Of a stretch of 64,000 nucleotides of DNA, positions 1 through 64,000 are shown one piece after another (the stretch's first letter is position 1; each line of letters opens with the position of its first letter). The DNA lies in contig OY970296.1 of assembly GCA_963716175.1 (NCBI GenBank), positions 1,888,001 to 1,952,000 on the forward strand, read 5' to 3'. The position numbers and the translations under genes are program-made. The notes below the pieces were generated by a model, which was not told the origin of the DNA, ran no database searches, and worked only from the letters and a program-made list of their open reading frames with translations. This DNA comes from an uncultured Armatimonadetes bacterium (lineage in GTDB: Bacteria > Armatimonadota > Hebobacteria > Hebobacterales > Hebobacteraceae).

Positions 1-1010
1 ACCACCTTTTCCGGGCGCAGCTCTCTGTGCGCCGCCATTATCTCGTCAGGGGAGCCCCAGAAGTGAATAGCTTTGCCCTTAGCCTGAAGGCGCTTGTACA
101 AGTCCAGGTAGTCAATGGGATCGCCGCGGCCGGCGCCCATCTGATACTGGATGGTGTAGATGCCAGCGCTACGGCAGAGCAGATCCTCGTGCACAAGCTG
201 AGTCGGGCCGTCCCAGTGGTAGTAGACGTTTCCCACGATAGCGGCCTCCTCCTCCAGCGCCGGCAAGGCCCAACGCTCAAACATCGCCGGACTGATCATG
301 GCCCCGAAGTCACACTGCAGGATATCGGCGCCTTGCATCGAGTAGAGGATATTGCAGAACCCACGCTCTCGCATCTTCCCCGCCTCGACGACTTGGCTCC
401 AGATGCTCGGGAAGATCGCACGCCCGGAATGCATCGCTTCGTCAATCACCTCTGGCTGCTCCACGAGGTCCACGCACAGCCGGTCCCGCCCCCGGATCGC
501 GGCAAGGAGGTCCATGTTGGTGTGCCAGTCGAGCGTTCGCAACAGCATCTTCCCTTCGAGCCGCTCCGCCGCCAGCCGCAGGAACGCGATCTGCCTCCGC
601 CAGAGGGGATGCTCCTCGTTGAACCTGAGCGGCAGCGCGTCTTCCCATCGCTCCACGAACGGCACTGACCAGTTGGTATCCCCTGACGCTTCATTCCAGC
701 GCAGCTCGGCCCCGCAGAATACGGCGATTGCATCAGGGGCAAAGCTCAGATAGCAGCTCGGAACGGCATCGCCCCCATAGTAGGTGCTGCTGGCTTGCTC
801 GAGGACCTGGTCGAGCGTGGCGTTCATGTCGCCGAACACGAGGTCGTGGTAGGAGCGCTCGTACCAGGGATTGGCGCCTTGGCGTAGAGGAGCTAGCACC
901 TGGAGCAAAGGACGATCTATGATCTCCCCTGCGTAGAAGGCTTCATAACGCCTTGCCGCGTCGGCGAGATCCGGCTTGAACTCAAGTGGATACGGTCGCG
1001 CTGTGCTCAC
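1..1010 (-). CDS. Uroporphyrinogen decarboxylase-like / corrinoid methyltransferase-like TIM-barrel protein (3' end runs off window)
   Basis: Absent from the ORF track because its stop lies outside the window. Hand translation from GTG 1010 after AGGAG SD: VSTARPYPLEFKPDLADAARRYEAFYAGEIIDRP...LQCDFGAMISPAMFERWALPALEEE...YYHWDGP. The CDF..MISP..F and YHxDG motifs are typical of the URO-D-like family. Confidence 0.7.
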   Translation of the reverse strand, partial: MSTARPYPLEFKPDLADAARRYEAFYAGEIIDRPLLQVLAPLRQGANPWYERSYHDLVFGDMNATLDQVLEQASSTYYGGDAVPSCYLSFAPDAIAVFCGAELRWNEASGDTNWSVPFVERWEDALPLRFNEEHPLWRRQIAFLRLAAERLEGKMLLRTLDWHTNMDLLAAIRGRDRLCVDLVEQPEVIDEAMHSGRAIFPSIWSQVVEAGKMRERGFCNILYSMQGADILQCDFGAMISPAMFERWALPALEEEAAIVGNVYYHWDGPTQLVHEDLLCRSAGIYTIQYQMGAGRGDPIDYLDLYKRLQAKGKAIHFWGSPDEIMAAHRELRPEKV

Positions 1011-1340
1011 ACAGACTCCTGAGCCCGCGGTGCTCTGGTGATGAAACCCACGGCAGTCGAGCGCCGCCGAGCAAGTATCAGGCAATGAACTCAACTGAAG
1101 TAGTCACTTCGCCGCAGCACCGTCGCAGCCTTGGCCTGACGTGTTGGTTCGCTGCAGGAACAGCAGGATCATGGGCAAGGCCACCGGCGGATCAGCGCGC
1201 CCCCAGAAGGGGACCGGCGCTCTTCAGACGAAAGGCCACGACTGCTTGGCAGAAGTAGACGGCCGCCTGGAACGAGTGGGGACGTCGCCTGATCCCAGAA
1301 GAGGATCGGGGCGTGATCGAGGGATCGGGAGGAACACCGC

Positions 1341-2978
1341 ATGCTGCGCACGCTGATGCTCGTAGCCCCATGGGGCGCCCTGGCGCTATTGGCCTTGGGC
1401 CCGGCCTGGGCGGCACGGGTCCCTGTCATCGCTACCGGCTGGGACTCACCCACCGCCAGCCAGTTCCGCGCGGGCCTCACCGCGTTCGAACGATGGGGCG
1501 TCTTTGACGGCACCACCTTACGAGCGACGCGGCGCATGCCGGACGGAGAGGAGCGAGAAGCACTCAACGCCTTCTCCCGCGAGCACTGGACCTGGCAAGA
1601 GTTTGCTCCGGCACTGGCAGACCTGAAGGCCGCGCAGCCGACCACCTGTCGTGAGAACTACCTGATGCTCTACTCCAATCCCGGCGACGTGGACTGGTTC
1701 GACGAGGCCGGCTGGCGGGAGATCACCGACCATTGGCGACTCCTGTCCCGGTTGGCGAGACAGGGGGGTCTGCGCGGGCTCCTCTTTGACGCTGAGCCCT
1801 ACACCTCGCCGTACTCGCAGTACCTCTATCGCGCGCAGCCTGGGTGGGGAGAACGCGCCTTTGCCGAGTACCGCGCCAAGGCGCGGGAGCGCGGCCGCCA
1901 GGTGATGAGCGCCGTGCGCGCCGAGTTCCCTGACGCGACCATCTTCTGCTATCGCCTGTTCTCCGACATGCTGGGCCTGCTGGACGCGGGCGATCTCGGC
2001 CGGGCGCTGGAGCCGGATACCTACGGTCTGCTGCCAGCGTTCGTGGACGGGTGGCTCGATGAGATGCCGCCCACCATGCGCGTGATTGAGGGCACAGAGG
2101 ACATCGGCTACCGCGCCAACTCCCCGGCCGAGTATGACCGCGCCTTCACTCGGCTAACGCTCGGTATGCCTGACTTCGTCGCGCCGGAGCATCGGACAAA
2201 GGTGCGGCGCCAGTTCTGCGTCGGCCACAGTCTGTATCTGGACGCCTACGCGAATCCCCCCGGCAACTCCTGGTACATAGACCCAATGGGCAGCACGCCG
2301 GCGGCTCGGCTGTCAGCGAACCTCGCGTCAGCGCTGGCGGCAAGTGACGGCCTGGTGTGGCTATACGGTGAGCGGGGCCGGTGGTGGCCCACCGGTGACT
2401 CAGGGCAGCCAATGTGGCCCGAGAGGCTGCCGGGGGTCATCACCGCCATTCGCCGGGCCAAGGACCCGACTGGCTTCGCACGCGAGGTGTTCGGCCGGGC
2501 GCCAGCACCCCGGAACCTGCTCGAGAACGGCGACTTCCTCGTCCGCGGTCCTTCCCCGGAGGGCCCGCCCAGCGGCTGGTTCGAGTGGCAGGACGATTCC
2601 TCGCATGGCCAAGTGACCGGCATCCCGGGCCAGGTAGAGCTGCGCGGCGTGCTCGAAGGCTCCGTCGGCTGCCTGACGACAGTGCAGCCCGGCCGCACCT
2701 ATGCCGTGCGGCTACGCGCCAAGACCGCGGGGCGGGCGTTGGCCAGCCTGGACATCGGGTGGAAGACCACAGACGGCAAGTGGACCGCGTACGCGCAGGA
2801 CCGGCGCTTCGTGGGCGACAGAGCCGCCGACGCCGACGGGTGGCGGGAGATCGTCGGCCTGGTCGAGGTGCCGCCGGGCGCCGGCCAGCTCTCGTTTACA
2901 GCGTGTGCGCGCGGCCAGGTGAGCGCGGCCGACCGTTGCTGGTTCAAAGACGCGGCCCTGGTCGAGGTCGGGGAATGA
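1341..2978 (+). CDS. Secreted hypothetical protein, GH-like barrel plus C-terminal CBM-like domain
   Basis: 545 aa, GGAGG SD, signal peptide, GLLFDAEPY motif, C-terminal NLLENGDF CBM4/9-like start. Confidence 0.65.
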   Translation: MLRTLMLVAPWGALALLALGPAWAARVPVIATGWDSPTASQFRAGLTAFERWGVFDGTTLRATRRMPDGEEREALNAFSREHWTWQEFAPALADLKAAQPTTCRENYLMLYSNPGDVDWFDEAGWREITDHWRLLSRLARQGGLRGLLFDAEPYTSPYSQYLYRAQPGWGERAFAEYRAKARERGRQVMSAVRAEFPDATIFCYRLFSDMLGLLDAGDLGRALEPDTYGLLPAFVDGWLDEMPPTMRVIEGTEDIGYRANSPAEYDRAFTRLTLGMPDFVAPEHRTKVRRQFCVGHSLYLDAYANPPGNSWYIDPMGSTPAARLSANLASALAASDGLVWLYGERGRWWPTGDSGQPMWPERLPGVITAIRRAKDPTGFAREVFGRAPAPRNLLENGDFLVRGPSPEGPPSGWFEWQDDSSHGQVTGIPGQVELRGVLEGSVGCLTTVQPGRTYAVRLRAKTAGRALASLDIGWKTTDGKWTAYAQDRRFVGDRAADADGWREIVGLVEVPPGAGQLSFTACARGQVSAADRCWFKDAALVEVGE

Positions 2979-3139
2979 GGGTGCTGACCGCGAGGCGCGC
3001 CGCAGTTCGGGTTATTGGCGGGGCGACCCCGTGTGGGGAAGCCTGTGATAGCGACCCAGCAGCTGAATGCAACAGACGGAGGGAGGCAACGCCGCCGGGC
3101 GTAGCGCGGGTTCGATTGCCCGGCGCCAGAGGAAACTCA

Positions 3140-3260
3140 ACTCATCCCCGAAACCCGAACCTCGTCCACAGAAAATGAGTGTTTGTAGATGGGTCTAGTT
3201 TCCTCCACCTCTTCGGAATTGAACTCCGATCTGCCGACGCCCGGCTCCCCAGGTCAGCCT
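3140..3260 (+). repeat. Module A: degenerate tandem repeat units (CTCGTC..GAG..GTTTCCTCCACC..GAAC)
   Basis: gaaacccgaacctcgtccac...gtttcctccacctcttcggaattgaac...cccaggtcag matches 6536-6883, 16229-16460 and 29111-29466. Confidence 0.6.
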
Positions 3261-3549
3261 ACTCACTGCCGGAACTGGCATTCTCGGCCGGCAACGGACG
3301 TTCTCGCTAACGACACCGCGGGCGCTGTCGAGCCAAGACTTCTGACACTGTCCCGCGAGGGAAGCAGATCCCCAGCAGTGAACAAGCCTGTTATGCGGCC
3401 AGTCCGCTGGCGCTACGGACGTAGCGGGTGCTTGCTCGAGCGGCGCCGAGGGTGGGACGGGGCGGTGCAGTCGGCGAACTGGCCGCTGACTTGGGAAGAG
3501 CCGGCCTCAAGCTGGCGCGACTGCTGGCGGACGAGGGAGGAAACGCGCG

Positions 3550-6207
3550 ATGAAACTGGGTCGCCTATCGGGGAACGGCGAGGGTGCACTGGTCGACGGC
3601 AGCTACTGTTACCGCCGTCGAGGGCTGGAGGAGGTACTGCTCCCCGAGCTAGCGCCGGATGCTGGCGGCGGTAGTGCCTGGATTCCCTTCTCAGAGGGCG
3701 ATCTGACCAGCGGCGGCCCCATGGCGGAGGTAGGGTGGAGGGGATCGGCCGTGGGCGAGATCGGGGTGGATATCGTCATTGACATGAGGGAGATGTGCTT
3801 CCTGGATCGAGTCGTCCTGCGCCAGTCCTCTCGCGGAAATCCCCTAGGCGCGGGGCCAAAGCTGGCGGGCAAGGAGGACGCGGAGAAGGCGGACCGTGTC
3901 GCGCCTACCGGTCCGGGTGAGGTGGAGGTCTATGCCAGGGGCCATGATGGCATCCTCGTCCTGGCGGGCCGATTGGGGGATAGGGAGCAAGTGGACCCCT
4001 TGCCGCAGGAAGTGATCACCGTCGAGCTGGGCATCGAAGCGAGGGAGATGGTGGTCCGGTTGTACTCCCTGAACCGGGATATCAGGCTGAAGCAACTGGA
4101 GATATGGGGGGCGGCGGTCGAGGAGCCAAGGCTGTTCCCGATTCCGCAGACACTCCAGCTCGCCGAGGGCGACAAGGGTTTCCGCCTGACGGGTGCGGCC
4201 GAAATCCTTCTTGGGGCCCAGGCCTCGGGTGATAGTGTGTTCGCCGCGACCTTGCTCGCGGAGAAGCTACAGGAGGACTTCGGCCTGAGCATCCCGGTGG
4301 TGCGGGAAGGCCACGGGCGGCGCCCCGGCAAGTTGATCGCACTGGGCAAACCCGGCGAGTGCCGGGCCCTGGACAAGGCCATGGGTTCGCCCCAGTTGCG
4401 GCCGGAAGGGTACGTGCTGACGGTCCGCGGGAATGCCGCGCTGCTCATGGCCCCGGATCGAAGGGGCCTGATCTACGGGACGGAGGCCCTCCTGCAACTG
4501 CTGGGGCGCGGTGGCGGCAAGCCTGTGGCGGAGGCGTGCATCATCGAGGATTACCCCCGGATGCCGCACCGGGGTGTTCACATCTTCCTGCCCGCGAGAG
4601 AGGACCTGCCCTTCATCAGGCGTTTGATCCGCAATGTGCTGGCGCCCATGCGGATGAACGAGATCTTCCTTCAGGTTACCGCGGGCATGAAGTTCGACCG
4701 GCGCCTCGAGATCAACGAGGTCTGGGAACGAGAGAACAGGAAGGCGGCCGAGGGGGAAGTGCCGCCGATGCCCCATGGCGAGCTCGGCGGTGGGAGCTAT
4801 CTGACTAAGGCAGAGGTCAGGGATCTGGTGCACTATGCCCGTGAGTACGGGTTCGACGTGATCCCGGAAATCCAGTCCCTGAGCCACGTGGAGTACCTGA
4901 CGGCGACCTATCCTGAGATCGCGGAAGAGCCAGGAGTGATCCATCCCGACTCCTACTGTCCGCTGCACCCCGAGAGCCATAAGATTGTCTTCGACCTGAT
5001 TGACGAGGTCATGGAGGTGTTCGGCCCGCTCCGGTACATCGAGATGGGACACGACGAGGTCTACACCATGGGGGTCTGCGAGCGGTGCCGCGGCAAGACC
5101 CGGGCGGAGCTCTTTGCAGCCGACGTGAACGCGATCTACCAGTACCTGAAGAGCAAGGGCCTGGGCATGATGATCTGGGCGGACATGGTGCAGGACTTTC
5201 GCTACTACGGCGCGCCGGATGCCATCGACATGATCCCGAAGGACATCATCATGATGGACTTCGTCTGGTACTTCCGGACTGAAGACGACATCGAGGACCG
5301 GCTGCTGGATCACGGCTTCCAGGTGATGATGGGGAACTTCTACTCCTCCCACTACACCCGGTTCACCTCCCGGAGCGCCAAGCCAGGCATCATCGGCGCG
5401 GAGGTCTCGACCTGGTGCCGTGCGAACGAGCAGAACTTCGCGATCCACGGCAAGCTCTATGACTTCATCTACTCGGCCAACATGCTCTGGGGCCCGCACT
5501 ACGCGGACCAGCTGCGGTGGACCATGGACCACAAGATCTCCCAGCTGATGCCACACATCCGGGCGAAGCTGCGTGGGATCTCGCAGCTCGAACCGAGGAA
5601 GTACGCGCCGGTGGATCTCTCTGCCGCCTATACGGCGCCGCTTCGGGACGCAACGGGGACTCGGGGAGGCTATGACCTATCAGGCCTACCAAAGGGAAAG
5701 CTCGTGAGGAGGGGCGTGCCCTTCCGCATCGGCGAGGGAGTAGTCCTGGTCGGAGGCAACCAGGCGCGCGATCTGGGGCCCTCCTCCGCGGAGGTGCCGT
5801 TGGGTCCCAGGTTCGATGGCCTGATCTTCCTTCACGCCTCGTCCACCAATGGCCCGCTTCACCGTTCCATCGGGCGCTATGAAGTTCTCTACACCGACGG
5901 GTCGGTTGCGTCGGTCTCGGCGGACTACGGCAGCAATGTCGCGGAATGGAGCCGCAGACACGGCGCACCGCTGGTGCACGCCGCCCATCGCCATGCAGGA
6001 TACATCGCCACTTACCTGGTGGACCCCATGATCCAGGGGAAGACCGCGGGCGGCGAGGACTTCACTCTCCTTGGCCTGGAGTGGTCCAACCCCACTCCCG
6101 AGAAGCAGATCCGCGCCCTTCGTATCGTCGGCCCGGAAACGGCGACAGATAGCTCGCTGCTTCTGGTGGCGGTAACGGGCGTGATGTCGTGGGGCGGATC
6201 CAGATGA
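3550..6207 (+). CDS. GH20 family beta-N-acetylhexosaminidase, multidomain
   Basis: PEGYVL, IEDYPRMPHRG, IPEIQSLSH and GHDE catalytic motifs. Confidence 0.85.
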   Translation: MKLGRLSGNGEGALVDGSYCYRRRGLEEVLLPELAPDAGGGSAWIPFSEGDLTSGGPMAEVGWRGSAVGEIGVDIVIDMREMCFLDRVVLRQSSRGNPLGAGPKLAGKEDAEKADRVAPTGPGEVEVYARGHDGILVLAGRLGDREQVDPLPQEVITVELGIEAREMVVRLYSLNRDIRLKQLEIWGAAVEEPRLFPIPQTLQLAEGDKGFRLTGAAEILLGAQASGDSVFAATLLAEKLQEDFGLSIPVVREGHGRRPGKLIALGKPGECRALDKAMGSPQLRPEGYVLTVRGNAALLMAPDRRGLIYGTEALLQLLGRGGGKPVAEACIIEDYPRMPHRGVHIFLPAREDLPFIRRLIRNVLAPMRMNEIFLQVTAGMKFDRRLEINEVWERENRKAAEGEVPPMPHGELGGGSYLTKAEVRDLVHYAREYGFDVIPEIQSLSHVEYLTATYPEIAEEPGVIHPDSYCPLHPESHKIVFDLIDEVMEVFGPLRYIEMGHDEVYTMGVCERCRGKTRAELFAADVNAIYQYLKSKGLGMMIWADMVQDFRYYGAPDAIDMIPKDIIMMDFVWYFRTEDDIEDRLLDHGFQVMMGNFYSSHYTRFTSRSAKPGIIGAEVSTWCRANEQNFAIHGKLYDFIYSANMLWGPHYADQLRWTMDHKISQLMPHIRAKLRGISQLEPRKYAPVDLSAAYTAPLRDATGTRGGYDLSGLPKGKLVRRGVPFRIGEGVVLVGGNQARDLGPSSAEVPLGPRFDGLIFLHASSTNGPLHRSIGRYEVLYTDGSVASVSADYGSNVAEWSRRHGAPLVHAAHRHAGYIATYLVDPMIQGKTAGGEDFTLLGLEWSNPTPEKQIRALRIVGPETATDSSLLLVAVTGVMSWGGSR

Positions 6208-6304
6208 TCTACTGCAGGTGAGGCGCTCGCCTGGTTGAGGCCCCCGGTTCCTGTCCTGTCTGACCTGCTCCTATGGCCAGGCATAGGTGCTAGCGATGCC
6301 CGTG

Positions 6305-6357
6305 TGTCAACCAGTGTCGGGAACTGACCCGCCATCGGTGTCCGAAACCAACCCACT
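6305..6357 (+). mobile_element. Isolated IS21-like terminal repeat remnant
   Basis: TGTCAACC start followed by two internal repeats (gtgtcgggaactgaccc / gtgtccgaaaccaaccc), as in IS21 ends; no istA/istB follows. Confidence 0.5.
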
Positions 6358-6535
6358 CTGGCCGGCCGGACTCGCTCGCAGTGGTCGCCTGGAGGCTCGT
6401 GACAGCGCTCCCAACCCCACGTCTGCTAGGTCAGTCAGCGGCGCCAATGGCCCTCCTTGATGGGTCAGTATTGTATGCCGACTGATACACGTGCTGACAG
6501 ACGTCCGTCGGCGTAGCACGGCAACCCATGCCGCT

Positions 6536-6883
6536 GAGACTGACAGCGCGGGTTCCATTCTCACTCGGTCACCGCGCGGAACTGCCTAACGCCCGTCCAC
6601 AGCCGGAGAGAGTCTCGTTCTCAGGGACGGTTCCCCCACCATTCGCGAGTAGAACCTCGTCTCACGGCGGGGAGTGTCTCGATCACCTTGAGACTACAGC
6701 GCGGTTTCAATTCTCACTGCCTAATCCAAACGTGCCTGTCAGCGAACTCCGGAATCCGTCCACAGCCAGAGAGAGTTTCGTTCCCAGGAACGTTTCCTCC
6801 ACCTCTTGCGAATCAGAAACCGAGTCTCGTCTAGAGAAGGTTTGATCCCAGGTCAGTTTCAACACCTCCTGGGAATCGAAACC
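6536..6883 (+). repeat. Module A: about 5 degenerate tandem units of 64-88 bp
   Basis: GTT(T)C...G(A)AAC motifs near 6552, 6630, 6704, 6792 and 6856; ccgtccacagccRgagagagtYtcgttc is repeated; 6630-6860 is homologous to 29163-29400. Confidence 0.75.
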
Positions 6884-6918
6884 CCGTGCTATCCAGAAAC
6901 TCATCGGCGTGGTCCAGA
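6883..6918 (-). mobile_element. Right-end remnant of the integrase-core-type IS (module B family)
   Basis: cccgtgctatccagaaactcatcggcgtggtccaga is nearly identical to 24216-24251. Confidence 0.7.
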
Positions 6919-7120
6919 CGCGCGAGCAGCGGCGGGACGTCAGCGCCGGTGGAAAGTGGTAGAATACCGGATACTTCCCGACTTGCCACGTCATGTATAC
7001 ACGGGCACAACGGGGTGGCAGCATACCGGCGCAAGTCCGTCATTGCCAGGCCTGTGGAGGCGATAGCCCACGACTTCTGACAGAACCGGCTTCTTCAACT
7101 GAAGGCGAGGAGGACCTCCT

Positions 7121-8605
7121 ATGAATGCGAATTACAAACAGCACCGTGCTATTCTGCAGAGCATCGCCCGCAGGGCAATGCTTGAAAGAGGGTTACTTCC
7201 TGACTTCTCCCCCGAAGCGCTCGCCGAACTTGGCAGGATTCAGGCGCCGGCAGCAATGAACGGTGAGCCAGCTCGCGATCTGCGGGACCTGCTGTGGGCT
7301 TCCATTGACAACGATGACTCCCGTGATCTAGATCAGCTTACCGTTGCCAAGGCCATGCCGGGAGATAAGGTCAAGATGCTGGTGGCCTTGGCGGACGTGG
7401 ACTCGCTCGTCGAGACGGGCTCAGCCATTGACGAACACGCTCGCCACAATACGACCTCGGTCTATACCGCGGCCGAGGTATTCCCCATGCTCCCTGAGAA
7501 GCTCTCCACCGATCTCACTTCCCTGAATTTCAATGAAGAGCGCCTATCCATCGTCGTTGAAATGGCGATTGGCGCGGACGGATCCCTTCAGGATTCCGAT
7601 ATCTACCGGGCGCGTGTCCGCAATCATGCGAAGCTCGCCTATAACAGCGTGGCGGCCTGGCTGGACGAGAGCGGCCCTATGCCTGAGGCGATCGCCGCCG
7701 CAAATGGACTTGGTGAGAATCTGCGCCTGCAGGACCGGGTAGCACAGCGCATGAAGAACCTTCGGCATGTCCACGGCGCGCTTGGTCTTGAGACTATTGA
7801 GGCGAGACCGATATTCGACGGCGATGAAATCCGTGATCTCGAAGTGGAGGAGAAGAACCGCGCCAAGGACATCATCGAGGATTTCATGATCGCGGCCAAC
7901 GGCGTGATCGCCCGGTATCTCACATCACGCAACCTTCCCTCAATCCGCCGGGTGGTCCGCACCCCAAGGCGATGGGAACGGATCGTCGAGATCGCCGAGG
8001 CACACGGGTTCAAGCTTCCTGATAACCCGGATTCCAAAGCGCTGGAGGCGTTTCTAACAAAGGAGAAAGCCGCCGACCCGCTTCGGTTCCCTGATCTATC
8101 CCTCTCTGTGATTAAACTCCTGGGAACTGGTGAATACATTGCAGAACTCCCAGGCGACCCGGCCCCAGGGCACTTCGGTCTCGCGGTCAGGGACTATACC
8201 CATTCCACAGCTCCCAATCGCCGGTATACAGATCTGATCACACAACGCTTACTGAAGGCCGCCATAGCGGGGAGGTCTTCGCCCTATAGCAAGGATGAAC
8301 TGGATACTCTGGCCGAGCATTGTACAGAAGAAGAGGATGCCGCTGACAAAGTCGAACGGCAGGTCGGAAAGTCCGCGGCTGCGCTTCTCCTGGAATCGAG
8401 AATCGGAGAACAGTTTGACACCCTGGTCACGGGCGCTTCTTCGAAGGGCACCTGGGTCCGGCTTCTCAAGATGCCTGTCGAGGGGAGGCTGGTGCATGGG
8501 TTCGAGGGCATCGATGTCGGCGACCGGATTCGCGTGCGGCTGATATCCGTAGATGTTGAGCGGGGATATATCGATTTTCGGAAGGTTGGCCGATCAGAAC
8601 ATTGA
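7121..8605 (+). CDS. RNB-domain exoribonuclease (RNase II/R family)
   Basis: SIDNDDSRDLDQ catalytic motif, YTHSTAPNRRYTDL, C-terminal S1 domain, AGGAGG SD. Confidence 0.9.
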   Translation: MNANYKQHRAILQSIARRAMLERGLLPDFSPEALAELGRIQAPAAMNGEPARDLRDLLWASIDNDDSRDLDQLTVAKAMPGDKVKMLVALADVDSLVETGSAIDEHARHNTTSVYTAAEVFPMLPEKLSTDLTSLNFNEERLSIVVEMAIGADGSLQDSDIYRARVRNHAKLAYNSVAAWLDESGPMPEAIAAANGLGENLRLQDRVAQRMKNLRHVHGALGLETIEARPIFDGDEIRDLEVEEKNRAKDIIEDFMIAANGVIARYLTSRNLPSIRRVVRTPRRWERIVEIAEAHGFKLPDNPDSKALEAFLTKEKAADPLRFPDLSLSVIKLLGTGEYIAELPGDPAPGHFGLAVRDYTHSTAPNRRYTDLITQRLLKAAIAGRSSPYSKDELDTLAEHCTEEEDAADKVERQVGKSAAALLLESRIGEQFDTLVTGASSKGTWVRLLKMPVEGRLVHGFEGIDVGDRIRVRLISVDVERGYIDFRKVGRSEH

Positions 8606-8825
8606 TGTTGTAGCTGGCCCGAGCACCCGCGCAACCGAGGAAAGACATGGCTGCAAGCCGGTAGGCGGGGATGCCGGTGTCAGCAAAGACAGCGCCGCGC
8701 CGCTAAACGGTCCCATGTGGCAGGTTCATCCTCGCGCCGGCGCGCAAGCTAAGGAACCGGTCATGGGGCGTCCCTTCGCCAATCGGCGCCGACGGGTCGT
8801 GCTACCAGGGGGGCAGCTCCGCCCA

Positions 8826-9401
8826 TTAGCCCTCTTCCCGCGGCACTCTGGCAGCTGGCCTGCGCCTCCGTGCTCGGTACGAATGCAGGAGTCTGGTCAT
8901 GAGCCGATGTGGATCGGAATCTGCGATCAGCGCGGCCCCCGTCCTCTTGGCGACGATCCGGACGATGTCGCCGACATGGTCGGCCACACCGCCGGTCCCC
9001 TCGAGGACGCCGATGAGCTTCCCTTCGTCATAGGCAATGCTGAATTCACCCAGCGTGCCGGAGTGTCCGCCGATCAGGATCACGACGTCACAGGAGCGGA
9101 TGCCGGTGACCTCACGTCCCATCAGACCGTCACCCGTGTAGATCAGGACGTCGAACTCCTGATAGGGCGAGCGGTACTTCGTGATGTGCTCCTGCAGGTT
9201 CAGCGCGGGCGAGATACCCACGATCATCCCACCCGACTGGCGGCAACCCCGGACCGCTTCATAGGGTAGGCCTGGACAGGCGCCTGTGACCAGAACGCAG
9301 TCATGTCCCGCGATTGCGCGCCCTAGCTCGTATGCCTTCTGGCGGGCGTGCCTCGGGATTCTACCGCCGGCCGATCCCATCACCCCTACCTGGATCTTCA
9401 A
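8826..9401 (-). CDS. LOG/SLOG family (TIGR00725-like) nucleotide-binding protein
   Basis: GVMGSA, LVTGACPGLP and GGHSGTLGEF motifs; TTG start at 9401 after AGGAGG. Confidence 0.8.
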   Translation of the reverse strand: MKIQVGVMGSAGGRIPRHARQKAYELGRAIAGHDCVLVTGACPGLPYEAVRGCRQSGGMIVGISPALNLQEHITKYRSPYQEFDVLIYTGDGLMGREVTGIRSCDVVILIGGHSGTLGEFSIAYDEGKLIGVLEGTGGVADHVGDIVRIVAKRTGAALIADSDPHRLMTRLLHSYRARRRRPAARVPREEG

Positions 9402-9612
9402 CCTCGCTTCCTCCTTTTCAGCCTGACTTCGCCCTCCGAGCGCAGCGCCCGACACATCATGAGGCCGGCGAATAGACATTATCTGTTCGGGCAGGAGGCC
9501 TCCGCACCTACCCGATGGTGGTACTCGCGCGCTGGTCACGTATGGCCCCGGGTGGGGATGTCGAGGCCCGCAGGATCGTTCGACGAGTCTGCCACCTCCT
9601 CCCCAACCAGAC

Positions 9613-12027
9613 CTAACGAGCCACCTCGCCAGCTCGGTACGGCCACTTCCAGTCGGTGATCTCCAGTTTGTCCACGCCCTCCTGATGGGCGTAATCGGTA
9701 TTCTCGATGATCTGGTTCTTCAGCCAGTCCTTGACATGCGCCCCCGCGACCTGAAGCGTGGGAACCCGGTCGATGACGTCAATCGCTAAGCTGAACCGGT
9801 CGATCTGGTTGCGCATCGCCAGGTCCAACGGGGTGTTGATATTCCCGTGTTCCTTGTAGCCGCGTACATGGAGGTTCCTGTGGTTGGTCCGGCGGTAGGC
9901 AAGCTTGTGGATCAGCCAGGGATAGCCGTGGAAGTTGAAGATGATCGGCTTGTCGAGGGTGAACAGGCTGTCGAAGTCTTTGTCTGACAGGCCATGTGGG
10001 TGTTCGGTCTCAGGTTGCAGGGCGAACAGGTCGACCACGTTGACGAAGCGGAGCTTCAGCTCCGGGAAATGCTCGCGCAGCAGGGCCGCCGCCGCCAGGG
10101 CTTCGGTAGTGGGGACATCGCCCGCACAGGCGAGGACGACGTCGGGCTCGCCTCCTTCGTCGGTGCTCGCCCAGTCCCAGATCCCGATGCCCTTGGAGCA
10201 GTGCTGGATGGCTTCCTCCATGGTTAGGTATTGGAGGTGAGGCTGCTTGTCCGACACAATGACGTTCGCATAGCCCGTGCTGCGCAGACAGTGGTCCATC
10301 ACCGACAGCAGGCAGTTGGCATCAGGCGGCAGGTAGATGCGCACGACCTTCGCGCTCTTGTTGGTGACCACATCCAGGAAGCCGGGATCCTGGTGGCTGA
10401 AGCCGTTGTGGTCCTGACGCCAGACGGTGGATGTTACCAGGAGATTCAGGGAGGACACAGGGGCCCGCCATGGGACGTCCTGGCACTTCTCCAGCCACTT
10501 CGCGTGCTGATTGAACATGGAGTCTATCACGTGGATGAAGGCCTCATAGGAGGCGAAGAGGCCATGGCGTCCAGTCAGCAGGTATCCCTCCAGCCAGCCC
10601 TCCAGGGTGTGCTCGCTGAGCATCTCCATCACCCGGCCGTCAGGCGACAACTCGCTGCCATCCGCGTCCTCGGGTATGATCTCCGCCATCCAGGCCTTCT
10701 TGGTGGCGTCGTAGATGGCGGTGAGGCGATTGGAGGCGGTCTCGTCCGGGCCAAAGACCCGGAAGCTCGTCATGTTGTTCCGCATCACATCGCGCAGGAA
10801 GACGCTCAGCACCTGGGTGTTCTCGGCCATGGTGGCGCCCGGCACAGTCACCGCGGCGGCGTAGGCGCGGAAGTCGGGCAGGCGCAGCGGCTTGCGCACC
10901 GCACCGCCATTGGCAAGGGGGTTGGCGCTCATCCGACGGGGGCCGACGGGCGCCAACTCCTTCAGCTCGGGGACCAGCCGGCCGCTCTCATCGAACAGCT
11001 CCTCGGGCTTGTAGCTCCGCATCCACTCTTCGAGCAACTTCAGGTGCGCCGGGCTGTCCTGAACCTGGAGAGGTACCTGGTGGGAGCGCCAGAAGCCCTC
11101 CACTTTGTGGCCGTCCACTTCCTTGGGGCCCGTCCAACCCTTGGGGGTGCGGAGCACGATCATCGGCCACTGGGGACACGCAGCGACCCCCTTGGTTCGG
11201 GCGTCCTGCTGGACGTGCTTGATCTCGGCGCATACGGCCTCCAGTGTCTGCGCCATGAGCTGGTGCATGGTTCCGGGATCGGAGCCTTCGACCCAATGGG
11301 GCCGGTACCCGTAGCCCACGAGCAAGCTCTCCAGCTGCTCGTGGCTGATCCGTGCCAGTACCGTCGGATTGGCGATCTTATAGCCGTTCAGATGCAGGAC
11401 AGGAAGCACAGCCCCATCCCGGATGGGGCTGAGGAACTTGTTGGAGTGCCACGCCGTTGCCAGGGGCCCAGTCTCGGCCTCACCGTCGCCTATCATGACG
11501 GCAGCGATCAGATCAGGGTTATCGAAGGCCGCGCCATAGGCATGCGAGAGGCTGTAGCCCAACTCTCCTCCCTCGTGAATGGAGCCCGGCGTCTCCGGAG
11601 TGCAATGGCTGCCGATGCCGCCTGGGAACGAGAATTGCTGGAAGAACCTCCGCATTCCCTCCGCGTCCTCGCTCTTGTCCGGGTAGACCTCCGAGTAGGT
11701 CCCCTCCAGATACGCGTTGGCGAGGACGGCGGGAGCGCCGTGGCCCGGGCCCGAGAGGTAGATCATGTTCAGGTCGTGCTTCCTGATCAGCCGGTTCAGG
11801 TGCACCCACGTCAGAGTCTGGCCGGGGTCCGTTCCCCAGTGACCCAGGAGGCGCTTCTTGATGTGCTCGATCCTCAGGGGCTCTCTCAGGAGCGGGTTCT
11901 CCTGGAGATAGATCATGCCGACGCACAGGTAGAGGCTCGCGCGCCAGTAGGCGTCGATCTTCCGTAGCTCCTCCGCGCTCAAGGGTCCCTTCGGGGCTCT
12001 GGCCCTGGCGGTTGGCGATCCGGCCAT
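9613..12027 (-). CDS. xfp: Phosphoketolase (xylulose-5-P/fructose-6-P)
   Basis: [32 protein letters not shown] ThDP motif, [12 protein letters not shown]; TGATG coupling with the ackA stop. Confidence 0.95.
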
Positions 12028-13229
12028 CACGGCCTCCTCAGCTCGCGGACTATCCGGTAGGTGTGCCGCGCGATCATCAGTTCCTCATCCGTCTTCATGA
12101 CACGGGCGGAGACTGGGCTGTCATCGCGGGATATGACGGGCGCGCTCGCGTCGTTGCGGTCCGGGTCCAGACGGAGGCCCAGGAATCCCACCTTCTCACA
12201 GATACGCCGGCGAATCGCCGCCGCGTTCTCCCCGATGCCACCCGTGAAGACCAGCGTATCTATGCCGCCCAGCACCGCCGCCAGCGCCCCCAGGAACTTC
12301 GTCGCCTGGTAGCAGAAGAGCCCGACGGCCAGCGCCGCGCGGGCGTCGGTCGCCTCTCTCTCCAGGAGATCTCTCATGTCAGAGGTCCGGCCGGACAGGC
12401 CCAAGAGGCCGGAGCGGTGGTTGAGCAGGTCGCGCACCTCCGCGGGGCTGAGACCTTTCTCTTCGATCAAGTAGAGGACAACGGAGGGGTCGAGGTCGCC
12501 CGAGCGAGTGCTCATCACCAGCCCGCCGGTGGGAGTGAACCCCATGGTCGTGTCCACGCTCCGGCCCTCGCGCAGCGCGACCATACTGGCGCCGTTGCCC
12601 AGATGTGCGATGACGACGCGACCGTCCGCGACTGCGTTGCCGGCCCGGGCCCGCAGCTCGCCCAGGAGATACTCGCATGAGAGGCCGTGGAAACCATAGC
12701 GGATGATCCCCTCGGACTCCGGCCCCTGGGGCAGCGCGTACACCTGCGCGAGCTCCGGCATCTGTCGGTGGAAGGCGGTGTCGAAGCAGGCCACCTGCTG
12801 CGACGCGGGGTAGTGCCTCTCCACAGCCTCGATCGCCTTGATCTCATGCGGGAGGTGATCGGGCGCGAGCGGGATCAGCTCTCTCAGGGTGGCCACCAAC
12901 TCCGGCGTGATTCGTTCCGGCTGGCTGTGCTTCGCCCCCCCATGCACCACTCGGTGGCCCACTGCGTCCACGCCGTGACCGCCCTCGTGGCTGCCCAGCC
13001 ATCCGAGAAGCTCTTGCAGCGCGGCATCGTGACTCGGCAGCGGCAGCTGCTGCTCGGTCAGGATCTGGCCCGCGTCATCCCTGACGTGGAACAGGCCGTG
13101 GTCCACGCCGATCCGTTCCATCACCCCATGCAGCTGAAGCTGCTCTGACCCGGTCATGTGGTAGAGAGCGAACTTCACACTGGAGGAGCCGCTGTTGATG
13201 GTCAGTGTCCGCGATCCGGGTGCGCCGAT
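12027..13229 (-). CDS. ackA: Acetate kinase, probably with a non-canonical ATC start
   Basis: [45 protein letters not shown]. The N-terminal motif lies upstream of the first GTG (13178). GGAGG SD lies 6 nt before ATC at 13229. Confidence 0.9.
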
Positions 13230-13385
13230 GGTGATCCTCCCCGTCAGCCGAAAGGACGTGGCCCGGGCCAGTCGAGGCCGGACCGCATGCGTGCGCTCTG
13301 GCGCCCTACTCAGTTGCCCGGGTGCTGTGATAGCCCTGTCGCGCCCAGGGCCCAGACCTCGAGCGATACCTAACCGGCAGGCCGA

Positions 13386-15917
13386 TCAGCCCAGGCCATG
13401 TCGGCGGTAGAACCAGGCCTTTACCCACTGCACCAAGACCAGGTAGGTGGTCGTCAGCACGATCAGGGCTGCCAGCAGAGGCCCCGGAAGCGGGCTGAAC
13501 CCCAGCCACGGGCCCAGTGGCGTGTAGGGCCATATCACAGCGACCAGGACGATGGCCGTGACGCCCATGAGCATCGTTCTGCTCGGCCGGCTGCGGAACG
13601 GATTCCCCGCGGTGCGGATGACGAAGACCACCAGCGTCTGGGTAGCGAGCGATTCCACGAACCAGCCGGTGTGGAAGAGCCGCTCGTTCGCATGGAACCC
13701 CCAGAGCAGCACCCCAAAAGTGAGGAAGTCATAGATCGAGCTGATGGGGCCCATCACCACCATGAACTGGCGGATGAAGTCCACCCGCCAGCGGCGGGGG
13801 TGGCGCAGCAGCTCCGGGTCCACGTTGTCCGTGGGGATGCTGAGTTGCGAGGTGTCGTAGAGCAGGTTGTTGAGCAAGATCTGGGTCGGCAGCATCGGCA
13901 GGAACGGCAAGAAGAGCGAGGCGGCCGCCATGCTGAACATGTTGCCGAAGTTCGAGCTGGTGCCCATGATAATGTACTTGAGAATGTTGGCGAAGCTGCG
14001 GCGCCCCTCCACCACTCCGTCGTGAAGCACGCGGAGATCCTTCTCCAGGAGGATAATGTTGGCCGCGTCCTTCGCCACCTCTACGGCGTTCATCACCGAG
14101 ATCCCGACATCGGCGGCGTGCAGTGACGGCGCGTCGTTGATTCCATCGCCGATGAACCCTACCACTCTCCCCTGCGCTCTGAGGGCGGTCATCACCCGGT
14201 TCTTCTGCTCCGGCGAGACCCGGGCGAAGATGGCCCCGTGCTCCGCCTGGAAGGCGAGGGCGGCATCGTCCAGACCGTCGACCTCAGGCCCGACCAGGAC
14301 GCGCTCGGTCGGCAGGCCGACGTCGCGGGCGATCTTGCGCGTCACGTATTCGTTATCACCGGTCATCACGACAACCGCGATGCCGTCCTCATGGAGTGCC
14401 TGGAGGGTGGCCTGCACGTCCTCCTTGGGCGGGTCGAGGAAGGCGCCGAACCCGACCAGCACCATCTCCCGCTCTTCACCTCGGACGTAGGCCGGCTGCT
14501 TCGCCACCGACCTGATGGCGACTCCGAGCACGCGGTAGCCCTCGGCCCCCAGGACCTGGTAGACGGCCTCCGCCGTCTCCCGGCGCGCCGCGTCGAAGGG
14601 CTGCTCGGTGCCGTCGATGCTCACCGACGTGCAGACATCGAACACGTCTTCGGCGGCGCCTTTCGTGATCAGGAGGCACTCATCACGCCGCGCGACGACC
14701 ACCGAAAGGCGCCGCCGGCCGAAGTCAAAGGGTATCTCGTCGAGCTTGCTATACTGGTCGATCGCGGGATGCGAATGCTTGAGAATCGCGTCGTCCAGGG
14801 GGCTCTTGATACCGGCCTCGAAGAAGCTGTTCAGGTACAGCAGCTGCATTACCCGGTCGTCGTCATACCCCTGGGCGTCCAGGTGCCGGTCGAGCACGAT
14901 CTCGCCTTCGGTGAGGGTGCCGGTCTTGTCGCTGCAGAGGATCTCGATGCTCCCGAAATTCTCGATGGAGGCGAGCTGCTTGACGATCACCTTCTTGCGC
15001 GCCATGGTGCGCGCGCCCTGGGCCAGCGTCGCGGAGATGACTACCGGCAGCAGCTCAGGCGTTAGCCCCACCGCCAGGGCGATGGAGAAGAGCAGCGACT
15101 CCAGCAGCGGACGGTGGAACCAGACGTTCACCGCGAAGACGAAGACGACCAGGAAGATGATGACGCGCGTGACCATCAGGCCGAACCGATGGATGCCGCG
15201 GTCGAACTCGGTCTCGGGTGGCCGCTGCGAAAGCCTGGCCGCGATGGCCCCAAACGCGGTGGTTGCGCCCGTGTGGACCACCACGGCCGTCGCCAGGCCG
15301 GTCTGGACGGTGGTGCCCAGGAAGACGCTGTTGGTGGCCTGGGACATGCCCACGTGGTCGCCGGCGAGATCCGCCACCTCCTTTTCGACCGGCAGCGATT
15401 CCCCCGTGAGCGCGGACTCGCGCACCTGCAGGTCCTTCTCTTCGAGCAGGCGCGCATCCGCGGGCACCAGATCACCTGCATTGAGCCTAATGGTATCCCC
15501 GGGAACCAGATCGGCGATGGGAAGCTCCTGTTCCCGGCCCTCGCGAACCACACTCGCCTTAGAGGCCACCTGGCTCCGCAGCTCTGCCACCGCGCGCCGC
15601 GCCTGGAAGGATTGGTAGAAGTTCACAAGCACGCTGAGCAGGACAATCGCGATGATGATCCCGGCGCTGACGCGTTCACCGGTGACCGCGGAGACGATGG
15701 CGGCGCCCAAGAGGATCAGGACGAGGGGGTTCAGGAAGAGACGCAGGATCTCGGCAACCGGCGCGAACCGCGACTCCCGGGCGAGACTGTTGGGGCCGAA
15801 CTGGCGCAGCCTGTTCTCGGCCTCAGCCGCTGCCAAGCCTTGCGGCGTGGCCCCAAGCTGCACCAGCAGTTGGTCCAGCGGGATCTCCCAGAACCCGCGC
15901 CCTTCTCCGACGGCCAT
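13386..15917 (-). CDS. mgtA: Mg2+-transporting P-type ATPase
   Basis: TGES, PELLP, DKTGTLT, GDGINDAP, SSNFGNMFS and FHTGWFVESL motifs. Confidence 0.92.
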   Translation of the reverse strand: MAVGEGRGFWEIPLDQLLVQLGATPQGLAAAEAENRLRQFGPNSLARESRFAPVAEILRLFLNPLVLILLGAAIVSAVTGERVSAGIIIAIVLLSVLVNFYQSFQARRAVAELRSQVASKASVVREGREQELPIADLVPGDTIRLNAGDLVPADARLLEEKDLQVRESALTGESLPVEKEVADLAGDHVGMSQATNSVFLGTTVQTGLATAVVVHTGATTAFGAIAARLSQRPPETEFDRGIHRFGLMVTRVIIFLVVFVFAVNVWFHRPLLESLLFSIALAVGLTPELLPVVISATLAQGARTMARKKVIVKQLASIENFGSIEILCSDKTGTLTEGEIVLDRHLDAQGYDDDRVMQLLYLNSFFEAGIKSPLDDAILKHSHPAIDQYSKLDEIPFDFGRRRLSVVVARRDECLLITKGAAEDVFDVCTSVSIDGTEQPFDAARRETAEAVYQVLGAEGYRVLGVAIRSVAKQPAYVRGEEREMVLVGFGAFLDPPKEDVQATLQALHEDGIAVVVMTGDNEYVTRKIARDVGLPTERVLVGPEVDGLDDAALAFQAEHGAIFARVSPEQKNRVMTALRAQGRVVGFIGDGINDAPSLHAADVGISVMNAVEVAKDAANIILLEKDLRVLHDGVVEGRRSFANILKYIIMGTSSNFGNMFSMAAASLFLPFLPMLPTQILLNNLLYDTSQLSIPTDNVDPELLRHPRRWRVDFIRQFMVVMGPISSIYDFLTFGVLLWGFHANERLFHTGWFVESLATQTLVVFVIRTAGNPFRSRPSRTMLMGVTAIVLVAVIWPYTPLGPWLGFSPLPGPLLAALIVLTTTYLVLVQWVKAWFYRRHGLG

Positions 15918-16084
15918 CTCGTAGCTCCCTCGTGCGCCAGGTCGACTCTTGAGCGAGCAGCAGCTTCGGGCTTGGTTCGTCACGTCACCCCATCATCCTG
16001 TGCCGCCTGGCGCACTCGCTCCGGGGCGTGCTTTTCTTCACCAGGAACTGGTCGTATCATGAGTCATGCCAGACCGGGCTGCTG

Positions 16085-16180
16085 TGTGCGTGTTAAGTCG
16101 GCTTGGGACACCGGTCGGGCGACGCTGATGGTGTCCTGCGCCTGACGGGTGATGGCAAGACGGTAGGCGTGGCCGCGGCG
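16085..16180 (+). mobile_element. Module C: IS481-like terminal remnant (TGTGCGTGTTAAG..CTTGGGACA)
   Basis: Homologous copies at 22705, 41619 and 60903, all on the + strand; TGT terminus. Confidence 0.6.
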
Positions 16181-16228
16181 ATGGGACTGAAGTGGGCGGT
16201 TCGGGCTTGCCCGCGGGACGGGAGACGG

Positions 16229-16460
16229 CTCAATTCCCACACGGACTAGGCAGTGGGAATCGAAACCCCCAACCTCGTCCGATGGCGGAGAGTGTTCGAT
16301 GGTGAGTGTAGTTTCCTCCACCTCCTGTAAACCAGAAGCCAAGTCTCGTCTACAGCTGCAGAGAGTGTCTGATCCCAGGTCAGTCTCCCCCCGCCATGGT
16401 CCCGTTCCGGCAGGACCGCCGCCCACCCCGCCGAAGCATCCCGTGTGGTCGCCCCAGGCA
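16229..16460 (+). repeat. Module A units plus linker leading into the hairpin repeat
   Basis: 16311-16478 reads identical to 29326-29493 and near-identical to 57586-57746. Confidence 0.85.
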
Positions 16461-16478
16461 CCCCCGACTCCGGCTACC

Positions 16479-17771
16479 TGTGCGGACCGGTTACATGGGT
16501 AACGGATGTGCCGAGTACATAGGTAACACTTCTACTCCGCCTTCGGGCACTCCCCTAGTGTCAGGCGTTTGATCACCTGATGGCAGAAGAGCACCTCCAC
16601 CAGGCCGTCGATATCAGTGGCGCGCACGGCCACCGGCTGACCGCGGAAGGCCTTGGAAACGGGCAGCAGACGCCCCCCGAAGTGCACCTCGCCCCCACGC
16701 TGCACCTTGCGCACCGGCAGCCCCGGCGGGTACTGGATCGGCTCCAGCTGCGCGGGGTAGGCGCGCAGGCTGGGCTGGTAGCGACTTGCCGGCACCTCCA
16801 GCGCGAGCGCCTCGTGAGGGCGCAGGAAGTTATATTGCTCCCGCCACGGATCCAGGTGCGCCTGCAGGTGCTCCCCGTCTCGCCACTGGTGCCGCGCCAG
16901 CAGCTCTCGCTGCAAGCTGCCATGGAAGCGTTCATCCTTGCCCACGGTCTGGGGATGGTAGGGCCGAGAGTGAGTCACGTATATCCCCAGCCGCATCAGC
17001 CACACCGCCAGCGCCCCATATGCGTCCGCGGCCAGATCTCCCCAGGGACCTCCATTGTCCGACAGCATCGCCTCCGGCACCCCATAGTGCCGGAAAGCGG
17101 CCACTAGCGCCGCCTGCACGGAGCACCCGTCCTGCTTGGGCAGCGCCTGCAGAGAGAGGGCAAAGCGAGAATGATCGTCCAGCACGCTCAGCACGTGCTG
17201 GGGACCCGTCTGCGTCGCTACCGGCGCCTTGAAGTCCATCTGCCAGAGGTCGTTGGGCAGTGGGCGCTCGAAACGCACCCAGGGGCGCTGACCCGCAGGC
17301 GAGTCCGCACCGATGAGCGCGTGCCGATGCAGGGTCGCGGTAATGGAGCTGGTGGCTGGCACGGGGTGGAGGCCCTGGTTGCGGAGCAGCCGGCGAAGCT
17401 TGCGGGCTCCCCAGCACGGGTGCGCCTGGCGGAGCGCCACGATTGCCTGCTGGGTGGCTGCCGGCAGTTGCGGGCGCCTCCGGTGGGGCCGGCGGGAGTG
17501 ATCCCGCAAGCCCACTTCCCCGGCCTCAGCAAAGCGATAACACCATTTGTAGCCGATCCTGGGGCTGATGCCGAAGCGGCGGCACAGATCCCGAAACGGC
17601 ACCCTCCCCTGCTGGGCGAACATCACAAACTCCCGTCGCTGCTGCTCCACGGTAACTGGCTCCCAGGGCATGGCCCCTCTCCTCTAGGAAGAGATGCATG
17701 CCTCTATAGTAACCGCTTGCCCGTTACCTATGTATCCGGTACGAGTGTTACCTATCTATCCAGTCTGTACA
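16479..17771 (-). mobile_element. IS481-family insertion sequence, copy 1 (1293 bp)
   Basis: TGT...ACA ends with repeated ACATAGGTAAC-like motifs; 5-bp target duplication CTACC (16474-16478 and 17772-17776). Confidence 0.93.
16532..17671 (-). CDS. IS481 family DDE transposase
   Basis: N-terminal HTH, WGARKL, WQMDFK, SDNG, GKDERFH, YNFLRPHEAL. Confidence 0.95.
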   Translation of the reverse strand: MPWEPVTVEQQRREFVMFAQQGRVPFRDLCRRFGISPRIGYKWCYRFAEAGEVGLRDHSRRPHRRRPQLPAATQQAIVALRQAHPCWGARKLRRLLRNQGLHPVPATSSITATLHRHALIGADSPAGQRPWVRFERPLPNDLWQMDFKAPVATQTGPQHVLSVLDDHSRFALSLQALPKQDGCSVQAALVAAFRHYGVPEAMLSDNGGPWGDLAADAYGALAVWLMRLGIYVTHSRPYHPQTVGKDERFHGSLQRELLARHQWRDGEHLQAHLDPWREQYNFLRPHEALALEVPASRYQPSLRAYPAQLEPIQYPPGLPVRKVQRGGEVHFGGRLLPVSKAFRGQPVAVRATDIDGLVEVLFCHQVIKRLTLGECPKAE

Positions 17772-17889
17772 CTACCCCCTCGGCTGGGAGTCACTACCCG
17801 GGGCTCCGTCGCGGACAGGGACATCAGCCGCGCCACGGGGCGATCTCGGAGAGACCCGCCCAGTCGGATCCTCTGTCGCTGCTCTTCTG

Positions 17890-17995
17890 CATCCTCTATG
17901 CCTCCCAGTACAGGGGTATGCACGAAGGGAGAGAAGAGCACGAGACGGGCAGTAGCGGCGGCCTGGGCGCCAGATGAGTTTCTGGACAGCAGGGG
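17890..17995 (-). mobile_element. Module B: left-end remnant of the integrase-core-type IS
   Basis: caggggtatgcacgaagggagagaa...gatgagtttctggacagcagggg is shared with 19170, 24480 and 59556. Confidence 0.7.
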
Positions 17996-18021
17996 CCCAC
18001 GTGTCGGCCCAGGGGAATACC

Positions 18022-18813
18022 ATGGACGCTATCAGTAAGGACAACCGGGAGCGCTGGAACGCTTTGGCGAATGCCAACGTGATGTACTCGGTGCCCTACC
18101 TAGACTTCACCCGTGAGAACGCCGCTGACTACGCGTATGGCTATGGCATTCTCAAGGACGTCTCCGGGAAGAGGGTCCTCTGTCTGGCCAACGGCGGCGG
18201 GCAAGCGTCGGTCGCCTTTGGGTTGCTGGGCGCTGACGTTACCGTGCTCGATCTCTCGGACGTGCAGCTCGCACGCGACCGGGAGGCGGCGCGCCATCAT
18301 GGGCTGACGGTGGAGACTGTCCAGGGAGACATGCGCGACCTGTCTACGTTCGGCACGAGCCACTTCGACGTCGTCTGGCAGCCCTACTCGCTGAACTACA
18401 GCCCCACCGTGGAACCCGTCTTCCGGGAAGTGGCCCGTGTTCTCAAGCCCGAGGGCATCTACCACGTGACCTTCGCGAATCCGTTCACACAGGCCGTGGA
18501 TGATGATAGTTGGGATGGCGAAGGATACCGCCTGCGCGGTCTCTATAGTGATGGCGAGGACATGAGCCGCTACTTCCCGACCTGGGACGTGGAGCAGTCG
18601 GACGGCTCGATCATCACGGTGGATCGCCCTCACGAGTTCCGTCACAACCTGAGCACCGTGCTGAATGCACTCGTGCAGAACGGGTTCGTCCTGCTGCACC
18701 TGAAGGAATGGATGCGCCACGCCGAGCCCCTTGAGCCTGGTTCCTGGCCCCACTTCACCCAGGCTGCCCCGCCCTGGTTCGACTCGTTCTGGCAGCTCAG
18801 CAAGGCGCGATAG
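18022..18813 (+). CDS. Class I SAM-dependent methyltransferase
   Basis: VLCLANGGGQ motif I, VLDLS, GDMRDL, RVLKPEG. Confidence 0.9.
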   Translation: MDAISKDNRERWNALANANVMYSVPYLDFTRENAADYAYGYGILKDVSGKRVLCLANGGGQASVAFGLLGADVTVLDLSDVQLARDREAARHHGLTVETVQGDMRDLSTFGTSHFDVVWQPYSLNYSPTVEPVFREVARVLKPEGIYHVTFANPFTQAVDDDSWDGEGYRLRGLYSDGEDMSRYFPTWDVEQSDGSIITVDRPHEFRHNLSTVLNALVQNGFVLLHLKEWMRHAEPLEPGSWPHFTQAAPPWFDSFWQLSKAR

Positions 18814-18993
18814 GGAAGCCCGGGCGAACTGCAACTGGCGCGCGTGGACGAACGGATGACGGCGGCGGAGACAGATCAAGAGCGAATACAGAGATGGCTG
18901 CGCTGGTGCCCAGGGCAGGAGCAGCTTCAGCTATGAAGCTGCCGAGAACTGCACGGGTACTTGGACTGTGAGCTCGTAGCCTGTGAGACCGAC

Positions 18994-19085
18994 TGCCCCT
19001 GTCAGCCGCCCGTAAGGCCGCCCCCGGGCGCCCCCGACTCCGGCTACCCCCTCGGCTCGGGGTCACTGCCTGGGGTTTCGTCGCG
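18994..19085 (+). repeat. Hairpin repeat copy 2 with left terminal arm
   Basis: tgcccctgtcagccgcccgt...; core 19036-19064. Confidence 0.9.
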
Positions 19086-19159
19086 CGTGAGACGTGACCA
19101 GCTGAGGCACGACAGCGGCCGAAGTGCTGGAGGCCCTACCCAGTCCAGTCCCGGATCGA

Positions 19160-19222
19160 CATCCTCGCCTATCCTCGGTGCCTCCCGGAACAGGGGTATG
19201 CACGAAGGGAGAGAATAGCACG
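19160..19222 (-). mobile_element. Module B partial remnant
   Basis: cctcggtgcctcccggaacaggggtatgcacgaagggagagaatagcac. Confidence 0.65.
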
Positions 19223-19378
19223 TGGGCGAGGAGGCCGGCAGTCTTCATGCATGTGATGGCGCTGGTTCTCCACTGGGTGGGGTGCACTACCGCGGTGGTC
19301 GTCCGTGAGTCCCGGGTGGCGCGTCTCATCCCATTCCCAGCGGGCCTCCACAACAAGTATGCCCTGGGGGAGGTGTTC

Positions 19379-22300
19379 ATGGTGACCAGGTACAATGTGG
19401 GAGCTGCGATACTGATGCACCTCTGTGCAGTCCTGCTGTTGACCGGATCCGCGCCAGCCGCAGCGGTGTCTGCCATATCGGTGCGTGCTATACACGACGC
19501 GGCAGAGGCGGGCAGGACCGACGCTGTCCGCCAGCTTCTGGAAGCAGACCCCAGTCTCGTCAACTGCAAGGATGTGTTCGGGGTGAGTCCTCTCCGCCGG
19601 GCGGCGGAGCATGGTCACACGGGAGTGGTCGAGCTGCTGATTGCCAAGGGCGCGGACGTCAACGCGAACGATGGGCCAAGGTCCAAGTGGACTCCCCTCC
19701 ATTATGCGGCGAAGGGGGGCCACGAGAGAGTAGTGGAGCTGCTCATCGCCAATGGCGCGGATGTCCGGGCAAGGAACTGGCTCGGCGAGACCCCACTCTA
19801 CTTGGCCGCAGAGGGCGGGCGTGAAACCATTGCCCGGTTACTTATCGCGAAGGGCGCGGACGTCCGAGCAAGGGACAGCCGGGGCACGGCGCCACTCCAC
19901 TGGGCGGCAAGGCACGGTTGGCGGGGGGTGGCAGAGCTGCTGCTCGCGAACGGGGCCGATGTCAACCCAAAGAGTGGCTCCCGCCCGTTCGAGCGACGCA
20001 GCTGGGAGGACGCGACCCCGCTGCACTTGGCTTTGGCGTACCAGCACCCCGACGTGGGCGAGCTGCTGATCGCCAAGGGTGCCGACGTTCGGGCCAAGGA
20101 TGGGTACGCCAAGACCCCGCTCCACTTGGCCGCAGAGGGCGGCTATGAGAGTATCGTGGGGTTGCTTCTCGCTAGCGGCGCCGACGTCAAGGCCAAGGAC
20201 GATGAGGGCATGACCCCGTTGCATTGGGCTCTGGAGAAGGGCCACCGCACCGTGGCCGACCTGCTGATAGCCAAGGGCGCCGACATCCGCGCAAGAGACC
20301 GCCGCGGGAGGACCCCATTGCAGTGTGCGGCAGCAGGCCGATCGGCGGAACTGGTTCAGTCGCTCATCGCCAAGGGTGCCGACGTCGGGGCCAAGGATCG
20401 CGACGGCACGACCGCGCTCCACGTGGCAGCGCAATATGGCGACAAGGAGGCGGTGGAAATGCTCCTCGCGAACGGAGCTGATGTCAACAGAAAGTGTAGC
20501 TCGCCCCCGTGGGAACGCATCGGGAGCGACGTAACCCCGCTACACTTGGCTTTGGCCTACCAGCACCCCGACGTGGGCGAGCTGCTGATCGCCTCCGGTG
20601 CAGACGTTCAGGCCAGGGACGGCGACGGCAAGACCCCACTCCACTGGGCTGCAGAGCGGGGCTACAAGGACATCGCGCAGTTGCTTATCGCAAAGGGAGC
20701 ACTCGTCAACACAGAGTGGTTCCGCCACGAATCCGACCGGGGATTCACCCTGACCTTCCGAGAGACCCCCCTGCTCCTGGCTCTCAAGAACGGCCGCCGG
20801 GACGTAGCCGAGTTACTCGTCGCCAGCGGGGCAGATGTCCGCGCAAAGGACCCCTACACCGGCGCAGCGCCGTTGCACTGGGCGGCGCTGAACGGGTGGC
20901 AGAAACTGGCCTCCCTCCTCATCGCCAAGGGCGCCGATGTCAATGCAAGGGAGAGGGACCGAGACAACCGGACACCCCTACATGTGGCCTTGGCGCGGGG
21001 CGACGCAGAGACCGCGAAGTTGCTGGTAGGCAACGGCGCTGACGTTAACGCCAGGCAAGGCGACGGCACCACCCCGCTGCACCTAGCGGCAGGAAAGGGC
21101 TCAAGGGAAGTGGCGGAGATACTGGTCGCCAAAGGTGCCGATCTGAACGCAAAGGATAGCAGCGGCCGGAGCGCCCTACACTTGGCCCTATCTGCTGCCC
21201 ACGTGGAGGTGGCGAAACTGCTCGTCACCAGTGGCGCTGAAGTCAGTGCCAGGGCCAAGGATGGCACCACCCCGCTGCACCTGGCAGCAGGAAAGGGCTC
21301 AAGGGAAGTGGCAGAGATGCTGCTCGCCAGGGGCGCGCCGGTCAGCAGCCGGGGCCCCCACAGGACTACCCCACTCCACTGCGCGTCATGGGCCGGGCAG
21401 AAGGAGATCGTGGAGTTGCTTCTCGCTAGCGGCGCCGACGTGAATGCCAAGGACGATTGCGATATGACGCCGCTGCATGAGGCGGCCAAGCGCGGCCAGG
21501 TGGAGGCAGGCGAGTTGCTCATTGCCAAAGGCGCCGACGTCCACGCACAGGCCACCAGCGTTGTCTTCGTGGAGGAGAAGACACACAGAAACGCGATCCA
21601 GGACTTCCTCGCAGGGCTTCTACATGACTGGACTGTTGGGGAAATACTGGGGCCCGTTACCAGCGCGCCACCAGCAGAGGTGTCCGCCTCACCCAGAGAT
21701 CGCAGTGTTGCCAGCCTCCCGATTGTCGCTGCCCCGTACATGCAGCCGCCTCCTCCTGATGAACCGGAGACCGAGACCCACTGGGAGGAACGCACCGTCC
21801 ATGGGATCACGCCGCTTCACCTTGCGGCCGAGGCCGGGCAGCGAGAGATGGTGGGGTTGCTGATCGCTCATGGTGCCGACCCAGATGCAACAGACAGTGA
21901 GGGGCGACCTCCGCTGGCGCTAGCGGTATCCCGCGGCCACGCTGGGGTAGTCGAGCTGCTGAGTGGGCATTTGTTCCTGCTCCAGGCCAACCAGACAACT
22001 GTTGTCCGCCTAAGCTACAACGCGAGTCGCCCACTCATCGACGGGCTACTCGACGAACCGTTCTGGAAGCAAGGCCCGCCTCTTGTCTCTGCGCTTGACG
22101 TCTTGTCGACGGGTCAGTCAGAGCGTGGAGGGCTTCGCTCAGAAGCGTGGCTGGGTGCTGACCGCCAGTGGCTCTACATCGGCGCGCGCTGCGGCATCGC
22201 GGAAGGCGCTGCGCTCCGCAGGCCGAAGGGCGACTTCGATGCGCCAGGACTGGGTGACGACTCGCTTGAGGTGTTTCTCGTGTCGCCAGCGGGTGGCAGC

Positions 22301-22504
22301 ACTGACTTCCAGCTCCTCGTTGGTGCCAATGGCGCTCCATTCAGTATGACCGCGTCTGCGGCGGTCGCGCTGAACCCGCGCATCGCGACGGCGGTCTCGC
22401 GGGGAAAGGCGTCGTTCGACATCGAGATCAGGATTCCGTGGTCGGAGATCGGTGAGCCGGACAGTGCCGAGTCGAGTCTTGGTGTTGCAGTTCTGCGCCG
22501 GTGA
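19379..22504 (+). CDS. Secreted ankyrin-repeat protein (over 20 repeats) with C-terminal CBM9/DOMON-like domain
   Basis: Signal peptide, many TPLHxAA...GADV repeats, C-terminal IDGLLDEPFW...DDSLEVF...EIRIPW; GGAGG SD before ATG 19379. Confidence 0.88.
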   Translation: MVTRYNVGAAILMHLCAVLLLTGSAPAAAVSAISVRAIHDAAEAGRTDAVRQLLEADPSLVNCKDVFGVSPLRRAAEHGHTGVVELLIAKGADVNANDGPRSKWTPLHYAAKGGHERVVELLIANGADVRARNWLGETPLYLAAEGGRETIARLLIAKGADVRARDSRGTAPLHWAARHGWRGVAELLLANGADVNPKSGSRPFERRSWEDATPLHLALAYQHPDVGELLIAKGADVRAKDGYAKTPLHLAAEGGYESIVGLLLASGADVKAKDDEGMTPLHWALEKGHRTVADLLIAKGADIRARDRRGRTPLQCAAAGRSAELVQSLIAKGADVGAKDRDGTTALHVAAQYGDKEAVEMLLANGADVNRKCSSPPWERIGSDVTPLHLALAYQHPDVGELLIASGADVQARDGDGKTPLHWAAERGYKDIAQLLIAKGALVNTEWFRHESDRGFTLTFRETPLLLALKNGRRDVAELLVASGADVRAKDPYTGAAPLHWAALNGWQKLASLLIAKGADVNARERDRDNRTPLHVALARGDAETAKLLVGNGADVNARQGDGTTPLHLAAGKGSREVAEILVAKGADLNAKDSSGRSALHLALSAAHVEVAKLLVTSGAEVSARAKDGTTPLHLAAGKGSREVAEMLLARGAPVSSRGPHRTTPLHCASWAGQKEIVELLLASGADVNAKDDCDMTPLHEAAKRGQVEAGELLIAKGADVHAQATSVVFVEEKTHRNAIQDFLAGLLHDWTVGEILGPVTSAPPAEVSASPRDRSVASLPIVAAPYMQPPPPDEPETETHWEERTVHGITPLHLAAEAGQREMVGLLIAHGADPDATDSEGRPPLALAVSRGHAGVVELLSGHLFLLQANQTTVVRLSYNASRPLIDGLLDEPFWKQGPPLVSALDVLSTGQSERGGLRSEAWLGADRQWLYIGARCGIAEGAALRRPKGDFDAPGLGDDSLEVFLVSPAGGSTDFQLLVGANGAPFSMTASAAVALNPRIATAVSRGKASFDIEIRIPWSEIGEPDSAESSLGVAVLRR

Positions 22505-22704
22505 GAGCAGTGGCACCATGGACTCAGCCCGTGCCATCCGGAAGGTCATCCGTGAGGCTGTGTCAGCAGGCGGCAACGTTCAGAGGGTGCAGGTCGCACT
22601 AGCCACGGCCTGGCGCCAGAGACGTCGGTGCGCCACGCTCTCACGGCAAGACAGGCGCTCTAGATCACTGCGCTCCAGATTCAGCCGTTCGAGCCAGGAC
22701 CCCC

Positions 22705-22783
22705 TGTGCGTGTTAAGCAGACTTGGGACATCGGTTGGGCGACGCAACTGGTGCCCTCACCCGACGGATGATGGCAAGACCGT
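22705..22783 (+). mobile_element. Module C IS-end remnant
   Basis: tgtgcgtgttaagcagacttgggaca...gatggcaagac. Confidence 0.6.
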
Positions 22784-23041
22784 TGGTACATGCGCGGGGA
22801 TCGCTTGCACAACGACCAATCTCAGATCCCTTGTTGACGAGCGCCGTGGTGGAGCCTAACATGCGCACCGAGAGTCCGCCCAACCTTACACTACGGTTGG
22901 GACATGGTCTCACACTGAATCCGGGCCATAATGCATGAAGTAGTCTCAAGGCCACACCGGGCAGCAGTAGTCGCTGCTGGATGACGTGTGGGACGTGATC
23001 TTCACGGGCCCTGCACTGTGCTGTTGAGGGAGGCAGAGGGC

Positions 23042-24034
23042 ATGCGGAGGACAATGCTGTGTGCTATGCTGGTAGTTGTCGCGGCCGTCGGGATTGCCGC
23101 AGGTGGCGCGCCCGGCGTCCGATTGGGTGCCGCCGTGAAGAGGAGGAATGGCGCTCTGGTGTTGCCCTTGGAGCGGCTCGCGCCCGGCCTTGGGCTGAAG
23201 GTCTCCTACGACTCGAAGAGCCAGACGATCAGTGTCAGCAAGGGCGCTTGGAGCGCCATCGCCAGAGCGAACACTAAGAAGGCCCAAGCAGCGGGGAAGG
23301 CAGTCGAACTGCCTACGGCTCCGTGGGTCGAATTCCGGAGGAGGTCGCGGGTTACCATGGTTCCCGTGGCCCTGATAGCAACGGAGATGCTCTGGCAGGG
23401 CGGAGTTCTGCCGGACAGTATCTCCGTGAAGTCGGGACGACCCTCAGCGCCTTTTGCCGCATTTGTGCCGTTGTTCGATGAGGGGCGGGAAGCTACGATC
23501 GTGTTCTACTCCTTGGCAAGCGGCAAGCCCGTTCTCTCAGCACGTTACATCGTTCCCGGCCCGGAATCCGCGACGGAGCAACAGCCAATGGGCAAGCTCG
23601 CCATCAATACGTCGGGCCTCAGTGAGAGGGAGGAGAAGTACAGGAGCATACGTGGCGGCTTCGGTGGCAACACTGGTGTCACCGCCCTCGGTGAGTATCT
23701 GCGCAGGGAAGGGTCAGGGGCAGTCGACCTGGGAACGGACCTTGTTTCCAGCTACAGCCAGTGGGAATCCGGGATGAAGCTGGTGAAACGAGGAAAGGAT
23801 CAGGTCCTGGCCATCCAACTGTCAGTGCTGGTCGGGATCGCAGAGAGACGGGGGCAGAAGCTGAGTGTATCGGGCCTTGCTGGCGACGTGGGCAAGCGCC
23901 CCGATGCTATGTACACGGCGCGATTCGAGGGCAATACCATAAAGGTGTCGAGCGCTACAGCGGGTGTTACGTTCAGGTTGGGCAAAGAGGGCGGAGAGCT
24001 CAGCCCCAAGATTCTCTCGGTCTGGGTACTGTAG
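23042..24034 (+). CDS. Secreted protein with copper-amine-oxidase N-terminal (stalk)-like domain
   Basis: Signal peptide; LPLERLAPGLGLKVSYD...ELPTAP...TMVPV pattern. Confidence 0.6.
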   Translation: MRRTMLCAMLVVVAAVGIAAGGAPGVRLGAAVKRRNGALVLPLERLAPGLGLKVSYDSKSQTISVSKGAWSAIARANTKKAQAAGKAVELPTAPWVEFRRRSRVTMVPVALIATEMLWQGGVLPDSISVKSGRPSAPFAAFVPLFDEGREATIVFYSLASGKPVLSARYIVPGPESATEQQPMGKLAINTSGLSEREEKYRSIRGGFGGNTGVTALGEYLRREGSGAVDLGTDLVSSYSQWESGMKLVKRGKDQVLAIQLSVLVGIAERRGQKLSVSGLAGDVGKRPDAMYTARFEGNTIKVSSATAGVTFRLGKEGGELSPKILSVWVL

Positions 24035-24213
24035 CCCGTGTGAGGAACCGCCTCTGGCACTCTCCCATTCATGGTTGAACACCAGCAAGGGGCGGCTCTC
24101 CCCAGCTGGGTTCGCGGTGGCCTCGGGCGGTTTGGTGGAACCTGGCACCGCAATCCTGGACGATAGCAGAGAACTGCCGTAAGCGAAGATCACCACATTG
24201 CGGGCCGATAGGA

Positions 24214-24587
24214 TACCCGTGCTATCCAGAAACTCATCGGCGCGGTCCAGATCAGATGGAGGCACCCATTCGGTCGTGGGATAACGGATGATGAGGGGAG
24301 ACCATCTCGCCTCGGAATGGATGACACAGTCGCGACCTGGCACCTCTGACAGCGCGACCGGCCCGCAGACCCGCGAATGCGCCCCGCGCACATCCGCTCT
24401 CCAGGCGCAAGTACTCGTTCTGAAACGTTAGTTCCCGGCACAACAGCCGCGCCACGGTCGCGATCACAGGCATCCCCGCCCATCCTCAGCGCCTCCCAGC
24501 ACAGGGGTGTCAACGAGCGCAGAGAATACCACCCATGGGCTCTGCAGGGGCTCTGAGAGCCAGATAGGTTTTCGGATGGCGCGGGTA
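24214..24587 (-). mobile_element. Internally deleted mini-IS (MITE-like, about 374 bp) of the integrase-core-domain type
   Basis: Imperfect IRs tacccgtgctatccagaaactcatc / gataggttttcggatggcgcgggta; transposase N-terminal stub PVIATVARLLCRELTFQNEYLRLE. Confidence 0.75.
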
Positions 24588-24619
24588 CACGCGGCGCCAC
24601 GAGACGAGAGAGTCGAAGA

Positions 24620-26365
24620 ATGAGAGCGGTTATCTTCCTGAGCTGTGTGGCGGGCCTGGTGGCAATGCCCGCGGGCTGTCCGGCCGCAACGGATGCGGTC
24701 AAGTCAGAGAAGCTGGTGCTGGAGGCGCCGACAGTTCATTGCTTGGGGGTGAGATGGTATGTGGCCGGGGATGAGAACGGGAACGCCTCGGTGCAGGTGA
24801 GCTATCGAGGGAAGGGCGAGAGCAATTGGCATCAGGCGATGGACTTGTTCCGTGTGGGCACCGGGCCGGATTCGCAGGAAGGCGAGAAGCGACTGGAAAG
24901 TGGCGGGCGAGACGAGTGGCCGTTCCCGCTGGGCAACTTCTTCGCCGGAAGCGTGTTCGATCTGAAGCCGGACACGGTGTATGAACTGAGGCTTGCGCTC
25001 TCTGATCCTGACGGCGGGAGGTTCATGGAGGAGGTGCAGGCCCACACGCGCATGATCCCCGTGCCGCCGAAGCCGGAACGCACGCTCCATGTGGTACCCG
25101 GTGCCGGGGGCGGAAGCGGGACACAGGAGGACCCGCTGCGCGGTCTGGAGGCGGCGGATGCGGTGGCCAGGCCGGGCGATCTGTTCCTGGTGCACAAGGG
25201 CGTGTACCAGGGGCCGTGGGAGACCGACAAGAGCGGGAAACCGGGCGCGCCCATCGTATGGCGAGCGGCGGGAGACGGGGAGGCGGTGGTGGACGGCGGC
25301 GGGGCGCACCGGGCGGTGGGGGCAAACCAGACCCATGATCTGTTCTTCGAGGGGCTGGCTTTCCGCAACGCAGACTTCGTCTTCGTCGCGCACGGAGCTT
25401 CCGATCTCTCCGTACAGCGGTGTCACTTCTACCAGTGTGACTACGGCTTCACCGCCCACAACAATGAGCCGCCCATGGGCGGCTTCTACATCGCCGACAA
25501 CCTGTTCGAGGGGCCCTCCACCTGGCCGCGCACGAAGGGGATCGAGGATGCGCGGGCGATTCAGGTGTCCGGTGAGGGGCACGACATCTGCTACAACCGC
25601 ATCCGCGGCTTTGGCGACGGCATTGACATCATGGGCTCCCCTCCCGGCCGCGCCATTGACTTCTACAACAACGAGATCTCCGAATGCACCAATGACGCCA
25701 TCGAGCTGGACTACGGCCAGACCAATGTGCGCGCATTCAGGAACCACATCACCAACTGCTTTGAGGGCATCAGCACCCAGCCGCTCTATGGTGGGCCCGC
25801 CTATATCTTCCGGAACGCTATGTACAACCTGGAGTACACTCCCTTCAAGATGCACAACCGTCCCTCTGGGGTATTGCTCTTCCACAACACGATAGTGAAG
25901 AGCGGCATCCCGTGGCCCCTCTACTCGGGCGCGCCAGTCGGGAAGGCGATGTCCTGCAACAACCTCTTTGTGGGCGGGCCGGCGGACTATGCGATGGAGT
26001 TCAGCCCATTGGTTGAACAGGCTCACTTCGACCACGATGGATTCGCGGGCGGACCTTTCGCCATGTTCGCCAAGTGGCGTGGCGAGCGATATGTCACATT
26101 TGGTCACTTCCGGAGCCAGAGCGGCATCGAACGCCACTCGGTCTGGCTGGGGAACGGATCCCCCTTCGCCTCCGGGGTGAAGGTGCCGGCCGATCTCAGC
26201 GAGCAGTTCCCGATCACCGCCAACGACCTCCGGCTGAAGCCGCAGTCACGGGCTGTTGACGCAGGTCTGGTCCTCCCGAACCTGAATGACGGCTACTCGG
26301 GCAAGGGACCGGACCTGGGGGCGTACGAGCTAGGGCAGGCGCTGCCACACTATGGGCCCCGGTAG
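24620..26365 (+). CDS. Secreted right-handed beta-helix (pectate lyase-like) protein with N-terminal FN3-like domain
   Basis: GSVFDLKPDTVYE, ARPGD..LVHKGVY, parallel beta-helix repeats, PDLGAYE C-terminus. Confidence 0.75.
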   Translation: MRAVIFLSCVAGLVAMPAGCPAATDAVKSEKLVLEAPTVHCLGVRWYVAGDENGNASVQVSYRGKGESNWHQAMDLFRVGTGPDSQEGEKRLESGGRDEWPFPLGNFFAGSVFDLKPDTVYELRLALSDPDGGRFMEEVQAHTRMIPVPPKPERTLHVVPGAGGGSGTQEDPLRGLEAADAVARPGDLFLVHKGVYQGPWETDKSGKPGAPIVWRAAGDGEAVVDGGGAHRAVGANQTHDLFFEGLAFRNADFVFVAHGASDLSVQRCHFYQCDYGFTAHNNEPPMGGFYIADNLFEGPSTWPRTKGIEDARAIQVSGEGHDICYNRIRGFGDGIDIMGSPPGRAIDFYNNEISECTNDAIELDYGQTNVRAFRNHITNCFEGISTQPLYGGPAYIFRNAMYNLEYTPFKMHNRPSGVLLFHNTIVKSGIPWPLYSGAPVGKAMSCNNLFVGGPADYAMEFSPLVEQAHFDHDGFAGGPFAMFAKWRGERYVTFGHFRSQSGIERHSVWLGNGSPFASGVKVPADLSEQFPITANDLRLKPQSRAVDAGLVLPNLNDGYSGKGPDLGAYELGQALPHYGPR

Positions 26366-26518
26366 CCGCCGCCGGGCGCGCCGCCAGCGGGGGCGGAGGG
26401 TGGAGCGTTCATGCCCAAGGGGCAGTCGGCGAGAGTGATCGTAGAGGGAGTCGGCCTGGTCCACCAGGACCGCGGACAGGACCGGCCCCTCGTTCTTATT
26501 CACGGCTCTGGATGTCCA

Positions 26519-26598
26519 CCGCTCGTGAAGCCGGCCTCAGGGCACCTCTCGACTCCGGCTGCCCCCTCGGCTGGGAGTCAGGTCTGGGGTTCCGTTGC
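26519..26598 (+). repeat. Hairpin repeat copy 3
   Basis: ccgctcgtgaagccggcctcag arm; core 26551-26579. Confidence 0.9.
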
Positions 26599-26706
26599 GT
26601 ATGCGGCTGATCCGAGCCCGCACGCAGGCTGATGAGCTGTCGGAGATCCGCGGTCCCATGAGCCTATGACAAGGGGCGCATACTCTACAGGGGTGGCCGC
26701 GCAGGA

Positions 26707-29022
26707 TCATTGCGCCCCCGTTCCCGGGAGCGACTGGAAGCCGGGGAGCGAGAAGTAGCCCTGGGATTCGGCGCAGACGCCCATCCGGTAGATCGGGTCG
26801 CACATCAGGCAGACACGGCGGTCGGCGGCGCGGATGGTGGTGGCGTAGATGCGCACCTCGCCATCGAGGGCAGTGATGATCTCCTCCCGCCAGTCGCCGA
26901 AGACGTCAGCTATCGCGATCAGTCTTCCTTCGATCGCGGGCGGGCGATCCTGCTGCGCGCAGAGGTTGTGGAGCCGACCGTCGAGCCAGAGTTCCCGGAG
27001 CAGGTCTTCGTCCCAATAGGCGGCGTAGCGCCACTGCTCTTCGGAAGGGCCGCTTGAGATCAGGTCGCCCTGTGCGCTGTAGAACCACTGATTGCGCAGT
27101 TGTATGCTCCAGCCGCGGGTCTGCACCCCGGGGTACTCGGCAAGCAGCTTCGCGGTGATCCCAGCACGGATCTCAAAGGTCTGCTTGTCGATGCCCCACA
27201 GGATCTCGCCTGTTCTCGCGTCGACCTGGCAGATGCCGTTCTTCTCAATGCCCCATTCGTGACCGTACTGGATCTCCAGCCCGGGGTGGGTGGGATCGAG
27301 GTCGCCAACGGCGCAGTGGTTGGAGTGATGGAGGCCGGTGGACCAGAGGCCGACCCCATTGTCATCGATCACCGCGTCCCCGATGACCACTTCGTCTCGA
27401 CCGTCCGCGTCGACATCGGCCGATAGGAGCGTGTGCGAGCCCTGGCCGCTGAAACGCGGGCCGTCCTCGCGGTCGATCCAGCGCCACAGCTCGCGGAGCC
27501 GCCTGCCGTCGAACTCCATCGCCACGATCTCGATGGTGTAGTAGGTGCCGCGCTGGACGATGATGCATGGGGTCTTGCCATCGAGATAGGCGACGTTGAG
27601 GAGGTTTCGGTTGAGGGAGTCGTTCTCGGCGTAGCCTTCCCGCGCAGGCCATGGTGCGCGGGCGCGCTCGCGACCGGTCTTGCCGTCCAGTATAAGCAAC
27701 CACTCCGGGCCCGAGGTGACGTGTCCGTCGGGGTCGCGCGGATCGCCCTCCCCTGCTTTCACCGCGACCTCGGCGCAGCCGTCGCCGTCGAAGTCGTAGA
27801 CGATGTAGGGGGAGAACCAGACGCCCGTCTCGATGGACCAGCCCATATCGTGCCGCCACATGAGCTTGCCATCCAAGGTGTAGGCCTCGAGCTTGTAGGT
27901 ATCCTGGCTTGGTTTCCAGTATTTCGGGCCGCCAGGCGGGCCGATCCACGGGTCATAGCTGTTGTTGGGCTGCTTGATCACGTACTCGTAGCGACCATCG
28001 CCATCCAGATCGCCGATCGCCACCTTGTTCGCCGAGTAGTCGCCCGCGAGCTTGATGGAGACGTAGGGTTGGCCGCTGGGCGACGCGCTGGCGCGGACTC
28101 TCTCACTCTCGGCGCCTTCCGTCAGATCCACCACCGGCCGCAGGTAGTACTGCGATTCGCCAGATGGGGCGTGCTCGTCAAGGAAGTCGGTAGTGCGGCG
28201 GATGGGCTCGGCGTTGAGGCGAACCGTGGGGCCGTGTGGCGAAGTCCGGTAGAGGTTGAAAGCGAGATGCTTCGGATCAGAGTCGAGGAGACGCCAGCCC
28301 AGGTAGACGCGGCCGCCCTCGGCCGGCACGGCGACCAGCCCACGGCCGAGCCGCTCCTGGATACGCTCGCGAGCGAAGCCGTCCACGAGAGGCTTGGCTG
28401 TTCTGGCGCGCTCGCGACATCCCGCGGCGATCTCCAGGTCATCGAGGAACAGGTCGGTGCTGTGTCCGCCGCGGATGCGGGCCTGGATCTCCCGGCAGTC
28501 GTCGGGGATAGTGACGACGACCTCGAATTGCTGCCAGTAGCTCTTCGCGACGAGCATGTCGCTGGCAAGCTGTTGAGGCTGCCGTCCTTCGGCTAGACCC
28601 GACACCTCCAGGAATGCTTGCCCGCACATGAAGCCGCTCCGGCCTTTCATCCAGGCGGTGATCGTGAACAGCTGGCCCGGCCTAACCGGGAGGCGGGCCG
28701 AGTTGGTGAGCGTCCATTGGCTGTAGCCCCAGTCGCCCTCTTGCATGGGCCACAGGATGTGGGCCGCGCGGGTGCCGGAATGGGCCTGGTCCGAGATGCC
28801 TGCGGTGGGTTCGCCGGAGGCGACGCGCTCCGGCGGCATCCGTTCGCCGATCTCCGGGTGTTTGGAGGTGAGAGTCCAGCCGATGAGGTCCGAAGCGCTC
28901 GCTTCGAAGCCCGGGTTGGCGAAGACCGCGCCGTCGCCGCCGGCTCTCATACCGGCGGCAAGGAGAGCGATCACCGTCAGCGAGATAACGAGAACGGCGG
29001 GACAATCCACCGCGCCTAACAT
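26707..29022 (-). CDS. PL11-like rhamnogalacturonan lyase with N-terminal CBM
   Basis: ERLGRGLVAV..VYLGWR, GDLDGDGRYE, YDFDGDGCAE, GQGSH, ADVFGDWREE; ATG after GGAGG. Confidence 0.85.
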   Translation of the reverse strand: MLGAVDCPAVLVISLTVIALLAAGMRAGGDGAVFANPGFEASASDLIGWTLTSKHPEIGERMPPERVASGEPTAGISDQAHSGTRAAHILWPMQEGDWGYSQWTLTNSARLPVRPGQLFTITAWMKGRSGFMCGQAFLEVSGLAEGRQPQQLASDMLVAKSYWQQFEVVVTIPDDCREIQARIRGGHSTDLFLDDLEIAAGCRERARTAKPLVDGFARERIQERLGRGLVAVPAEGGRVYLGWRLLDSDPKHLAFNLYRTSPHGPTVRLNAEPIRRTTDFLDEHAPSGESQYYLRPVVDLTEGAESERVRASASPSGQPYVSIKLAGDYSANKVAIGDLDGDGRYEYVIKQPNNSYDPWIGPPGGPKYWKPSQDTYKLEAYTLDGKLMWRHDMGWSIETGVWFSPYIVYDFDGDGCAEVAVKAGEGDPRDPDGHVTSGPEWLLILDGKTGRERARAPWPAREGYAENDSLNRNLLNVAYLDGKTPCIIVQRGTYYTIEIVAMEFDGRRLRELWRWIDREDGPRFSGQGSHTLLSADVDADGRDEVVIGDAVIDDNGVGLWSTGLHHSNHCAVGDLDPTHPGLEIQYGHEWGIEKNGICQVDARTGEILWGIDKQTFEIRAGITAKLLAEYPGVQTRGWSIQLRNQWFYSAQGDLISSGPSEEQWRYAAYWDEDLLRELWLDGRLHNLCAQQDRPPAIEGRLIAIADVFGDWREEIITALDGEVRIYATTIRAADRRVCLMCDPIYRMGVCAESQGYFSLPGFQSLPGTGAQ

Positions 29023-29110
29023 GTAGACCTCCAATCGCTCACGAACGATCACGCGTGGGCGCCGATCCGACGTGGGGCTTCCGCAGGTGATCGCGGCAGA
29101 CGTTCCCAGC

Positions 29111-29466
29111 ATCGAACTCCCAGACCTCGCCCGTTGGTGGAGAGTTTCTGTGTCTAGGCCTGTTTCCCCCACCATTCGCGAGTAGAACCCTCGTCTGAAG
29201 GCGGGGAATGCTCCGATCACCTTGGGACTACAGCGCGGTTTCAATTCTCACTGCCTCACCCAAACGCGCCCCTCATTGAAACGGGGAATCCGTCCACAGC
29301 CGGAGAGAGTTTCGTTCTCAGGAACGTTTCCTCCACCTCCTGTAAACCAGAAGCCAAGTCTCGTCTACAGCTGCAGAGAGTGTCTGATCCCAGGTCAGTC
29401 TCCCCCCGCCATGGTCCCGTTCCGGCAGGACCGCCGCCCACCCCGCCGAAGCATCCCGTGTGGTCG
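29111..29466 (+). repeat. Module A tandem units plus linker
   Basis: Homologous to 6630-6860 and 16311-16460. Confidence 0.85.
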
Positions 29467-29530
29467 CCCCAGGCACCCCCGACTCCGGCTACCCCCTCGG
29501 CTGGGAGTCATTGCCCGGGGTCTCGTCGCG
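29467..29530 (+). repeat. Hairpin repeat copy 4, the uninterrupted equivalent of the IS481 target
   Basis: Core 29481-29509; outer stem ccccaggca/tgcccgggg. Confidence 0.92.
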
Positions 29531-29721
29531 TGTGGCGGACGCGGTTGGCAGGATGCTCGTACCCTCGACCATCACTCCATGTGCCGCGACGATCCCCCAT
29601 GGCTGCCAGCGTGTGCTCGCCACCTCGGACAAGGCTGTGCGGGCCAGTGCTCTCGATGTGGTATGCCTGCTACGAGCAGAGTGCCACGCCACACTCGAAG
29701 GCACAGCAAGGAGGCCGTGGG

Positions 29722-29781
29722 ATGGCAGGCTGCAAGACCAAGAAGACCTGCGGGACGAAGAAGAAGGCTGCGAAGAAGTAG
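29722..29781 (+). CDS. 19-aa Lys/Cys-rich micro-protein MAGCKTKKTCGTKKKAAKK
   Basis: AAGGAGG SD 7 nt upstream; all 8 Lys codons are AAG. Confidence 0.55.
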   Translation: MAGCKTKKTCGTKKKAAKK

Positions 29782-29875
29782 CAGCCGCACACTGAGCTTC
29801 AACTCAGTTGGGGAAAGGCCCGGGTCAGATTCGTGGCCCGGGCTTGGCCATTGTGTGCCCGCGCTGTCACCTTCT

Positions 29876-29946
29876 CCGCCGAAGCATCCCGTGTGGTCGC
29901 CCCGGCCACCCCCTCGACTTGGAGTCAGCGGCCGGAGCTCCGTCGC
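29876..29946 (+). repeat. Hairpin repeat copy 5 (5' arm deleted)
   Basis: ccgccgaagcatcccgtgtggtcgcccc linker, then ccccctcgacttggagtc. Confidence 0.75.
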
Positions 29947-30311
29947 ATATGCGCTAAGCGTACTTCCCAGGAGAGAACGGCTTCCGCAGGCGCCGCCCAG
30001 GTTCTCATATGGTAGAGTGTCTGGGAGTCACCGGCAGGCCAGCAGGGCTGTCACCGATGTGCCATCGCCACTGAACATGAACACTCTAACCGCCTCGCTT
30101 CCGCTCCAGACGCGCGAGTGCGCTGACGTGTGAGCGGGGTATAGCGCGGATGCGGCGCGCTACGGCAATCCTCCGACGAATGTTTCCACCCGCACCATAG
30201 TCTTCCCCTGCTCGCGAGGAACGCCCGGACAGAGCTTCTCGGGAGCACACCGACAGGCTTCCGAACCCAATAGCAGAACTCATCTGTGTGATCTCCCGGA
30301 AAGGTATCTCT

Positions 30312-32252
30312 ATGAAGCATCTGGCCTGGGTTATCTGCGCTCTGACATGCCTCTGTGCGCTGACCGCTCCTGGCGCCCACGCCGCGACGTCCGCCGCCCC
30401 CCTGCGAGCGAAGGCCAGCAGGAGCTTCTACATGGGCGAGGCGCAGGCCGAGTTGATCCTGCTTGGCGACGAGAGCCTGACCGCCAAGCGCGAGCTGCGG
30501 GCCGACGTCTTCGCCGGTGAGAGGCAGCTGGCGCAGGGCGTCCGGCCAGTCGTGGGCCGGCGCGTCATCGTACCTTTCGATCTGACCGCGCTGCCCATGG
30601 GCGAGACCGAGGTGACGTGTGTGCTGAAGGGGACCGGGGAGGAGCGGCGCGTCAGCGCGCTTGTCACCAAGCTCGAGCCCAAAGCCGGTGCGGTGCAGAT
30701 CGACTACGTGGGCGGGGGACTGATCGTAGATGGGCTCCCCTTCTTCCCGTTCGGGTTCTACTGCGAGCCGCCGGCCCAACTGAATCAGCTGGAGGAGGAG
30801 GTGGTGAGGGGATTCAACGCGGTGTCGCCGCCCCTGCCCAACGGTCCTGCCGGCGTGGCGGAGCGCCTCAGGTACCTCAATCGCGCCGCTCAGCTGGGGA
30901 TGAGGGTCAACTACCCGCTGGGCAGCATCTCCGTTCTGGGCTCTGGGCCCGATGCCGTTGCGCGGGAGCAGGCCCTGCGCCAAGAGGTGGAGGGAGTTCG
31001 CGACCACCCCGGCCTGCTCGGGTGGTACCTGTGCGACGAACCGGATGGGAACAAGATAGCGCCGGAGGAGTTGGCGCGCAGCTACCGCATCGTGCGCGAA
31101 CTCGACCCCTATCACCCCATCACCATGGTCTTCATGGCCCCGGAGCCCGCGAAGCAGTTCGCCGCGGCCACCGATGTCGTGATGACCGATCCTTATCCTA
31201 TCCCCGATGACCCGGTTACCGACGTACACAGGGCCATTGCCCTACTCGTGTCAGAGTTCGGCGGAGAGAAGCCCGTCTGGCTGGTTCCGCAGGCCTTCGG
31301 TGGCAATGAGTGGTGGGAGCGAGAGCCCACCGCGGCCGAGGAGCGGGTGATGACCTACCTGGGTCTGATCGACGGGGCCACGGGAGTGGTGTACTACGTG
31401 CGTCATGGGCTCAACGGGTTCCCGAAGTCAACCATCACCTGGGGCGAGTGTAGCCGGCTCGCGCTGGAGGGGGCCGAGCTGTCCCCGGCGCTGCTCTCTC
31501 ATGAAGCACGACCGCGGGCGAAGAGTTCAGCCGACTCCATTCACGTCGGCGCCTGGCGGGACCGCGGCATGATCTACGTGCTCGCGGCCAACACCGAGAA
31601 CCGTCCACAGATGATGCGCCTGGAGGTGGAGGGGGTCACGGGGAGGGGCGAGGCGAAGGTGATCTTCGAGAATCGCACCGTGTCTTTCGCCCGGGGCGTG
31701 GTCAGGGACATGATCGACGCCTACGGGACGCGGGCCTACCGGATCCCGATTGGCCCCATGCCCGCGGAGGATCTCACCGTCGATCCGCGGAACCTGATCG
31801 TGAACCCCAGCTTCGAGGAAAACCCGAACACAGGTGCGCCGGAGGGATGCTACGCGAACATAGGCGCCGCGCGGGGAGTCACCTACTTCACCGACTCTCG
31901 CGTCGCGCGCCACGGCGGGCACTCCGTCCGGCTGGCGGTGCCCGAGGAAGGACAGCGCGTCTGCCTCGACCTCTACCCGGCCCCGGTCACCCAGGGGAAG
32001 ACCTATCGGTTCTCCGTGTGGGCGAAGGCCGCGGCGCCGCGCACCGCGGGCGGGCCGTGGCCACAGCTGCTCCTGGAGCTTCAGGGCGTGACGGGAAAGC
32101 AATTCACCCTCACCGAGGAGTGGCAGCCGTACGCGATCGAAGGCCCCGTGAACAGCAAGCGGCGGCGCCTGGAGGCCAGCGTAGGCCTCGTGAGTCCCGG
32201 CACCGCGTGGATCGATCTGGTGGAACTGGTCGAGCAGCAAGCAGCTCAGTAG
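30312..32252 (+). CDS. Secreted glycoside-hydrolase-like TIM-barrel protein with C-terminal CBM4/9
   Basis: Signal peptide, DGLPFFPFGFY, HPGLLGWYLCDEP, TDPYP, NLIVNPSFE. Confidence 0.7.
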   Translation: MKHLAWVICALTCLCALTAPGAHAATSAAPLRAKASRSFYMGEAQAELILLGDESLTAKRELRADVFAGERQLAQGVRPVVGRRVIVPFDLTALPMGETEVTCVLKGTGEERRVSALVTKLEPKAGAVQIDYVGGGLIVDGLPFFPFGFYCEPPAQLNQLEEEVVRGFNAVSPPLPNGPAGVAERLRYLNRAAQLGMRVNYPLGSISVLGSGPDAVAREQALRQEVEGVRDHPGLLGWYLCDEPDGNKIAPEELARSYRIVRELDPYHPITMVFMAPEPAKQFAAATDVVMTDPYPIPDDPVTDVHRAIALLVSEFGGEKPVWLVPQAFGGNEWWEREPTAAEERVMTYLGLIDGATGVVYYVRHGLNGFPKSTITWGECSRLALEGAELSPALLSHEARPRAKSSADSIHVGAWRDRGMIYVLAANTENRPQMMRLEVEGVTGRGEAKVIFENRTVSFARGVVRDMIDAYGTRAYRIPIGPMPAEDLTVDPRNLIVNPSFEENPNTGAPEGCYANIGAARGVTYFTDSRVARHGGHSVRLAVPEEGQRVCLDLYPAPVTQGKTYRFSVWAKAAAPRTAGGPWPQLLLELQGVTGKQFTLTEEWQPYAIEGPVNSKRRRLEASVGLVSPGTAWIDLVELVEQQAAQ

Positions 32253-32644
32253 CCTGAGCCTCACCAGGGGTGATGAGCTGGCCCCCACGGGCGGGCGCCA
32301 AGGTGCTCGCCGCAGGGGCTATCTTACTCGGTGGCGGCTCGGGCACGCGCGGGCGCGGCCGTCTGGGCGCGCACCGTAGGACCGATGCGTCTACGCAGCG
32401 CACGTGGCGTCCGGGCGGGCGCAGACGCAGGAAGCAGGGCGTAGGTTCGCGTGCAGACCATACTCGAGGGAGGCCGGCACGCCTCGGCTCAGGATCACTC
32501 TCCGGCGCGCCGCCGCGCAGGTGCAGAGAGACCGCGTGTGGCACGGCCCCGAGGATGTTCCCCCTGTCACGACGAAGTCCTGGGGGCGACGGCCGGGAGC
32601 TGATGGCGAGCAGGACCGGATATCGGCTGACAGGAGGTCGGAGG

Positions 32645-33826
32645 ATGGCAGTGACTCGACGTGAGGCGCTCAAGAAGCTTGCCCTAGGCGCGTTCGCTGT
32701 TGCGGCGGCTCCGGTGTGGGCAGGGCAGGGGAGTCCGCCAGCAGAGCAGAAGGCGCCGCTCCCAGAGGGCACCCGACTCCCACCCCTCCCCCGACGCGGC
32801 GTCCATGTGATGGGAGGCGGTGAGGCCGCGCTGCCGGCGTTGGAGCGGCTGGTCGGCGAGGTGGCGCCGGCCCTAGGTCTGAACTGGGTGATCCTTGAAA
32901 TCGACGGCGGTTTCCAGTACGCTTCGCACCCGGAATGCGCGGACGCAAGCCCGATGACAAGAGCGAGCGCCCGGAAGCTGGCCGCGCTCGCCCGACAGAG
33001 GCAGATTGAGCTGGTGCCCATGTACAACTGCCTCGGCCACCAGTCCTGGCATGCCGATGCTGGTGCACTGCTGCGCGCCCACCCGGAGTTCAACGAGGCC
33101 CCCGACCTCGACGCCAACGCGGAGGACTTCTACTGCATGAGCTGGTGTCCGAACCATCCCGACCTGAACAAGGTGGTCTTCGGCCTGTTCGATGAGCTGA
33201 TCGACGCCTTCCAGGCAAAGGCCTTCCACGTCGGCACGGACGAGGTCTTCGTTCTCGGGCACTGCCCACGCTGTAAGGGCACGCCGAACGCCGACCTCTT
33301 CGCGAAGGCCGTGAACGATCTCCATGACCATCTGGTGGGCAAACGGCAGGTGGAGATGCAGATGTGGGGCGACCGCCTGCTCGACGGGAAGCAGACCGGC
33401 TACGGCTCCTGGGAGGCGAGTGAAAACGATACCTGGCCGGCGATCGACCAGGTGTCGAAGGACATCGTGATGTGCGACTGGCACTACGGGATGGACGTCC
33501 CCGGCTTCCCGTCTGTCCGCTTGTTCCAGGATAAGGGCTTCCGCGTCTGGCCCGCGGGCTGGAACGACGAAGCCGCGATTCGGCGTTTCGTCGAGGTCGC
33601 CCGGAAGGAAGCTGGGCCACGCATGCTCGGGTATCTCTGCACGACCTGGACGGATGTCACGCCGGTCGTGGAGGGCCTGGCGGCGCCGCCAGCGGCAAGC
33701 GAGAAGCCAGCCGTCTCGGCCACACCAGCAGCTGCCGAGACGCGCGAGGAACGCCGCAGACAGAGGTTCGGCCGGATCGTGGCCGGCGTCAGGTTGGGTG
33801 CCGGCCTGGCGCGGGGAGCAGGGTAG
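32645..33826 (+). CDS. Tat-exported GH20-family hexosaminidase-like protein
   Basis: TRREALK Tat motif, NCLGHQSW, FHVGTDEV, MWGDRL, CDWHY. Confidence 0.8.
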   Translation: MAVTRREALKKLALGAFAVAAAPVWAGQGSPPAEQKAPLPEGTRLPPLPRRGVHVMGGGEAALPALERLVGEVAPALGLNWVILEIDGGFQYASHPECADASPMTRASARKLAALARQRQIELVPMYNCLGHQSWHADAGALLRAHPEFNEAPDLDANAEDFYCMSWCPNHPDLNKVVFGLFDELIDAFQAKAFHVGTDEVFVLGHCPRCKGTPNADLFAKAVNDLHDHLVGKRQVEMQMWGDRLLDGKQTGYGSWEASENDTWPAIDQVSKDIVMCDWHYGMDVPGFPSVRLFQDKGFRVWPAGWNDEAAIRRFVEVARKEAGPRMLGYLCTTWTDVTPVVEGLAAPPAASEKPAVSATPAAAETREERRRQRFGRIVAGVRLGAGLARGAG

Positions 33827-33881
33827 CGAGCTGGCCCCCGCCGTCTGAGGCAGTCAGCGGAACGGGAGAACCAAGAACGCA

Positions 33882-34901
33882 GTGTTGGCGTCAGGCAGAC
33901 ATAACCGAACGGCTGCGCTCGTCGGGATGCTCACCGTGGTGGCGGCCGTGCTGTCCACGGAGGTGGCACTGCAGGCCAAGGGCGAGAGGGTGGTGTCCAA
34001 GCCCCTGCCGAAGGGCACCGCGACCTGGGTCTATCACTACGCGGACGGAGCCGCGCGGCAGGTGAAGCGGTTCAATAGCGCGGCGCACCGCGACACTCGC
34101 TTCCGGTACTTCTTCCCCTATGCCGGCTCTCCGAGCATCGACGCGCGTGGACGCCGGGTCACGATGCACTACGATGCGGCCGCGACCCGCGCTTACGCGC
34201 GAGCACTTCCGCCAGACGTGCTGCTGATGCCCATCGTGGATGCCCGCAACGACGATCGGGCCTTCGACGGATGGACGGAGGAGGAATACCGAGAGGCGGC
34301 GCGGCAGGTGGCGCAGTGCGTCCTGGACGACCCCCATGCAGCCGGGGTGCAGATCGATATCGAGCCCTTCTCACCGGGGCATCTCCCGTTCTACCGGAGT
34401 CTGCGAGAGCTGCTCAACGCACAAGGCAAGTACTGCACCACGTTCGTCGGCGCCTGCGACGACGAGACGCTGACGCGGCTCTTCGCCTCGTGCGATGTGG
34501 TGGTGATCTCCGGCTATGACCTCGAGGTCGAGGGCATCAGCCTGGCGCGGTACGGTCAGGTCCTGCGAGGCGCACTCGCCCGGGTCCAGCGTGCGGCCGA
34601 AGCCGCGGGCGGACACTACCTGCTGGGAATCCCGGCCGCGGCCTCCTGGGGCGAGTACGAGTACCAGGCGGGTGGCAGCGCCGAGCGGAAGGAGACGGGG
34701 GTGAAGCAAGAGCAGTACGTGCAGGCCGCACTCGACGCAGTGAAGCCGTACCGGACGCGCTCGGAATACCTCGGCCTCTCGCTCTGGCACATGTCCGATC
34801 CGGAGACCGAGCAAGAACGGCCGCAGGTGGCCACTTCGCCCACCAAGTTCCCGAACGTCATCCGGCCGAGCGTGTGGCGGCTGCTGGAGCAGTATCCGTA
34901 A
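33882..34901 (+). CDS. Secreted GH18-like barrel protein
   Basis: Signal/anchor segment, GVQIDIEP motif. Confidence 0.55.
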   Translation: MLASGRHNRTAALVGMLTVVAAVLSTEVALQAKGERVVSKPLPKGTATWVYHYADGAARQVKRFNSAAHRDTRFRYFFPYAGSPSIDARGRRVTMHYDAAATRAYARALPPDVLLMPIVDARNDDRAFDGWTEEEYREAARQVAQCVLDDPHAAGVQIDIEPFSPGHLPFYRSLRELLNAQGKYCTTFVGACDDETLTRLFASCDVVVISGYDLEVEGISLARYGQVLRGALARVQRAAEAAGGHYLLGIPAAASWGEYEYQAGGSAERKETGVKQEQYVQAALDAVKPYRTRSEYLGLSLWHMSDPETEQERPQVATSPTKFPNVIRPSVWRLLEQYP

Positions 34902-35017
34902 GCTGCGCGGCCAGACGAGGGTCCTTCGCGCCGCTCACTGCGAGGGCCAGGCGCCTTCCCTCCACTCTCCGCCGCTCTCGACACGGAGCCCCGGCGTCCC
35001 TGACTGAGGCCGTCTTC

Positions 35018-35956
35018 TCATCGGCTGATCGCGCGGTCCAGCACGCCCCAGAGGGGCTTCGTGTGGGGTACCATATCCTGGCGGAAGTACCACCAGAACA
35101 GGCCTTTGATGTAGCGCGGATGGTCGATGCGCATGGGGTAGAACTGGTCTATCAACGCCGCCTTCTGGGCCTCGGTGCCCCTGTCCATGCCCAGCTCCCC
35201 GAAGCCCAGCCTGGCCTGGGGGAAGATCTCGCCAATCCTGGCGAACTCCCGCTTCCAGTCCGGCTTGAAGTCCGGGCTGTGTTCTGGGTAGTAGCTGAAG
35301 AGGACGTAGTCGACCCCACGCCTCATGCGCAGGGGGACGTGGGCCCGCACCCAGGTATACATCTCATATTGGGCCGCCTCTGCGCACTCGGGGGGAGAGG
35401 CCGCACACCCGAGGCCCTCGTTGTACGACAGGGTCAGCACCGTCTTCTTGCCGGCGGCCTTGACGATATCGTAGGCGGCCGAGACCTTGGCCGAGACGTC
35501 GGCCGGTGGGCCCAGCCAGTTCCCGTTGACCTCGTTGCCGACCTCCCAGAGATCGACGATGCCCCCGAACGCGGCCAGGTACTCCCGGAAGAGCGCCTGG
35601 TACTGGTCGAGTGTGTAGTGCTTCACGTAGCCGGAGTCGGCCGGCTGGCCGAGGATATACGCGACCTGGTGGATCTGCTCGACGGCGTCGCGGTAGTCGG
35701 CCGGATGCATGCCGAGGTCGAAGACGATCCTGACCGTCGGCTTCCGGGAGAGCTTGCGAAGCGCGGCGATAGTTGCGGGCACGTCGCTGACGCTGTCGAC
35801 CGTGACGCCGTAGAGAGGAGCGGGGACGTTGCCCACCGCGGTGGGGGCGAGCGCCTTGGACTGGGCTCGGCCGGCGGCCGCGCACGAACCGCCACTGAGC
35901 GCGAGCAGCCCGAGGACCACCGGGCCCAGAAGAGCAACTGCAGAAGAACGAAGCAT
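35018..35956 (-). CDS. Secreted GH-like hypothetical protein
   Basis: Signal peptide, WEVGNEVNG motif; AAGGAG SD. Confidence 0.6.
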   Translation of the reverse strand: MLRSSAVALLGPVVLGLLALSGGSCAAAGRAQSKALAPTAVGNVPAPLYGVTVDSVSDVPATIAALRKLSRKPTVRIVFDLGMHPADYRDAVEQIHQVAYILGQPADSGYVKHYTLDQYQALFREYLAAFGGIVDLWEVGNEVNGNWLGPPADVSAKVSAAYDIVKAAGKKTVLTLSYNEGLGCAASPPECAEAAQYEMYTWVRAHVPLRMRRGVDYVLFSYYPEHSPDFKPDWKREFARIGEIFPQARLGFGELGMDRGTEAQKAALIDQFYPMRIDHPRYIKGLFWWYFRQDMVPHTKPLWGVLDRAISR

Positions 35957-36026
35957 AACCAACTCCTTTGCTGGCGCGCCCAGGCCGCGGTTCGGGTGGC
36001 CAAGGCCTCCTGTTCTCGCCGCGAGC

Positions 36027-37499
36027 TCACGTCCGCCAGAACACCTTCAGCCTCGTGAACAGCCGCACCAGGTAAGCGAGCAAGAGCGTGGAGAACACAG
36101 CGCCCAGCACGCCCAGCCAGGGCCACTGTGCCAGGGCGTCGAGGGGCCGGTCGAGATGGGTGAGCGCGAACAGCGGCAGCAGCAGGTTCTCGGAGCCGGC
36201 ATAGGCGATCATGGGGTTCTGGCCGGCGTCAATGAGCAGCTGCACGCGGCGGTGTTCTCGCCAGATCTCGACGGCCATGAGGAACGCAATGAGCGCAAAG
36301 ATGGCGAGTCCGCCGGCCACGAAGTAGTAGCTCAACGTGTCCGGATCCTTCTTGATGCCGCCCTCGTAGGGCTCGAGGACCAGTCCCAAGAGCAACCCGT
36401 AGGCCCCCCAGCCGAAGAGGTCCCTCACCAGCTTCTCGGTGGGCGTGGCCGGCCCCGCGACGGCCCGCCAACCGACCGCGCACAGGATGACCGCGAGCGC
36501 GGTCGTCGGCCACAGCCAGCGGGCTTGCAGTCCCACGAGCATCGCAACGATGATCACCGGCATCAGCGCCGCAATGCCGGCGACGCGGAACGCCGGCCAG
36601 GCTGGGTTGTCGGCGCCGTCGCTCTCCGGGGTCCGCTGCCAGCGCAGCAGCAGGTCACCGACCACCGTGCCAGGGAGGGTGATGAAGAGCCACTGGAGGT
36701 ACCCCAGTTGGAGCATCCAGGGCAGGGGCGAGTGGCCGTCCAGCCAGTTCACCCAGCCCGGCACCGGCGCGGAGAGCCGCAGGGCCGCAAGCACGCCCAG
36801 GCATCCCAGGCGGAGCAAGAGGTTGCCGCGGGTCACGAGCCAGAGCAGAGAGCCGAACACCGCCGCGTTGGCGAGCAGGACGATGATGATGTCACTGCGC
36901 TCGACGGAGAAACGCCTCACCCCATGGTGGCCATGGAACTGGAGGGAGGCCATGAGCAGGATGGCCCCGGCCCAGCCCACCGCCCGGATCGCCACGCGCA
37001 GGGCGAGGGGCCAGCGGTCGGGCAACCGCGTGAGGATCGGGAAGAGGAGGGCGAACCCGAGCAGGGCCAGCAGCCAGGTCGCCGTGGTGGGGTCACGGCT
37101 CAGGGTCCAGGGGCGGATGTGGGCGATGTAGAGCGCGAACGCCCCCAGCAGGAACCCCCGGGTGAGGATCTGGACGACTACCCGCCAGAACGGAACGCCT
37201 TGCGAAAGGCGGCGGGAGAGGGCGAGCGGGATCGCCGCGCCCATCGCGAAGAGGAAGAACGGAAAGACCAGGTCGGTCCAGGTGAGCCCGGCGAGGTGGG
37301 GGTTGAAACGGTGGAGCGGCGGAGGGTCCTGGGCGTGGTACATCCACGCTGGCAGCCCACGCTCCGGAATGGTCCCCGACATCACCATTCCCAGGATGGC
37401 GAGGCCCCGCAGCGCGTCAAGCGCGTGGGCGCGTCCCCCTCTCGGGGACGGGGCTGGAACGGCCTCGGCAGCAACTGCCTCTGAGCGGAGCTCGGCCAT
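36027..37499 (-). CDS. DUF5009 / heparan-alpha-glucosaminide N-acetyltransferase-like membrane protein
   Basis: LDALRG, TWTDLVFPFFLFAMG, GIKKDP, GQNPMIAY. Confidence 0.85.
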   Translation of the reverse strand: MAELRSEAVAAEAVPAPSPRGGRAHALDALRGLAILGMVMSGTIPERGLPAWMYHAQDPPPLHRFNPHLAGLTWTDLVFPFFLFAMGAAIPLALSRRLSQGVPFWRVVVQILTRGFLLGAFALYIAHIRPWTLSRDPTTATWLLALLGFALLFPILTRLPDRWPLALRVAIRAVGWAGAILLMASLQFHGHHGVRRFSVERSDIIIVLLANAAVFGSLLWLVTRGNLLLRLGCLGVLAALRLSAPVPGWVNWLDGHSPLPWMLQLGYLQWLFITLPGTVVGDLLLRWQRTPESDGADNPAWPAFRVAGIAALMPVIIVAMLVGLQARWLWPTTALAVILCAVGWRAVAGPATPTEKLVRDLFGWGAYGLLLGLVLEPYEGGIKKDPDTLSYYFVAGGLAIFALIAFLMAVEIWREHRRVQLLIDAGQNPMIAYAGSENLLLPLFALTHLDRPLDALAQWPWLGVLGAVFSTLLLAYLVRLFTRLKVFWRT

Positions 37500-37635
37500 A
37501 GTCGCGCGATCCCGGAACCGACGTCCTCGACTCCGTAGTTCGTCAGCGCTCGGGCACACCCTCTGTTCGGCGGCCCCGCCCGCGCCCGCCACCGCGCCCC
37601 AACCACGGATCGGCCGCGCCCTGCCTCCCGATCGG

Positions 37636-38300
37636 TCAGGGGTAGCGGTCGCTCGGAACGATGGCGTAGATCCGCTCCTGGGTGAGCAACCCGTCGAGCA
37701 GGTCCCGCGGGTACTCCTTCCCACCGACTTCCACCGGCGCCAAGCCCAGCGCGGTCCACTCTTCCCCGGCCGACACCCAAGCTTCGTGCTGTAAGTGAGC
37801 GCCGCCGCTGGTGTCTGTGATGAACCACCCGTAGTCTCGGAGGGCGCGGGCCAGGGTGCGCGCGTAGCGCCGCATCCCCTCGGGTAACTCGGGGGGTAGG
37901 CCCTTGAGCCAGAGGTCGATGTCGCGGTCGGTCACCGAAAGGGCGAACCGCATCCCCTCCGGAATGCCGTCCGGACGATCAGGGTGCTCCAGCTTGGTCG
38001 CAGGCGGGAGGAAGAGCTTGCCGCTCGTGTTCCGGATGGGCATGGAGAGGGCGTGGCGGATCTCGCCCTGCGCGATCTCCTCGGGCCGCACCAGCATGGC
38101 GAGATACTGGATACCGACCCCGCGGGAGGACTTGAAGCCGTCCTCCTTCGTGCGGTAGTCGCCGTTCACGAAGTTGGCGTCGGAGGCCTCGATCACCCTA
38201 TCTTCGAAACTGACCTGCCAGAAGTCCCACTCGCGGCCGGTCTTCGGGTCGAGCACGATCACCTGGCCATCCGTGCCCGGTGCCGGCTGCCGCCGGGTCC
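37636..38300 (-). pseudogene. 5'-truncated hypothetical gene
   Basis: Coding-like PGTDGQVIVLDPKTGREWDFW...EIRHAL...ALRDYG begins mid-domain with no clear start. Confidence 0.5.
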
Positions 38301-38359
38301 AGTGTCCGCACTACCTTCCCCTCCCCCCTGAACACGGGTGCCCAGCCTTCCTCGTGCGC

Positions 38360-38832
38360 TCACCGGTCTGTGAGCTCCGGCAGGTACCTGGCTATGCGCT
38401 CGCGGATGACGCCGAGGTGGTGGTCGGGGAAGTCGTCGTTCACAGCGACTCCGGCCAAGGGGAGCCGGTTCTCGGCGAACAGCGCGATTCGCCAGATTTG
38501 GCGGGCGACGATGAACCACCGGATGCCTTCCCGAGTCGCCCCGGAGAGAGCGCGGATCTCCTGGTACCCCCGGCAGAAGGCTTCCCACTGCGCATCCTCT
38601 CTGCAGTACAGCCGGCAGACGGAGAGGTCGTAGGCGCGCCAGCCCGGGCCGCCGCAGTCGAAGTCGAAGACGCGTAGGGTGCCATCGGCATCCTGACGGG
38701 CATTGCCGCCGTGGAAATCGCCATGGCAGAAACCCCACTCCAATCCGCCGAGCTGCGGCTCCAGTCCGGCGCGCAGCTCGCCGGCCACCAACTCAACGAA
38801 GGCCGCATCGGCAGGACGGTGCGCCAGGTAGG
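38360..38832 (-). pseudogene. C-terminal fragment of APH/homoserine-kinase-like phosphotransferase
   Basis: HGDFHGGN and FDFD motifs; the N-terminal part is replaced by the IS110 stub. Confidence 0.7.
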
Positions 38833-39004
38833 GGAGGATCCCAGGTCGTGTACTTCTCCGCTCGCAGGATCGAAGCAACCCATCCGAGAAAAACGCTGGT
38901 GTACGTCCAGTCCAATCCAGATCATCGTCGGTCTCCTCCTGATGAGAGTGTTTGTACTTCGAGCACCTTTCAACACCAACAGGGGGAGACCGTCTTATGA
39001 TAGT
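38833..39004 (-). mobile_element. IS110/IS1111-family left end plus about 29 codons of transposase
   Basis: AGGAGG SD, ATG 38925, MIWIGLDVHQRFSRMG (DEDD RuvC N-terminus); short left end with ataagacggtctccc. Confidence 0.75.
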
Positions 39005-39007
39005 CAA

Positions 39008-39224
39008 CCGCTCGTGAAACCGGCCTGAGGGCACCCTCGACTCCGGCTACCCCCTCGGCTGGGAGTCAGTGGTCGGGGTTTGGTCGCCATGCAGGCAAGC
39101 GCACTGCCCAACGCGAAAGCGGCGCCCGAAGGCGCCGGACCCTGGCTTCAGATGATACAGGAGTAGGACCGCGCTCTCAACCCTAGCGTGCACTCAGGCC
39201 GGTTTCACGGGCGGGTGAGAGGCA
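39008..39224 (+). repeat. Hairpin repeat copy 6 with both terminal arms
   Basis: ccgctcgtgaaaccggcctgag (39008) pairs with ctcaggccggtttcacgggcgg (39193); core 39039-39067. Confidence 0.9.
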
Positions 39225-39467
39225 CACCCTGGAGCGGTACGGTGCGGGGCAGACCGTCCTGACGCCCTACCACTGGAGGGGGTTCGGCTTCCGGGGCGAA
39301 TGGACGGGTGACCCAATCGGCGCCGCCTCTGGTCTAACAGCAGACGACAACGACGACGGCGGCGTAGAAGACGAGGTTGGGGTTTCTGTCGGCGGTCGCC
39401 GACTGTCATACGTCTTTCGGGACGGCGGCTGTGTCCCCGTCGCCAGTACGTGTGAGGGGAGGAAGAG

Positions 39468-41603
39468 ATGACCCGAGTACTGTTGGCTTGCCTCATGCTG
39501 GTGGCCCTGCCCTGCGTCGCCTCCGCGGCATTCGAGACGCCTCCCTATCAGCCGCTCCAGATCGAGGCCCAGGTGCCGTCCTACCAGGTGAAGCCGGACC
39601 TGAGCAACATCGTCAACCTCAAGCAGTTCGGCAAGTTCACGGCCGGCCAGAAGTCGCTGCTCGCCAGGCAGGCATTCTTCGCGGCCCCGGCCAATGACAA
39701 GCAGCTCTACCTCGTCTACGAGGACAACGACTACAAGGTCATCCCCAACTTCATCGCGAGCGACACGGTCCTCCAGCTCTACCACATCTTCTATGACTAC
39801 AGCCTGCGGGAAATGGAGGCGGAGCGCCTGATTCCTCTCTGCCAGAAGCTGACCCAGCACATGCTCGCGCAGTCCGCATCAACCTACCACGATCTGCCAG
39901 CGAGTCCTGTGAGGGGCGCCGCCCTCAGGAACGTCGCCTACTTCGGAGTGGGGGCGAAAGCGCTGGGACTCTCCGCCGATCTCCCGCCGGAAGCGCTGGA
40001 GATGGTTGAGCAGGAGTGGAGGAGGATCCTGAAACACGAGGGCAGAGAATCATCGGCGATCTTCCCGTTCTCGGAAGACTACTCGCAGTACGTGCCCCGC
40101 GGTCACTATACCCGTAGCGAGAAGCTGAAGCGCTATTTCATCGCGATGATGTGGTACGGGCGGATCCCGTTCCCGCTGGAGTGGCCAGAAGGCAAGCACG
40201 ACTACGAGCAGATCCGCCAGTCCCTGCTCATTGCCCGCACCCTCTACGAGACCAAGCTCAACGGTAAGCCGGTCATCGAAACCTGGGAGCGCATCTACGA
40301 GCCCACCGTCTTCTATGTGGAGAGCGCGGATGATCTCACGCCGGCGGAATGGCGAGAGACCGCGCTCAAGGTCTGGGGGCGCCTGCCCGGGCCTGCGGAG
40401 CTGGAAGACAAGGCCAAGCTTGACTCATTCTATGAGCTGGCATCGGAGATGCGCGCTCCCGGCATTGCCACCTTTCCGAAGGGCGCTGTGGGACTGCTGG
40501 ACATGCCCACCGGCCCCCAATTCCGGTTCATGGGTCAGCGGGACATACCCGACTCCTACATGCTCCAGCAACTCGTGTTCAGCTACGTGGGTACGACGGA
40601 GAATCGGAGAATCATGCCTTTGGGCATGGACGTATTCTCCGTCCTTGGGTCAGCCCGTGCCTACGGCCACTTGGTGCGCCTCGGCGAAACGAAGTACGCG
40701 CGCTATGACCAGCAGATGAGCAAGCTCAAGGCCGAGTTCGCCGCCAAGCGCGACCAGGACTGGCGCGAAAACCTCTACTGGGGATGGCTCTGGGTCCTCA
40801 GGGGCCTAACGACGCCAGTAGGCGCCAGCAATCCATCCTTCATGCAGAGCGACGCCTGGCTCGACAAGGAGCTGAACTCGGCTCTGGCAAGCTGGGCCGA
40901 GATGCGACATGATACCATCCTCTATGCAAAGCAGAGCTATACTTCCGAGTGCGGAGGAGGAGAGGAGCCGGGGAAACAGCCGCCGGTGCCTAAGGGCTAT
41001 GTCGAGCCAGTCGCAGAGGTCTATCATCGCCTGCTCTGGCTCACTCAGACGACGCGCAGGGGCCTGCGCGACCGAGACCTTCTCACCACCGCGCTCGACG
41101 AATCTTTTGGTCGAATGGAAGACCTGCTCGCCTTTCTGGAACGCGTTTCGCTCAGAGAGCTGGCGAACCAGCCCCTGAAGGCCGGGGAGTACGACCAGAT
41201 CCGTCTGCTGGGCGCGGAGCTTGAGGGCCTCACTGACATGGTTACCAAGGCCATCGGGGGCCAGGAGGGAGAGCTGATCAGCGAGGCCGACGAAGATATG
41301 GCGGTGGTGGCTGATGTGCACACCGCCTTCCCTGATTGCCTGGAGGAGGGCGTGGGCCACGGCAACCACATCTTCGTGGTCGTCCCCATACAGGGTAAGC
41401 TCTATCTCGCCCGGGGCGCCACCTTCTCCTACTTTGAGTTCGATCAGGCCGTCAGCGACCGGCTGACTGATGAGAAGTGGCAGGCGATGGTCTCGTCCAA
41501 GAAAGCCCCCGCGCCGCCCACGTGGACGTTCAGCTTCCTCAGTGACGCCAAGCCCGAGATCCCGGTGCCGAAGCTTCCCCGTACCTCTGGGGGAGGCTGC
41601 TGA
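39468..41603 (+). CDS. DUF3160 domain secreted protein
   Basis: EDYSQYVPRGHYT, YFIAMMWYGR, FRFMGQR, SWAEMRHDTILYAKQ, GYVEP, RLTDEKW. Confidence 0.9.
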   Translation: MTRVLLACLMLVALPCVASAAFETPPYQPLQIEAQVPSYQVKPDLSNIVNLKQFGKFTAGQKSLLARQAFFAAPANDKQLYLVYEDNDYKVIPNFIASDTVLQLYHIFYDYSLREMEAERLIPLCQKLTQHMLAQSASTYHDLPASPVRGAALRNVAYFGVGAKALGLSADLPPEALEMVEQEWRRILKHEGRESSAIFPFSEDYSQYVPRGHYTRSEKLKRYFIAMMWYGRIPFPLEWPEGKHDYEQIRQSLLIARTLYETKLNGKPVIETWERIYEPTVFYVESADDLTPAEWRETALKVWGRLPGPAELEDKAKLDSFYELASEMRAPGIATFPKGAVGLLDMPTGPQFRFMGQRDIPDSYMLQQLVFSYVGTTENRRIMPLGMDVFSVLGSARAYGHLVRLGETKYARYDQQMSKLKAEFAAKRDQDWRENLYWGWLWVLRGLTTPVGASNPSFMQSDAWLDKELNSALASWAEMRHDTILYAKQSYTSECGGGEEPGKQPPVPKGYVEPVAEVYHRLLWLTQTTRRGLRDRDLLTTALDESFGRMEDLLAFLERVSLRELANQPLKAGEYDQIRLLGAELEGLTDMVTKAIGGQEGELISEADEDMAVVADVHTAFPDCLEEGVGHGNHIFVVVPIQGKLYLARGATFSYFEFDQAVSDRLTDEKWQAMVSSKKAPAPPTWTFSFLSDAKPEIPVPKLPRTSGGGC

Positions 41604-41618
41604 TCCTCCGGCGATTGC

Positions 41619-41710
41619 TGTGGATGTCAAGTAGGCTTGGGACACCAGGCTGGGAGTCTGGATCGTGTTCTGCGCCTGACGGATGACAGCAGGACGGTGG
41701 GGGTGGCCGG
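41619..41710 (+). mobile_element. Module C IS-end remnant
   Basis: tgtggatgtcaagtaggcttgggacacc...ctgcgcctgacgg. Confidence 0.6.
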
Positions 41711-41901
41711 GTCGAGGGGACAGGACCGCGGTAGACGCGGTGACGCGCGCCGGGCTGCGAAGTGACACCGGTCGCGGTCGGCAGGGAGGTCAGGCGGCGA
41801 GCCGTTAGCCGGTGATCCGGGTATCGGCGAAGACGCAACCCTCGATAGTGGCTGGCAGTGTCCTGGCTGACTTCTCCGGCCTGCTCCGCTCTTCTTCGTG
41901 T

Positions 41902-42065
41902 GCGACGCCCCCGGGCACCCCCGACTCCGGCTACCCTCGGCTTGGAGTCATTGTTCGGGGTTTCGTCGCGGACCATCTGCTGCCGGCATTCCTAGACACG
42001 CGGCCAGACGCACCCCGGTTGGAGGCGTGATGTCAGGCCGGCTTCACGGGCGTCTGACAGGGGCA
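41902..42065 (+). repeat. Hairpin repeat copy 7 with right terminal arm
   Basis: Core 41923-41949; ends tcaggccggcttcacgggcgtctgacaggggca. Confidence 0.9.
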
Positions 42066-42141
42066 AACAGGTGCTAACATGCGGAGGTTGAGACCGGGCC
42101 CCAACCACCGCACATCACCGACACCACAGTCGGTGGCGCGG

Positions 42142-43206
42142 CTACGGAGTCTTGTAGGCGCTCAGGTCCAACACCACGGGATAGCCGCTGTTTTCCTTCA
42201 GCGTCAGGCTCTTCAGAGCAACGCCCTTGGGGACCGAGAACGCCAGGCGGAACTTGATGGAATCTCCCTGCTTCACGCTTGGCTCGAAGCGTCGGTTTGA
42301 GCTGGCCGGCATGGGGCCGTACTGGATCTCGTAGCTCACCCCATCGGCGTCCTTCAATGCCATTCCCGAGGTAGGAGATCCGCTGCCACCCAGCCCGCTC
42401 GACCCCTCGCCGAAGTACTTGCACTCAAAGGTAGCCACAACGTAATCATTGTTCGCGTCATAGCCTTCGTCGGCGAACGGAGGTGTGGCGAAATCCACCT
42501 TCTCCACCTTGGTGTCGAAATTGCCGGTGGTGTAGAAAACGCCGAACGCGCCGGGAATCACCTTCGCCACCGTCGCTCCCGTCTGGTCGCTCGGATCGGC
42601 ATACGGCGCCGCCAGCGGCTTCACCTTGCCGTGCAAGTCGTAGCGCGCGACCGGCGTGCCCGCGTCCGCGTGGTTGGCCGCCATCAGCTTGGGCACGGCC
42701 CCCTCTCCCGCCACGCGGATGACCGCAAACACTTCGATCTTCTGCGCCGGCTTCATCGCCTGGTCGAGCGTCTTGTGCGTCTGGTCGTCCACCCCGACGC
42801 CCAGGTACTCCTGATTCTTGTTTTGGCTCTTGGCGTCCACCGCGGTCCAGGAGATGGTGCTGTAGTCCACGTGCTGTTCCCGCGGGAGCGGGTTGTGGAG
42901 CGTGTAGTGGATAACAAGGAGCTTCTCCCCTTCGTTGGGCCAGAAGAAGCGGTCCCCTACCTTTACGTGCCCCACCGTGTACTCGGCGCTCTTCAGAGTC
43001 AGGTTCATGGCGTCGGCCTTCCCGAGGGTGTAGGCCTTGCCCAGATCACACCACTCCCCGGGCAACTGGGAGGTGCCAATGGAGCCGAGTTTGGGCTTCG
43101 GCTTCGCCCTGGTCGGGGTCGGTTTCTTGGCCGCCAGTGACGCGGCGGCTGTGCCCAAGAGGACTACGAGCATGAAAAGCGACAGACTGCTACATCGGCG
43201 CTTCAC
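42142..43206 (-). CDS. Secreted hypothetical protein with two DUF4352-like beta-sandwich domains
   Basis: AAGGAG SD plus GTG 43206, signal peptide, two similar beta-rich halves. Confidence 0.6.
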   Translation of the reverse strand: MKRRCSSLSLFMLVVLLGTAAASLAAKKPTPTRAKPKPKLGSIGTSQLPGEWCDLGKAYTLGKADAMNLTLKSAEYTVGHVKVGDRFFWPNEGEKLLVIHYTLHNPLPREQHVDYSTISWTAVDAKSQNKNQEYLGVGVDDQTHKTLDQAMKPAQKIEVFAVIRVAGEGAVPKLMAANHADAGTPVARYDLHGKVKPLAAPYADPSDQTGATVAKVIPGAFGVFYTTGNFDTKVEKVDFATPPFADEGYDANNDYVVATFECKYFGEGSSGLGGSGSPTSGMALKDADGVSYEIQYGPMPASSNRRFEPSVKQGDSIKFRLAFSVPKGVALKSLTLKENSGYPVVLDLSAYKTP

Positions 43207-43257
43207 TCTGTTTCTCCTTTGCCATGTTGATGCCGAACGCACGACTTCGGGGGCCCG

Positions 43258-43358
43258 TAGTGTACCAAGACAGATCTGAGGCATCCAGAAAGCCAAGGGC
43301 CTCGGTTCCTGGGCACCGTCGGGGTTGACTTCTCGGCGCGGGCGCGGCATCCTGCGTG
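43258..43358 (+). repeat. Module D: IS-end-like repeat (inverted copy at 62167-62264)
   Basis: agtgtacca..a.gatctgaggcatcca.a.agcc...cctcggttcctg.gcacc.tcggggttg.cttc. Confidence 0.65.
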
Positions 43359-43502
43359 TCTCGGCCCCCATAGGGCCGTCCTGGGCGGGTTCTGGGCTTG
43401 CGCCGGCTGACTCCCTCCCCTACCATCTGGGGCCGGTAGGCGGTGCCTTCGGGTGCCGCCCAATGCCCAGGCGTCAGCACGCGTGGAGACCATTGCGGAT
43501 GT

Positions 43503-43662
43503 CCCCGTACACCCCCGACTCCGGCTACCCCCTCGGCTCGGAGTCACGGCCCGGGGCTCAGTCGCGTAGCGTCGAGCTGGGGCTCTTCCCGGACACGCGG
43601 GTCACGCCTTTCCGGCTAGCGGCGTGATGTCAGGCCGGCTCCGCGGGCGCTTCACAGGCACA
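43503..43662 (+). repeat. Hairpin repeat copy 8 with 3' half
   Basis: Core 43517-43545; gctcttcccggacacgcgggtcac...gtgatgtcaggccggct. Confidence 0.9.
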
Positions 43663-43956
43663 GCTGGGCTTACCGTCGGGGTGCCGCCCGCGTGCGGCCA
43701 GTTGCTCAGCTAACCTCCGCCGTGCTAGAGACCTCCGAGGCCGGCTTCACGGGCGCTCGACACCCACACCCGGGCCTACGGCGTTGGCCGGCGCCGGCCG
43801 GCGCCGGAATGCTGGCATACCGGGACGAGTACAACAACTACCCCCACAATGACGGCGGGATCTCGGAGGAGGGGCCGTACACCCTCGCGGTGAACGCGCC
43901 GAAGAAGGCCGGGTATTGAGAGGGGACGTCGGGCTCCCAGTGACAATGGGGACAGG

Positions 43957-45198
43957 CTAGGTCCGGTAGGCCTCCCGCAGCGACTCGCTGAAGGCGTTGA
44001 CAGCGTAGTCGATCTCGTCGTTGGTGTGGGCGACGGATTCGTACATGACGGGGTAGGGGATGATGCCGCGGCGGTAGAGGCCGCGGAAGAGTTCGGTCTG
44101 GTACGCGCCCGGGTCGCGGCGGCTGGAGTCGCCAGCGCCTTCGTCCGGGGCGAATATCATCTGCGGGCAGACCGGGAGCCCGACCATGCGGAAGGGGATG
44201 CCCTGGCGGGCTGCCGCTTCGTTGACGCCGGTTTGCAGACGTTCGGCTAGCTGCCAGAGCCGGCCAATGACGTCCTGATCGCGGTAAATGCTGAGCACGA
44301 CTTCCGCGGCGGCGAGGGAAACCGCTTCTCCACCGTACGTGATGGAAATACTGGGCCACTGCTCCATAATATCGCGGCGGCCGGTGACGGCGGCGAGGGG
44401 ATAACCGTTGGCGATGCCTTTGGCGAAGGCGGCGAGGTCGGGGACGACGCCGAAGTACTCGTGAATCCCCCCGCGGCGGACGCGAAACCCGGTGACGATC
44501 TCATCGACGACGAGCAGGACGCCATAGCGCTGGGTGAGCGCGCGGACGTCGGCCAGGAACGGATCGCCCGGGCGCATGGCCGCGTAGTCGCCGGAGATGC
44601 AGACGCAGGCCGTTTCGCTCCCATGGGCCTTGAGGTACTCGGCGTAGGCGTCAGTACGGCCATAGGGAAGATTGACGAAGAGCGCGCGCAGGGCAGCGGG
44701 CTGCGTGTCGTCCATATTCAGGCCCCAGCCGTGGTAGCCGCAGGTGACGACGCGATCCCGGTGAGTGAAGTGGCGAGCCACTCTGGTCGTCGCGTGCATG
44801 GCCTCGCCACCGCCCTTGAAGAAGCGCACCATCTCCGCACAGGGCACGAGATCGATCATGAGCTTGGCGACGCGGCGTTCAAGGTCGACCGGCAGCGACG
44901 TGACGACAACGCGGTCGATCTGCTCTTTTGCGGCTCTGTTAACCTCCGGATGGCAGTAACCGAGGGTGATGGGGCCGCAGCTCAGTCGGAAGTCGATGTA
45001 CTCGTTGCCGTCGATGTCCCAGACACGGCTGCCGTGAGCCCGGTCGATCTGGGCCGGCTGGTCGTCTGACAGTGCTGCAGAGGGGCGCTTGGAGCTTGTG
45101 CCTGTGCCCCAGGGAAGCACCTGGCAGGCCTCGCGGTATTGCTGCCAGGAACGCTGTACTCCATGCTGCCGACTTCCGAGGCGTGACAGACCACTCAT
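43957..45198 (-). CDS. Class III PLP aminotransferase (GSA-aminomutase-like)
   Basis: WDIDGNEYID, LVVDEIVTGFR, PDLAAFAKGIANGYP. Confidence 0.88.
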   Translation of the reverse strand: MSGLSRLGSRQHGVQRSWQQYREACQVLPWGTGTSSKRPSAALSDDQPAQIDRAHGSRVWDIDGNEYIDFRLSCGPITLGYCHPEVNRAAKEQIDRVVVTSLPVDLERRVAKLMIDLVPCAEMVRFFKGGGEAMHATTRVARHFTHRDRVVTCGYHGWGLNMDDTQPAALRALFVNLPYGRTDAYAEYLKAHGSETACVCISGDYAAMRPGDPFLADVRALTQRYGVLLVVDEIVTGFRVRRGGIHEYFGVVPDLAAFAKGIANGYPLAAVTGRRDIMEQWPSISITYGGEAVSLAAAEVVLSIYRDQDVIGRLWQLAERLQTGVNEAAARQGIPFRMVGLPVCPQMIFAPDEGAGDSSRRDPGAYQTELFRGLYRRGIIPYPVMYESVAHTNDEIDYAVNAFSESLREAYRT

Positions 45199-45337
45199 GC
45201 TATCCTCCATCCGGTAATGCCCAGCATAGATGACACCTGATCTCAGCTTCTACTTGAACCTCAAGGCCACCCGGGAGCATGGGTGTCCGCTCCACACGTC
45301 AACAGGGCCGCCGTTCGCCCTCGCAAACTATCCTCGC

Positions 45338-45502
45338 CGACGGCCCCGGGCAGCCTCGACTCCGGCCACGCCCTCGGCTGCGAGTCACGGCCCGGGTTTC
45401 GTCGCGGGTCGTCGAGCGAGGGCTCTTCCCGGACACGCGGGTCACAGCCTTTCGGTTGGCGGCGTGATCTCAGGCCGGCTTCACGGGCGCTTCACAGGCA
45501 CA
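45338..45502 (+). repeat. Hairpin repeat copy 9 with 3' half
   Basis: Core 45358-45386; 3' half near-identical to 43580-43662. Confidence 0.88.
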
Positions 45503-45557
45503 TGGGTGTTCATCTCAGCCCGGCGCCTCTCATGTCGCCAGCAGCCTGCACTGCAGC

Positions 45558-46603
45558 CTAGTCCCAGGCGAGCCCCGGCGCTTGCGGCAGGTTCACGCAG
45601 CCGTCCTCCAGCTTCATCGGAGAATCGGCCGATAGCAGTCCCAGTTCCACGTACAGCGCGTTGGGCAGACAGGCCATCACGTTCATCTGCGCCGCCTCAC
45701 CGCCGTGCGAGGCATAGGGTCGCCGGAACGCGTCCGCCATCAGCCCGATCTGCAGCAGCGCCGTGGGCCCGCCCGCGCGCCGCAGGTCGGGCTGCACGAT
45801 GTCAACCGCGTTGTGGCGCAAGAAGCGTGCGAAATCGTGCTTGGTATACAGGTTCTCACCTGTCGCCACCGGGATGTCAAGCGCTTCGGCCAGTGCCGCG
45901 TACCCATCCACGTCCTGCGCCGGGAGTGGCTCTTCCCACCAGTAGCAGCCCAGGTCCTGGAAGGCCCGGCCTCGTCTGATCGCTTCCGCCGTCGTGAGCG
46001 CCTGATTCGCGTCCACCATGAGCCGCGTCTCGCCACCCACCGCGCGGCGCACCAGCTCGACGCGCTTCACATCCTGCTGCAGCGTTTCGAAGCCCACCTT
46101 GATCTTCACCGCGCGATAGCCTTGTTCGACGGCACGAGCACAAACGCGCTGCACCTTATCATCGGAGTAGTTCAGCCAGCCGACCATGGCATAAGCGGGG
46201 ATGCGGTCGTGCACCGCCCCCCACAGCTTCCAACACGGGACTCCGTGCGCTTTGCCCAGGCAATCCCAGAGCGCGGTGTCGACCGCGGCTATCCCCCACA
46301 TGGCCAGGCCGAACGATCCGTGGTACTCGGTTTCGCGCAGCATCGCCTCGTGGGTGGCCCGCACCATCGTCGGGTCGGTTCCGAGCGCCACCGGCGCGAG
46401 CTCGCGCTCGACCAGCGCCGCCAACGTCTCCGGCCCGCCCACGATGCGGCCGAAGTACACATCTCCTCGCCCCGCGATCCCCTCGTCGGTCTCGATGCGC
46501 ACCTCCACCGTCCCCGCGCCCCCCAGCACCTGCAGTGCATCGCGAAGGGGGTCAGGGGCGGGGGACGGGGGTGAGGCACGGCGTTGATCTTCGTGACCTT
46601 CAT
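45558..46603 (-). pseudogene. Mandelate racemase/muconate-lactonizing enzyme family gene, frameshifted near its 5' end
   Basis: SD plus ATG 46603 (MKVTKINAV) is out of frame with the body (KIKVG, MVDANQ, WWEEP, ATGEN, QPD); span 1046 bp is not a multiple of 3. Confidence 0.7.
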
Positions 46604-46792
46604 CTCCCAGTTCCTCCCAACGCAGCCCCCAGCGCTCGACCATCGTGATGTACTGAAACTGATCTGGGGGTTTCTTCGGCAGGTGCCGAGCGGGACCTGC
46701 CCTCTCGCGTGGTTGGTGGGTCAGGTTTCGGATGGCTCGCGCATCGCCGAAACGGAGTCGACGGCGCCCGGCCACCCCCAACTCCGGCTCCC

Positions 46793-48085
46793 TGTGCGGA
46801 CCGGTTACATGGGTAACGGATGTGCCGAGTACATAGGTAACACTTCTACTCCGCCTTCGGGCACTCCCCTAGTGTCAGGCGTTTGATCACCTGATGGCAG
46901 AAGAGCACCTCCACCAGGCCGTCGATATCAGTGGCGCGCACGGCCACCGGCTGACCGCGGAAGGCCTTGGAAACGGGCAGCAGACGCCCCCCGAAGTGCA
47001 CCTCGCCCCCACGCTGCACCTTGCGCACCGGCAGCCCCGGCGGGTACTGGATCGGCTCCAGCTGCGCGGGGTAGGCGCGCAGGCTGGGCTGGTAGCGACT
47101 TGCCGGCACCTCCAGCGCGAGCGCCTCGTGAGGGCGCAGGAAGTTATATTGCTCCCGCCACGGATCCAGGTGCGCCTGCAGGTGCTCCCCGTCTCGCCAC
47201 TGGTGCCGCGCCAGCAGCTCTCGCTGCAAGCTGCCATGGAAGCGTTCATCCTTGCCCACGGTCTGGGGATGGTAGGGCCGAGAGTGAGTCACGTATATCC
47301 CCAGCCGCATCAGCCACACCGCCAGCGCCCCATATGCGTCCGCGGCCAGATCTCCCCAGGGACCTCCATTGTCCGACAGCATCGCCTCCGGCACCCCATA
47401 GTGCCGGAAAGCGGCCACTAGCGCCGCCTGCACGGAGCACCCGTCCTGCTTGGGCAGCGCCTGCAGAGAGAGGGCAAAGCGAGAATGATCGTCCAGCACG
47501 CTCAGCACGTGCTGGGGACCCGTCTGCGTCGCTACCGGCGCCTTGAAGTCCATCTGCCAGAGGTCGTTGGGCAGTGGGCGCTCGAAACGCACCCAGGGGC
47601 GCTGACCCGCAGGCGAGTCCGCACCGATGAGCGCGTGCCGATGCAGGGTCGCGGTAATGGAGCTGGTGGCTGGCACGGGGTGGAGGCCCTGGTTGCGGAG
47701 CAGCCGGCGAAGCTTGCGGGCTCCCCAGCACGGGTGCGCCTGGCGGAGCGCCACGATTGCCTGCTGGGTGGCTGCCGGCAGTTGCGGGCGCCTCCGGTGG
47801 GGCCGGCGGGAGTGATCCCGCAAGCCCACTTCCCCGGCCTCAGCAAAGCGATAACACCATTTGTAGCCGATCCTGGGGCTGATGCCGAAGCGGCGGCACA
47901 GATCCCGAAACGGCACCCTCCCCTGCTGGGCGAACATCACAAACTCCCGTCGCTGCTGCTCCACGGTAACTGGCTCCCAGGGCATGGCCCCTCTCCTCTA
48001 GGAAGAGATGCATGCCTCTATAGTAACCGCTTGCCCGTTACCTATGTATCCGGTACGAGTGTTACCTATCTATCCAGTCTGTACA
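46793..48085 (-). mobile_element. IS481-family insertion sequence, copy 2 (1293 bp)
   Basis: Same ends and identical ORF translations as copy 1; target duplication CTCCC (46788-46792 and 48086-48090). Confidence 0.93.
46846..47985 (-). CDS. IS481 family DDE transposase
   Basis: 379 aa, identical to 16532-17671. Confidence 0.95.
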   Translation of the reverse strand: MPWEPVTVEQQRREFVMFAQQGRVPFRDLCRRFGISPRIGYKWCYRFAEAGEVGLRDHSRRPHRRRPQLPAATQQAIVALRQAHPCWGARKLRRLLRNQGLHPVPATSSITATLHRHALIGADSPAGQRPWVRFERPLPNDLWQMDFKAPVATQTGPQHVLSVLDDHSRFALSLQALPKQDGCSVQAALVAAFRHYGVPEAMLSDNGGPWGDLAADAYGALAVWLMRLGIYVTHSRPYHPQTVGKDERFHGSLQRELLARHQWRDGEHLQAHLDPWREQYNFLRPHEALALEVPASRYQPSLRAYPAQLEPIQYPPGLPVRKVQRGGEVHFGGRLLPVSKAFRGQPVAVRATDIDGLVEVLFCHQVIKRLTLGECPKAE

Positions 48086-48220
48086 CTCCCCCCTCGGCTG
48101 GAGTCGCTGCCTGGGGTTCGGTCATGGATAGTGGTCAGAACCGCGGGTCATTCTGCACTGGCCCGGGTCAGAGCAAGGCTGCGGCGGTCTCAGGGCGAAA
48201 TGACTACTTCAGGAGGTCTT

Positions 48221-51200
48221 GTGCAGGCCATGCGGAGTTCGACTGTCTTCCCCAGTTCCCGATGGCAATCCGCTCTGCGATGTGGTGTGTTCGCGCTGCT
48301 GGTCATCATGTTCGCCCTTGCTTCGGAGGTTGGAATGGCTGACGCTCTCCAGTCGCCTGGGAACGCCGCGCCCGCGCGCATCTGCCGCTGGTACGGCGGC
48401 AAGAAGGCAGCTGTGAGCCTGCGTTTCGATGACTCGGATCCCAGTCACATCGAGCAGGCCGTGCCGGCGCTGAACGAATACGACCTGATCGGCACCTTCC
48501 TGGTGAACCCCGGAACCGATGACTACCCTAGGCACAAGGCGGTCTGGGAGGGGCCGGTGCTCCAGCGCGGACACGAGCTGGGCAATCACACGATGAACCA
48601 TGCAGGCGCCGATGCGGACGAGGAGGCCGAACAGCAGATCGGCGGGGCGGCGGAGCTGCTCCACCGGCTGCAGCCTCGGCTGAAGCTGCTCGTCTTCGGG
48701 CCCGGGGGCGGGACCCGCTGGTTTCAGCGGAAGAGCCTGGAGTTCTTCGAGGCCAAGTATGGCCTGGTTTCCGCGGGCGAAGCCGCCAGTGGATGGGCGA
48801 TGTCGTGCACCGAGACATATTCGAGCTGGAGCGTTCCGCGGTTCGCCGCGGAACTGGAGCAGGCCGTGGCACAGGGGGTCTGGTTCCGGCCCTACTTCCA
48901 CGAGATCCGGGAACGGCCCGGCAGCCTGTCCATGAGGCCGGAGACCTTCCGGCAGGTTCTGGGTGTCGTGCAGGCCCATCGTGCCGACCTGTGGCAGGCC
49001 GGCATGAGCGCGATCCACCAGTACGAACGAGAGCGCCTCGAGGCGCACCTGTGGGTGCACGCCACCGGCGCGGACACCGTCGCCCTCTCTCTCACCTCCG
49101 CCACCGATGGAAGCCTGTACACGCAGCCACTCACGATCGAGGTGGACTTGCCGGCCGAGGCCGACACAGTGGCCGTGACCGCGGAGACGGGGGAGACGAT
49201 ACCGGCTCGCATCGAGCAGGCCGACGGACACCGGGTGGCGCGCTTCGAGGTACGCCCGGCTGACCTGACCTACATCGCCCGCGCGAGGGGTGTCGGCGTG
49301 CACTGCCGGACGGGGGAGATGAAGCCGCCGGGCACACACCCCTACCTCCTCTTCACCGCCGCCGAAGCGCCCGCGGTTCTCGGCAAGACGAGCGACCCGT
49401 TGGCGAAGACGATGTGGGAGATGATCCTGCGGGCGGCCGACTCCTTTGTGGCCGAAGCCAAGTCGGAGAACCCGAAGGACCTGGTGATGTGGGACTGGTC
49501 CCGCCGCATCGAGGTGCTCGGCCTGGCCTACTCCCTTACCCACAACGAGGCCTACGGCCGGGTCGGGGCGAGGTTCCTCCTGACCGCGGCGAGAGATGAC
49601 TCATGGCATGGCGGGAAGACGGAGATGCGCGTCACCGGCGAGGTCATGGGAACGCTTGGCCTGGGCTATGACTGGCTATACGACGCCCTCACGGCGGAGC
49701 AGCGCGCGGAGTTACGCGACGTCGTGGTACGGTACGGCCTGGAGCCGTTCGCGCACGTCGCCGCCACGGGCGACTTCTGGACGGACTGGTATCGCGGCAA
49801 CTGGGGCGCCGTCATCTACAGCAACGCGGGACTCGCGGCGCTATCCCTCCTCGGCGAGGAACCCAGAGCGGCCGACTGGGTGCGCCTGTGCGAGCGGAAG
49901 CTGTGGCGCTACACCATGGCGATGGGAGAGGACGGCGGCTGGGGGGAGAGCGTGAGCTACGGGTCCTATGCGTGGTCCAACGGGCTGAAATTCCTGCGCG
50001 CGCTGCGCCGCGTTACCGGGGACAATCTACTCGACAGCCCCAGACTGCGTCGGCTCCCCTACTGGTTCATCAACCTGCTGGACACCGATCGGCGGAACTA
50101 CGTTCCCTTCTCCAACTGCGGCCTGGGGGTGAGCGCGTCTCCGGAGGTGTTGGCTCTTCTGGCCGGTGAGTACCGCGATGGGCATGTCCAGTCCGCGGCC
50201 CAGGAGTTGCTGGCGCGCCGGGAGCGGGCGGCCGTCTTCGCCTTCCTTTGGTATGACCCGAAGGTCGAAGCCGCGGCTCTCTCCGAGTTGCCCCTCACCC
50301 AGGTGTGGCCCGACCTCGGCTGGGCGATCATGCGGAGTTCGTGGGATGACCCCAAGGGCGTGCTCTTTGGCCTCAAGGGCGGTCAGCAGGACTGGGATCA
50401 CCTCCATCACGACCTCAACAGCTTCGTGCTCTACGCCTACGGCAAGCCCCTGATCGCAGAGCTGTGGTACCCGATGCGGGTATGGGGCTGCGAGACCGAG
50501 GCGCACAACACGATCATGGTGGCCGGCAAGGAGCAGTACGGAGAAGTCGGCATCATGGGCCAGGGCAGCGCTCCGGACTCCTACCACCGCGGGATCATCG
50601 GAGATGCGCTCGACACCGGCGGCGAGGCGTTGCGCACGCCGTGGTACACGCGGCTGGTGGGCGATGCCTCGTTGGCCTATGAGCCGAGTGACGTGCAGAG
50701 CTTCGTGCGCGAGGTCATGTACCTCCGGCACGCCGTGCCGACCGATCCGGATGACTACTTCGTGATGCTCGATGACGTCAGGGCCACACACCCCGCGCGG
50801 ATGGATTGGATGCTGCACACCTATGGCGACATCATGGCGTCCGGCCGCACGTTCACGATCGTGCAGGATGATGCGGCTGTGGAGGTCACCATGGTGGCGC
50901 CCGAGGAGTTCGTGGTGGAGAACCACGAGAAAAGCCTGGAGGAGATCAAGGCGCCCAAGCCCTTCGAGTCGGCCCGCGCCCTGAAGTACATCAAGGTGCG
51001 GGCGGCACAGCCGGCGGACCGGGGATGCTTCCTGTCCGTACTGGCCCCCCGGACCACCTCGGCCCCGAGCGGCGCACGCGTCACGCCCCTTCGCCAGTCA
51101 GGCGTGGTAGGGGTCATCGTCGACTCGGGCGGGACGCAGGACGTGGCGCTGTTCGCGCTCGACCAGCCGCAAATAGTGGCGGCCGGTGTGGAGGCGGCGG

Positions 51201-51553
51201 GCCGCTCTTGCTTCGTCCGGAGGTCGGGCGGCCAGGTCACGGCGGCGGCCTTGCAGCGCGGTCAGCGGCTGACGGTCGACGGAGTGCTGCTCCTGGAGAA
51301 CGGCAGCATCGGTCACGCCGCGCTCCGCTTCACGGAGAAGGCCGTCACCGCGACCATGGAGCTGTACGACGGCGTCCCAGTGCGGGTACATGCCGCCCGA
51401 CGCCCGGCCCGAGTCCTGATTGATGGCCAGGAGCACGCGTTCGAGTACGATCCCGAGCGTCAGTGCGTCACGTTCATCGAGTACTACCCGGACGGGCCGC
51501 GCGCCAAGCCTGTCGCCGGGTATCTACGCGAGGTGCAAGTGGTGCTGCAGTGA
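48221..51553 (+). CDS. Secreted fusion of polysaccharide deacetylase and heparinase II/III-like lyase (DUF4962-like)
   Basis: SLRFDD and GHELGNHTMNH (NodB-like); HPYLLF, GNW, DGGWGESVSY, HLHHDLNSF, HNTIMV (heparinase II/III-like); AGGAGG SD. Confidence 0.8.
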   Translation: MQAMRSSTVFPSSRWQSALRCGVFALLVIMFALASEVGMADALQSPGNAAPARICRWYGGKKAAVSLRFDDSDPSHIEQAVPALNEYDLIGTFLVNPGTDDYPRHKAVWEGPVLQRGHELGNHTMNHAGADADEEAEQQIGGAAELLHRLQPRLKLLVFGPGGGTRWFQRKSLEFFEAKYGLVSAGEAASGWAMSCTETYSSWSVPRFAAELEQAVAQGVWFRPYFHEIRERPGSLSMRPETFRQVLGVVQAHRADLWQAGMSAIHQYERERLEAHLWVHATGADTVALSLTSATDGSLYTQPLTIEVDLPAEADTVAVTAETGETIPARIEQADGHRVARFEVRPADLTYIARARGVGVHCRTGEMKPPGTHPYLLFTAAEAPAVLGKTSDPLAKTMWEMILRAADSFVAEAKSENPKDLVMWDWSRRIEVLGLAYSLTHNEAYGRVGARFLLTAARDDSWHGGKTEMRVTGEVMGTLGLGYDWLYDALTAEQRAELRDVVVRYGLEPFAHVAATGDFWTDWYRGNWGAVIYSNAGLAALSLLGEEPRAADWVRLCERKLWRYTMAMGEDGGWGESVSYGSYAWSNGLKFLRALRRVTGDNLLDSPRLRRLPYWFINLLDTDRRNYVPFSNCGLGVSASPEVLALLAGEYRDGHVQSAAQELLARRERAAVFAFLWYDPKVEAAALSELPLTQVWPDLGWAIMRSSWDDPKGVLFGLKGGQQDWDHLHHDLNSFVLYAYGKPLIAELWYPMRVWGCETEAHNTIMVAGKEQYGEVGIMGQGSAPDSYHRGIIGDALDTGGEALRTPWYTRLVGDASLAYEPSDVQSFVREVMYLRHAVPTDPDDYFVMLDDVRATHPARMDWMLHTYGDIMASGRTFTIVQDDAAVEVTMVAPEEFVVENHEKSLEEIKAPKPFESARALKYIKVRAAQPADRGCFLSVLAPRTTSAPSGARVTPLRQSGVVGVIVDSGGTQDVALFALDQPQIVAAGVEAAGRSCFVRRSGGQVTAAALQRGQRLTVDGVLLLENGSIGHAALRFTEKAVTATMELYDGVPVRVHAARRPARVLIDGQEHAFEYDPERQCVTFIEYYPDGPRAKPVAGYLREVQVVLQ

Positions 51554-51903
51554 TGATCGCTTGGCCGGGGCCAAGAGAGCGGGTGGCACACCGGGAGTTC
51601 GTCCTCGGACGGCTGCGAGGCGCTCGCCACGTGGCGAGCCGTGCGGCAGGCGGCGAGGGTGTTGATGGAAGCAGATGGCCTGTCAGAGGGAGATCCCTAC
51701 TGCAAGTTGCGCCGGCGGACATCGGAACGTCGGGTCACGTTGAGAGTGGTGGCAGACGAGATCGTCACCGGCACCAGCAACGGCTGACCTAGCCCTGATC
51801 CCGGCGCTGCCGTCAGAACCGGTGCTGTGCACCCGGCTTCTGCGTGTGACGGGCGCTATATGCCTTGCCACAGGGCCGGTCACACGCGTTGGGCCCAACC
51901 CCA

Positions 51904-51980
51904 CGAAGCATCCCGAGCGACGACCCGGGTATCCCCCGACTCCGGCTACCCCCTCGGCTTGGGGTCACTGCGCGCGGTTC
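51904..51980 (+). repeat. Hairpin repeat copy 11
   Basis: cgaagcatccc linker; core 51938-51966. Confidence 0.88.
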
Positions 51981-51986
51981 CCCCGC

Positions 51987-53312
51987 TTACCTGGCGCGCA
52001 CCACCGCTGCCCATTGTCCCGGGCCTGGCGCCTGCAAGCGTGCCGATCTGCCGGCCGCCGCCTGCGCTTCGCGGGTCCACTGGGCCTGGCCGATATCGTA
52101 CCAGCGGATGGTGGCACCGCCTGAGGAGCCCGTCACGTCGAGTTCTGCCGCGCCGCCATCAGTGAAGTACACGGCATACTCCAGGCCGGGCCGCGCCAGG
52201 CAGTAGGCAACATCGTCTCCGTCCGTATGCAGCAGGTCCTGTCGCGGCTCGCAGGCGAACACGTCCAGGGCTGCCGTCACCGCGCGAGCGCTTCGCATCA
52301 TCTGCTGGGCCATTTCGGTGAATGCGAGGTGCTTCTCATGGAACCGGGCAGAGGCCGCGCCCCCGATGATGTTCCGCCAGAAGCGCGCCATCCCGTCCTG
52401 GGCGGTGCCGAAGTACGTGTTGCCATAGATCTTCACATTGCTCAGCGGTCGAGGCCTGGCCGCGATGCGGTTGCGCACGTACTGGATCCCATCATAGTGG
52501 GCGCGACCGAACTGGAGGTTGTTCTGCGCCATCTCGATGTAGTCGAAGAGATCGGGCCGGTCAATCACGTGCAGGTGCTCGGGATCGCGCATATCCTTCG
52601 GGTCTCGCATTTCCGTGATGTAGACTGTCCTCCCGGCCTCTGCCGCCCGCTTCCGAACGTGCCGCGCCCAGTACTCTCCCCACTTGGGCGTCACCATGGT
52701 CTCGTTGTTCATACAGTACAGCACGTGGTCGTAGCGTAGGGTGTGAGCGAGCACTCGGTCAACAAACCTCTGCTGATAGCGCAGCACCTCCTTCAGATCG
52801 TGCTCCTCAGGGACGCTCCAGAAGAAGGTATTCTCGGCCTTCGAAGGTTCGCTGTCCACGACAGTCGGAAGCCCGGTGGTCTCAGCCGAGTAGTTTGTGT
52901 TGTTCGCCGGGTTGAACGGACTGACGCGCCAGGGATCGCGGTAGTAGTCGAAGGTGGCCCAGAGCTCGCAGTCGGTGACGATCCCTCGTGCCGCGGTTTC
53001 CCGCAGGAACAGCTCGAACCGGTCCCAGTACTCTTCGTTCCACTGATCCAGGTCGTAGCGGTCACCGACTCGGGCGAACGGATAACGGCCGGTCGTCTCC
53101 TGGCCAGACATCAAGCAGCGCGTCCAGTTGCCGCCGACCGCGACCAGGGCGTCGAGGTACTCCACCAGGTTCGGCAGGTGGAAGACACCAATATCGGCCA
53201 CCCCCTCCGCACGCGGCGACCCGCCTAGAAGCAGCATCGGCACTCCATCGAGCTGCCAGTAGTACCTGTTGCCGGGGTAGATGCTGACGCCTTGCTCGCG
53301 GCTAGTTGTCAC
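51987..53312 (-). CDS. GH-like barrel protein with C-terminal putative collagen-binding domain (DUF4038/DUF6298-like)
   Basis: YWQLDGVPMLLLG, YDLDQWNEEYWDR, NNE, YCLARPGLEYAVY. Confidence 0.7.
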   Translation of the reverse strand: MTTSREQGVSIYPGNRYYWQLDGVPMLLLGGSPRAEGVADIGVFHLPNLVEYLDALVAVGGNWTRCLMSGQETTGRYPFARVGDRYDLDQWNEEYWDRFELFLRETAARGIVTDCELWATFDYYRDPWRVSPFNPANNTNYSAETTGLPTVVDSEPSKAENTFFWSVPEEHDLKEVLRYQQRFVDRVLAHTLRYDHVLYCMNNETMVTPKWGEYWARHVRKRAAEAGRTVYITEMRDPKDMRDPEHLHVIDRPDLFDYIEMAQNNLQFGRAHYDGIQYVRNRIAARPRPLSNVKIYGNTYFGTAQDGMARFWRNIIGGAASARFHEKHLAFTEMAQQMMRSARAVTAALDVFACEPRQDLLHTDGDDVAYCLARPGLEYAVYFTDGGAAELDVTGSSGGATIRWYDIGQAQWTREAQAAAGRSARLQAPGPGQWAAVVRAR

Positions 53313-53572
53313 TTCCCCTCCCCCAGTCCATCTGGCATTGCCAGCATTGCCGATGATTCATGGCGCCGCCTGCGAGTCCCTTCTCAGCGAGTAGTGAGGA
53401 GAGCCGCTCCACCAGCCTAGAGCAGGACCGTCCAGAGGCCCCTTGGCGCCCAAGAACTCGCATGTGCGTGACCGGCAGGCGAACACGCGCTGAGTCACGG
53501 CCTGATGACGAGTCATGGTGATGCAGAGGACCAACAGGCCGTCGCCGCCTCTGCCCAAGCCAGGCCGCCAAC

Positions 53573-53735
53573 GGCCCCGTGCACCCCCCGACTCCGGCTA
53601 CCCCCTCGGCGTGGAGTCACGGCCCGGGGCTCAGTCGTGGGTCGTCGTGCGACGGCGCGTCCCGGACACGCGGGCCGCAGCATTCCGGTTGGCGGCGTGA
53701 TGTCAGGCCGGCTTCGAGGGCGCCCGACACGGACA
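53573..53735 (+). repeat. Hairpin repeat copy 12 with 3' half
   Basis: Core 53590-53618; ggcggcgtgatgtcaggccggctt. Confidence 0.9.
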
Positions 53736-53768
53736 CGTGGAGGCAGACGGCTCTCTGGACACTACGAA

Positions 53769-55798
53769 TCACTCGCTCTCAAGCGTCAAGAAGACGACGG
53801 AGTGTGCGGGGATCGTGCACGTTACGCGGGGACCTGCCAGCGTGACCGGCAGCTCTGTGATCGCGTCCTCCTTGCGCTGGAGCAGGGGCTTGCCGTCGAG
53901 GTCGTCGTTGCTCAGGAGGATGCCAGTGGCGCGGGCGGCGTCGAAGGTGCGCACGTTGAGGATGCAGGGCACGGCGCGATCCCAGGAGCCGTTGGCGACG
54001 ACGAGGTAGAGCGACTTCCTGTCCTGGCGGAGGGTGACCAGCGCGGGGGTCATGGGCCCGGCATAGTCGGTGGGCCTGTCGGAGAGGCCGTCGGCCGCGG
54101 ATGGGGTGTAGTATGGTGCCACGCCATCCATGTCGAGGGCCCACTCGCCGAGATGGCGGTTAAAGTAGTAGTAAAGCCAGTAGAGCATGAAGCGCTTGTC
54201 GGGCGCGTCTGGAGAGAGGATGCCGAAGCCCTGCTCTTTGCTCCTGGAGAGCATCTCCCAACCGCTCGCGCCACGCAGGATGTGCTCGCGGGCGTAGTAG
54301 ATGAGGCGCACGGCGCGGTGGAGAGTGCCGACGATGTTCGCGTTCCGATCGAACGCGTCCGCGACCTCGCCGTACGGGCCGGAGCTGATCATGCCCCACT
54401 CAGTGTCGTACTGGTAGACATCTCGACCTGGGTTGTAGGCGCGGATGAGAGCGTTGGTGCGCAGGATCAGGTCGAGCTTCTGGTAGTTCGCGGCGAGCAC
54501 GGGCACCTCGAGCGCGCGCTCTTGCAGCCGGTCGATACCGGAGTAGTAGTGGCCCACGACGAAGTCGTAGTGACCGGCGCACTGCTTCAGCACCGCGTTG
54601 CCCCAGGCCTGGCTCTCGGGGTCGACGGCGAGGCCGATCTGGGCAGAGGGCTGCACGGCGCGGATGGCGCGGCTGACCTCGATGAAGTGGTCGATGTAAG
54701 ACTGCGGGGTCGGGAAGGCCGTGCCCTCCCTCATCAGGTAGGGCTCGTTGGCGATCTCCCAGTAGCGGAAGCCGTAGCCCATGTTCACGGAGTGGCGGAC
54801 GCCTCGCGCCCACCGCTCGGGCGGGAGCTTACTGGTCGCGCCCTGGGTCTCGAACTCGAGCACGACGTGGTCCAGAGGCACGCCGACGCGGCGGCAGACT
54901 TCGGCGGCTCTGTCGATGGACTCCTCGACCGGGAACGGCTCATCGCCGACGGCGTAGAAGCGAGTCATGGGGAGGTGGAGGTCGCGGATCGCCTGCTCCA
55001 GCTCGGGCGCGAGGGTGTAGTCCCCCTTCTTGTCGTACGGCTGGCCGGTCCATCCGCAGACGCGGTGGAATGAGATGCCGCCGGCATCCTGGGTGGCGTG
55101 ACGCAGGGGCTTGCCAGCATCCACCGTGATTTCCAGGATGTCGCCGGGGCGCAATCGGTGCTGGAGCGGCGGGTACTTCAGTGCGGACTCATCTGCGAGG
55201 CGATCCTTCCGTGTGCTGGGCTCTTCGGTGACGACGATGTCGTCAACCCAGAGGGTGCGCTCGGCCCGTTGGTCGCGCGTGGCGTAGAACGCGAGCAAGA
55301 GATAGCGGCTCCGGTCGGCGAAGAAGTCCCAGCCCTCATGGAGGGTGAATCGGAAATGCTTCCATCGCTCATCTGCGGCGATGACGAAGTGGCCGGGGAC
55401 GCCGCGTCGATGAACGGGTGGATACTGGAGTAGGCCTCGAGACCGAAGTCCGACATCCCAGGCTGGTCCGCTCTGGCCCAGAAGGAAACAGTGTACATCA
55501 TGCTCCTGCGGGGGCGGATGGCGTGCTCGGGTGATGAGACGGTGTAGCCCTTGGTGCCAGCGGGATGATGGATGCGGAAGCAGGCCCTGCCGCGGTGGGG
55601 GTTGACGGTATCGAGGGTGTAGTTGCCCGGGATCTTGTACTGCCTCGCGCCCCACATGGCCCAGCCCAGCGGCGGCGCTTCCGGGGATGGGATCTCGAAA
55701 TCACCATTGTAGACGAGGTTCTGCGCGCAGTGGGCGGAGGTCCCGAGAACGAGGAGCAACAGACTAGCTGCCACAGCAGCAATGAGTCTCGAGTGCAT
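53769..55798 (-). pseudogene. Secreted CBM plus clan GH-A-like glycoside hydrolase (GH39/44/51-like), frameshifted near 55400
   Basis: Signal peptide plus NLVYNGDFE in one frame; GHFVIAADERWKH...YWEIANEP...DTEWG in another; span 2030 bp. Confidence 0.7.
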
Positions 55799-55807
55799 GG
55801 CTTCCCT

Positions 55808-56135
55808 CTACCGGGTCACGTTTCGGTGCGGGGCCCCGTCATCCTTGGCGTGGGAGGGCCCGCCGCGCGAGCCGCGGTCATGGGCCTTGATGCCGGACTC
55901 CATCGCCGGGGCGCCGGCCTCGTGAGCACCCACGTCCAGGGCCTTCCCGGAGAAGTCATCATTGAAGCTGGGAATCCGGACACCGGCGTCGTAGCCGGGG
56001 CTGCCGCGGGCTAGCCAGAACCGGCCTGGGCCATTCCCGGAGTCACTGCCGGGCTTACGCTTGATGCCGCGGACTCCCTGGGCGCCGGAGGCCCTGATGT
56101 CGCCGCTGAGGAGGTCATAGTCCAAGTCATTGGCG
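55808..56135 (-). pseudogene. C-terminal fragment of a beta-helix protein, paralogous to 24620-26365
   Basis: SPGYDAGVRIPSFNDDFSGKALDVGAHE versus [28 protein letters not shown]. Confidence 0.65.
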
Positions 56136-56217
56136 AGGCTGGTGGTTCTATCGCCGATGCCCGGCACGCGACGTCCACCCGCGAGCCGATGCCACAGCGC
56201 CGCTTGACACAAAGGAG

Positions 56218-56245
56218 TTGACCCAAGGTCGATCTGGTGTAGAAT
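56218..56245 (+). promoter_or_regulatory. Putative sigma70 promoter
   Basis: TTGACC-16bp-TAGAAT upstream of the DUF1559 gene. Confidence 0.5.
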
Positions 56246-56366
56246 GAGACATGAAGGCGGTGGGGGGGCAGCCTGGCCGAGTCGGGCCCGAAAGGAGGTG
56301 GAGGCAGATAGCGGATGGCGCTATGGTCTGGGTACTGTGCCAACCTTCCTAAGGAGGTGTACGAGC

Positions 56367-57368
56367 ATGTTGTCTCGACCACGACGAGGTTTCACCCTGA
56401 TCGAGCTGCTGGTGGTGATCGCAATCATCGCGATCCTCGCCGCAATGCTGTTCCCGGTGTTTGCACGGGCGCGGGAATCGGCCCGCAAGATCCAATGCCT
56501 GTCGAACGTCAAGAACATCGCCATGGCATTTCAGATGTATTTCGTGGACTATGACAGGTACCCGCCGAGGGAACATGACCCGGCTGTGGTGCAGTTCTTC
56601 GCCGACAACGGCTGCGATATGACCCCTGGGTGCTGTACCTACGCCACTGGGTCGAACCCCTATCTGAGGTGGCCGGTCATCATTGACGAGTACGTCAAGA
56701 ACCGCGATGTCTGGAGATGTCCGAGTGCGCGGAACGTATCGTCGGTGCAGCGCGTATGGGGACAGGCGAACTGGTTCCAGGAGCTGAAGGATAACTGGCC
56801 TACTTGCGTCTGCCAGGAAGCATGGCCTCCCGGCTGGGGCGGCACTGTTACCGACAATCTGGCGTTGGTAGACGGCTGCCCAGGTGAGCATGCGACCGTC
56901 GACCAAGGGGCGGTCGAGATGGACTATTCGGACACTCACATAGTCTATGGCGAAGTAGAGAAGAAACTCTCGGCCATCGATGATCCGGCCAAGACCCTCA
57001 TCATTGCCGAGCGGGGCCTCAAGCCGTACTACGACCGCATCGAGCAGGTCGCCTATCCTGAGGCCTGCCGCATCTGCTGGGGCAGCGTGATTGAGAACCC
57101 TGACAACTGCGGCGGAGACTGGGTGAACTGTTCCGAGACTATAGTCTGCGGTGTAGACAAGCACGACATAGACAAGTTCTGGGGCGACCCCTCGTGGCGC
57201 AGCAAGTATACGCGCCACATGGGCGGCAACAACCTCGGTTTCACCGATGGCCACGCCGCCTGGTGGAACGCGAATGCGATACTCGCCGCGGCCAACGCCA
57301 ACCCCAGCCAGCTTCCTCCCATGGGCGCCCAGCATGTGCCCGACTACATACCTGGCGAGCACTGGTAG
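56367..57368 (+). CDS. Prepilin-type N-terminal cleavage/methylation protein (DUF1559, H-X9-DG motif)
   Basis: RRGFTLIELLVVIAIIAILAAMLFPVFARARESAR..CLSN; RHMGGNNLGFTDGH; AAGGAGGT SD. Confidence 0.93.
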   Translation: MLSRPRRGFTLIELLVVIAIIAILAAMLFPVFARARESARKIQCLSNVKNIAMAFQMYFVDYDRYPPREHDPAVVQFFADNGCDMTPGCCTYATGSNPYLRWPVIIDEYVKNRDVWRCPSARNVSSVQRVWGQANWFQELKDNWPTCVCQEAWPPGWGGTVTDNLALVDGCPGEHATVDQGAVEMDYSDTHIVYGEVEKKLSAIDDPAKTLIIAERGLKPYYDRIEQVAYPEACRICWGSVIENPDNCGGDWVNCSETIVCGVDKHDIDKFWGDPSWRSKYTRHMGGNNLGFTDGHAAWWNANAILAAANANPSQLPPMGAQHVPDYIPGEHW

Positions 57369-57582
57369 GCCACTATACAGCACCCATAGTGGCTGGTCGA
57401 TCGTGCGGGCGGGGTCTTCGTTGAGACGACTCCGCCCGCACTTCGCTCCAGAGGCCTGGCTTCCCCCTATAGGCTATCGCACATTGAAGCAATGTGCGAT
57501 AGTTCGCTAGCAGGTGTCGTGTGCCTCTGAGAGTTCCGCCGGGTTAGTTCTCTCGGCGAAGCTCTGTAGATGCGACCAGAAC

Positions 57583-57878
57583 TCACCACCTCCTGTAAAC
57601 CAGAAACCAAGTCTCGTCCACAGCTGCAGAGAGTGTCTGATCCCAGGTCAGTCTCCCCCCACCACAGTCCCGTTCCGGCAGGACCGCCGTCCACCCCGCC
57701 GAAGCATCCCGTGCGGTCGCCCCAGGCACCCCAAACTCCGGCTACCCCCTCGGCTGGGGGTCACTGGGCGGGTTCTGTCGCGGATCATCGGGCTGCCGAC
57801 CTTTCCCGCGCACGCGGATCACCGCTTTCCGCTTGGCAGAGTGACGTCGGACCAGCTCCACGAGTCCGCGACAGGGGC
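57583..57878 (+). repeat. Module A linker plus hairpin repeat copy 13 with diverged 3' half
   Basis: Near-identical to 16319-16478; core 57734-57762. Confidence 0.88.
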
Positions 57879-58000
57879 TGGCGCGCTCAGGTCCCGAAGC
57901 GCCCCGTCACCGCTGGTGAGCCCGTCCTGCGTGTGCTATCATCCAGTTCGGCCAACGAGTTGCATGACTGAGGCCACGTGTCTGGAGAGGGTAAGGCGAA

Positions 58001-59095
58001 GTGCACCAGCCACTGCTGGACGTAAGGATCATAAGGGCAGGAGCCGTCTTCTTCACAGCACTTGTCGTGCTGGCGACGGCTGTGGCGGCTGGGGAGCAGG
58101 TTGACTGGCGGCGGGCCGTCCACGCGTTCGAGGGAAGAGACCTGGGCCAGATCCAGGAGCTCCGCCCGGGGTCTGTCGAGCACCTCTCCCCCGATCAGCG
58201 GAATGCCATCGCGCTGGCGGCCGCCAGGTCCCTGAGTATCGCCGACTACATAGATGCGATCGGGGAAAGCAGGCTCTGGGAGCACTTCACCACACCTCCG
58301 GCCGAGGATTCCCCACGCGAGGCCGAGTGTCGCAGACAGTGGGGAATCAACATGGCCGCCGCCGAGCTCTTGCGACACCTGGCCGAGAAACGGTTGATCA
58401 ATGACCCACGGGTGCTGCCCTATCTGATCGAGGCCCTGGACCATCCCGACCGGTTCTCCGTGGGCCAGAAGTGCTTCTATGCCCTCACCTACCTGACACG
58501 GCATACGTCGGGGGAGGTCTACTGGGCACGACTTGTCGAGGACGAGAGGCGGCACAAGGAGGTAGTTCTGTGGTGGCAGGGCTGGTGGAGTAAGAACAAG
58601 GGCAGACACCCGGTATTCGATGCCGAGGCGGAGCGACGAGCCCGAGCTGAGGTCATCCGCGTGACCCGGCAGATCGAGACGGAGGCGAAGCCTCATCGTG
58701 CTGAGTTGTCGCTGTTCTCGCTCCCCAAGAATGTGGTGCTGCGCTGGTCTCGCCTCTTATTCGAGATCGAGTATAACCCGCGGCTCTGGTCTTTGGCTCC
58801 TCCGCTGACCGTGGATCGCGACAGCTTGCCGTGGATTCATATCTCCTGCCGGTTCCAGAGCGAAGACCTCCCCGCGGAGGCCGCATGGGCGGCGAAGGAG
58901 ACCCCCACTCCCCCCGGGGAACTCAGAGGACATGTGAGGGCGGTGTACTTCCGGGCTCTTGAGGGGACGGATATCGTGGTCGAGGTGCTTGCGGCGTCAA
59001 AGGACGAAGAGTTGATTGCCGCATTGCGCGGGGCACTGGGCGCCAGACGAAGCGTGGCACCACATGTTTCACGGGCTGACAGACCACGTCGCTGA
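58001..59095 (+). CDS. Secreted hypothetical protein with a short HEAT-like segment
   Basis: 364 aa, signal peptide, DPRVLPYLIEALD. Confidence 0.55.
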   Translation: MHQPLLDVRIIRAGAVFFTALVVLATAVAAGEQVDWRRAVHAFEGRDLGQIQELRPGSVEHLSPDQRNAIALAAARSLSIADYIDAIGESRLWEHFTTPPAEDSPREAECRRQWGINMAAAELLRHLAEKRLINDPRVLPYLIEALDHPDRFSVGQKCFYALTYLTRHTSGEVYWARLVEDERRHKEVVLWWQGWWSKNKGRHPVFDAEAERRARAEVIRVTRQIETEAKPHRAELSLFSLPKNVVLRWSRLLFEIEYNPRLWSLAPPLTVDRDSLPWIHISCRFQSEDLPAEAAWAAKETPTPPGELRGHVRAVYFRALEGTDIVVEVLAASKDEELIAALRGALGARRSVAPHVSRADRPRR

Positions 59096-59407
59096 CTTGA
59101 CGTGTCGTGCCTCGCAGCCGTAACGCGATGTGTTCTCCTGGTCCGGCGCACGCACTCCTGAGAAAGCTCCGGGTGCCGACAGAAGCCGGCGTGGTCGGCG
59201 GCAGGACGAAGATTGGCCGCATCACTGCTTAGTTGCTGGCTGAGCGATGGGTGACGTGCAGTGCCGGCCGCTCATCACCCACTGCTTCCCACGCGACCGG
59301 TCAGTGGAGGGATACGCTACCACTGAGCGCAGAGCGGAGACGGGCCCCGCAAAGTGTTGCTTTGCCCTTGACCGCGAGTGGGCACAGCGTCAACCTCCCG
59401 CGCCATG

Positions 59408-59476
59408 GCCCTCGGGCGCACCCCCGACTCCGGCTGCCCCCTCGGCCGGGAGTCACTGCGCGGCGTTCCGTCGCGC
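59408..59476 (+). repeat. Hairpin repeat copy 14
   Basis: Core 59426-59454. Confidence 0.88.
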
Positions 59477-59479
59477 TTG

Positions 59480-59662
59480 GGCACAGCAGCCGCGCCACGG
59501 TGGCGATCACCGGCAGCCCAACCCAGTCCCATCTCCGCGCGGTATCCCCGCCGCCCATCCTCGGCGCCTCTCAGCGCAGGGGTATGCACGAAGGGAGAGA
59601 ATACCACGGGAGGGGATGCTGGAGCTTCCTGGAAGGCAGATGAGTTCTTGGACAGCGCGGGG
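59480..59662 (-). mobile_element. Module B: IS left end plus transposase stub
   Basis: Encodes RRWDWVGLPVIATVARLLC (same as the 24214-24587 stub); ends gatgagttcttggacagcgcgggg. Confidence 0.75.
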
Positions 59663-59822
59663 TGTGACTGGCACATGGTCGCAGAGGAGTCAGGGACGTC
59701 CGGAGGGTAACTTCGCAGATCGGTGTGTCTGTGTCACTACTGCTGACGCTGAGCAACTGACCGTGAATGGTATCTCCTATCGGGGTGGGTCAACCCGGCC
59801 GCGAGATAAGGATGCGCCTTCA

Positions 59823-60857
59823 GTGAGACGGCTAAGGCGCAATGCACCTGCGCTCACGCTCTTCTTGCTGGCACCGGCCACAGCAGAGCTCCTCACGGGC
59901 TCTATGCCGCCGGTGGAGTTCTTCAACCCGTTCACCTTCGTCATCATCGCAGCGCTTTACGGGAGCGGCGCGCTCCTCATGCGCGATGCCGTCAGGGGGT
60001 GGCGAAAGGGATACCTCAGCCTTCTCTGCTTGGGTGTCGCCTACGGCATCTTCGAAGAGGGCCTATTCTGCAAGACCTTCTTCGATCCCAACCGGTCCGA
60101 TCTAGGTCCCCTCGGCGGCTACGGCCGCTGGTTGGGCACGAACTGGGTGTGGGCGATCTGGCTGATGCTGTACCACGCGGTGATAAGCATCTCGATTCCC
60201 GTCCTCCTGGTGGAGGTCGCGTTCCCATCGCGAAGGACTGACCGGTGGGTGGCCGGCGTGTGGCGCGTCGTGCTCCTGGTCATCCTGGCGTTGGAAGCTC
60301 TGCTGGGCTACTACCGGCTCTCGGCATTCCGTCCGCCGGTGCCGCACTCCCTGGTCACGGGGGCGCTCGTGGTTGCCCTCATATTGGTGGCAGGACGCCT
60401 CCCGGCACGGGTCGGCAGGATTGGCGCTGCCCTGCAGAGAGCGCGACCGTGCTTCCTATGGAGCACCGGCTTCCTGTGGATGCTGCTGTCAGCCATCACT
60501 TTCTACGGACTGCCGGAGACCCCGATCCCTCCCGCTGTCACAGCCCTCATCGGGCTGACCATCACCGGAGCCGCCGGGTGGCTGGTGCTGCGATTGTCCG
60601 GCAACATGGCGGGTTGGGACGATCGAGGCCGCTTCCTGCTCGGGGCGGGCGTGCTTTCGTTCTGGATCATCCTGGGACCGCTATGGGAGGTAGCCCGGCT
60701 CGCACCCAACGATCCGCGAGGGATGACGCTGGTGGCAGTGGCTGCGCTTCTCCTTCTCCTCTGGCAGGGCCGTCGCGTCTACCACCGGGCCGCTGAGCTG
60801 CCTGGAGAATCCCCTGTATCAGACGTAGTGCCTTCGGAAAGAGGCCGGGGTAGCTGA
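59823..60857 (+). CDS. Multi-pass membrane protein
   Basis: LAPATAELLTGS, YGSGALLMRD, YGIFEEGL; about 9 hydrophobic segments; start uncertain. Confidence 0.7.
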   Translation: MRRLRRNAPALTLFLLAPATAELLTGSMPPVEFFNPFTFVIIAALYGSGALLMRDAVRGWRKGYLSLLCLGVAYGIFEEGLFCKTFFDPNRSDLGPLGGYGRWLGTNWVWAIWLMLYHAVISISIPVLLVEVAFPSRRTDRWVAGVWRVVLLVILALEALLGYYRLSAFRPPVPHSLVTGALVVALILVAGRLPARVGRIGAALQRARPCFLWSTGFLWMLLSAITFYGLPETPIPPAVTALIGLTITGAAGWLVLRLSGNMAGWDDRGRFLLGAGVLSFWIILGPLWEVARLAPNDPRGMTLVAVAALLLLLWQGRRVYHRAAELPGESPVSDVVPSERGRGS

Positions 60858-60902
60858 GGAAGGCAAGTCCGAGAGGGCTGTGACGCCGGGTGCGGCGGAC
60901 AT

Positions 60903-60985
60903 CGTGCCCATGCTAAGCAGGCCTGGGACACCGGTCTGGCAGCCCAGATGGCCTGCTCACCTGGCGGACCAGGGCGAGACGAAGG
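60903..60985 (+). mobile_element. Module C IS-end remnant (diverged)
   Basis: tgctaagcaggcctgggacaccggtc. Confidence 0.5.
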
Positions 60986-61151
60986 GATCGGCTCCGACGG
61001 CAGGTCCCAGAGAGGCGCTGCCAACGTGGCACCGACCGACGGTCACGGACCCCACCGCCCTCCGTCTGCTCCACTGCCTGACCTCGGCGTCGACGGCGAT
61101 CATTCGCACCTTAGAGGTGCATACCCCGACCCGAACCGGCTGTCGCTAGCA

Positions 61152-61214
61152 GGCCCCGGCAACCCCGACTCCGGCTACCCCCTCGGCTTGGACTTGTGCG
61201 GACCGGATACAGAT
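61152..61214 (+). repeat. Hairpin repeat copy 15, truncated by an IS481-like end
   Basis: Core from 61167; TGTGCGGACCGG at 61195 equals the first 12 bp of the IS481 end. Confidence 0.8.
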
Positions 61215-61375
61215 GCAAGAGCAGCAGGGAAGCCCTGGGCTCAGCAGAAGCGAAGCCCCCGTCTGGGCACGGGTGACCGCGGCGTGTGGTCTGCCTTGGC
61301 ACGGGGTTCCGGCCCGGCATCAGGAGGGGCTTCCTCCCAGCAATCAGTGCTCAGGAGCATGAGGAGGGTGTACAG

Positions 61376-61867
61376 ATGAAAGGGCTACGTTCGGTCGCGT
61401 TGGTACTTGGGCTGGCCGCCGCTTTGGCGGCCCCGGCCCTGTCCGGTCAGCGGGGTGGTGGCGGCCGTCGGGGCGGAGGTGGTGGACAGGGCGGTAGCAT
61501 GAAGGCCCTGCTCGACCGCCTTGGGTTCACCGAGCAGGAGCTGGCCGCGGTGCAGAAGAGCATGGAGGCCAAGTCCAAGGCTCATCAGACACTCGAGGAC
61601 GAACTCGGTAAGTTGCGCGAGGTCGCTGGCAATGACAAGTCCACCGACCAGCAGCTCCGTGGGGCCATCGACAGCTACACCGAGGCCCTGGCGCGATACC
61701 GGGAGACAGTGCGGACCGAGGATCGCTCCCTCTCAGGCCGCCTCTCAGTAAGGAGCCGGGCGCGCTGCCTGGCAGCCGGGGCCCTTGACAACGGACTTGG
61801 CATGGGTGGCGGAGGGCGCGGCGGTGGAGGCGGAAGGCGTGGAGGTGGGGGCGGACGGCGGTCCTAG
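61376..61867 (+). CDS. Secreted helical protein with Gly/Arg-rich termini (Spy/CpxP-like)
   Basis: Signal peptide, LGFTEQE helical region, RGGGGRRGG tracts. Confidence 0.6.
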   Translation: MKGLRSVALVLGLAAALAAPALSGQRGGGGRRGGGGGQGGSMKALLDRLGFTEQELAAVQKSMEAKSKAHQTLEDELGKLREVAGNDKSTDQQLRGAIDSYTEALARYRETVRTEDRSLSGRLSVRSRARCLAAGALDNGLGMGGGGRGGGGGRRGGGGGRRS

Positions 61868-61979
61868 CCCGCTCCTCCAAGAGCCAGCCTGAAGGCGACT
61901 GCCGAGCCGACGGGGTGAACGACTGGAGAGCCGTGGCAGCCGGTCGCGGGCGCCAGCGGTTCTGCCCCCAGCGCCCGGT

Positions 61980-62070
61980 TGCCATTGTCAGCCGCCCGTG
62001 AAGCCGGCCCGAGAGCACCCCCGACTTCGGCTACCCCCGTGGCTGGAGTCAGTGGCCGGGACTCGCCGCG
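61980..62070 (+). repeat. Hairpin repeat copy 16 with left arm
   Basis: tgtcagccgcccgtgaagccggccc arm; core 62023-62050. Confidence 0.88.
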
Positions 62071-62166
62071 GATGACACGGCGATCTCCCCACTGCCCATC
62101 ACCGGCGTCGCCATTCGACTCTGTTCCCCACTTGGCATCTTCGCCATTTCCGAACCCTCGCGGCGG

Positions 62167-62264
62167 AAAGGATGTCGCACCGATGGGAGGGAAGCCAACC
62201 CCGAGGGTGCACAGGAACCGAGGTTAGGGGCTTCTTGGATGCCTCAGATCAGTTCTGGTACACT
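62167..62264 (-). repeat. Module D, inverted copy
   Basis: Reverse complement matches 43259-43358. Confidence 0.65.
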
Positions 62265-62384
62265 TTGGTCGAAATGGCCGCCGGACCCACAACATATGGC
62301 GCGAAACGGCCAGCGGTCCAGCCCAGATGTAGCCCCCGCGCAGCTCGTCCGCTCTGGCTTAGCAGTTACCCTGGCCGTGCGCCC

Positions 62385-62414
62385 TTGACGCCCGCCCCTC
62401 CCCCCTGCTACAAT
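62385..62414 (+). promoter_or_regulatory. sigma70 promoter with extended -10
   Basis: TTGACG-18bp-(TGc)TACAAT. Confidence 0.65.
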
Positions 62415-62430
62415 CCGCTCGCTTCCACTC

Positions 62431-62516
62431 ACGCGTAGGAAAAAGCCGCTCTAGATACCTTCAGAGCAGCCTCCGCGAGGCGGGCTAAGCCCCCTCGGGG
62501 TACCCCTCTTGCGCGT
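62431..62516 (+). ncRNA. Candidate structured 5' leader RNA of the TrmH-family gene
   Basis: Closing stem acgcgtagga/tcttgcgcgt encloses hairpins gctct/agagc, gcctccgcgaggc, gggctaagccc and ccctcggg. Confidence 0.4.
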
Positions 62517-62643
62517 CCCCTCGTAATGCCCCCGAGTTCGCACCATTCTCCCGGCTTTGCCGCCTTTCGGCTCCTGCTCAGGCATTGGGCTCCCGTCTTC
62601 CCCCTGCCATCGCCTCCTCCGCAGCCGCCATTGGTGGCCTCTC

Positions 62644-63441
62644 ATGCTCATCACCAGCCGGGACAACGAAAGGATCAAGCGGATCCGGGGCTTGTTCGGC
62701 CGCAAGCACCGCGATCGCACGCGCCTCTTCCTGGTGGAGGGGATCCGGCACGTGGGCGAGGCCGTCGCCGCCGGCGCCCTCATCGAGTGCCTCTGCTACG
62801 CCCCCGACCTCCTCACCAGCGAGTTCGCCCACCGGCTGATCGCCGAGCAGGAGGCCCGCGGCGTGCCCTGCCACGCCGTCGCGCCCGGCGTCTTCGCCGC
62901 CCTGACGGTGAGGGAGAATCCGGCCGGCCTCCTCGCCGTGGTGCGGCAGTCCCCCTCCCGGCTGGACGACCTGCACCCGGAGGTCTTTCCCTGGGGGGTA
63001 GCCCTGGTCGCACCCCAGGATCCGGGCAATATCGGCGCCATCCTCCGCACCGTGGATGCGGTCGGCGCCAGCGGGCTGATCCTGCTGGACGCCAGCGCCG
63101 ACCCCTACCATCCCGGCGCGGTGCGCGCCAGCATGGGCGCGCTGTTCTCCCACCCGGTGGTGCGGGCCTCCTTCGGCGCCTTCGCCACCTGGGCGAAAGC
63201 AGGCGGCTATCGGATCTGGGGCACCTCCTCTCGCGCCGACCGGGATTACCGCGAGGTCGAGCGCTACTCGCGCCCCCTCCTCCTCCTCATGGGAAGCGAG
63301 CGGAAGGGGCTACTGCCGGAGCAGATGGCGCTCTGCGACGAAGTGGTGCGGATGCCGCTGCGGGGGCGGGTGACCTCCCTGAACCTCGCCATCGCCACCG
63401 GCGTCATGCTCTACCAGATGCTGGCGCGAGGTGAGGAATGA
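62644..63441 (+). CDS. TrmH/SpoU family RNA 2'-O-methyltransferase (TsnR-like N-terminus)
   Basis: ITSRDN..K, QDPGNIGAILRT, VRASMG, MGSERKG, SLNLAIA. Confidence 0.92.
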   Translation: MLITSRDNERIKRIRGLFGRKHRDRTRLFLVEGIRHVGEAVAAGALIECLCYAPDLLTSEFAHRLIAEQEARGVPCHAVAPGVFAALTVRENPAGLLAVVRQSPSRLDDLHPEVFPWGVALVAPQDPGNIGAILRTVDAVGASGLILLDASADPYHPGAVRASMGALFSHPVVRASFGAFATWAKAGGYRIWGTSSRADRDYREVERYSRPLLLLMGSERKGLLPEQMALCDEVVRMPLRGRVTSLNLAIATGVMLYQMLARGEE

Positions 63442-63649
63442 TGGCGGCCCTCTTGCTCCTCCCTCCCAGGCCATCCTGGCGCCCCGGGCGGAGGCTCGTG
63501 AGGGCCTCCCGCCCGGTCCGCAGCCCGCCCCGCGGGAGCTGGTGGCCGCCACCTTTGTCGGCCCTTCGCGACCTTCCCCCTGGTGACGAAATGCTCTCGC
63601 CCCTGTAGAACGCGGTTGCTAGCCGAGCATCCTACCATGGGAGGGGAGT

Positions 63650-63758
63650 ATGGGCCACGGCGTTCCCCGCAGTTGGTCGGTGCTGTTGGTAGTGGTCGTT
63701 CTGGTGATGGCGATTCTGGCCGCGTCGCAGGCGCAGGCGGCGGTGAACCCCACTGTGG
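63650..63758 (+). pseudogene. 5' stub (signal peptide) of a secreted-protein gene, cut by the hairpin element
   Basis: GGAGG SD, MGHGVPRSWSVLLVVVVLVMAILAASQAQAAVNPTV, then repeat sequence. Confidence 0.55.
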
Positions 63759-63938
63759 CTGTTAACCGCCCGTATAGCCGGCCTGAGAGTCCCCCCGACT
63801 CCGGCTACCCCCTCAGCTGGAGTCACTGCCCGGGGTTAACCGCGCCATTGAGCGGCAGCTCTTCTCGGACACGCGGATCACAGCCTTCCGGTTGGCGGCG
63901 TGATGCCAGGCCGGCTCCATGGGCACCTGACAGGGGCA
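63759..63938 (+). repeat. Hairpin repeat copy 17, full-length (about 180 bp) with both arms
   Basis: ctgttaaccgcccgtatagccggcctg ... caggccggctccatgggcacctgacaggggca; core 63797-63824. Confidence 0.9.
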
Positions 63939-64000
63939 GGGCGCTTCAGAGTCATCCCTATCCGCCCGGCCTGCGCTCTCCCTGAGCTGGACGGAGCCCT

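Follow-up and report, generated by a model that had tools for sequence, protein, structure and literature searches.

A lineage-specific intergenic hairpin repeat at the borders of gene units in uncultured Armatimonadota

The 64-kb window studied here, that is the whole stretch of DNA analysed, carries between its genes a repeat which a preliminary description had reported in 17 copies, all on the + strand. What this repeat is, and why its strand stays the same whatever the direction of the neighbouring genes, are the questions raised by this locus. The best explanation is a lineage-specific intergenic mosaic element whose constant part is a compound hairpin of 85-90 bp, called the core in the following. 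Positions and strand of the 17 copies were borne out: 15, all of them + strand, are matches of our covariance model R1 (E-values 3.5e-18 to 1.5e-4), and two are copies split by an insertion sequence (IS). The 10-mer GACTCCGGCT with at most one mismatch matches 22 times in the window, compared to 9.62 +/- 3.34 times in shuffled sequences (0 of 100 shuffles reach 22), and 16 of the 17 reported starts are among its + strand matches. The remaining start (~29907) belongs to a partial copy, which the covariance model places at 29885-29957. The - strand carries an exact match of the 10-mer at 35629, which was rejected as a core copy because the model has no match there. The copies, together with the modules (T, A, B, W, t, P) found beside some of them, are listed below.

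16431..16478, + strand: left half of the core copy at 16466, split in its loop (nhmmer match 1,904,431-1,904,478; IS junction mapped)
16479..17771, unstranded: IS481-family IS of 1,293 bp in the core loop (Pfam rve/HTH/LZ_Tnp_IS481; NCBIfam NF033577)
17772..17816, + strand: right half of the core copy at 16466 (nhmmer match 1,905,772-1,905,816)
19006..19095, + strand: core copy after a T module (cmsearch 86.2 bits)
26519..26609, + strand: core copy after a T module (cmsearch 74.5 bits)
29452..29540, + strand: core copy after an A module (cmsearch 91.8 bits); its 170-bp left extension is common to the copies at 16466 and 57734
29885..29957, + strand: partial core copy without the inner loop (cmsearch 34.8 bits; alignment)
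39008..39098, + strand: core copy (cmsearch 75.2 bits)
41894..41980, + strand: core copy, then W-t modules (cmsearch 84.6 bits)
43487..43576, + strand: core copy, then B-W-t modules at ~43592-43650 (cmsearch 84.4 bits)
45328..45416, + strand: core copy, then B-W-t modules (cmsearch 77.9 bits)
46750..46792 (start approximate), + strand: left half of the core copy at 46780, split by the second IS; right half from 48086
46793..48085, unstranded: second copy of the IS481-family IS, identical to the first and again in a core loop (BLAST 100% over 1,293 bp, 1,934,793-1,936,085)
51909..51997, + strand: core copy after an A module (cmsearch 68.0 bits)
53557..53649, + strand: core copy, then B-W-t modules (cmsearch 70.7 bits)
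57705..57792, + strand: core copy after an A module (cmsearch 74.9 bits)
59394..59485, + strand: core copy, then a P module from ~59484 (cmsearch 66.6 bits)
61141..61221, + strand: the core copy at 61167, truncated after the right arm (cmsearch 32.1 bits)
61992..62080, + strand: core copy after a T module (cmsearch 67.9 bits)
63766..63856, + strand: core copy between a T module (upstream) and B-W modules (downstream) (cmsearch 67.9 bits)

From the outside inwards, the core is built of the outer foot CGACG/CGTCG, then the middle stem CCCCGG.GCA/TGC.CCGGGG and finally the inner stem GACTCC.GGCT/GGCT.GGGAGTC, which closes the nearly invariant loop ACCCCCTC. Counted in alignments that were fitted to the model structure, and hence biased towards it, loop and inner stem show 92-97% pairing and hardly vary between genera, while the outer stems, which had been part of the preliminary description and are real, are imperfect, with 70-77% of cells paired. 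Compensatory changes in the outer stems occur in 72 cells, compared to 42.3 +/- 5.2 in shuffled controls (0 of 500 shuffles as high). Thermodynamically the hairpin is unexceptional: the z-scores of the minimum free energy of three copies against shuffles range from +0.14 to +1.62 on the + strand and from -0.86 to +1.13 on the - strand. The loop is also the target of the IS481-family element, whose two copies in the window are flanked by 5-bp duplications (CTACC for 16479..17771, CTCCC for 46793..48085) and whose 379-aa transposase is encoded at 16532-17671 on the - strand (261 bits to NF033577, cut-off 224). This IS was found only in core loops (four of four full copies) and always in the same orientation. 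The near-invariant loop and inner stem, the compensation in the outer stems and the loop-only IS together may point to a sequence-specific recognition of the core.

The full copies of 180-215 bp with inverted arms of 20-30 bp that had been proposed were borne out only in part. The arms exist, but they are a separate hairpin module (T/t) tied to the 3' ends of genes, and an upstream T occurs together with a downstream B-W or t in only three of 102 copies in the genome. In 19 of 25 cases the T hairpin comes after the 3' end of a co-oriented gene upstream, and in 10 of 13 cases B-W-t lies ahead of the 3' end of an oppositely oriented gene downstream. T alone is found at 10 sites away from cores, and in two genera part of the P module is conserved ahead of an orthologous gene, as its 5' leader. 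Optional gene-end and gene-start modules flank the core in a BIME-like mosaic. The core at 63766..63856 comes closest to the supposed full copy.

In total the genome harbours 102 core copies, 72 on the + and 30 on the - strand, in about eleven blocks. Eight of them lie inside an ORF called for this analysis, and those ORF calls are doubtful. The family is confined to a small group of uncultured Armatimonadota and, as had been suspected, it is not a known Rfam family (absent at gathering thresholds). Four other genera possess single cores in ordinary, unrelated contexts, so that the core can persist without an array. Among neighbouring cores within 20 kb 89 of 92 pairs are co-oriented, and the same was observed for 60 of 62 neighbouring pairs (median spacing 1,427 bp) in 80 independent metagenome contigs, some of which are near-duplicates. 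The direction of the flanking genes has no part in this, in agreement with the preliminary description: relative to the core, the two flanking ORFs called for this analysis are same/same in 50, opposite/same in 21, same/opposite in 18 and opposite/opposite in 13 of the 102 copies. These observations support a real, structured, strand-locked and intergenic family, and being locked in one orientation is a feature of arrays of direct repeats. Arrays begin beside tRNA genes or contain them (tRNA-Ser at 1,609,762, four extra tRNA-Phe copies).

The cores lie at the borders of single-gene units that are shuffled independently, as expected for a site between lone, unrelated genes. The units between cores are unrelated genes and not tandem duplicates; exactly one ORF of at least 100 aa is present in 29 of 49 inter-core intervals of metagenome contigs, and 27 of the 49 cassette ORFs there are co-oriented with the core while 22 are opposite. 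CAZyme-type families make up only about five of these 49, so the emphasis once placed on secreted CAZymes was overstated. The same gene units adjoin cores in one array or genome and stand in other contexts elsewhere, with homology stopping in or near the core. Two pairs of paralogous core-bounded units (1,061,137-1,060,663 on the - strand with 2,025,798-2,026,271 on the + strand, and 2,058,804-2,057,692 on the - strand with 2,259,820-2,260,935 on the + strand) lie in different arrays with different neighbours. The 850-bp unit directly after the truncated core at 61141..61221, which opens with an IS-like end, has three copies in the genome, again in different arrays and beside different neighbours. 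Units adjacent in arrays of the relative G005 are scattered in G011, a member of the same genus, two units arranged core-X-Y in the genome studied here appear as core-Y...core-X in G011, and one G005 unit consists of a gene plus a 110-bp stump of the neighbour which that gene has in our genome.

The joints were mapped, with a check by eye, in nine non-redundant pairs of at least 95% identity having only one flank in common. About half of them agree with a single point at the hairpin's left foot, the others being scattered: five support intervals (25-30, 25-37, 29-34, 27-38 and 29-34), two of which concern one and the same unit, are compatible with model column 29-30, while the others are 39-58, 78-92, 88-94 and a doubtful 39-62 at a contig end. 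The joints are thus not at a single nucleotide, as at least three of eight usable pairs place them in the loop, right stem or right foot. In two strain-level comparisons (94-97% identity) homology stopped 100-170 bp from the core and not within it. Four filled-versus-unfilled comparisons gave no clean insertion of the core, with neither a target-site duplication nor a clean empty site, and no circle, excision scar or near-identical strain pair differing by exactly one unit was seen. Logan contigs break at repeats, and their repeat-to-repeat joints rest on 20-35 letters only.

We tentatively favour the view that the flexible genes form a cassette-like architecture, with the cores as its recombination joints. 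Exchange at the core or next to it would let gene units of either orientation, with their own start and end signals, enter arrays, leave them and change from one to another, presumably when a circle with one core inserts into a resident core or by unequal exchange between cores. Because both processes always leave direct repeats, they would explain arrays of one orientation whatever the direction of the genes. From the mapped joints it seems that exchange prefers the left foot, in which case the core would move together with the downstream unit; further exchanges, apparently driven by homology, affect other parts of the core.

A more specific version, an integron analogue in which a tyrosine recombinase would cut and join the core, folded or double-stranded, at its foot and so excise and insert units site-specifically, seems unlikely to us, even though the genomes offer a candidate enzyme and five of the nine joints fit the left foot. 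This candidate for acting on the cores is an Xer-like recombinase of 325 aa (232 bits to XerC, below the cut-off of 335), which at more than 80% identity is multi-copy only in array-bearing genomes (two intact copies plus fragments here, six plus fragments in G011, at least one in G005). Five copies, intact or fragmentary, are separated by 7-15 kb from an array's first core and transcribed away from it (at 808 and 2,242 kb here; at 1,588, 4,378 and 1,790 kb in G011), and fragments occur inside arrays, some directly beside a core (e.g. 2,027,195 and L109). However, the stretch that separates the recombinase from the array is free of cores and occupied by restriction-modification or CRISPR-Cas genes, no core-like site was found beside the Xer-like gene, and its copies resemble each other only as far as the ORF extends. 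The gene is also present in G008 and G012, there with a TGA in frame and no cores nearby; 486 kb of array-bearing contigs contain only one recombinase fragment, and none of the 49 cassette ORFs encodes a transposase or recombinase. Four of the nine joints miss the left foot, and recombinase and arrays may both simply be enriched in variable islands. As an IntI the protein was rejected on its TIGR02249 score (63 bits, C-terminal part only, against a cut-off of 265 that none of 26 tyrosine-recombinase matches in the genome reaches). No HUH enzyme could be linked to the element, and none of the recombinases has a physical tie to the cores.

The other readings are weaker. That the core is a regulatory or structural signal (terminator, insulator or protein-binding site) which selection maintains between unrelated transcription units, the arrays being tandemly amplified DNA, would suit the strong conservation of the loop across genera, the single cores in four genera, the gene-signal behaviour of T and B-W-t and the leader-like part of P. 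We regard it as improbable. As the core ignores the direction of transcription, roughly a third to a half of the copies would carry a transcript-level signal in antisense; moreover, shuffled sequence folds at least as stably, and the units are not tandem duplicates. About equally improbable in our opinion is a non-autonomous single-stranded DNA transposon of the REP/RAYT or IS200/IS605 kind, whose hairpin entering the lagging-strand template would fix orientation relative to replication. Here 93 of 102 top strands are on the side expected for that template, orientation switches across the region with dnaA (1.34 Mb) and the GC-skew minimum (~1.15 Mb), G:T pairs that work on the top strand only outnumber their mirror image by 161 to 49, joints cluster at hairpin feet with CGTC on one strand or the other, and Y1 (RAYT-like) genes are present. 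But two near-invariant positions account for 77 of the 161 G:T cells, the copies lie in blocks rather than spread along the replichores, only about eight of eleven blocks fit, and in G011, the one complete relative, 17 of 28 copies do so if the origin is assumed at dnaA. GC skew is patchy, GC3 skew within arrays is too weak to indicate replication direction, and clean insertions were missing from the four comparisons. The RAYT-like genes have flanking GTAG REPs of their own, from which the core differs, and the core model finds nothing at their loci even at E = 10; as their cognate REP the core was rejected on these grounds. Finally, an ordinary MITE of 180-215 bp bounded by terminal inverted repeats and moved by a DDE transposase is already largely refuted and hardly credible: in a few copies the core does follow a T hairpin and is itself followed, after ~100-145 bp, by the inverted version of T, and the IS-like end TGTGCGGACCGG abuts several cores, but both arms occur in so few copies, T stands alone elsewhere and tracks gene ends, target-site duplications and clean empty sites are lacking, and random orientation would be expected instead of 89 co-oriented pairs out of 92. 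Of the preliminary interpretation as a whole, the structured strand-locked family at unit borders stands, while the replication bias, the HUH link and folding specifically as ssDNA or RNA remain conjectural, and the CAZyme emphasis is too strong.

Regarded as recombination joints, the cores invite comparison with integrons, whose attC arrays include sedentary chromosomal integrons and CALINs (attC clusters without integrase). Such arrays are long and consist of co-oriented hairpin repeats between mostly single-gene units of unrelated function, with near-uniform repeats within a lineage and units recurring in different arrays. All these traits of repeats and units are shared by the core arrays, as is an Xer-related recombinase family near some arrays and transcribed away from them, so that by analogy the layout resembles integron cassette arrays, without any of the integron's defining parts. 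The genome studied here has no IntI reaching the TIGR02249 cut-off, and the core consensus, as already described, lacks the RYYYAAC/GTTRRRY boxes; unlike attC it is conserved in sequence and not in structure alone. Moreover, the genes face either way (27 versus 22) and each brings signals of its own, units can be as long as 3-5 kb, the joints do not fall on one nucleotide, and the core seems to travel with the downstream and not the upstream unit.

In genomic islands and in the tycheposons of Prochlorococcus integrative elements accrete in tandem at tRNA genes. The core arrays are similar in that direct repeats separate cargo units in flexible islands, in their tRNA genes and in the decayed recombinase fragments inside them. 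In contrast, the core is no tRNA fragment, judged by eye only, most units have no integrase, and they are single genes rather than multi-gene elements.

REP families, according to the abstract of PMC3733652, are defined by an unpaired tag. The preliminary description had denied the core a GTAG/CGTC foot; its outer foot does hold CGTC, but this is paired, so that no unpaired GTAG or CGTC tag exists. The core is also longer (85-90 versus 20-40 bp), is not the repeat flanking the RAYT-like genes of this genome, and its copies are direct whereas BIME copies alternate within clusters. Its IS belongs to IS481, which is not among the five REP-targeting families listed in PMC1525189. On the other hand, the core is like REPs and BIMEs an intergenic palindromic repeat forming mosaics with accessory motifs (PMC3733652, PMC3333891, PMC1525189), and its loop is a specific IS target just as palindromic units are for IS1397 and ISKpn1 (PMC1525189). 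Like the BIMEs of E. coli, which the latter source associates with strain-variable regions, the core is associated with the variable regions of its genomes.

The core of the repeat family, a compound hairpin, is constant, and all 17 copies in the window lie on the + strand. A 10-mer of it, with at most one mismatch allowed, occurs 22 times in the window, while shuffles give 9.6 +/- 3.3 and none of them reaches 22. The covariance model, which is based on 13 intact window copies and a 24-pair structure drawn by hand, finds 15 copies, on the + strand throughout. The two remaining copies, at 16466 and 46780, are split in the loop by identical 1,293-bp elements of the IS481 family, and the copy at 61167 lacks the right outer stem. 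With these 15 and two copies the positions given for the core string in the preliminary description are confirmed. Running the model on the window, the genome and its relatives, a check proposed there, likewise bore out that the family is real, and Rfam gave no match at gathering score on either strand of the 64-kb window. Among the papers listed by one limited search of the literature on intergenic repeats of Armatimonadetes, none describes such a family. This is a real repeat family, matched by none of the searches made here.

The conserved unit has a length of 85-90 bp and the consensus cGACGG CCCCGG GCA CCCCC GACTCC GGCT ACCCCCTC GGCT G GGAGTC AC TGC CCGGGG TTC CGTCG. Across 51 copies taken from three genomes, paired cells make up 80.4%, compared with 28-54% when the partners are slid; the value for 109 distinct metagenome copies is 82.8%, compared with 32-57%. 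As the model structure guided both alignments, these figures have to be read with caution. The inner helices are nearly invariant (92-97% paired), and the outer helices are 70-77% paired with compensatory changes that exceed the shuffled control. Folding of the core does not surpass that of shuffled sequence in stability. G:T pairs favour the top strand (161 versus 49), with 77 of the 161 coming from two near-invariant positions.

The source genome (G000) is one contig of 4.56 Mb, in which nhmmer identifies 102 copies, 72 on the + and 30 on the - strand, in about 11 blocks. Neighbouring pairs within 20 kb are co-oriented in 89 of 92 cases and opposite in three; the co-orientation of neighbours described for the window extends to the whole genome and is not random. 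In the metagenomes (80 loci, some of them on near-duplicate contigs) the same applies to 60 of 62 neighbouring pairs. Of 61 genomes from the phylum, only G000 and two related genomes of one genus, G005 and the complete G011, have many copies. Four other genera of the same family harbour single core copies, which share no common neighbour, tRNA or recombinase, and the 46 genomes from 21 other families of the phylum contain no cores. An exact 21-mer of the core matches at least 119 stretches in metagenomes and none among viral contigs, as well as 12 stretches of genome contigs, belonging to two Armatimonadota MAG records and one contig of a MAG labelled Solirubrobacterales. This contig (L028), binned with an actinobacterial MAG, has one exact occurrence, at 6667-6687, which could reflect mis-binning or a transfer.

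For propagation with a replication-strand bias, as suggested in the preliminary description, the evidence is mixed. In G000 dnaA lies at 1.34 Mb and the GC skew changes from negative to positive near 1.15-1.2 Mb; taking this origin and a terminus near 3.58 Mb, both inferred and not measured, 93 of the 102 copies place their top strand on a common side with respect to the replication fork. However, this fit amounts to about 8 of 11 blocks only, and the skew elsewhere in the genome is patchy. Inside the arrays the GC3 skew (-0.05 to +0.04) is so close to zero that the replication direction of contigs or of G011 is not assignable from it. In G011, nine + copies lie to the left of dnaA (2.65 Mb), at 1.80-1.99 Mb, and twelve + copies to its right, at 4.39-4.43 Mb, so that 17 of 28 copies fit. 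The orientation lock is a property of the arrays.

The units between cores have mixed contents. Those of the window encode the following proteins:

methyltransferase
1,126-aa ankyrin protein
beta-helix protein
RGL11 lyase
GH20 and DUF5009 proteins
APH-like kinase
DUF3160 protein
aminotransferase
enolase-superfamily enzyme
heparinase-like protein
DUF1559 pilin-like protein
SpoU methylase

The metagenome arrays are similarly mixed. A single ORF occupies 29 of 49 inter-core intervals, and of 49 ORFs 27 are co-oriented with the core and 22 opposite. Transposases or recombinases are absent from these 49 ORFs, and about five carry carbohydrate-active families, which does not agree with the earlier impression that many units encode secreted CAZymes. 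One 850-bp unit, whose 193-aa ORF matches no Pfam family, has three copies of 94-98% identity, all of which begin with an IS-like end immediately after a truncated core:

window 61222-61991, 850-bp unit
G000 2,026,271-2,027,061, 850-bp unit
G000 2,258,965-2,259,820, 850-bp unit

The metagenome contig L103 carries this unit at 95-97% identity, beside DNA which in G000 is located at 4.55 Mb.

The IS481-family element is present in four full copies of 99.9-100% identity:

window 16479-17771, full copy
window 46793-48085, full copy
G000 1,725,520-1,726,812, full copy
G000 1,973,971-1,975,263, full copy

All four are inserted in the core loop at the same position and point the same way with respect to the core; the 5-bp duplication is CTACC or CTCCC. 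A fragment comprising the other end of the element abuts a core at G000 1,058,742-1,058,889. PMC1525189 lists five IS families as REP-targeting, and the strict loop targeting adds the IS481 family to these as a sixth.

ARAGORN detects five tRNA-Phe(GAA) genes in G000, four of them inside repeat arrays and each of these antiparallel to the cores, and there is a hybrid pseudo-tRNA with a replaced 5' part:

G000 747,667, tRNA-Phe
G000 789,636, tRNA-Phe
G000 981,231, tRNA-Phe
G000 2,099,497, tRNA-Phe
G000 2,285,183, tRNA-Phe
G000 about 2,279,655-2,279,731, hybrid pseudo-tRNA

Four of the five genes are preceded by one or two tandem units of ~72 bp starting with the first ~25 bases of tRNA-Phe. In the array at 1,610-1,625 kb, some 250 bp separate the end of a tRNA-Ser(TGA) from the first core.

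Optional modules sit at fixed offsets from the core, T (a hairpin) or A on its left and P or B-W-t, where t is an inverted T, on its right. Of 25 T modules considered, 19 come after the 3' end of an upstream gene that is co-oriented, and of 13 B-W-t modules 10 come before the 3' end of a downstream gene that is opposite; in two genera, part of P is conserved as the leader of orthologous genes. Because of these positions the modules look like gene signals, and the core alone ignores gene direction. In a metagenome strain of 95.8% identity the left module between gene and core is replaced, while core and P module are kept.

Core-bounded units recur in other arrays with new neighbours at 91-99% identity, some of them across the origin and in inverted orientation. 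Units which are adjacent in G005 arrays occupy scattered, mostly coreless positions in G011 (72-88% identity), the order of two units is swapped between G000 and G011, and one G005 unit contains a 110-bp stump of a neighbouring gene. In comparisons of a gene that is accompanied by a core in only one of two genomes, homology stops with the gene unit and is not found again past the core. For mapping the joints, the points where homology between the flanks of two copies ends, 210 nearly full copies were aligned to the profile; pairs with exactly one flank in common (>=95% identity) were retained, duplicates were collapsed, a change point was fitted, and eight of the nine resulting pairs were inspected by eye. 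Five pairs, two of which involve one unit, have support intervals within 25-38 that all include model column 29-30. This column corresponds to the left foot, which separates the T or A module from the CCCCGG stem. The other four are:

support interval 39-58, loop
support interval 39-62, at a contig end
support interval 78-92, right stem
support interval 88-94, right foot

The nine joints do not fit a single fixed crossover, and a preferred joint at the left foot together with other events is the simplest summary of this small number of pairs. A purely homology-driven exchange does not fit them well either, because only two of the nine joints fall in the conserved inner core, its expected resolution site. 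A MITE can largely be rejected: both arms are present in only three of 102 copies, and the filled and unfilled sites compared reveal neither a clean insertion nor a target-site duplication. The most likely reading, to which we give a little less than an even chance, is that the cores are recombination joints. The earlier proposal of a recombination site between lone, unrelated genes is supported as far as core-bounded units are shuffled, but the joints do not lie at one point and no enzyme is tied to the cores.

A candidate enzyme is a 325-aa Xer-like tyrosine recombinase, closest to XerC/XerD and below both cut-offs, which matches the integron integrase model TIGR02249 with 63 bits at model positions 246-300 only. 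A suggestive link to the arrays comes from its distribution: at >80% identity it is multi-copy in array-rich genomes only, five of its copies are located at a distance of 7-15 kb from the start of an array, with transcription leading away from it, and fragments are found inside arrays. The copies examined are:

G000 808,848-809,825 (locus L007), Xer-like recombinase
G000 2,242,368-2,243,381 (locus L008), Xer-like recombinase
G011 loci L013, L016 and L018, Xer-like recombinase

The region between gene and array, however, contains restriction-modification or CRISPR-Cas genes without cores, and a search there for weak cores with filters off found none (best candidates E 0.21 to 0.96). Furthermore, the homology of the paralogues ends at the ORF with unrelated 3' flanks, no core-like site was found beside the gene, 486 kb of array-bearing contigs contain one Xer-like fragment only, and two genomes with the gene (bearing an in-frame TGA) have no cores near it. 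It could equally be that gene and arrays both reside in variable islands. Every examined copy has type IIG, III or I restriction-modification, Mrr-like or CRISPR-Cas genes on its 5' side and usually a gene for an SLH-domain surface protein on its 3' side, with the similarity between copies stopping at the ORF ends. Pairs of adjacent tyrosine-recombinase genes from a different family are present at three further G000 loci and may represent a multi-recombinase mobile element:

G000 2,841,6xx-2,843,3xx, double recombinase locus
G000 2,959,8xx-2,961,5xx, double recombinase locus
G000 3,032,2xx-3,033,9xx, double recombinase locus

That Armatimonadota invented the integron principle independently, with a Xer-family recombinase lacking the IntI insertion or with another enzyme, seems unlikely to us. 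Such an enzyme would act at the foot of the conserved 90-bp hairpin, and the units moved by it would retain promoters and terminators of their own, could have either direction and would be up to several kilobases long. If true, large genes, for instance those of polysaccharide lyases, would have a cassette system, and the conversion of genes into cassettes could be observed in nature, since the same genes are found outside arrays in the sister genomes.

If the cores are recombination joints, the lineage shuffles full-size, self-expressed genes singly via a conserved site; to our knowledge, integrons do this only for small promoterless cassettes. Comparison with the sister genomes, where orthologues of array genes have ordinary contexts, could then show how a gene first acquires a cassette site. 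The public runs found to contain the sequence were 20 DNA runs of 16 studies, with none recorded as RNA; four of them, wetland and sediment metagenomes, were compared with positions 38001-58000 of the window. Their Logan contigs stop at almost every core, and the summed depth rises from ~5-20 to ~40-170 in most core-containing bins, which indicates that the repeat fragments short-read assemblies of this organism. Repeat-to-repeat joints in these contigs have sides of 20-35 letters and possibly stem from other copies or organisms. Because contigs break at cores, metagenome bins of these Armatimonadota from wetland and sediment probably recover too little of their flexible gene pool.

Compared with known systems, the arrays resemble integrons in having co-oriented sites (89/92 and 60/62 pairs) between mostly single ORFs (29/49 intervals), but they differ in having no fixed crossover point and in the mixed direction of their ORFs (27 versus 22). 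None of 26 genome-wide matches to TIGR02249, which tests for an integron integrase with the IntI-specific extra domain, reaches the cut-off of 265 bits (best 90 bits, partial). The attC site carries R''/R' boxes (RYYYAAC ... GTTRRRY) at its foot. These are absent from the core consensus and alignments, in agreement with the preliminary description; the feet are CGACG/CGTCG with GGGGTTCCGTCGCG on the 3' side. REPs, by the definition in PMC3733652, are palindromes of 20-40 bp with an unpaired GTAG or CGTC tag, whereas the core has 85-90 bp. The claim that it lacks a REP foot is correct for an unpaired tag, but the foot does contain CGTCG, paired with CGACG. The six Y1_Tnp (RAYT-like) loci of G000 (L001-L006, e.g. 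961,993-962,520) have GTAG-tagged palindromes (5-29 occurrences in the genome) or short repeats of other kinds in their flanks, where the core model gives no match at E = 10; an HUH gene flanked by the core, which had been suggested as a search target, was not found, nor was a cognate Y1 transposase for the core as an IS200/IS605-type element. The GTAG palindromes beside five or six of the RAYT-like genes are a second repeat family unrelated to the core. The IS91/Y2 transposase profile (PF04986) gave no match, but it was silent in the control genomes, too, so that this says nothing on the presence of such an enzyme. Integron, attC and the RAYT repeat of this genome are each rejected, for lack of IntI, for lack of R boxes and because the RAYT genes have their own GTAG palindromes, respectively. 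Like BIMEs, the family forms mosaics with accessory motifs (T, A, P, B-W-t) and has an IS inserted in the palindrome; BIME units, however, alternate in orientation within clusters according to PMC2817692, whereas opposite pairs of cores make up only 3 of 92. The closest likenesses of the family are to BIME mosaics in composition and to attC arrays in layout, but it lacks the defining features of both.

Follow-up and report, generated by a model that had tools for sequence, protein, structure and literature searches.

Insertion sequences (ISs) that home to repetitive extragenic palindromes (REPs) have been described for the IS3, IS110, IS4, IS256 and IS5 families (Tobes & Pareja 2006, PMC1525189), and the main text of that paper makes no mention of IS481. 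Experiments discussed there point to the transposases of IS1397 and ISKpn1 (IS3 family) themselves as the source of the specificity. A table of that paper also lists IS621, ISPpu9, ISPpu10 and ISPa11 of the IS110 family as strict REP occupants (6/6, 7/7 and 7/7 copies); as described there, these belong to an unrelated enzyme class without terminal inverted repeats or a typical target duplication, and their likeness to the element reported here is one of behaviour only. Within the IS481 family, PMC2516522, which tabulates the ends and target of ISLxc2, gives, for the IS481/ISLxc2 type, a 6-bp duplication at NCTAGN. A search of published papers on IS481 with REP, hairpin, stem-loop or target specificity found no report of such targeting, and a search on the target choice of ISRm20 and ISEc19 found no paper.

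Here we describe an IS481-family element in the loop of a host palindromic repeat. With IS1397 and ISKpn1 it shares a DDE/rve transposase, theirs being of a sister family, insertion with a short duplication inside the loop of a repeated host palindrome (REP/BIME of enterobacteria in their case), and the confinement of nearly all copies to the repeat. It differs from them in its single ORF without frameshift and its family score, and in its host repeat, which is unrelated to theirs and is struck at two sites about 15 bp apart by two close lineages.

Results

The window, that is, the whole 64-kb stretch of DNA analysed, contains two copies of a 1293-bp element (Table 1). Whole-genome blastn found four full copies, three identical and one at 99.92%; those outside the window lie at genome positions 1973971-1975263 (100%) and 1725520-1726812 (99.92%, opposite strand). 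An earlier note on this DNA had described the two window copies as identical and co-oriented, which we confirmed, the total for the genome being four instead of two.

The same note had assigned the element to IS481, and this assignment held. The transposase, one 379-aa ORF without frameshift, covered the whole length of the NCBIfam IS481 model NF033577 at 261.2 bits (cut-off 224) and contains the Pfam domains rve, rve_3, HTH_28, HTH_32 and LZ_Tnp_IS481. Residues D146, D205 and E247, by their motifs the candidate catalytic triad, are invariant across 12 aligned relatives. The ends are imperfect inverted repeats that start with TGT and match at 19 of 25 positions, and all four copies are flanked by a 5-bp duplication; TGT-starting inverted repeats and a short direct target duplication are traits of the family. 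The model score, the single ORF with its rve core, and the TGT ends with the duplication together place the element in IS481. It scored below the cut-off of each of the IS3, IS21 and IS630 models, and membership of IS3 (the IS1397/ISKpn1 type) was rejected on the NF033516 score (105 bits; cut-off 160) and the single ORF. Like the type members of the family, IS481 of Bordetella pertussis and ISLxc2 of Leifsonia, it falls under this family model and in the same size class, and has one ORF and ends that start with TGT. It is nevertheless not IS481 proper of that type, since in place of 6 bp at NCTAGN it duplicates 5 bp, CTACC or CTCCC, without CTAG and inside a specific repeat.

Table 1. Features of the element and the host repeat, in window coordinates
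Feature	Position	Strand	Remarks
Left half of interrupted repeat, copy 1	16404..16478	+	nhmmer; genome 1904404-1904478
Left target-site duplication, copy 1	16474..16478	+	CTACC
IS copy 1	16479..17771	-	1293 bp, IS481 family, transposase on minus strand; identical to copy 2 and to genome 1973971-1975263
Terminal inverted repeat, transposase-distal	16479..16503	+	starts TGTGCGGACCGG; 19/25 match with other end
Transposase gene, copy 1	16532..17671	-	379 aa; HTH_28/HTH_32 N-terminus, rve core, candidate DDE D146/D205/E247
Terminal inverted repeat, transposase-proximal	17747..17771	-	starts TGTACAGACTGG on minus strand
Right target-site duplication, copy 1	17772..17776	+	CTACC
Right half of interrupted repeat, copy 1	17772..17839	+	nhmmer; genome 1905772-1905839
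Uninterrupted repeat	18977..19124	+	nhmmer
Uninterrupted repeat	26499..26618	+	nhmmer
Uninterrupted repeat, empty-site equivalent	29420..29566	+	core hairpin 29481-29509, GACTCCGGCTACCCCCTCGGCTGGGAGTC; nhmmer
Uninterrupted repeat	38986..39133	+	nhmmer
Repeat copy, partial match	41897..41973	+	nhmmer
Uninterrupted repeat	43489..43615	+	nhmmer
Uninterrupted repeat	45300..45454	+	nhmmer
Left target-site duplication, copy 2	46788..46792	+	CTCCC
IS copy 2	46793..48085	-	letter-identical to copy 1
Transposase gene, copy 2	46846..47985	-	
Right target-site duplication, copy 2	48086..48090	+	CTCCC
Right half of repeat interrupted by copy 2	48087..48161	+	nhmmer; genome 1936087-1936161
Uninterrupted repeat	51881..51995	+	nhmmer
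Uninterrupted repeat	53548..53688	+	nhmmer
Uninterrupted repeat	57673..57794	+	nhmmer
Uninterrupted repeat	59389..59516	+	nhmmer
Repeat copy with solo IS-end-like stretch	61139..61239	+	3' arm (after GGACT), then from 61195 TGTGCGGACCGGATAC
Uninterrupted repeat	61971..62083	+	nhmmer
Repeat copy	63745..63837	+	nhmmer

When the flanks of the genomic copies were compared, 4/4 full copies lay inside the repeat and none elsewhere. All interrupt it at one shared nucleotide, after GGCT[A/C]CC, and point the same way with respect to the repeat; all are intergenic. The pattern that defines REP targeting, copies at a fixed position of one palindromic repeat family, was thus found for every full copy, although the exact site is defined by only four events and the shared orientation alone has a chance of 1 in 8. 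The duplications are CTACC at two copies and CTCCC at the other two, those of the window copies being as previously noted. Since the duplicated bases are nucleotides 3-7 of a 17-nt loop, closed by a 6-bp stem (GACTCC/GGAGTC), the site is inside the loop, 2 nt off the stem; the earlier placement was right about the shared nucleotide of the core and wrong in putting it at the stem-loop junction itself. The empty-site equivalent proposed in the window does carry an uninterrupted core. The flanks of the four copies diverge within 20 bp of the element on both sides, each duplication pair agrees with its own host repeat variant, and the DNA outside the repeat is unrelated between copies. Because the flanks differ up to the junction and the duplications fit their own repeats, the insertions are independent, as had been argued against a segmental duplication. 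Chance placement is excluded: the roughly 100 repeats make up about 0.3% of the 4.56-Mb genome, and one position in them is shared.

An empty allele of the copy 2 site exists in nature. One contig in each of two metagenome runs from different studies (X4 and X6) joins 46787 to 48086, skipping 1298 bases (the IS and one duplication), with 5 letters that fit either side; these joints were found at 90% likeness with shorter sides of 57 and 77 letters, at which a contig from another repeat copy is conceivable. In run X1, a contig extends from an IS end through half a repeat, and the sequence beyond agrees with the flank of the fourth genomic copy. Logan contigs from the same run end 2 nt short of the left IS end of copy 2 and leave that junction without a bridge.

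The host repeat is intergenic, about 150 bp long and present in about 100 copies (105 nhmmer matches). Its 22-nt core, with at most 2 mismatches, occurs in this genome 58 times and in the two sister-genus genomes 39 and 10 times; a search of 38 further relatives found none, and a reversed control gave 0. Full-length IS DNA was found in this genome alone among the 41 searched, with short, weak matches of 24-74 nt at most in the 40 relatives. By this distribution the repeat is independent of the IS, and it is probably the older of the two. Where an orthologous empty site might be expected in the sister genus, the alignment reaches 75-76% over the adjacent gene and ends short of the intergenic region. 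On the presumed leading strand, 94 of the 105 matches run the same way to either side of the GC-skew minimum, which lies near 1.14 Mb. A reading of the repeats as an integron attC array was rejected, the best TIGR02249 match being 90 bits (cut-off 265) and genes lying on both strands between co-oriented repeats. A RAYT/REPIN reading was not supported either, as each of the five Y1_Tnp matches in the genome is separated from the closest repeat by 71 kb to 1.2 Mb. Rfam models gave 0 matches at gathering score in the window.

A second site was found in the same repeat family. Two old IS fragments, at genome 1041492-1041763 and 1058742-1058889, adjoin the repeat at GGAGT of the 3' stem arm, as do three solo-end relics. 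A sister IS lineage with 88% nucleotide identity uses this site in the 3' arm, about 15 bp from that of the full copies, on 3/3 metagenome contigs with readable flanks (L118, L130 and L140), the count leaving out a fourth contig, L131, which has no flank. With the full copies, both fragments, the three relics and the three informative contigs all in one repeat family, the repeat targeting claimed in the earlier note was supported. The trait is not peculiar to this element, as the following results show.

Palindromes of the host are likewise the insertion sites of relatives with about 50% identity, which come from 23 genomes in many phyla. Of 80 loci in our genome collection, 72 carried both end motifs; 59 distinct sites were retained. 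A perfect stem of at least 6 bp was present at 42/59 of these sites, compared with 241/1201 positions drawn at random from these loci (Mann-Whitney p = 9e-19). Counted per genome, half or more of the sites fell in such stems in 19 of 23. A replication on metagenome contigs gave 20/28 sites in perfect stems of at least 6 bp, a count possibly inflated by two loci (L174 and L179) whose flanks are exact reverse complements over 38 nt and which may be chimeras. The target palindromes are multi-copy in three of the relatives' genomes, with 14, 51 and 15 matches (control 0). C occupies positions -15 to -10 in 36-43 of the 59 sites and G positions +11 to +15 in 37-47, so that 40/59 sites combine a C-rich left with a G-rich right flank and 0/59 the converse. 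No exact duplication was seen at 19/59.

The closest named relatives are ISRm20 of Sinorhizobium meliloti and ISEc19/yagA of E. coli, with 48% and 44% aa identity over 98-99% of the protein and the same TGT...GG end motif. One ISRm20 copy is flanked by a 5-bp duplication, CTCGT, that is the loop of a palindrome with a 9-bp stem. ISEc19 has a C-run palindrome as its left flank; the copy concerned (F' plasmid, E. coli K-12) lacks a matching right-end motif, and its right flank is therefore unreadable. The targets of these two elements are short, simple hairpins struck at the dyad, whereas the present element inserts off-centre in a 150-bp composite repeat. Palindrome use is conserved across the ISRm20/ISEc19-like clade.

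A weight matrix built from the 59 sites gave this IS 0-3 bits, compared with 10.7 +/- 5.9 for the relatives and -10.7 +/- 6.7 for random genome sites. When it was slid over 62 repeats, the two used sites ranked 11th-27th of 220 position-strand combinations, the best positions lying 3-4 nt away. As the used sites did not rank first, the rule of the relatives' clade does not pinpoint the site of this IS. A unifying C-run/G-run model, which scores weakly here, was accordingly kept as a loose likeness only.

Discussion

Our results make it probable that this is an intact, active IS481-family element whose transposition machinery picks GGCT[A/C]CC^ within the loop of an intergenic palindromic repeat of the host. 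This machinery would select the one short, asymmetric site, and the choice would be made by the transposase or transpososome itself, reading the double-stranded target on both sides of the staggered cut, as reported for IS1397/ISKpn1. The gain for the element may be a harmless intergenic landing place in about 100 copies. The mode of recognition is inferred; the conserved use of palindromes by relatives with about 50% identity lends indirect support to a specificity of the transposase. Since this element and its relatives both occupy palindromic repeats of their hosts, target choice appears to be inherited.

Recognition of structure rather than sequence, with the transposase acting on a cruciform or extruded hairpin, or on a single-stranded hairpin at the replication fork, would fit the relatives' targets, which differ in sequence and share palindromy (42/59 in perfect stems of at least 6 bp), and the orientation of the host repeat with replication. 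We nevertheless consider it improbable. The folding of the repeat does not surpass that of shuffled sequence (z = +1.8 to -1.0), compensatory covariation is almost absent (few double changes at 20 proposed pairs in 80 copies) and the 'loop' is the best-conserved part; moreover, insertion is off the dyad centre with all four copies in one orientation, and the C-rich 5' arm and G-rich 3' arm of the relatives' sites (40/59, converse 0) suggest that bases are read. It is doubtful to the same degree that the transposase reads a hairpin formed by the repeat on one strand during replication instead of the duplex sequence, a reading that keeps some weight because the repeat is strand-oriented (94/105), all insertions share an orientation relative to it, and the whole ISRm20/ISEc19-like clade keeps to palindromes. 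If true, an rve-type DDE transposase would act as a structure-guided integrase coupled to replication, a logic that to our knowledge has so far been tied to HUH transposases (IS200/IS605) and integron attC sites. Some transposons use bound host factors for tethering, and a host protein on the repeat might likewise tether the transpososome, the role of the repeat as an IS target then being secondary to that of a protein-binding site. This is favoured by three features, each in keeping with a functional binding site: across 80 copies the stems are less conserved than the 16-nt loop sequence GGCTACCCCCTCGGCT, the repeat is common to the sister genus, and, save one match at about 2.9 kb, all matches fall within 0.72-2.82 Mb, around the GC-skew minimum. 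However, the unrelated palindromes struck by relatives, in at least 23 genomes from many phyla, have a common C-run/G-run layout, and a property borne by the element therefore explains the pattern more easily than a separate host tether in each phylum; we give the tether little credence.

It is very unlikely that a single insertion was spread by homologous recombination, gene conversion or segmental duplication. It is true that the copies show little or no divergence and that each repeat half could supply about 70 bp of homology, but conversion would have carried the donor flank along, whereas the flanks of all four copies differ less than 20 bp from both junctions, the duplication pairs fit their own repeat variants and the DNA past the repeat is unrelated. 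We assign just as little probability to random insertion with survival only in harmless intergenic repeats, or to copies that are assembly artefacts. All copies are indeed intergenic, and misassembly classically arises at identical repeats of 1.3 kb. Yet selection cannot yield single-nucleotide precision with matching duplications, and an artefact is contradicted by a genome in one contig, by independent metagenome contigs that carry IS ends and the precise empty allele, and by the X1 contig that links an IS end, a repeat half and the flank of the fourth copy.

Repeat targeting by IS481 is a solid and testable extension of known behaviour, not a new kind of system. The data point to a large IS481 subclade, ISRm20/ISEc19-like and seen in 23 genomes from many phyla, whose members insert into host palindromes of a defined C-run/G-run layout, and such placement would be a simple account of how these elements persist without damaging genes. 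In addition, the two lineages described here, 12% apart in DNA and using two positions in one repeat, form a natural, closely matched pair that should be useful for learning how an rve-type DDE transposase reads its target.

Four insertions at one position of a host repeat

We searched the single 4.56-Mb contig (66% G+C) by blastn and tblastn for copies of the element. Over the whole genome, blastn found four full copies, three 100% identical and one 99.92% identical on the other strand, together with two fragments, and tblastn over the genome yielded no additional close copy. The two copies in the window are letter-identical, as an earlier note on this DNA had reported along with their two duplications. 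The termini are imperfect inverted repeats starting with TGT; 19 of their 25 positions agree. That note's assignment to IS481 agreed with the NCBIfam IS481 model, which the transposase passed (261 bits, cut-off 224), and it scored below the cut-offs of the NCBIfam IS3, IS21 and IS630 models. Pfam detected HTH_28, HTH_32, the IS481 leucine-zipper region, rve and rve_3, and an alignment with 11 relatives showed no variation at D146, D205 and E247. Judged from these sequence features, the element looks intact and potentially active. The window also encodes a DUF1559 and N-methyl protein, compatible with Armatimonadota.

Coordinates of the element, the repeat and associated features (window positions unless marked genome)
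Feature	Position	Strand	Remark
Copy 1	16479-17771		1293 bp; direct 5-bp duplication CTACC
Transposase ORF	16532-17671	minus	379 aa; sole long GC3-consistent ORF of the element
Copy 2	46793-48085		1293 bp; direct 5-bp duplication CTCCC
Uninterrupted core	29481-29509		GACTCCGGCTACCCCCTCGGCTGGGAGTC; empty-site equivalent
Left module, copy 1 repeat	16383-16478		about 95 bp long, upstream of the core
Left module, empty repeat	29400-29495
Three-copy segment, first copy	61195-62075
Three-copy segment, second copy	genome 2026274-2027030
Three-copy segment, third copy	genome 2258969-2259858
Small gene in the three-copy segment	61286-61867		signal-peptide protein, Gly/Arg-rich ends

All four full copies split the same repeat after GGCT[A/C]CC, in identical orientation relative to it, and their duplications read CTACC, CTCCC, CTCCC and CTACC. 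No two of the four left flanks agree through the 20 bp next to the junction, nor do any two of the four right flanks, and beyond the repeat the flanks are unrelated. This rules out segmental duplication as the source of the copies and makes gene conversion very unlikely, in line with the independent insertions claimed before. DNA folding of the core pairs GACTCC with GGAGTC around a 17-nt loop, and the duplication covers positions 3-7 of that loop. The insertions were earlier placed at the stem-loop junction; they do share one nucleotide of the hairpin, but it lies inside the loop, 2 nt from the stem. Of 80 uninterrupted repeats, 61 had A as the central base of the pentamer, 15 had G, 2 had T and 1 had C; of the four occupied sites, two had C (Fisher p = 0.005). 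The element may prefer CTCCC, although four events give only a hint.

The repeat is older than the element

With a profile derived from 62 matches to the core, 105 matches were found in the whole genome, or about 100 loci after split halves were merged. The unit is about 150 bp long and intergenic, whatever the strand of the adjacent genes. Matches are clustered, nearly all of them within 0.72-2.82 Mb, with one at about 2.9 kb. The cumulative GC skew reaches its minimum near 1.14 Mb; to its left the repeat lies on the minus strand in 22 of 24 matches, and to its right on the plus strand in 72 of 81. This switch at the skew minimum indicates that the repeat follows the direction in which replication is presumed to run.

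When 80 full repeats were compared, the loop sequence was the best-conserved part and the stems were mostly retained, with almost no compensatory change in them. Repeat folding energies were not better than those of shuffled sequence. The repeat had no match in Rfam, and no integron integrase was found. Five Y1-transposase genes are present in the genome, all at least 71 kb from any repeat. The 22-nt core, with up to two mismatches, has 58 occurrences here; the two genomes of a sister genus have 39 and 10, the other 38 relatives searched have none, and a reversed control gave none. Full-length IS DNA was found in this genome only, among 41 searched. Because the core is common to the sister genus and full-length IS DNA is confined, among these 41, to this genome, the repeat is older than the element and independent of it. 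The repeat is a replication-oriented, origin-side family, common to the sister genus only and without a nearby RAYT.

The left module of the copy 1 repeat is nearly identical to that of the empty repeat, and other repeat copies have different left modules in common (for example ...GTCAACCGCCCGTGAAGCCGGCC...), indicating that the repeat is a mosaic of modules, like BIMEs.

A second position in the same repeat

Both old IS fragments (about 90-93% identical to the element) are in inverted orientation and adjoin the 3' stem arm of the repeat, either directly at GGAGT or beside it. At the same place, three loci, including window 61195, carry on its own and in direct orientation a stretch of about 20 nt that resembles an IS end. 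Metagenome contigs hold a sister lineage in four copies, with 83-85% protein and about 88% DNA identity. All three copies with readable flanks (on contigs L118, L130 and L140) occupy the 3'-arm site of the same repeat family, in both orientations; the fourth, on L131, has no flank. As the sister-lineage duplications are not exact, these junctions are set at or next to GGAGT and not to the base. The positions used by the two lineages are about 15 bp apart. Altogether, members of this IS group have inserted into the repeat at least nine times, and we saw no insertion elsewhere; the earlier reading of repeat targeting holds. This matched pair of lineages picking two positions in one repeat is the most useful aspect of the system.

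The genome contains three copies, 94-98% identical, of a segment that measures 757-890 bp. The segment opens with the solo IS-end-like stretch directly after the 3' arm of one repeat, ends in the next repeat and carries a small gene. Recombination between repeats, or one-ended transposition, could have moved it as a cassette.

Relatives insert into palindromes

The best relatives in a species-representative genome collection span many phyla and reach only 44-55% identity; the closest named ones, in a plasmid collection, are ISRm20 of Sinorhizobium meliloti (48%) and ISEc19/yagA of E. coli (44%). Both end motifs were located in 72 of 80 relative loci from the genome collection. We retained only elements of 1255-1310 bp with flanks of at least 35 nt and counted each site once, which gave 59 distinct sites in 23 genomes. 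A perfect stem of at least 6 bp contained or adjoined 42 of these; of 1201 positions drawn at random from those loci, 241 were so placed (Mann-Whitney p = 9e-19). In 19 of the 23 genomes, at least half of the sites had such a stem. Of the 59 sites, 36-43 had C at each position from -15 to -10, and 37-47 had G at each from +11 to +15. The flanks were C-rich on the left and G-rich on the right at 40 of the 59 sites and the converse at none; since a palindrome is the same on both strands, this 40-to-0 ratio tells the class of palindrome (C-rich 5' arm) and not the orientation of the element. Duplications measured 5 bp at 23 sites, 6 bp at 11, 7 bp at 3 and 3-4 bp at 3, and were not exact at 19. 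Some sites without duplication are flanked by oppositely oriented hairpins, as expected from IS-mediated inversion. The target palindromes were multi-copy in all three genomes tested (14, 51 and 15 matches; control 0).

The single ISRm20 copy examined has the duplication CTCGT, which is the loop of ATCCCTGTG/CACAGGGAT. ISEc19/yagA, in an E. coli K-12 F' plasmid record (L090), showed no matching right-end motif; its left end adjoins a CCCCTCTCCCC-TTT-GGGG palindrome, the same target class as in the other relatives.

A metagenome data set behaved similarly. Both ends were found in 41 of 80 loci, and 28 sites were kept after 13 with short flanks were left out. Stems of at least 6 bp held 20 of the 28, and flanks were C-rich on the left and G-rich on the right in 22, with one converse. 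At two loci (L174 and L179) the flanks are exact reverse complements over 38 nt, non-palindromic sequence included; these are probably assembly chimeras, and the stem count is 18 of 26 when they are removed. Flanks that are mutually reverse-complementary, with no direct duplication, were also seen at L172, L175, L183, L185 and L193. Flanks of this shorter kind would be the expected product of IS-mediated inversion that involves two oppositely oriented hairpins.

By a weight matrix made from the 59 sites, the four sites of this element scored 0-3 bits, compared with -10.7 +/- 6.7 for random genome sites and 10.7 +/- 5.9 for the relatives. Slid over 62 repeats, the matrix gave its top scores inside the core hairpin; the two used positions ranked 11th-27th of 220, about 3-4 nt off the predicted optima. 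The clade rule therefore fits this element loosely: this lineage, too, lands between the C-run and the G-rich run of a palindrome, at an exact site of its own.

How the target may be read

A comparison of flanks among the genomic copies and homologues, as the earlier note had suggested, put 4/4 full copies in the repeat and most of the relatives' sites in palindromes. The data demonstrate non-random, independent and position-specific insertion into a pre-existing host repeat, with relatives behaving alike. The original observation is real and stronger than first described, and its interpretation is supported.

Targeting could come from recognition of the hairpin as a structure or from the reading of bases. 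Four observations favour base reading over hairpin recognition: the insertion site is off-centre, only one orientation occurs, the relatives follow a composition rule, and the repeat lacks a structural signal. The transposase or transpososome would then read duplex DNA on either side of the staggered cut, as reported for IS1397 and ISKpn1 (PMC1525189). A host tether is a possible source of the targeting as well.

REP targeting is listed for the IS3, IS110, IS4, IS256 and IS5 families (Tobes & Pareja 2006, PMC1525189), and IS481 is absent from the main text of that article. Within IS481, NCTAGN is given as the target of ISLxc2 (PMC2516522), and our literature search found no report of palindrome targeting by IS481 elements, ISRm20 or ISEc19. 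The behaviour itself is known from other IS families, and the finding is of moderate interest.

An apparent empty allele in metagenomes

Part of window 46300-48600 is present in 20 public runs from 17 studies, and four of the runs were compared at 90% likeness. In two runs from different studies (X4 and X6), one contig each joins 46787 straight to 48086. The joint omits 1298 bases, that is, the element and one duplication copy, and five letters fit either side; the shorter sides measure 57 and 77 letters. It looks like a precise empty site, although, with a repeat family as the target and at 90% likeness, a contig from another repeat copy would also be possible. Contig depth over the element in both runs is several-fold above that of its flanks, and the element there differs from the genome copy at many positions (95-99% likeness), indicating that sediment and wetland metagenomes commonly carry variants of it outside this genome. 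Furthermore, loose contig ends at the element boundary lead into other flanks, indicating that the element or close kin is present elsewhere in those communities.
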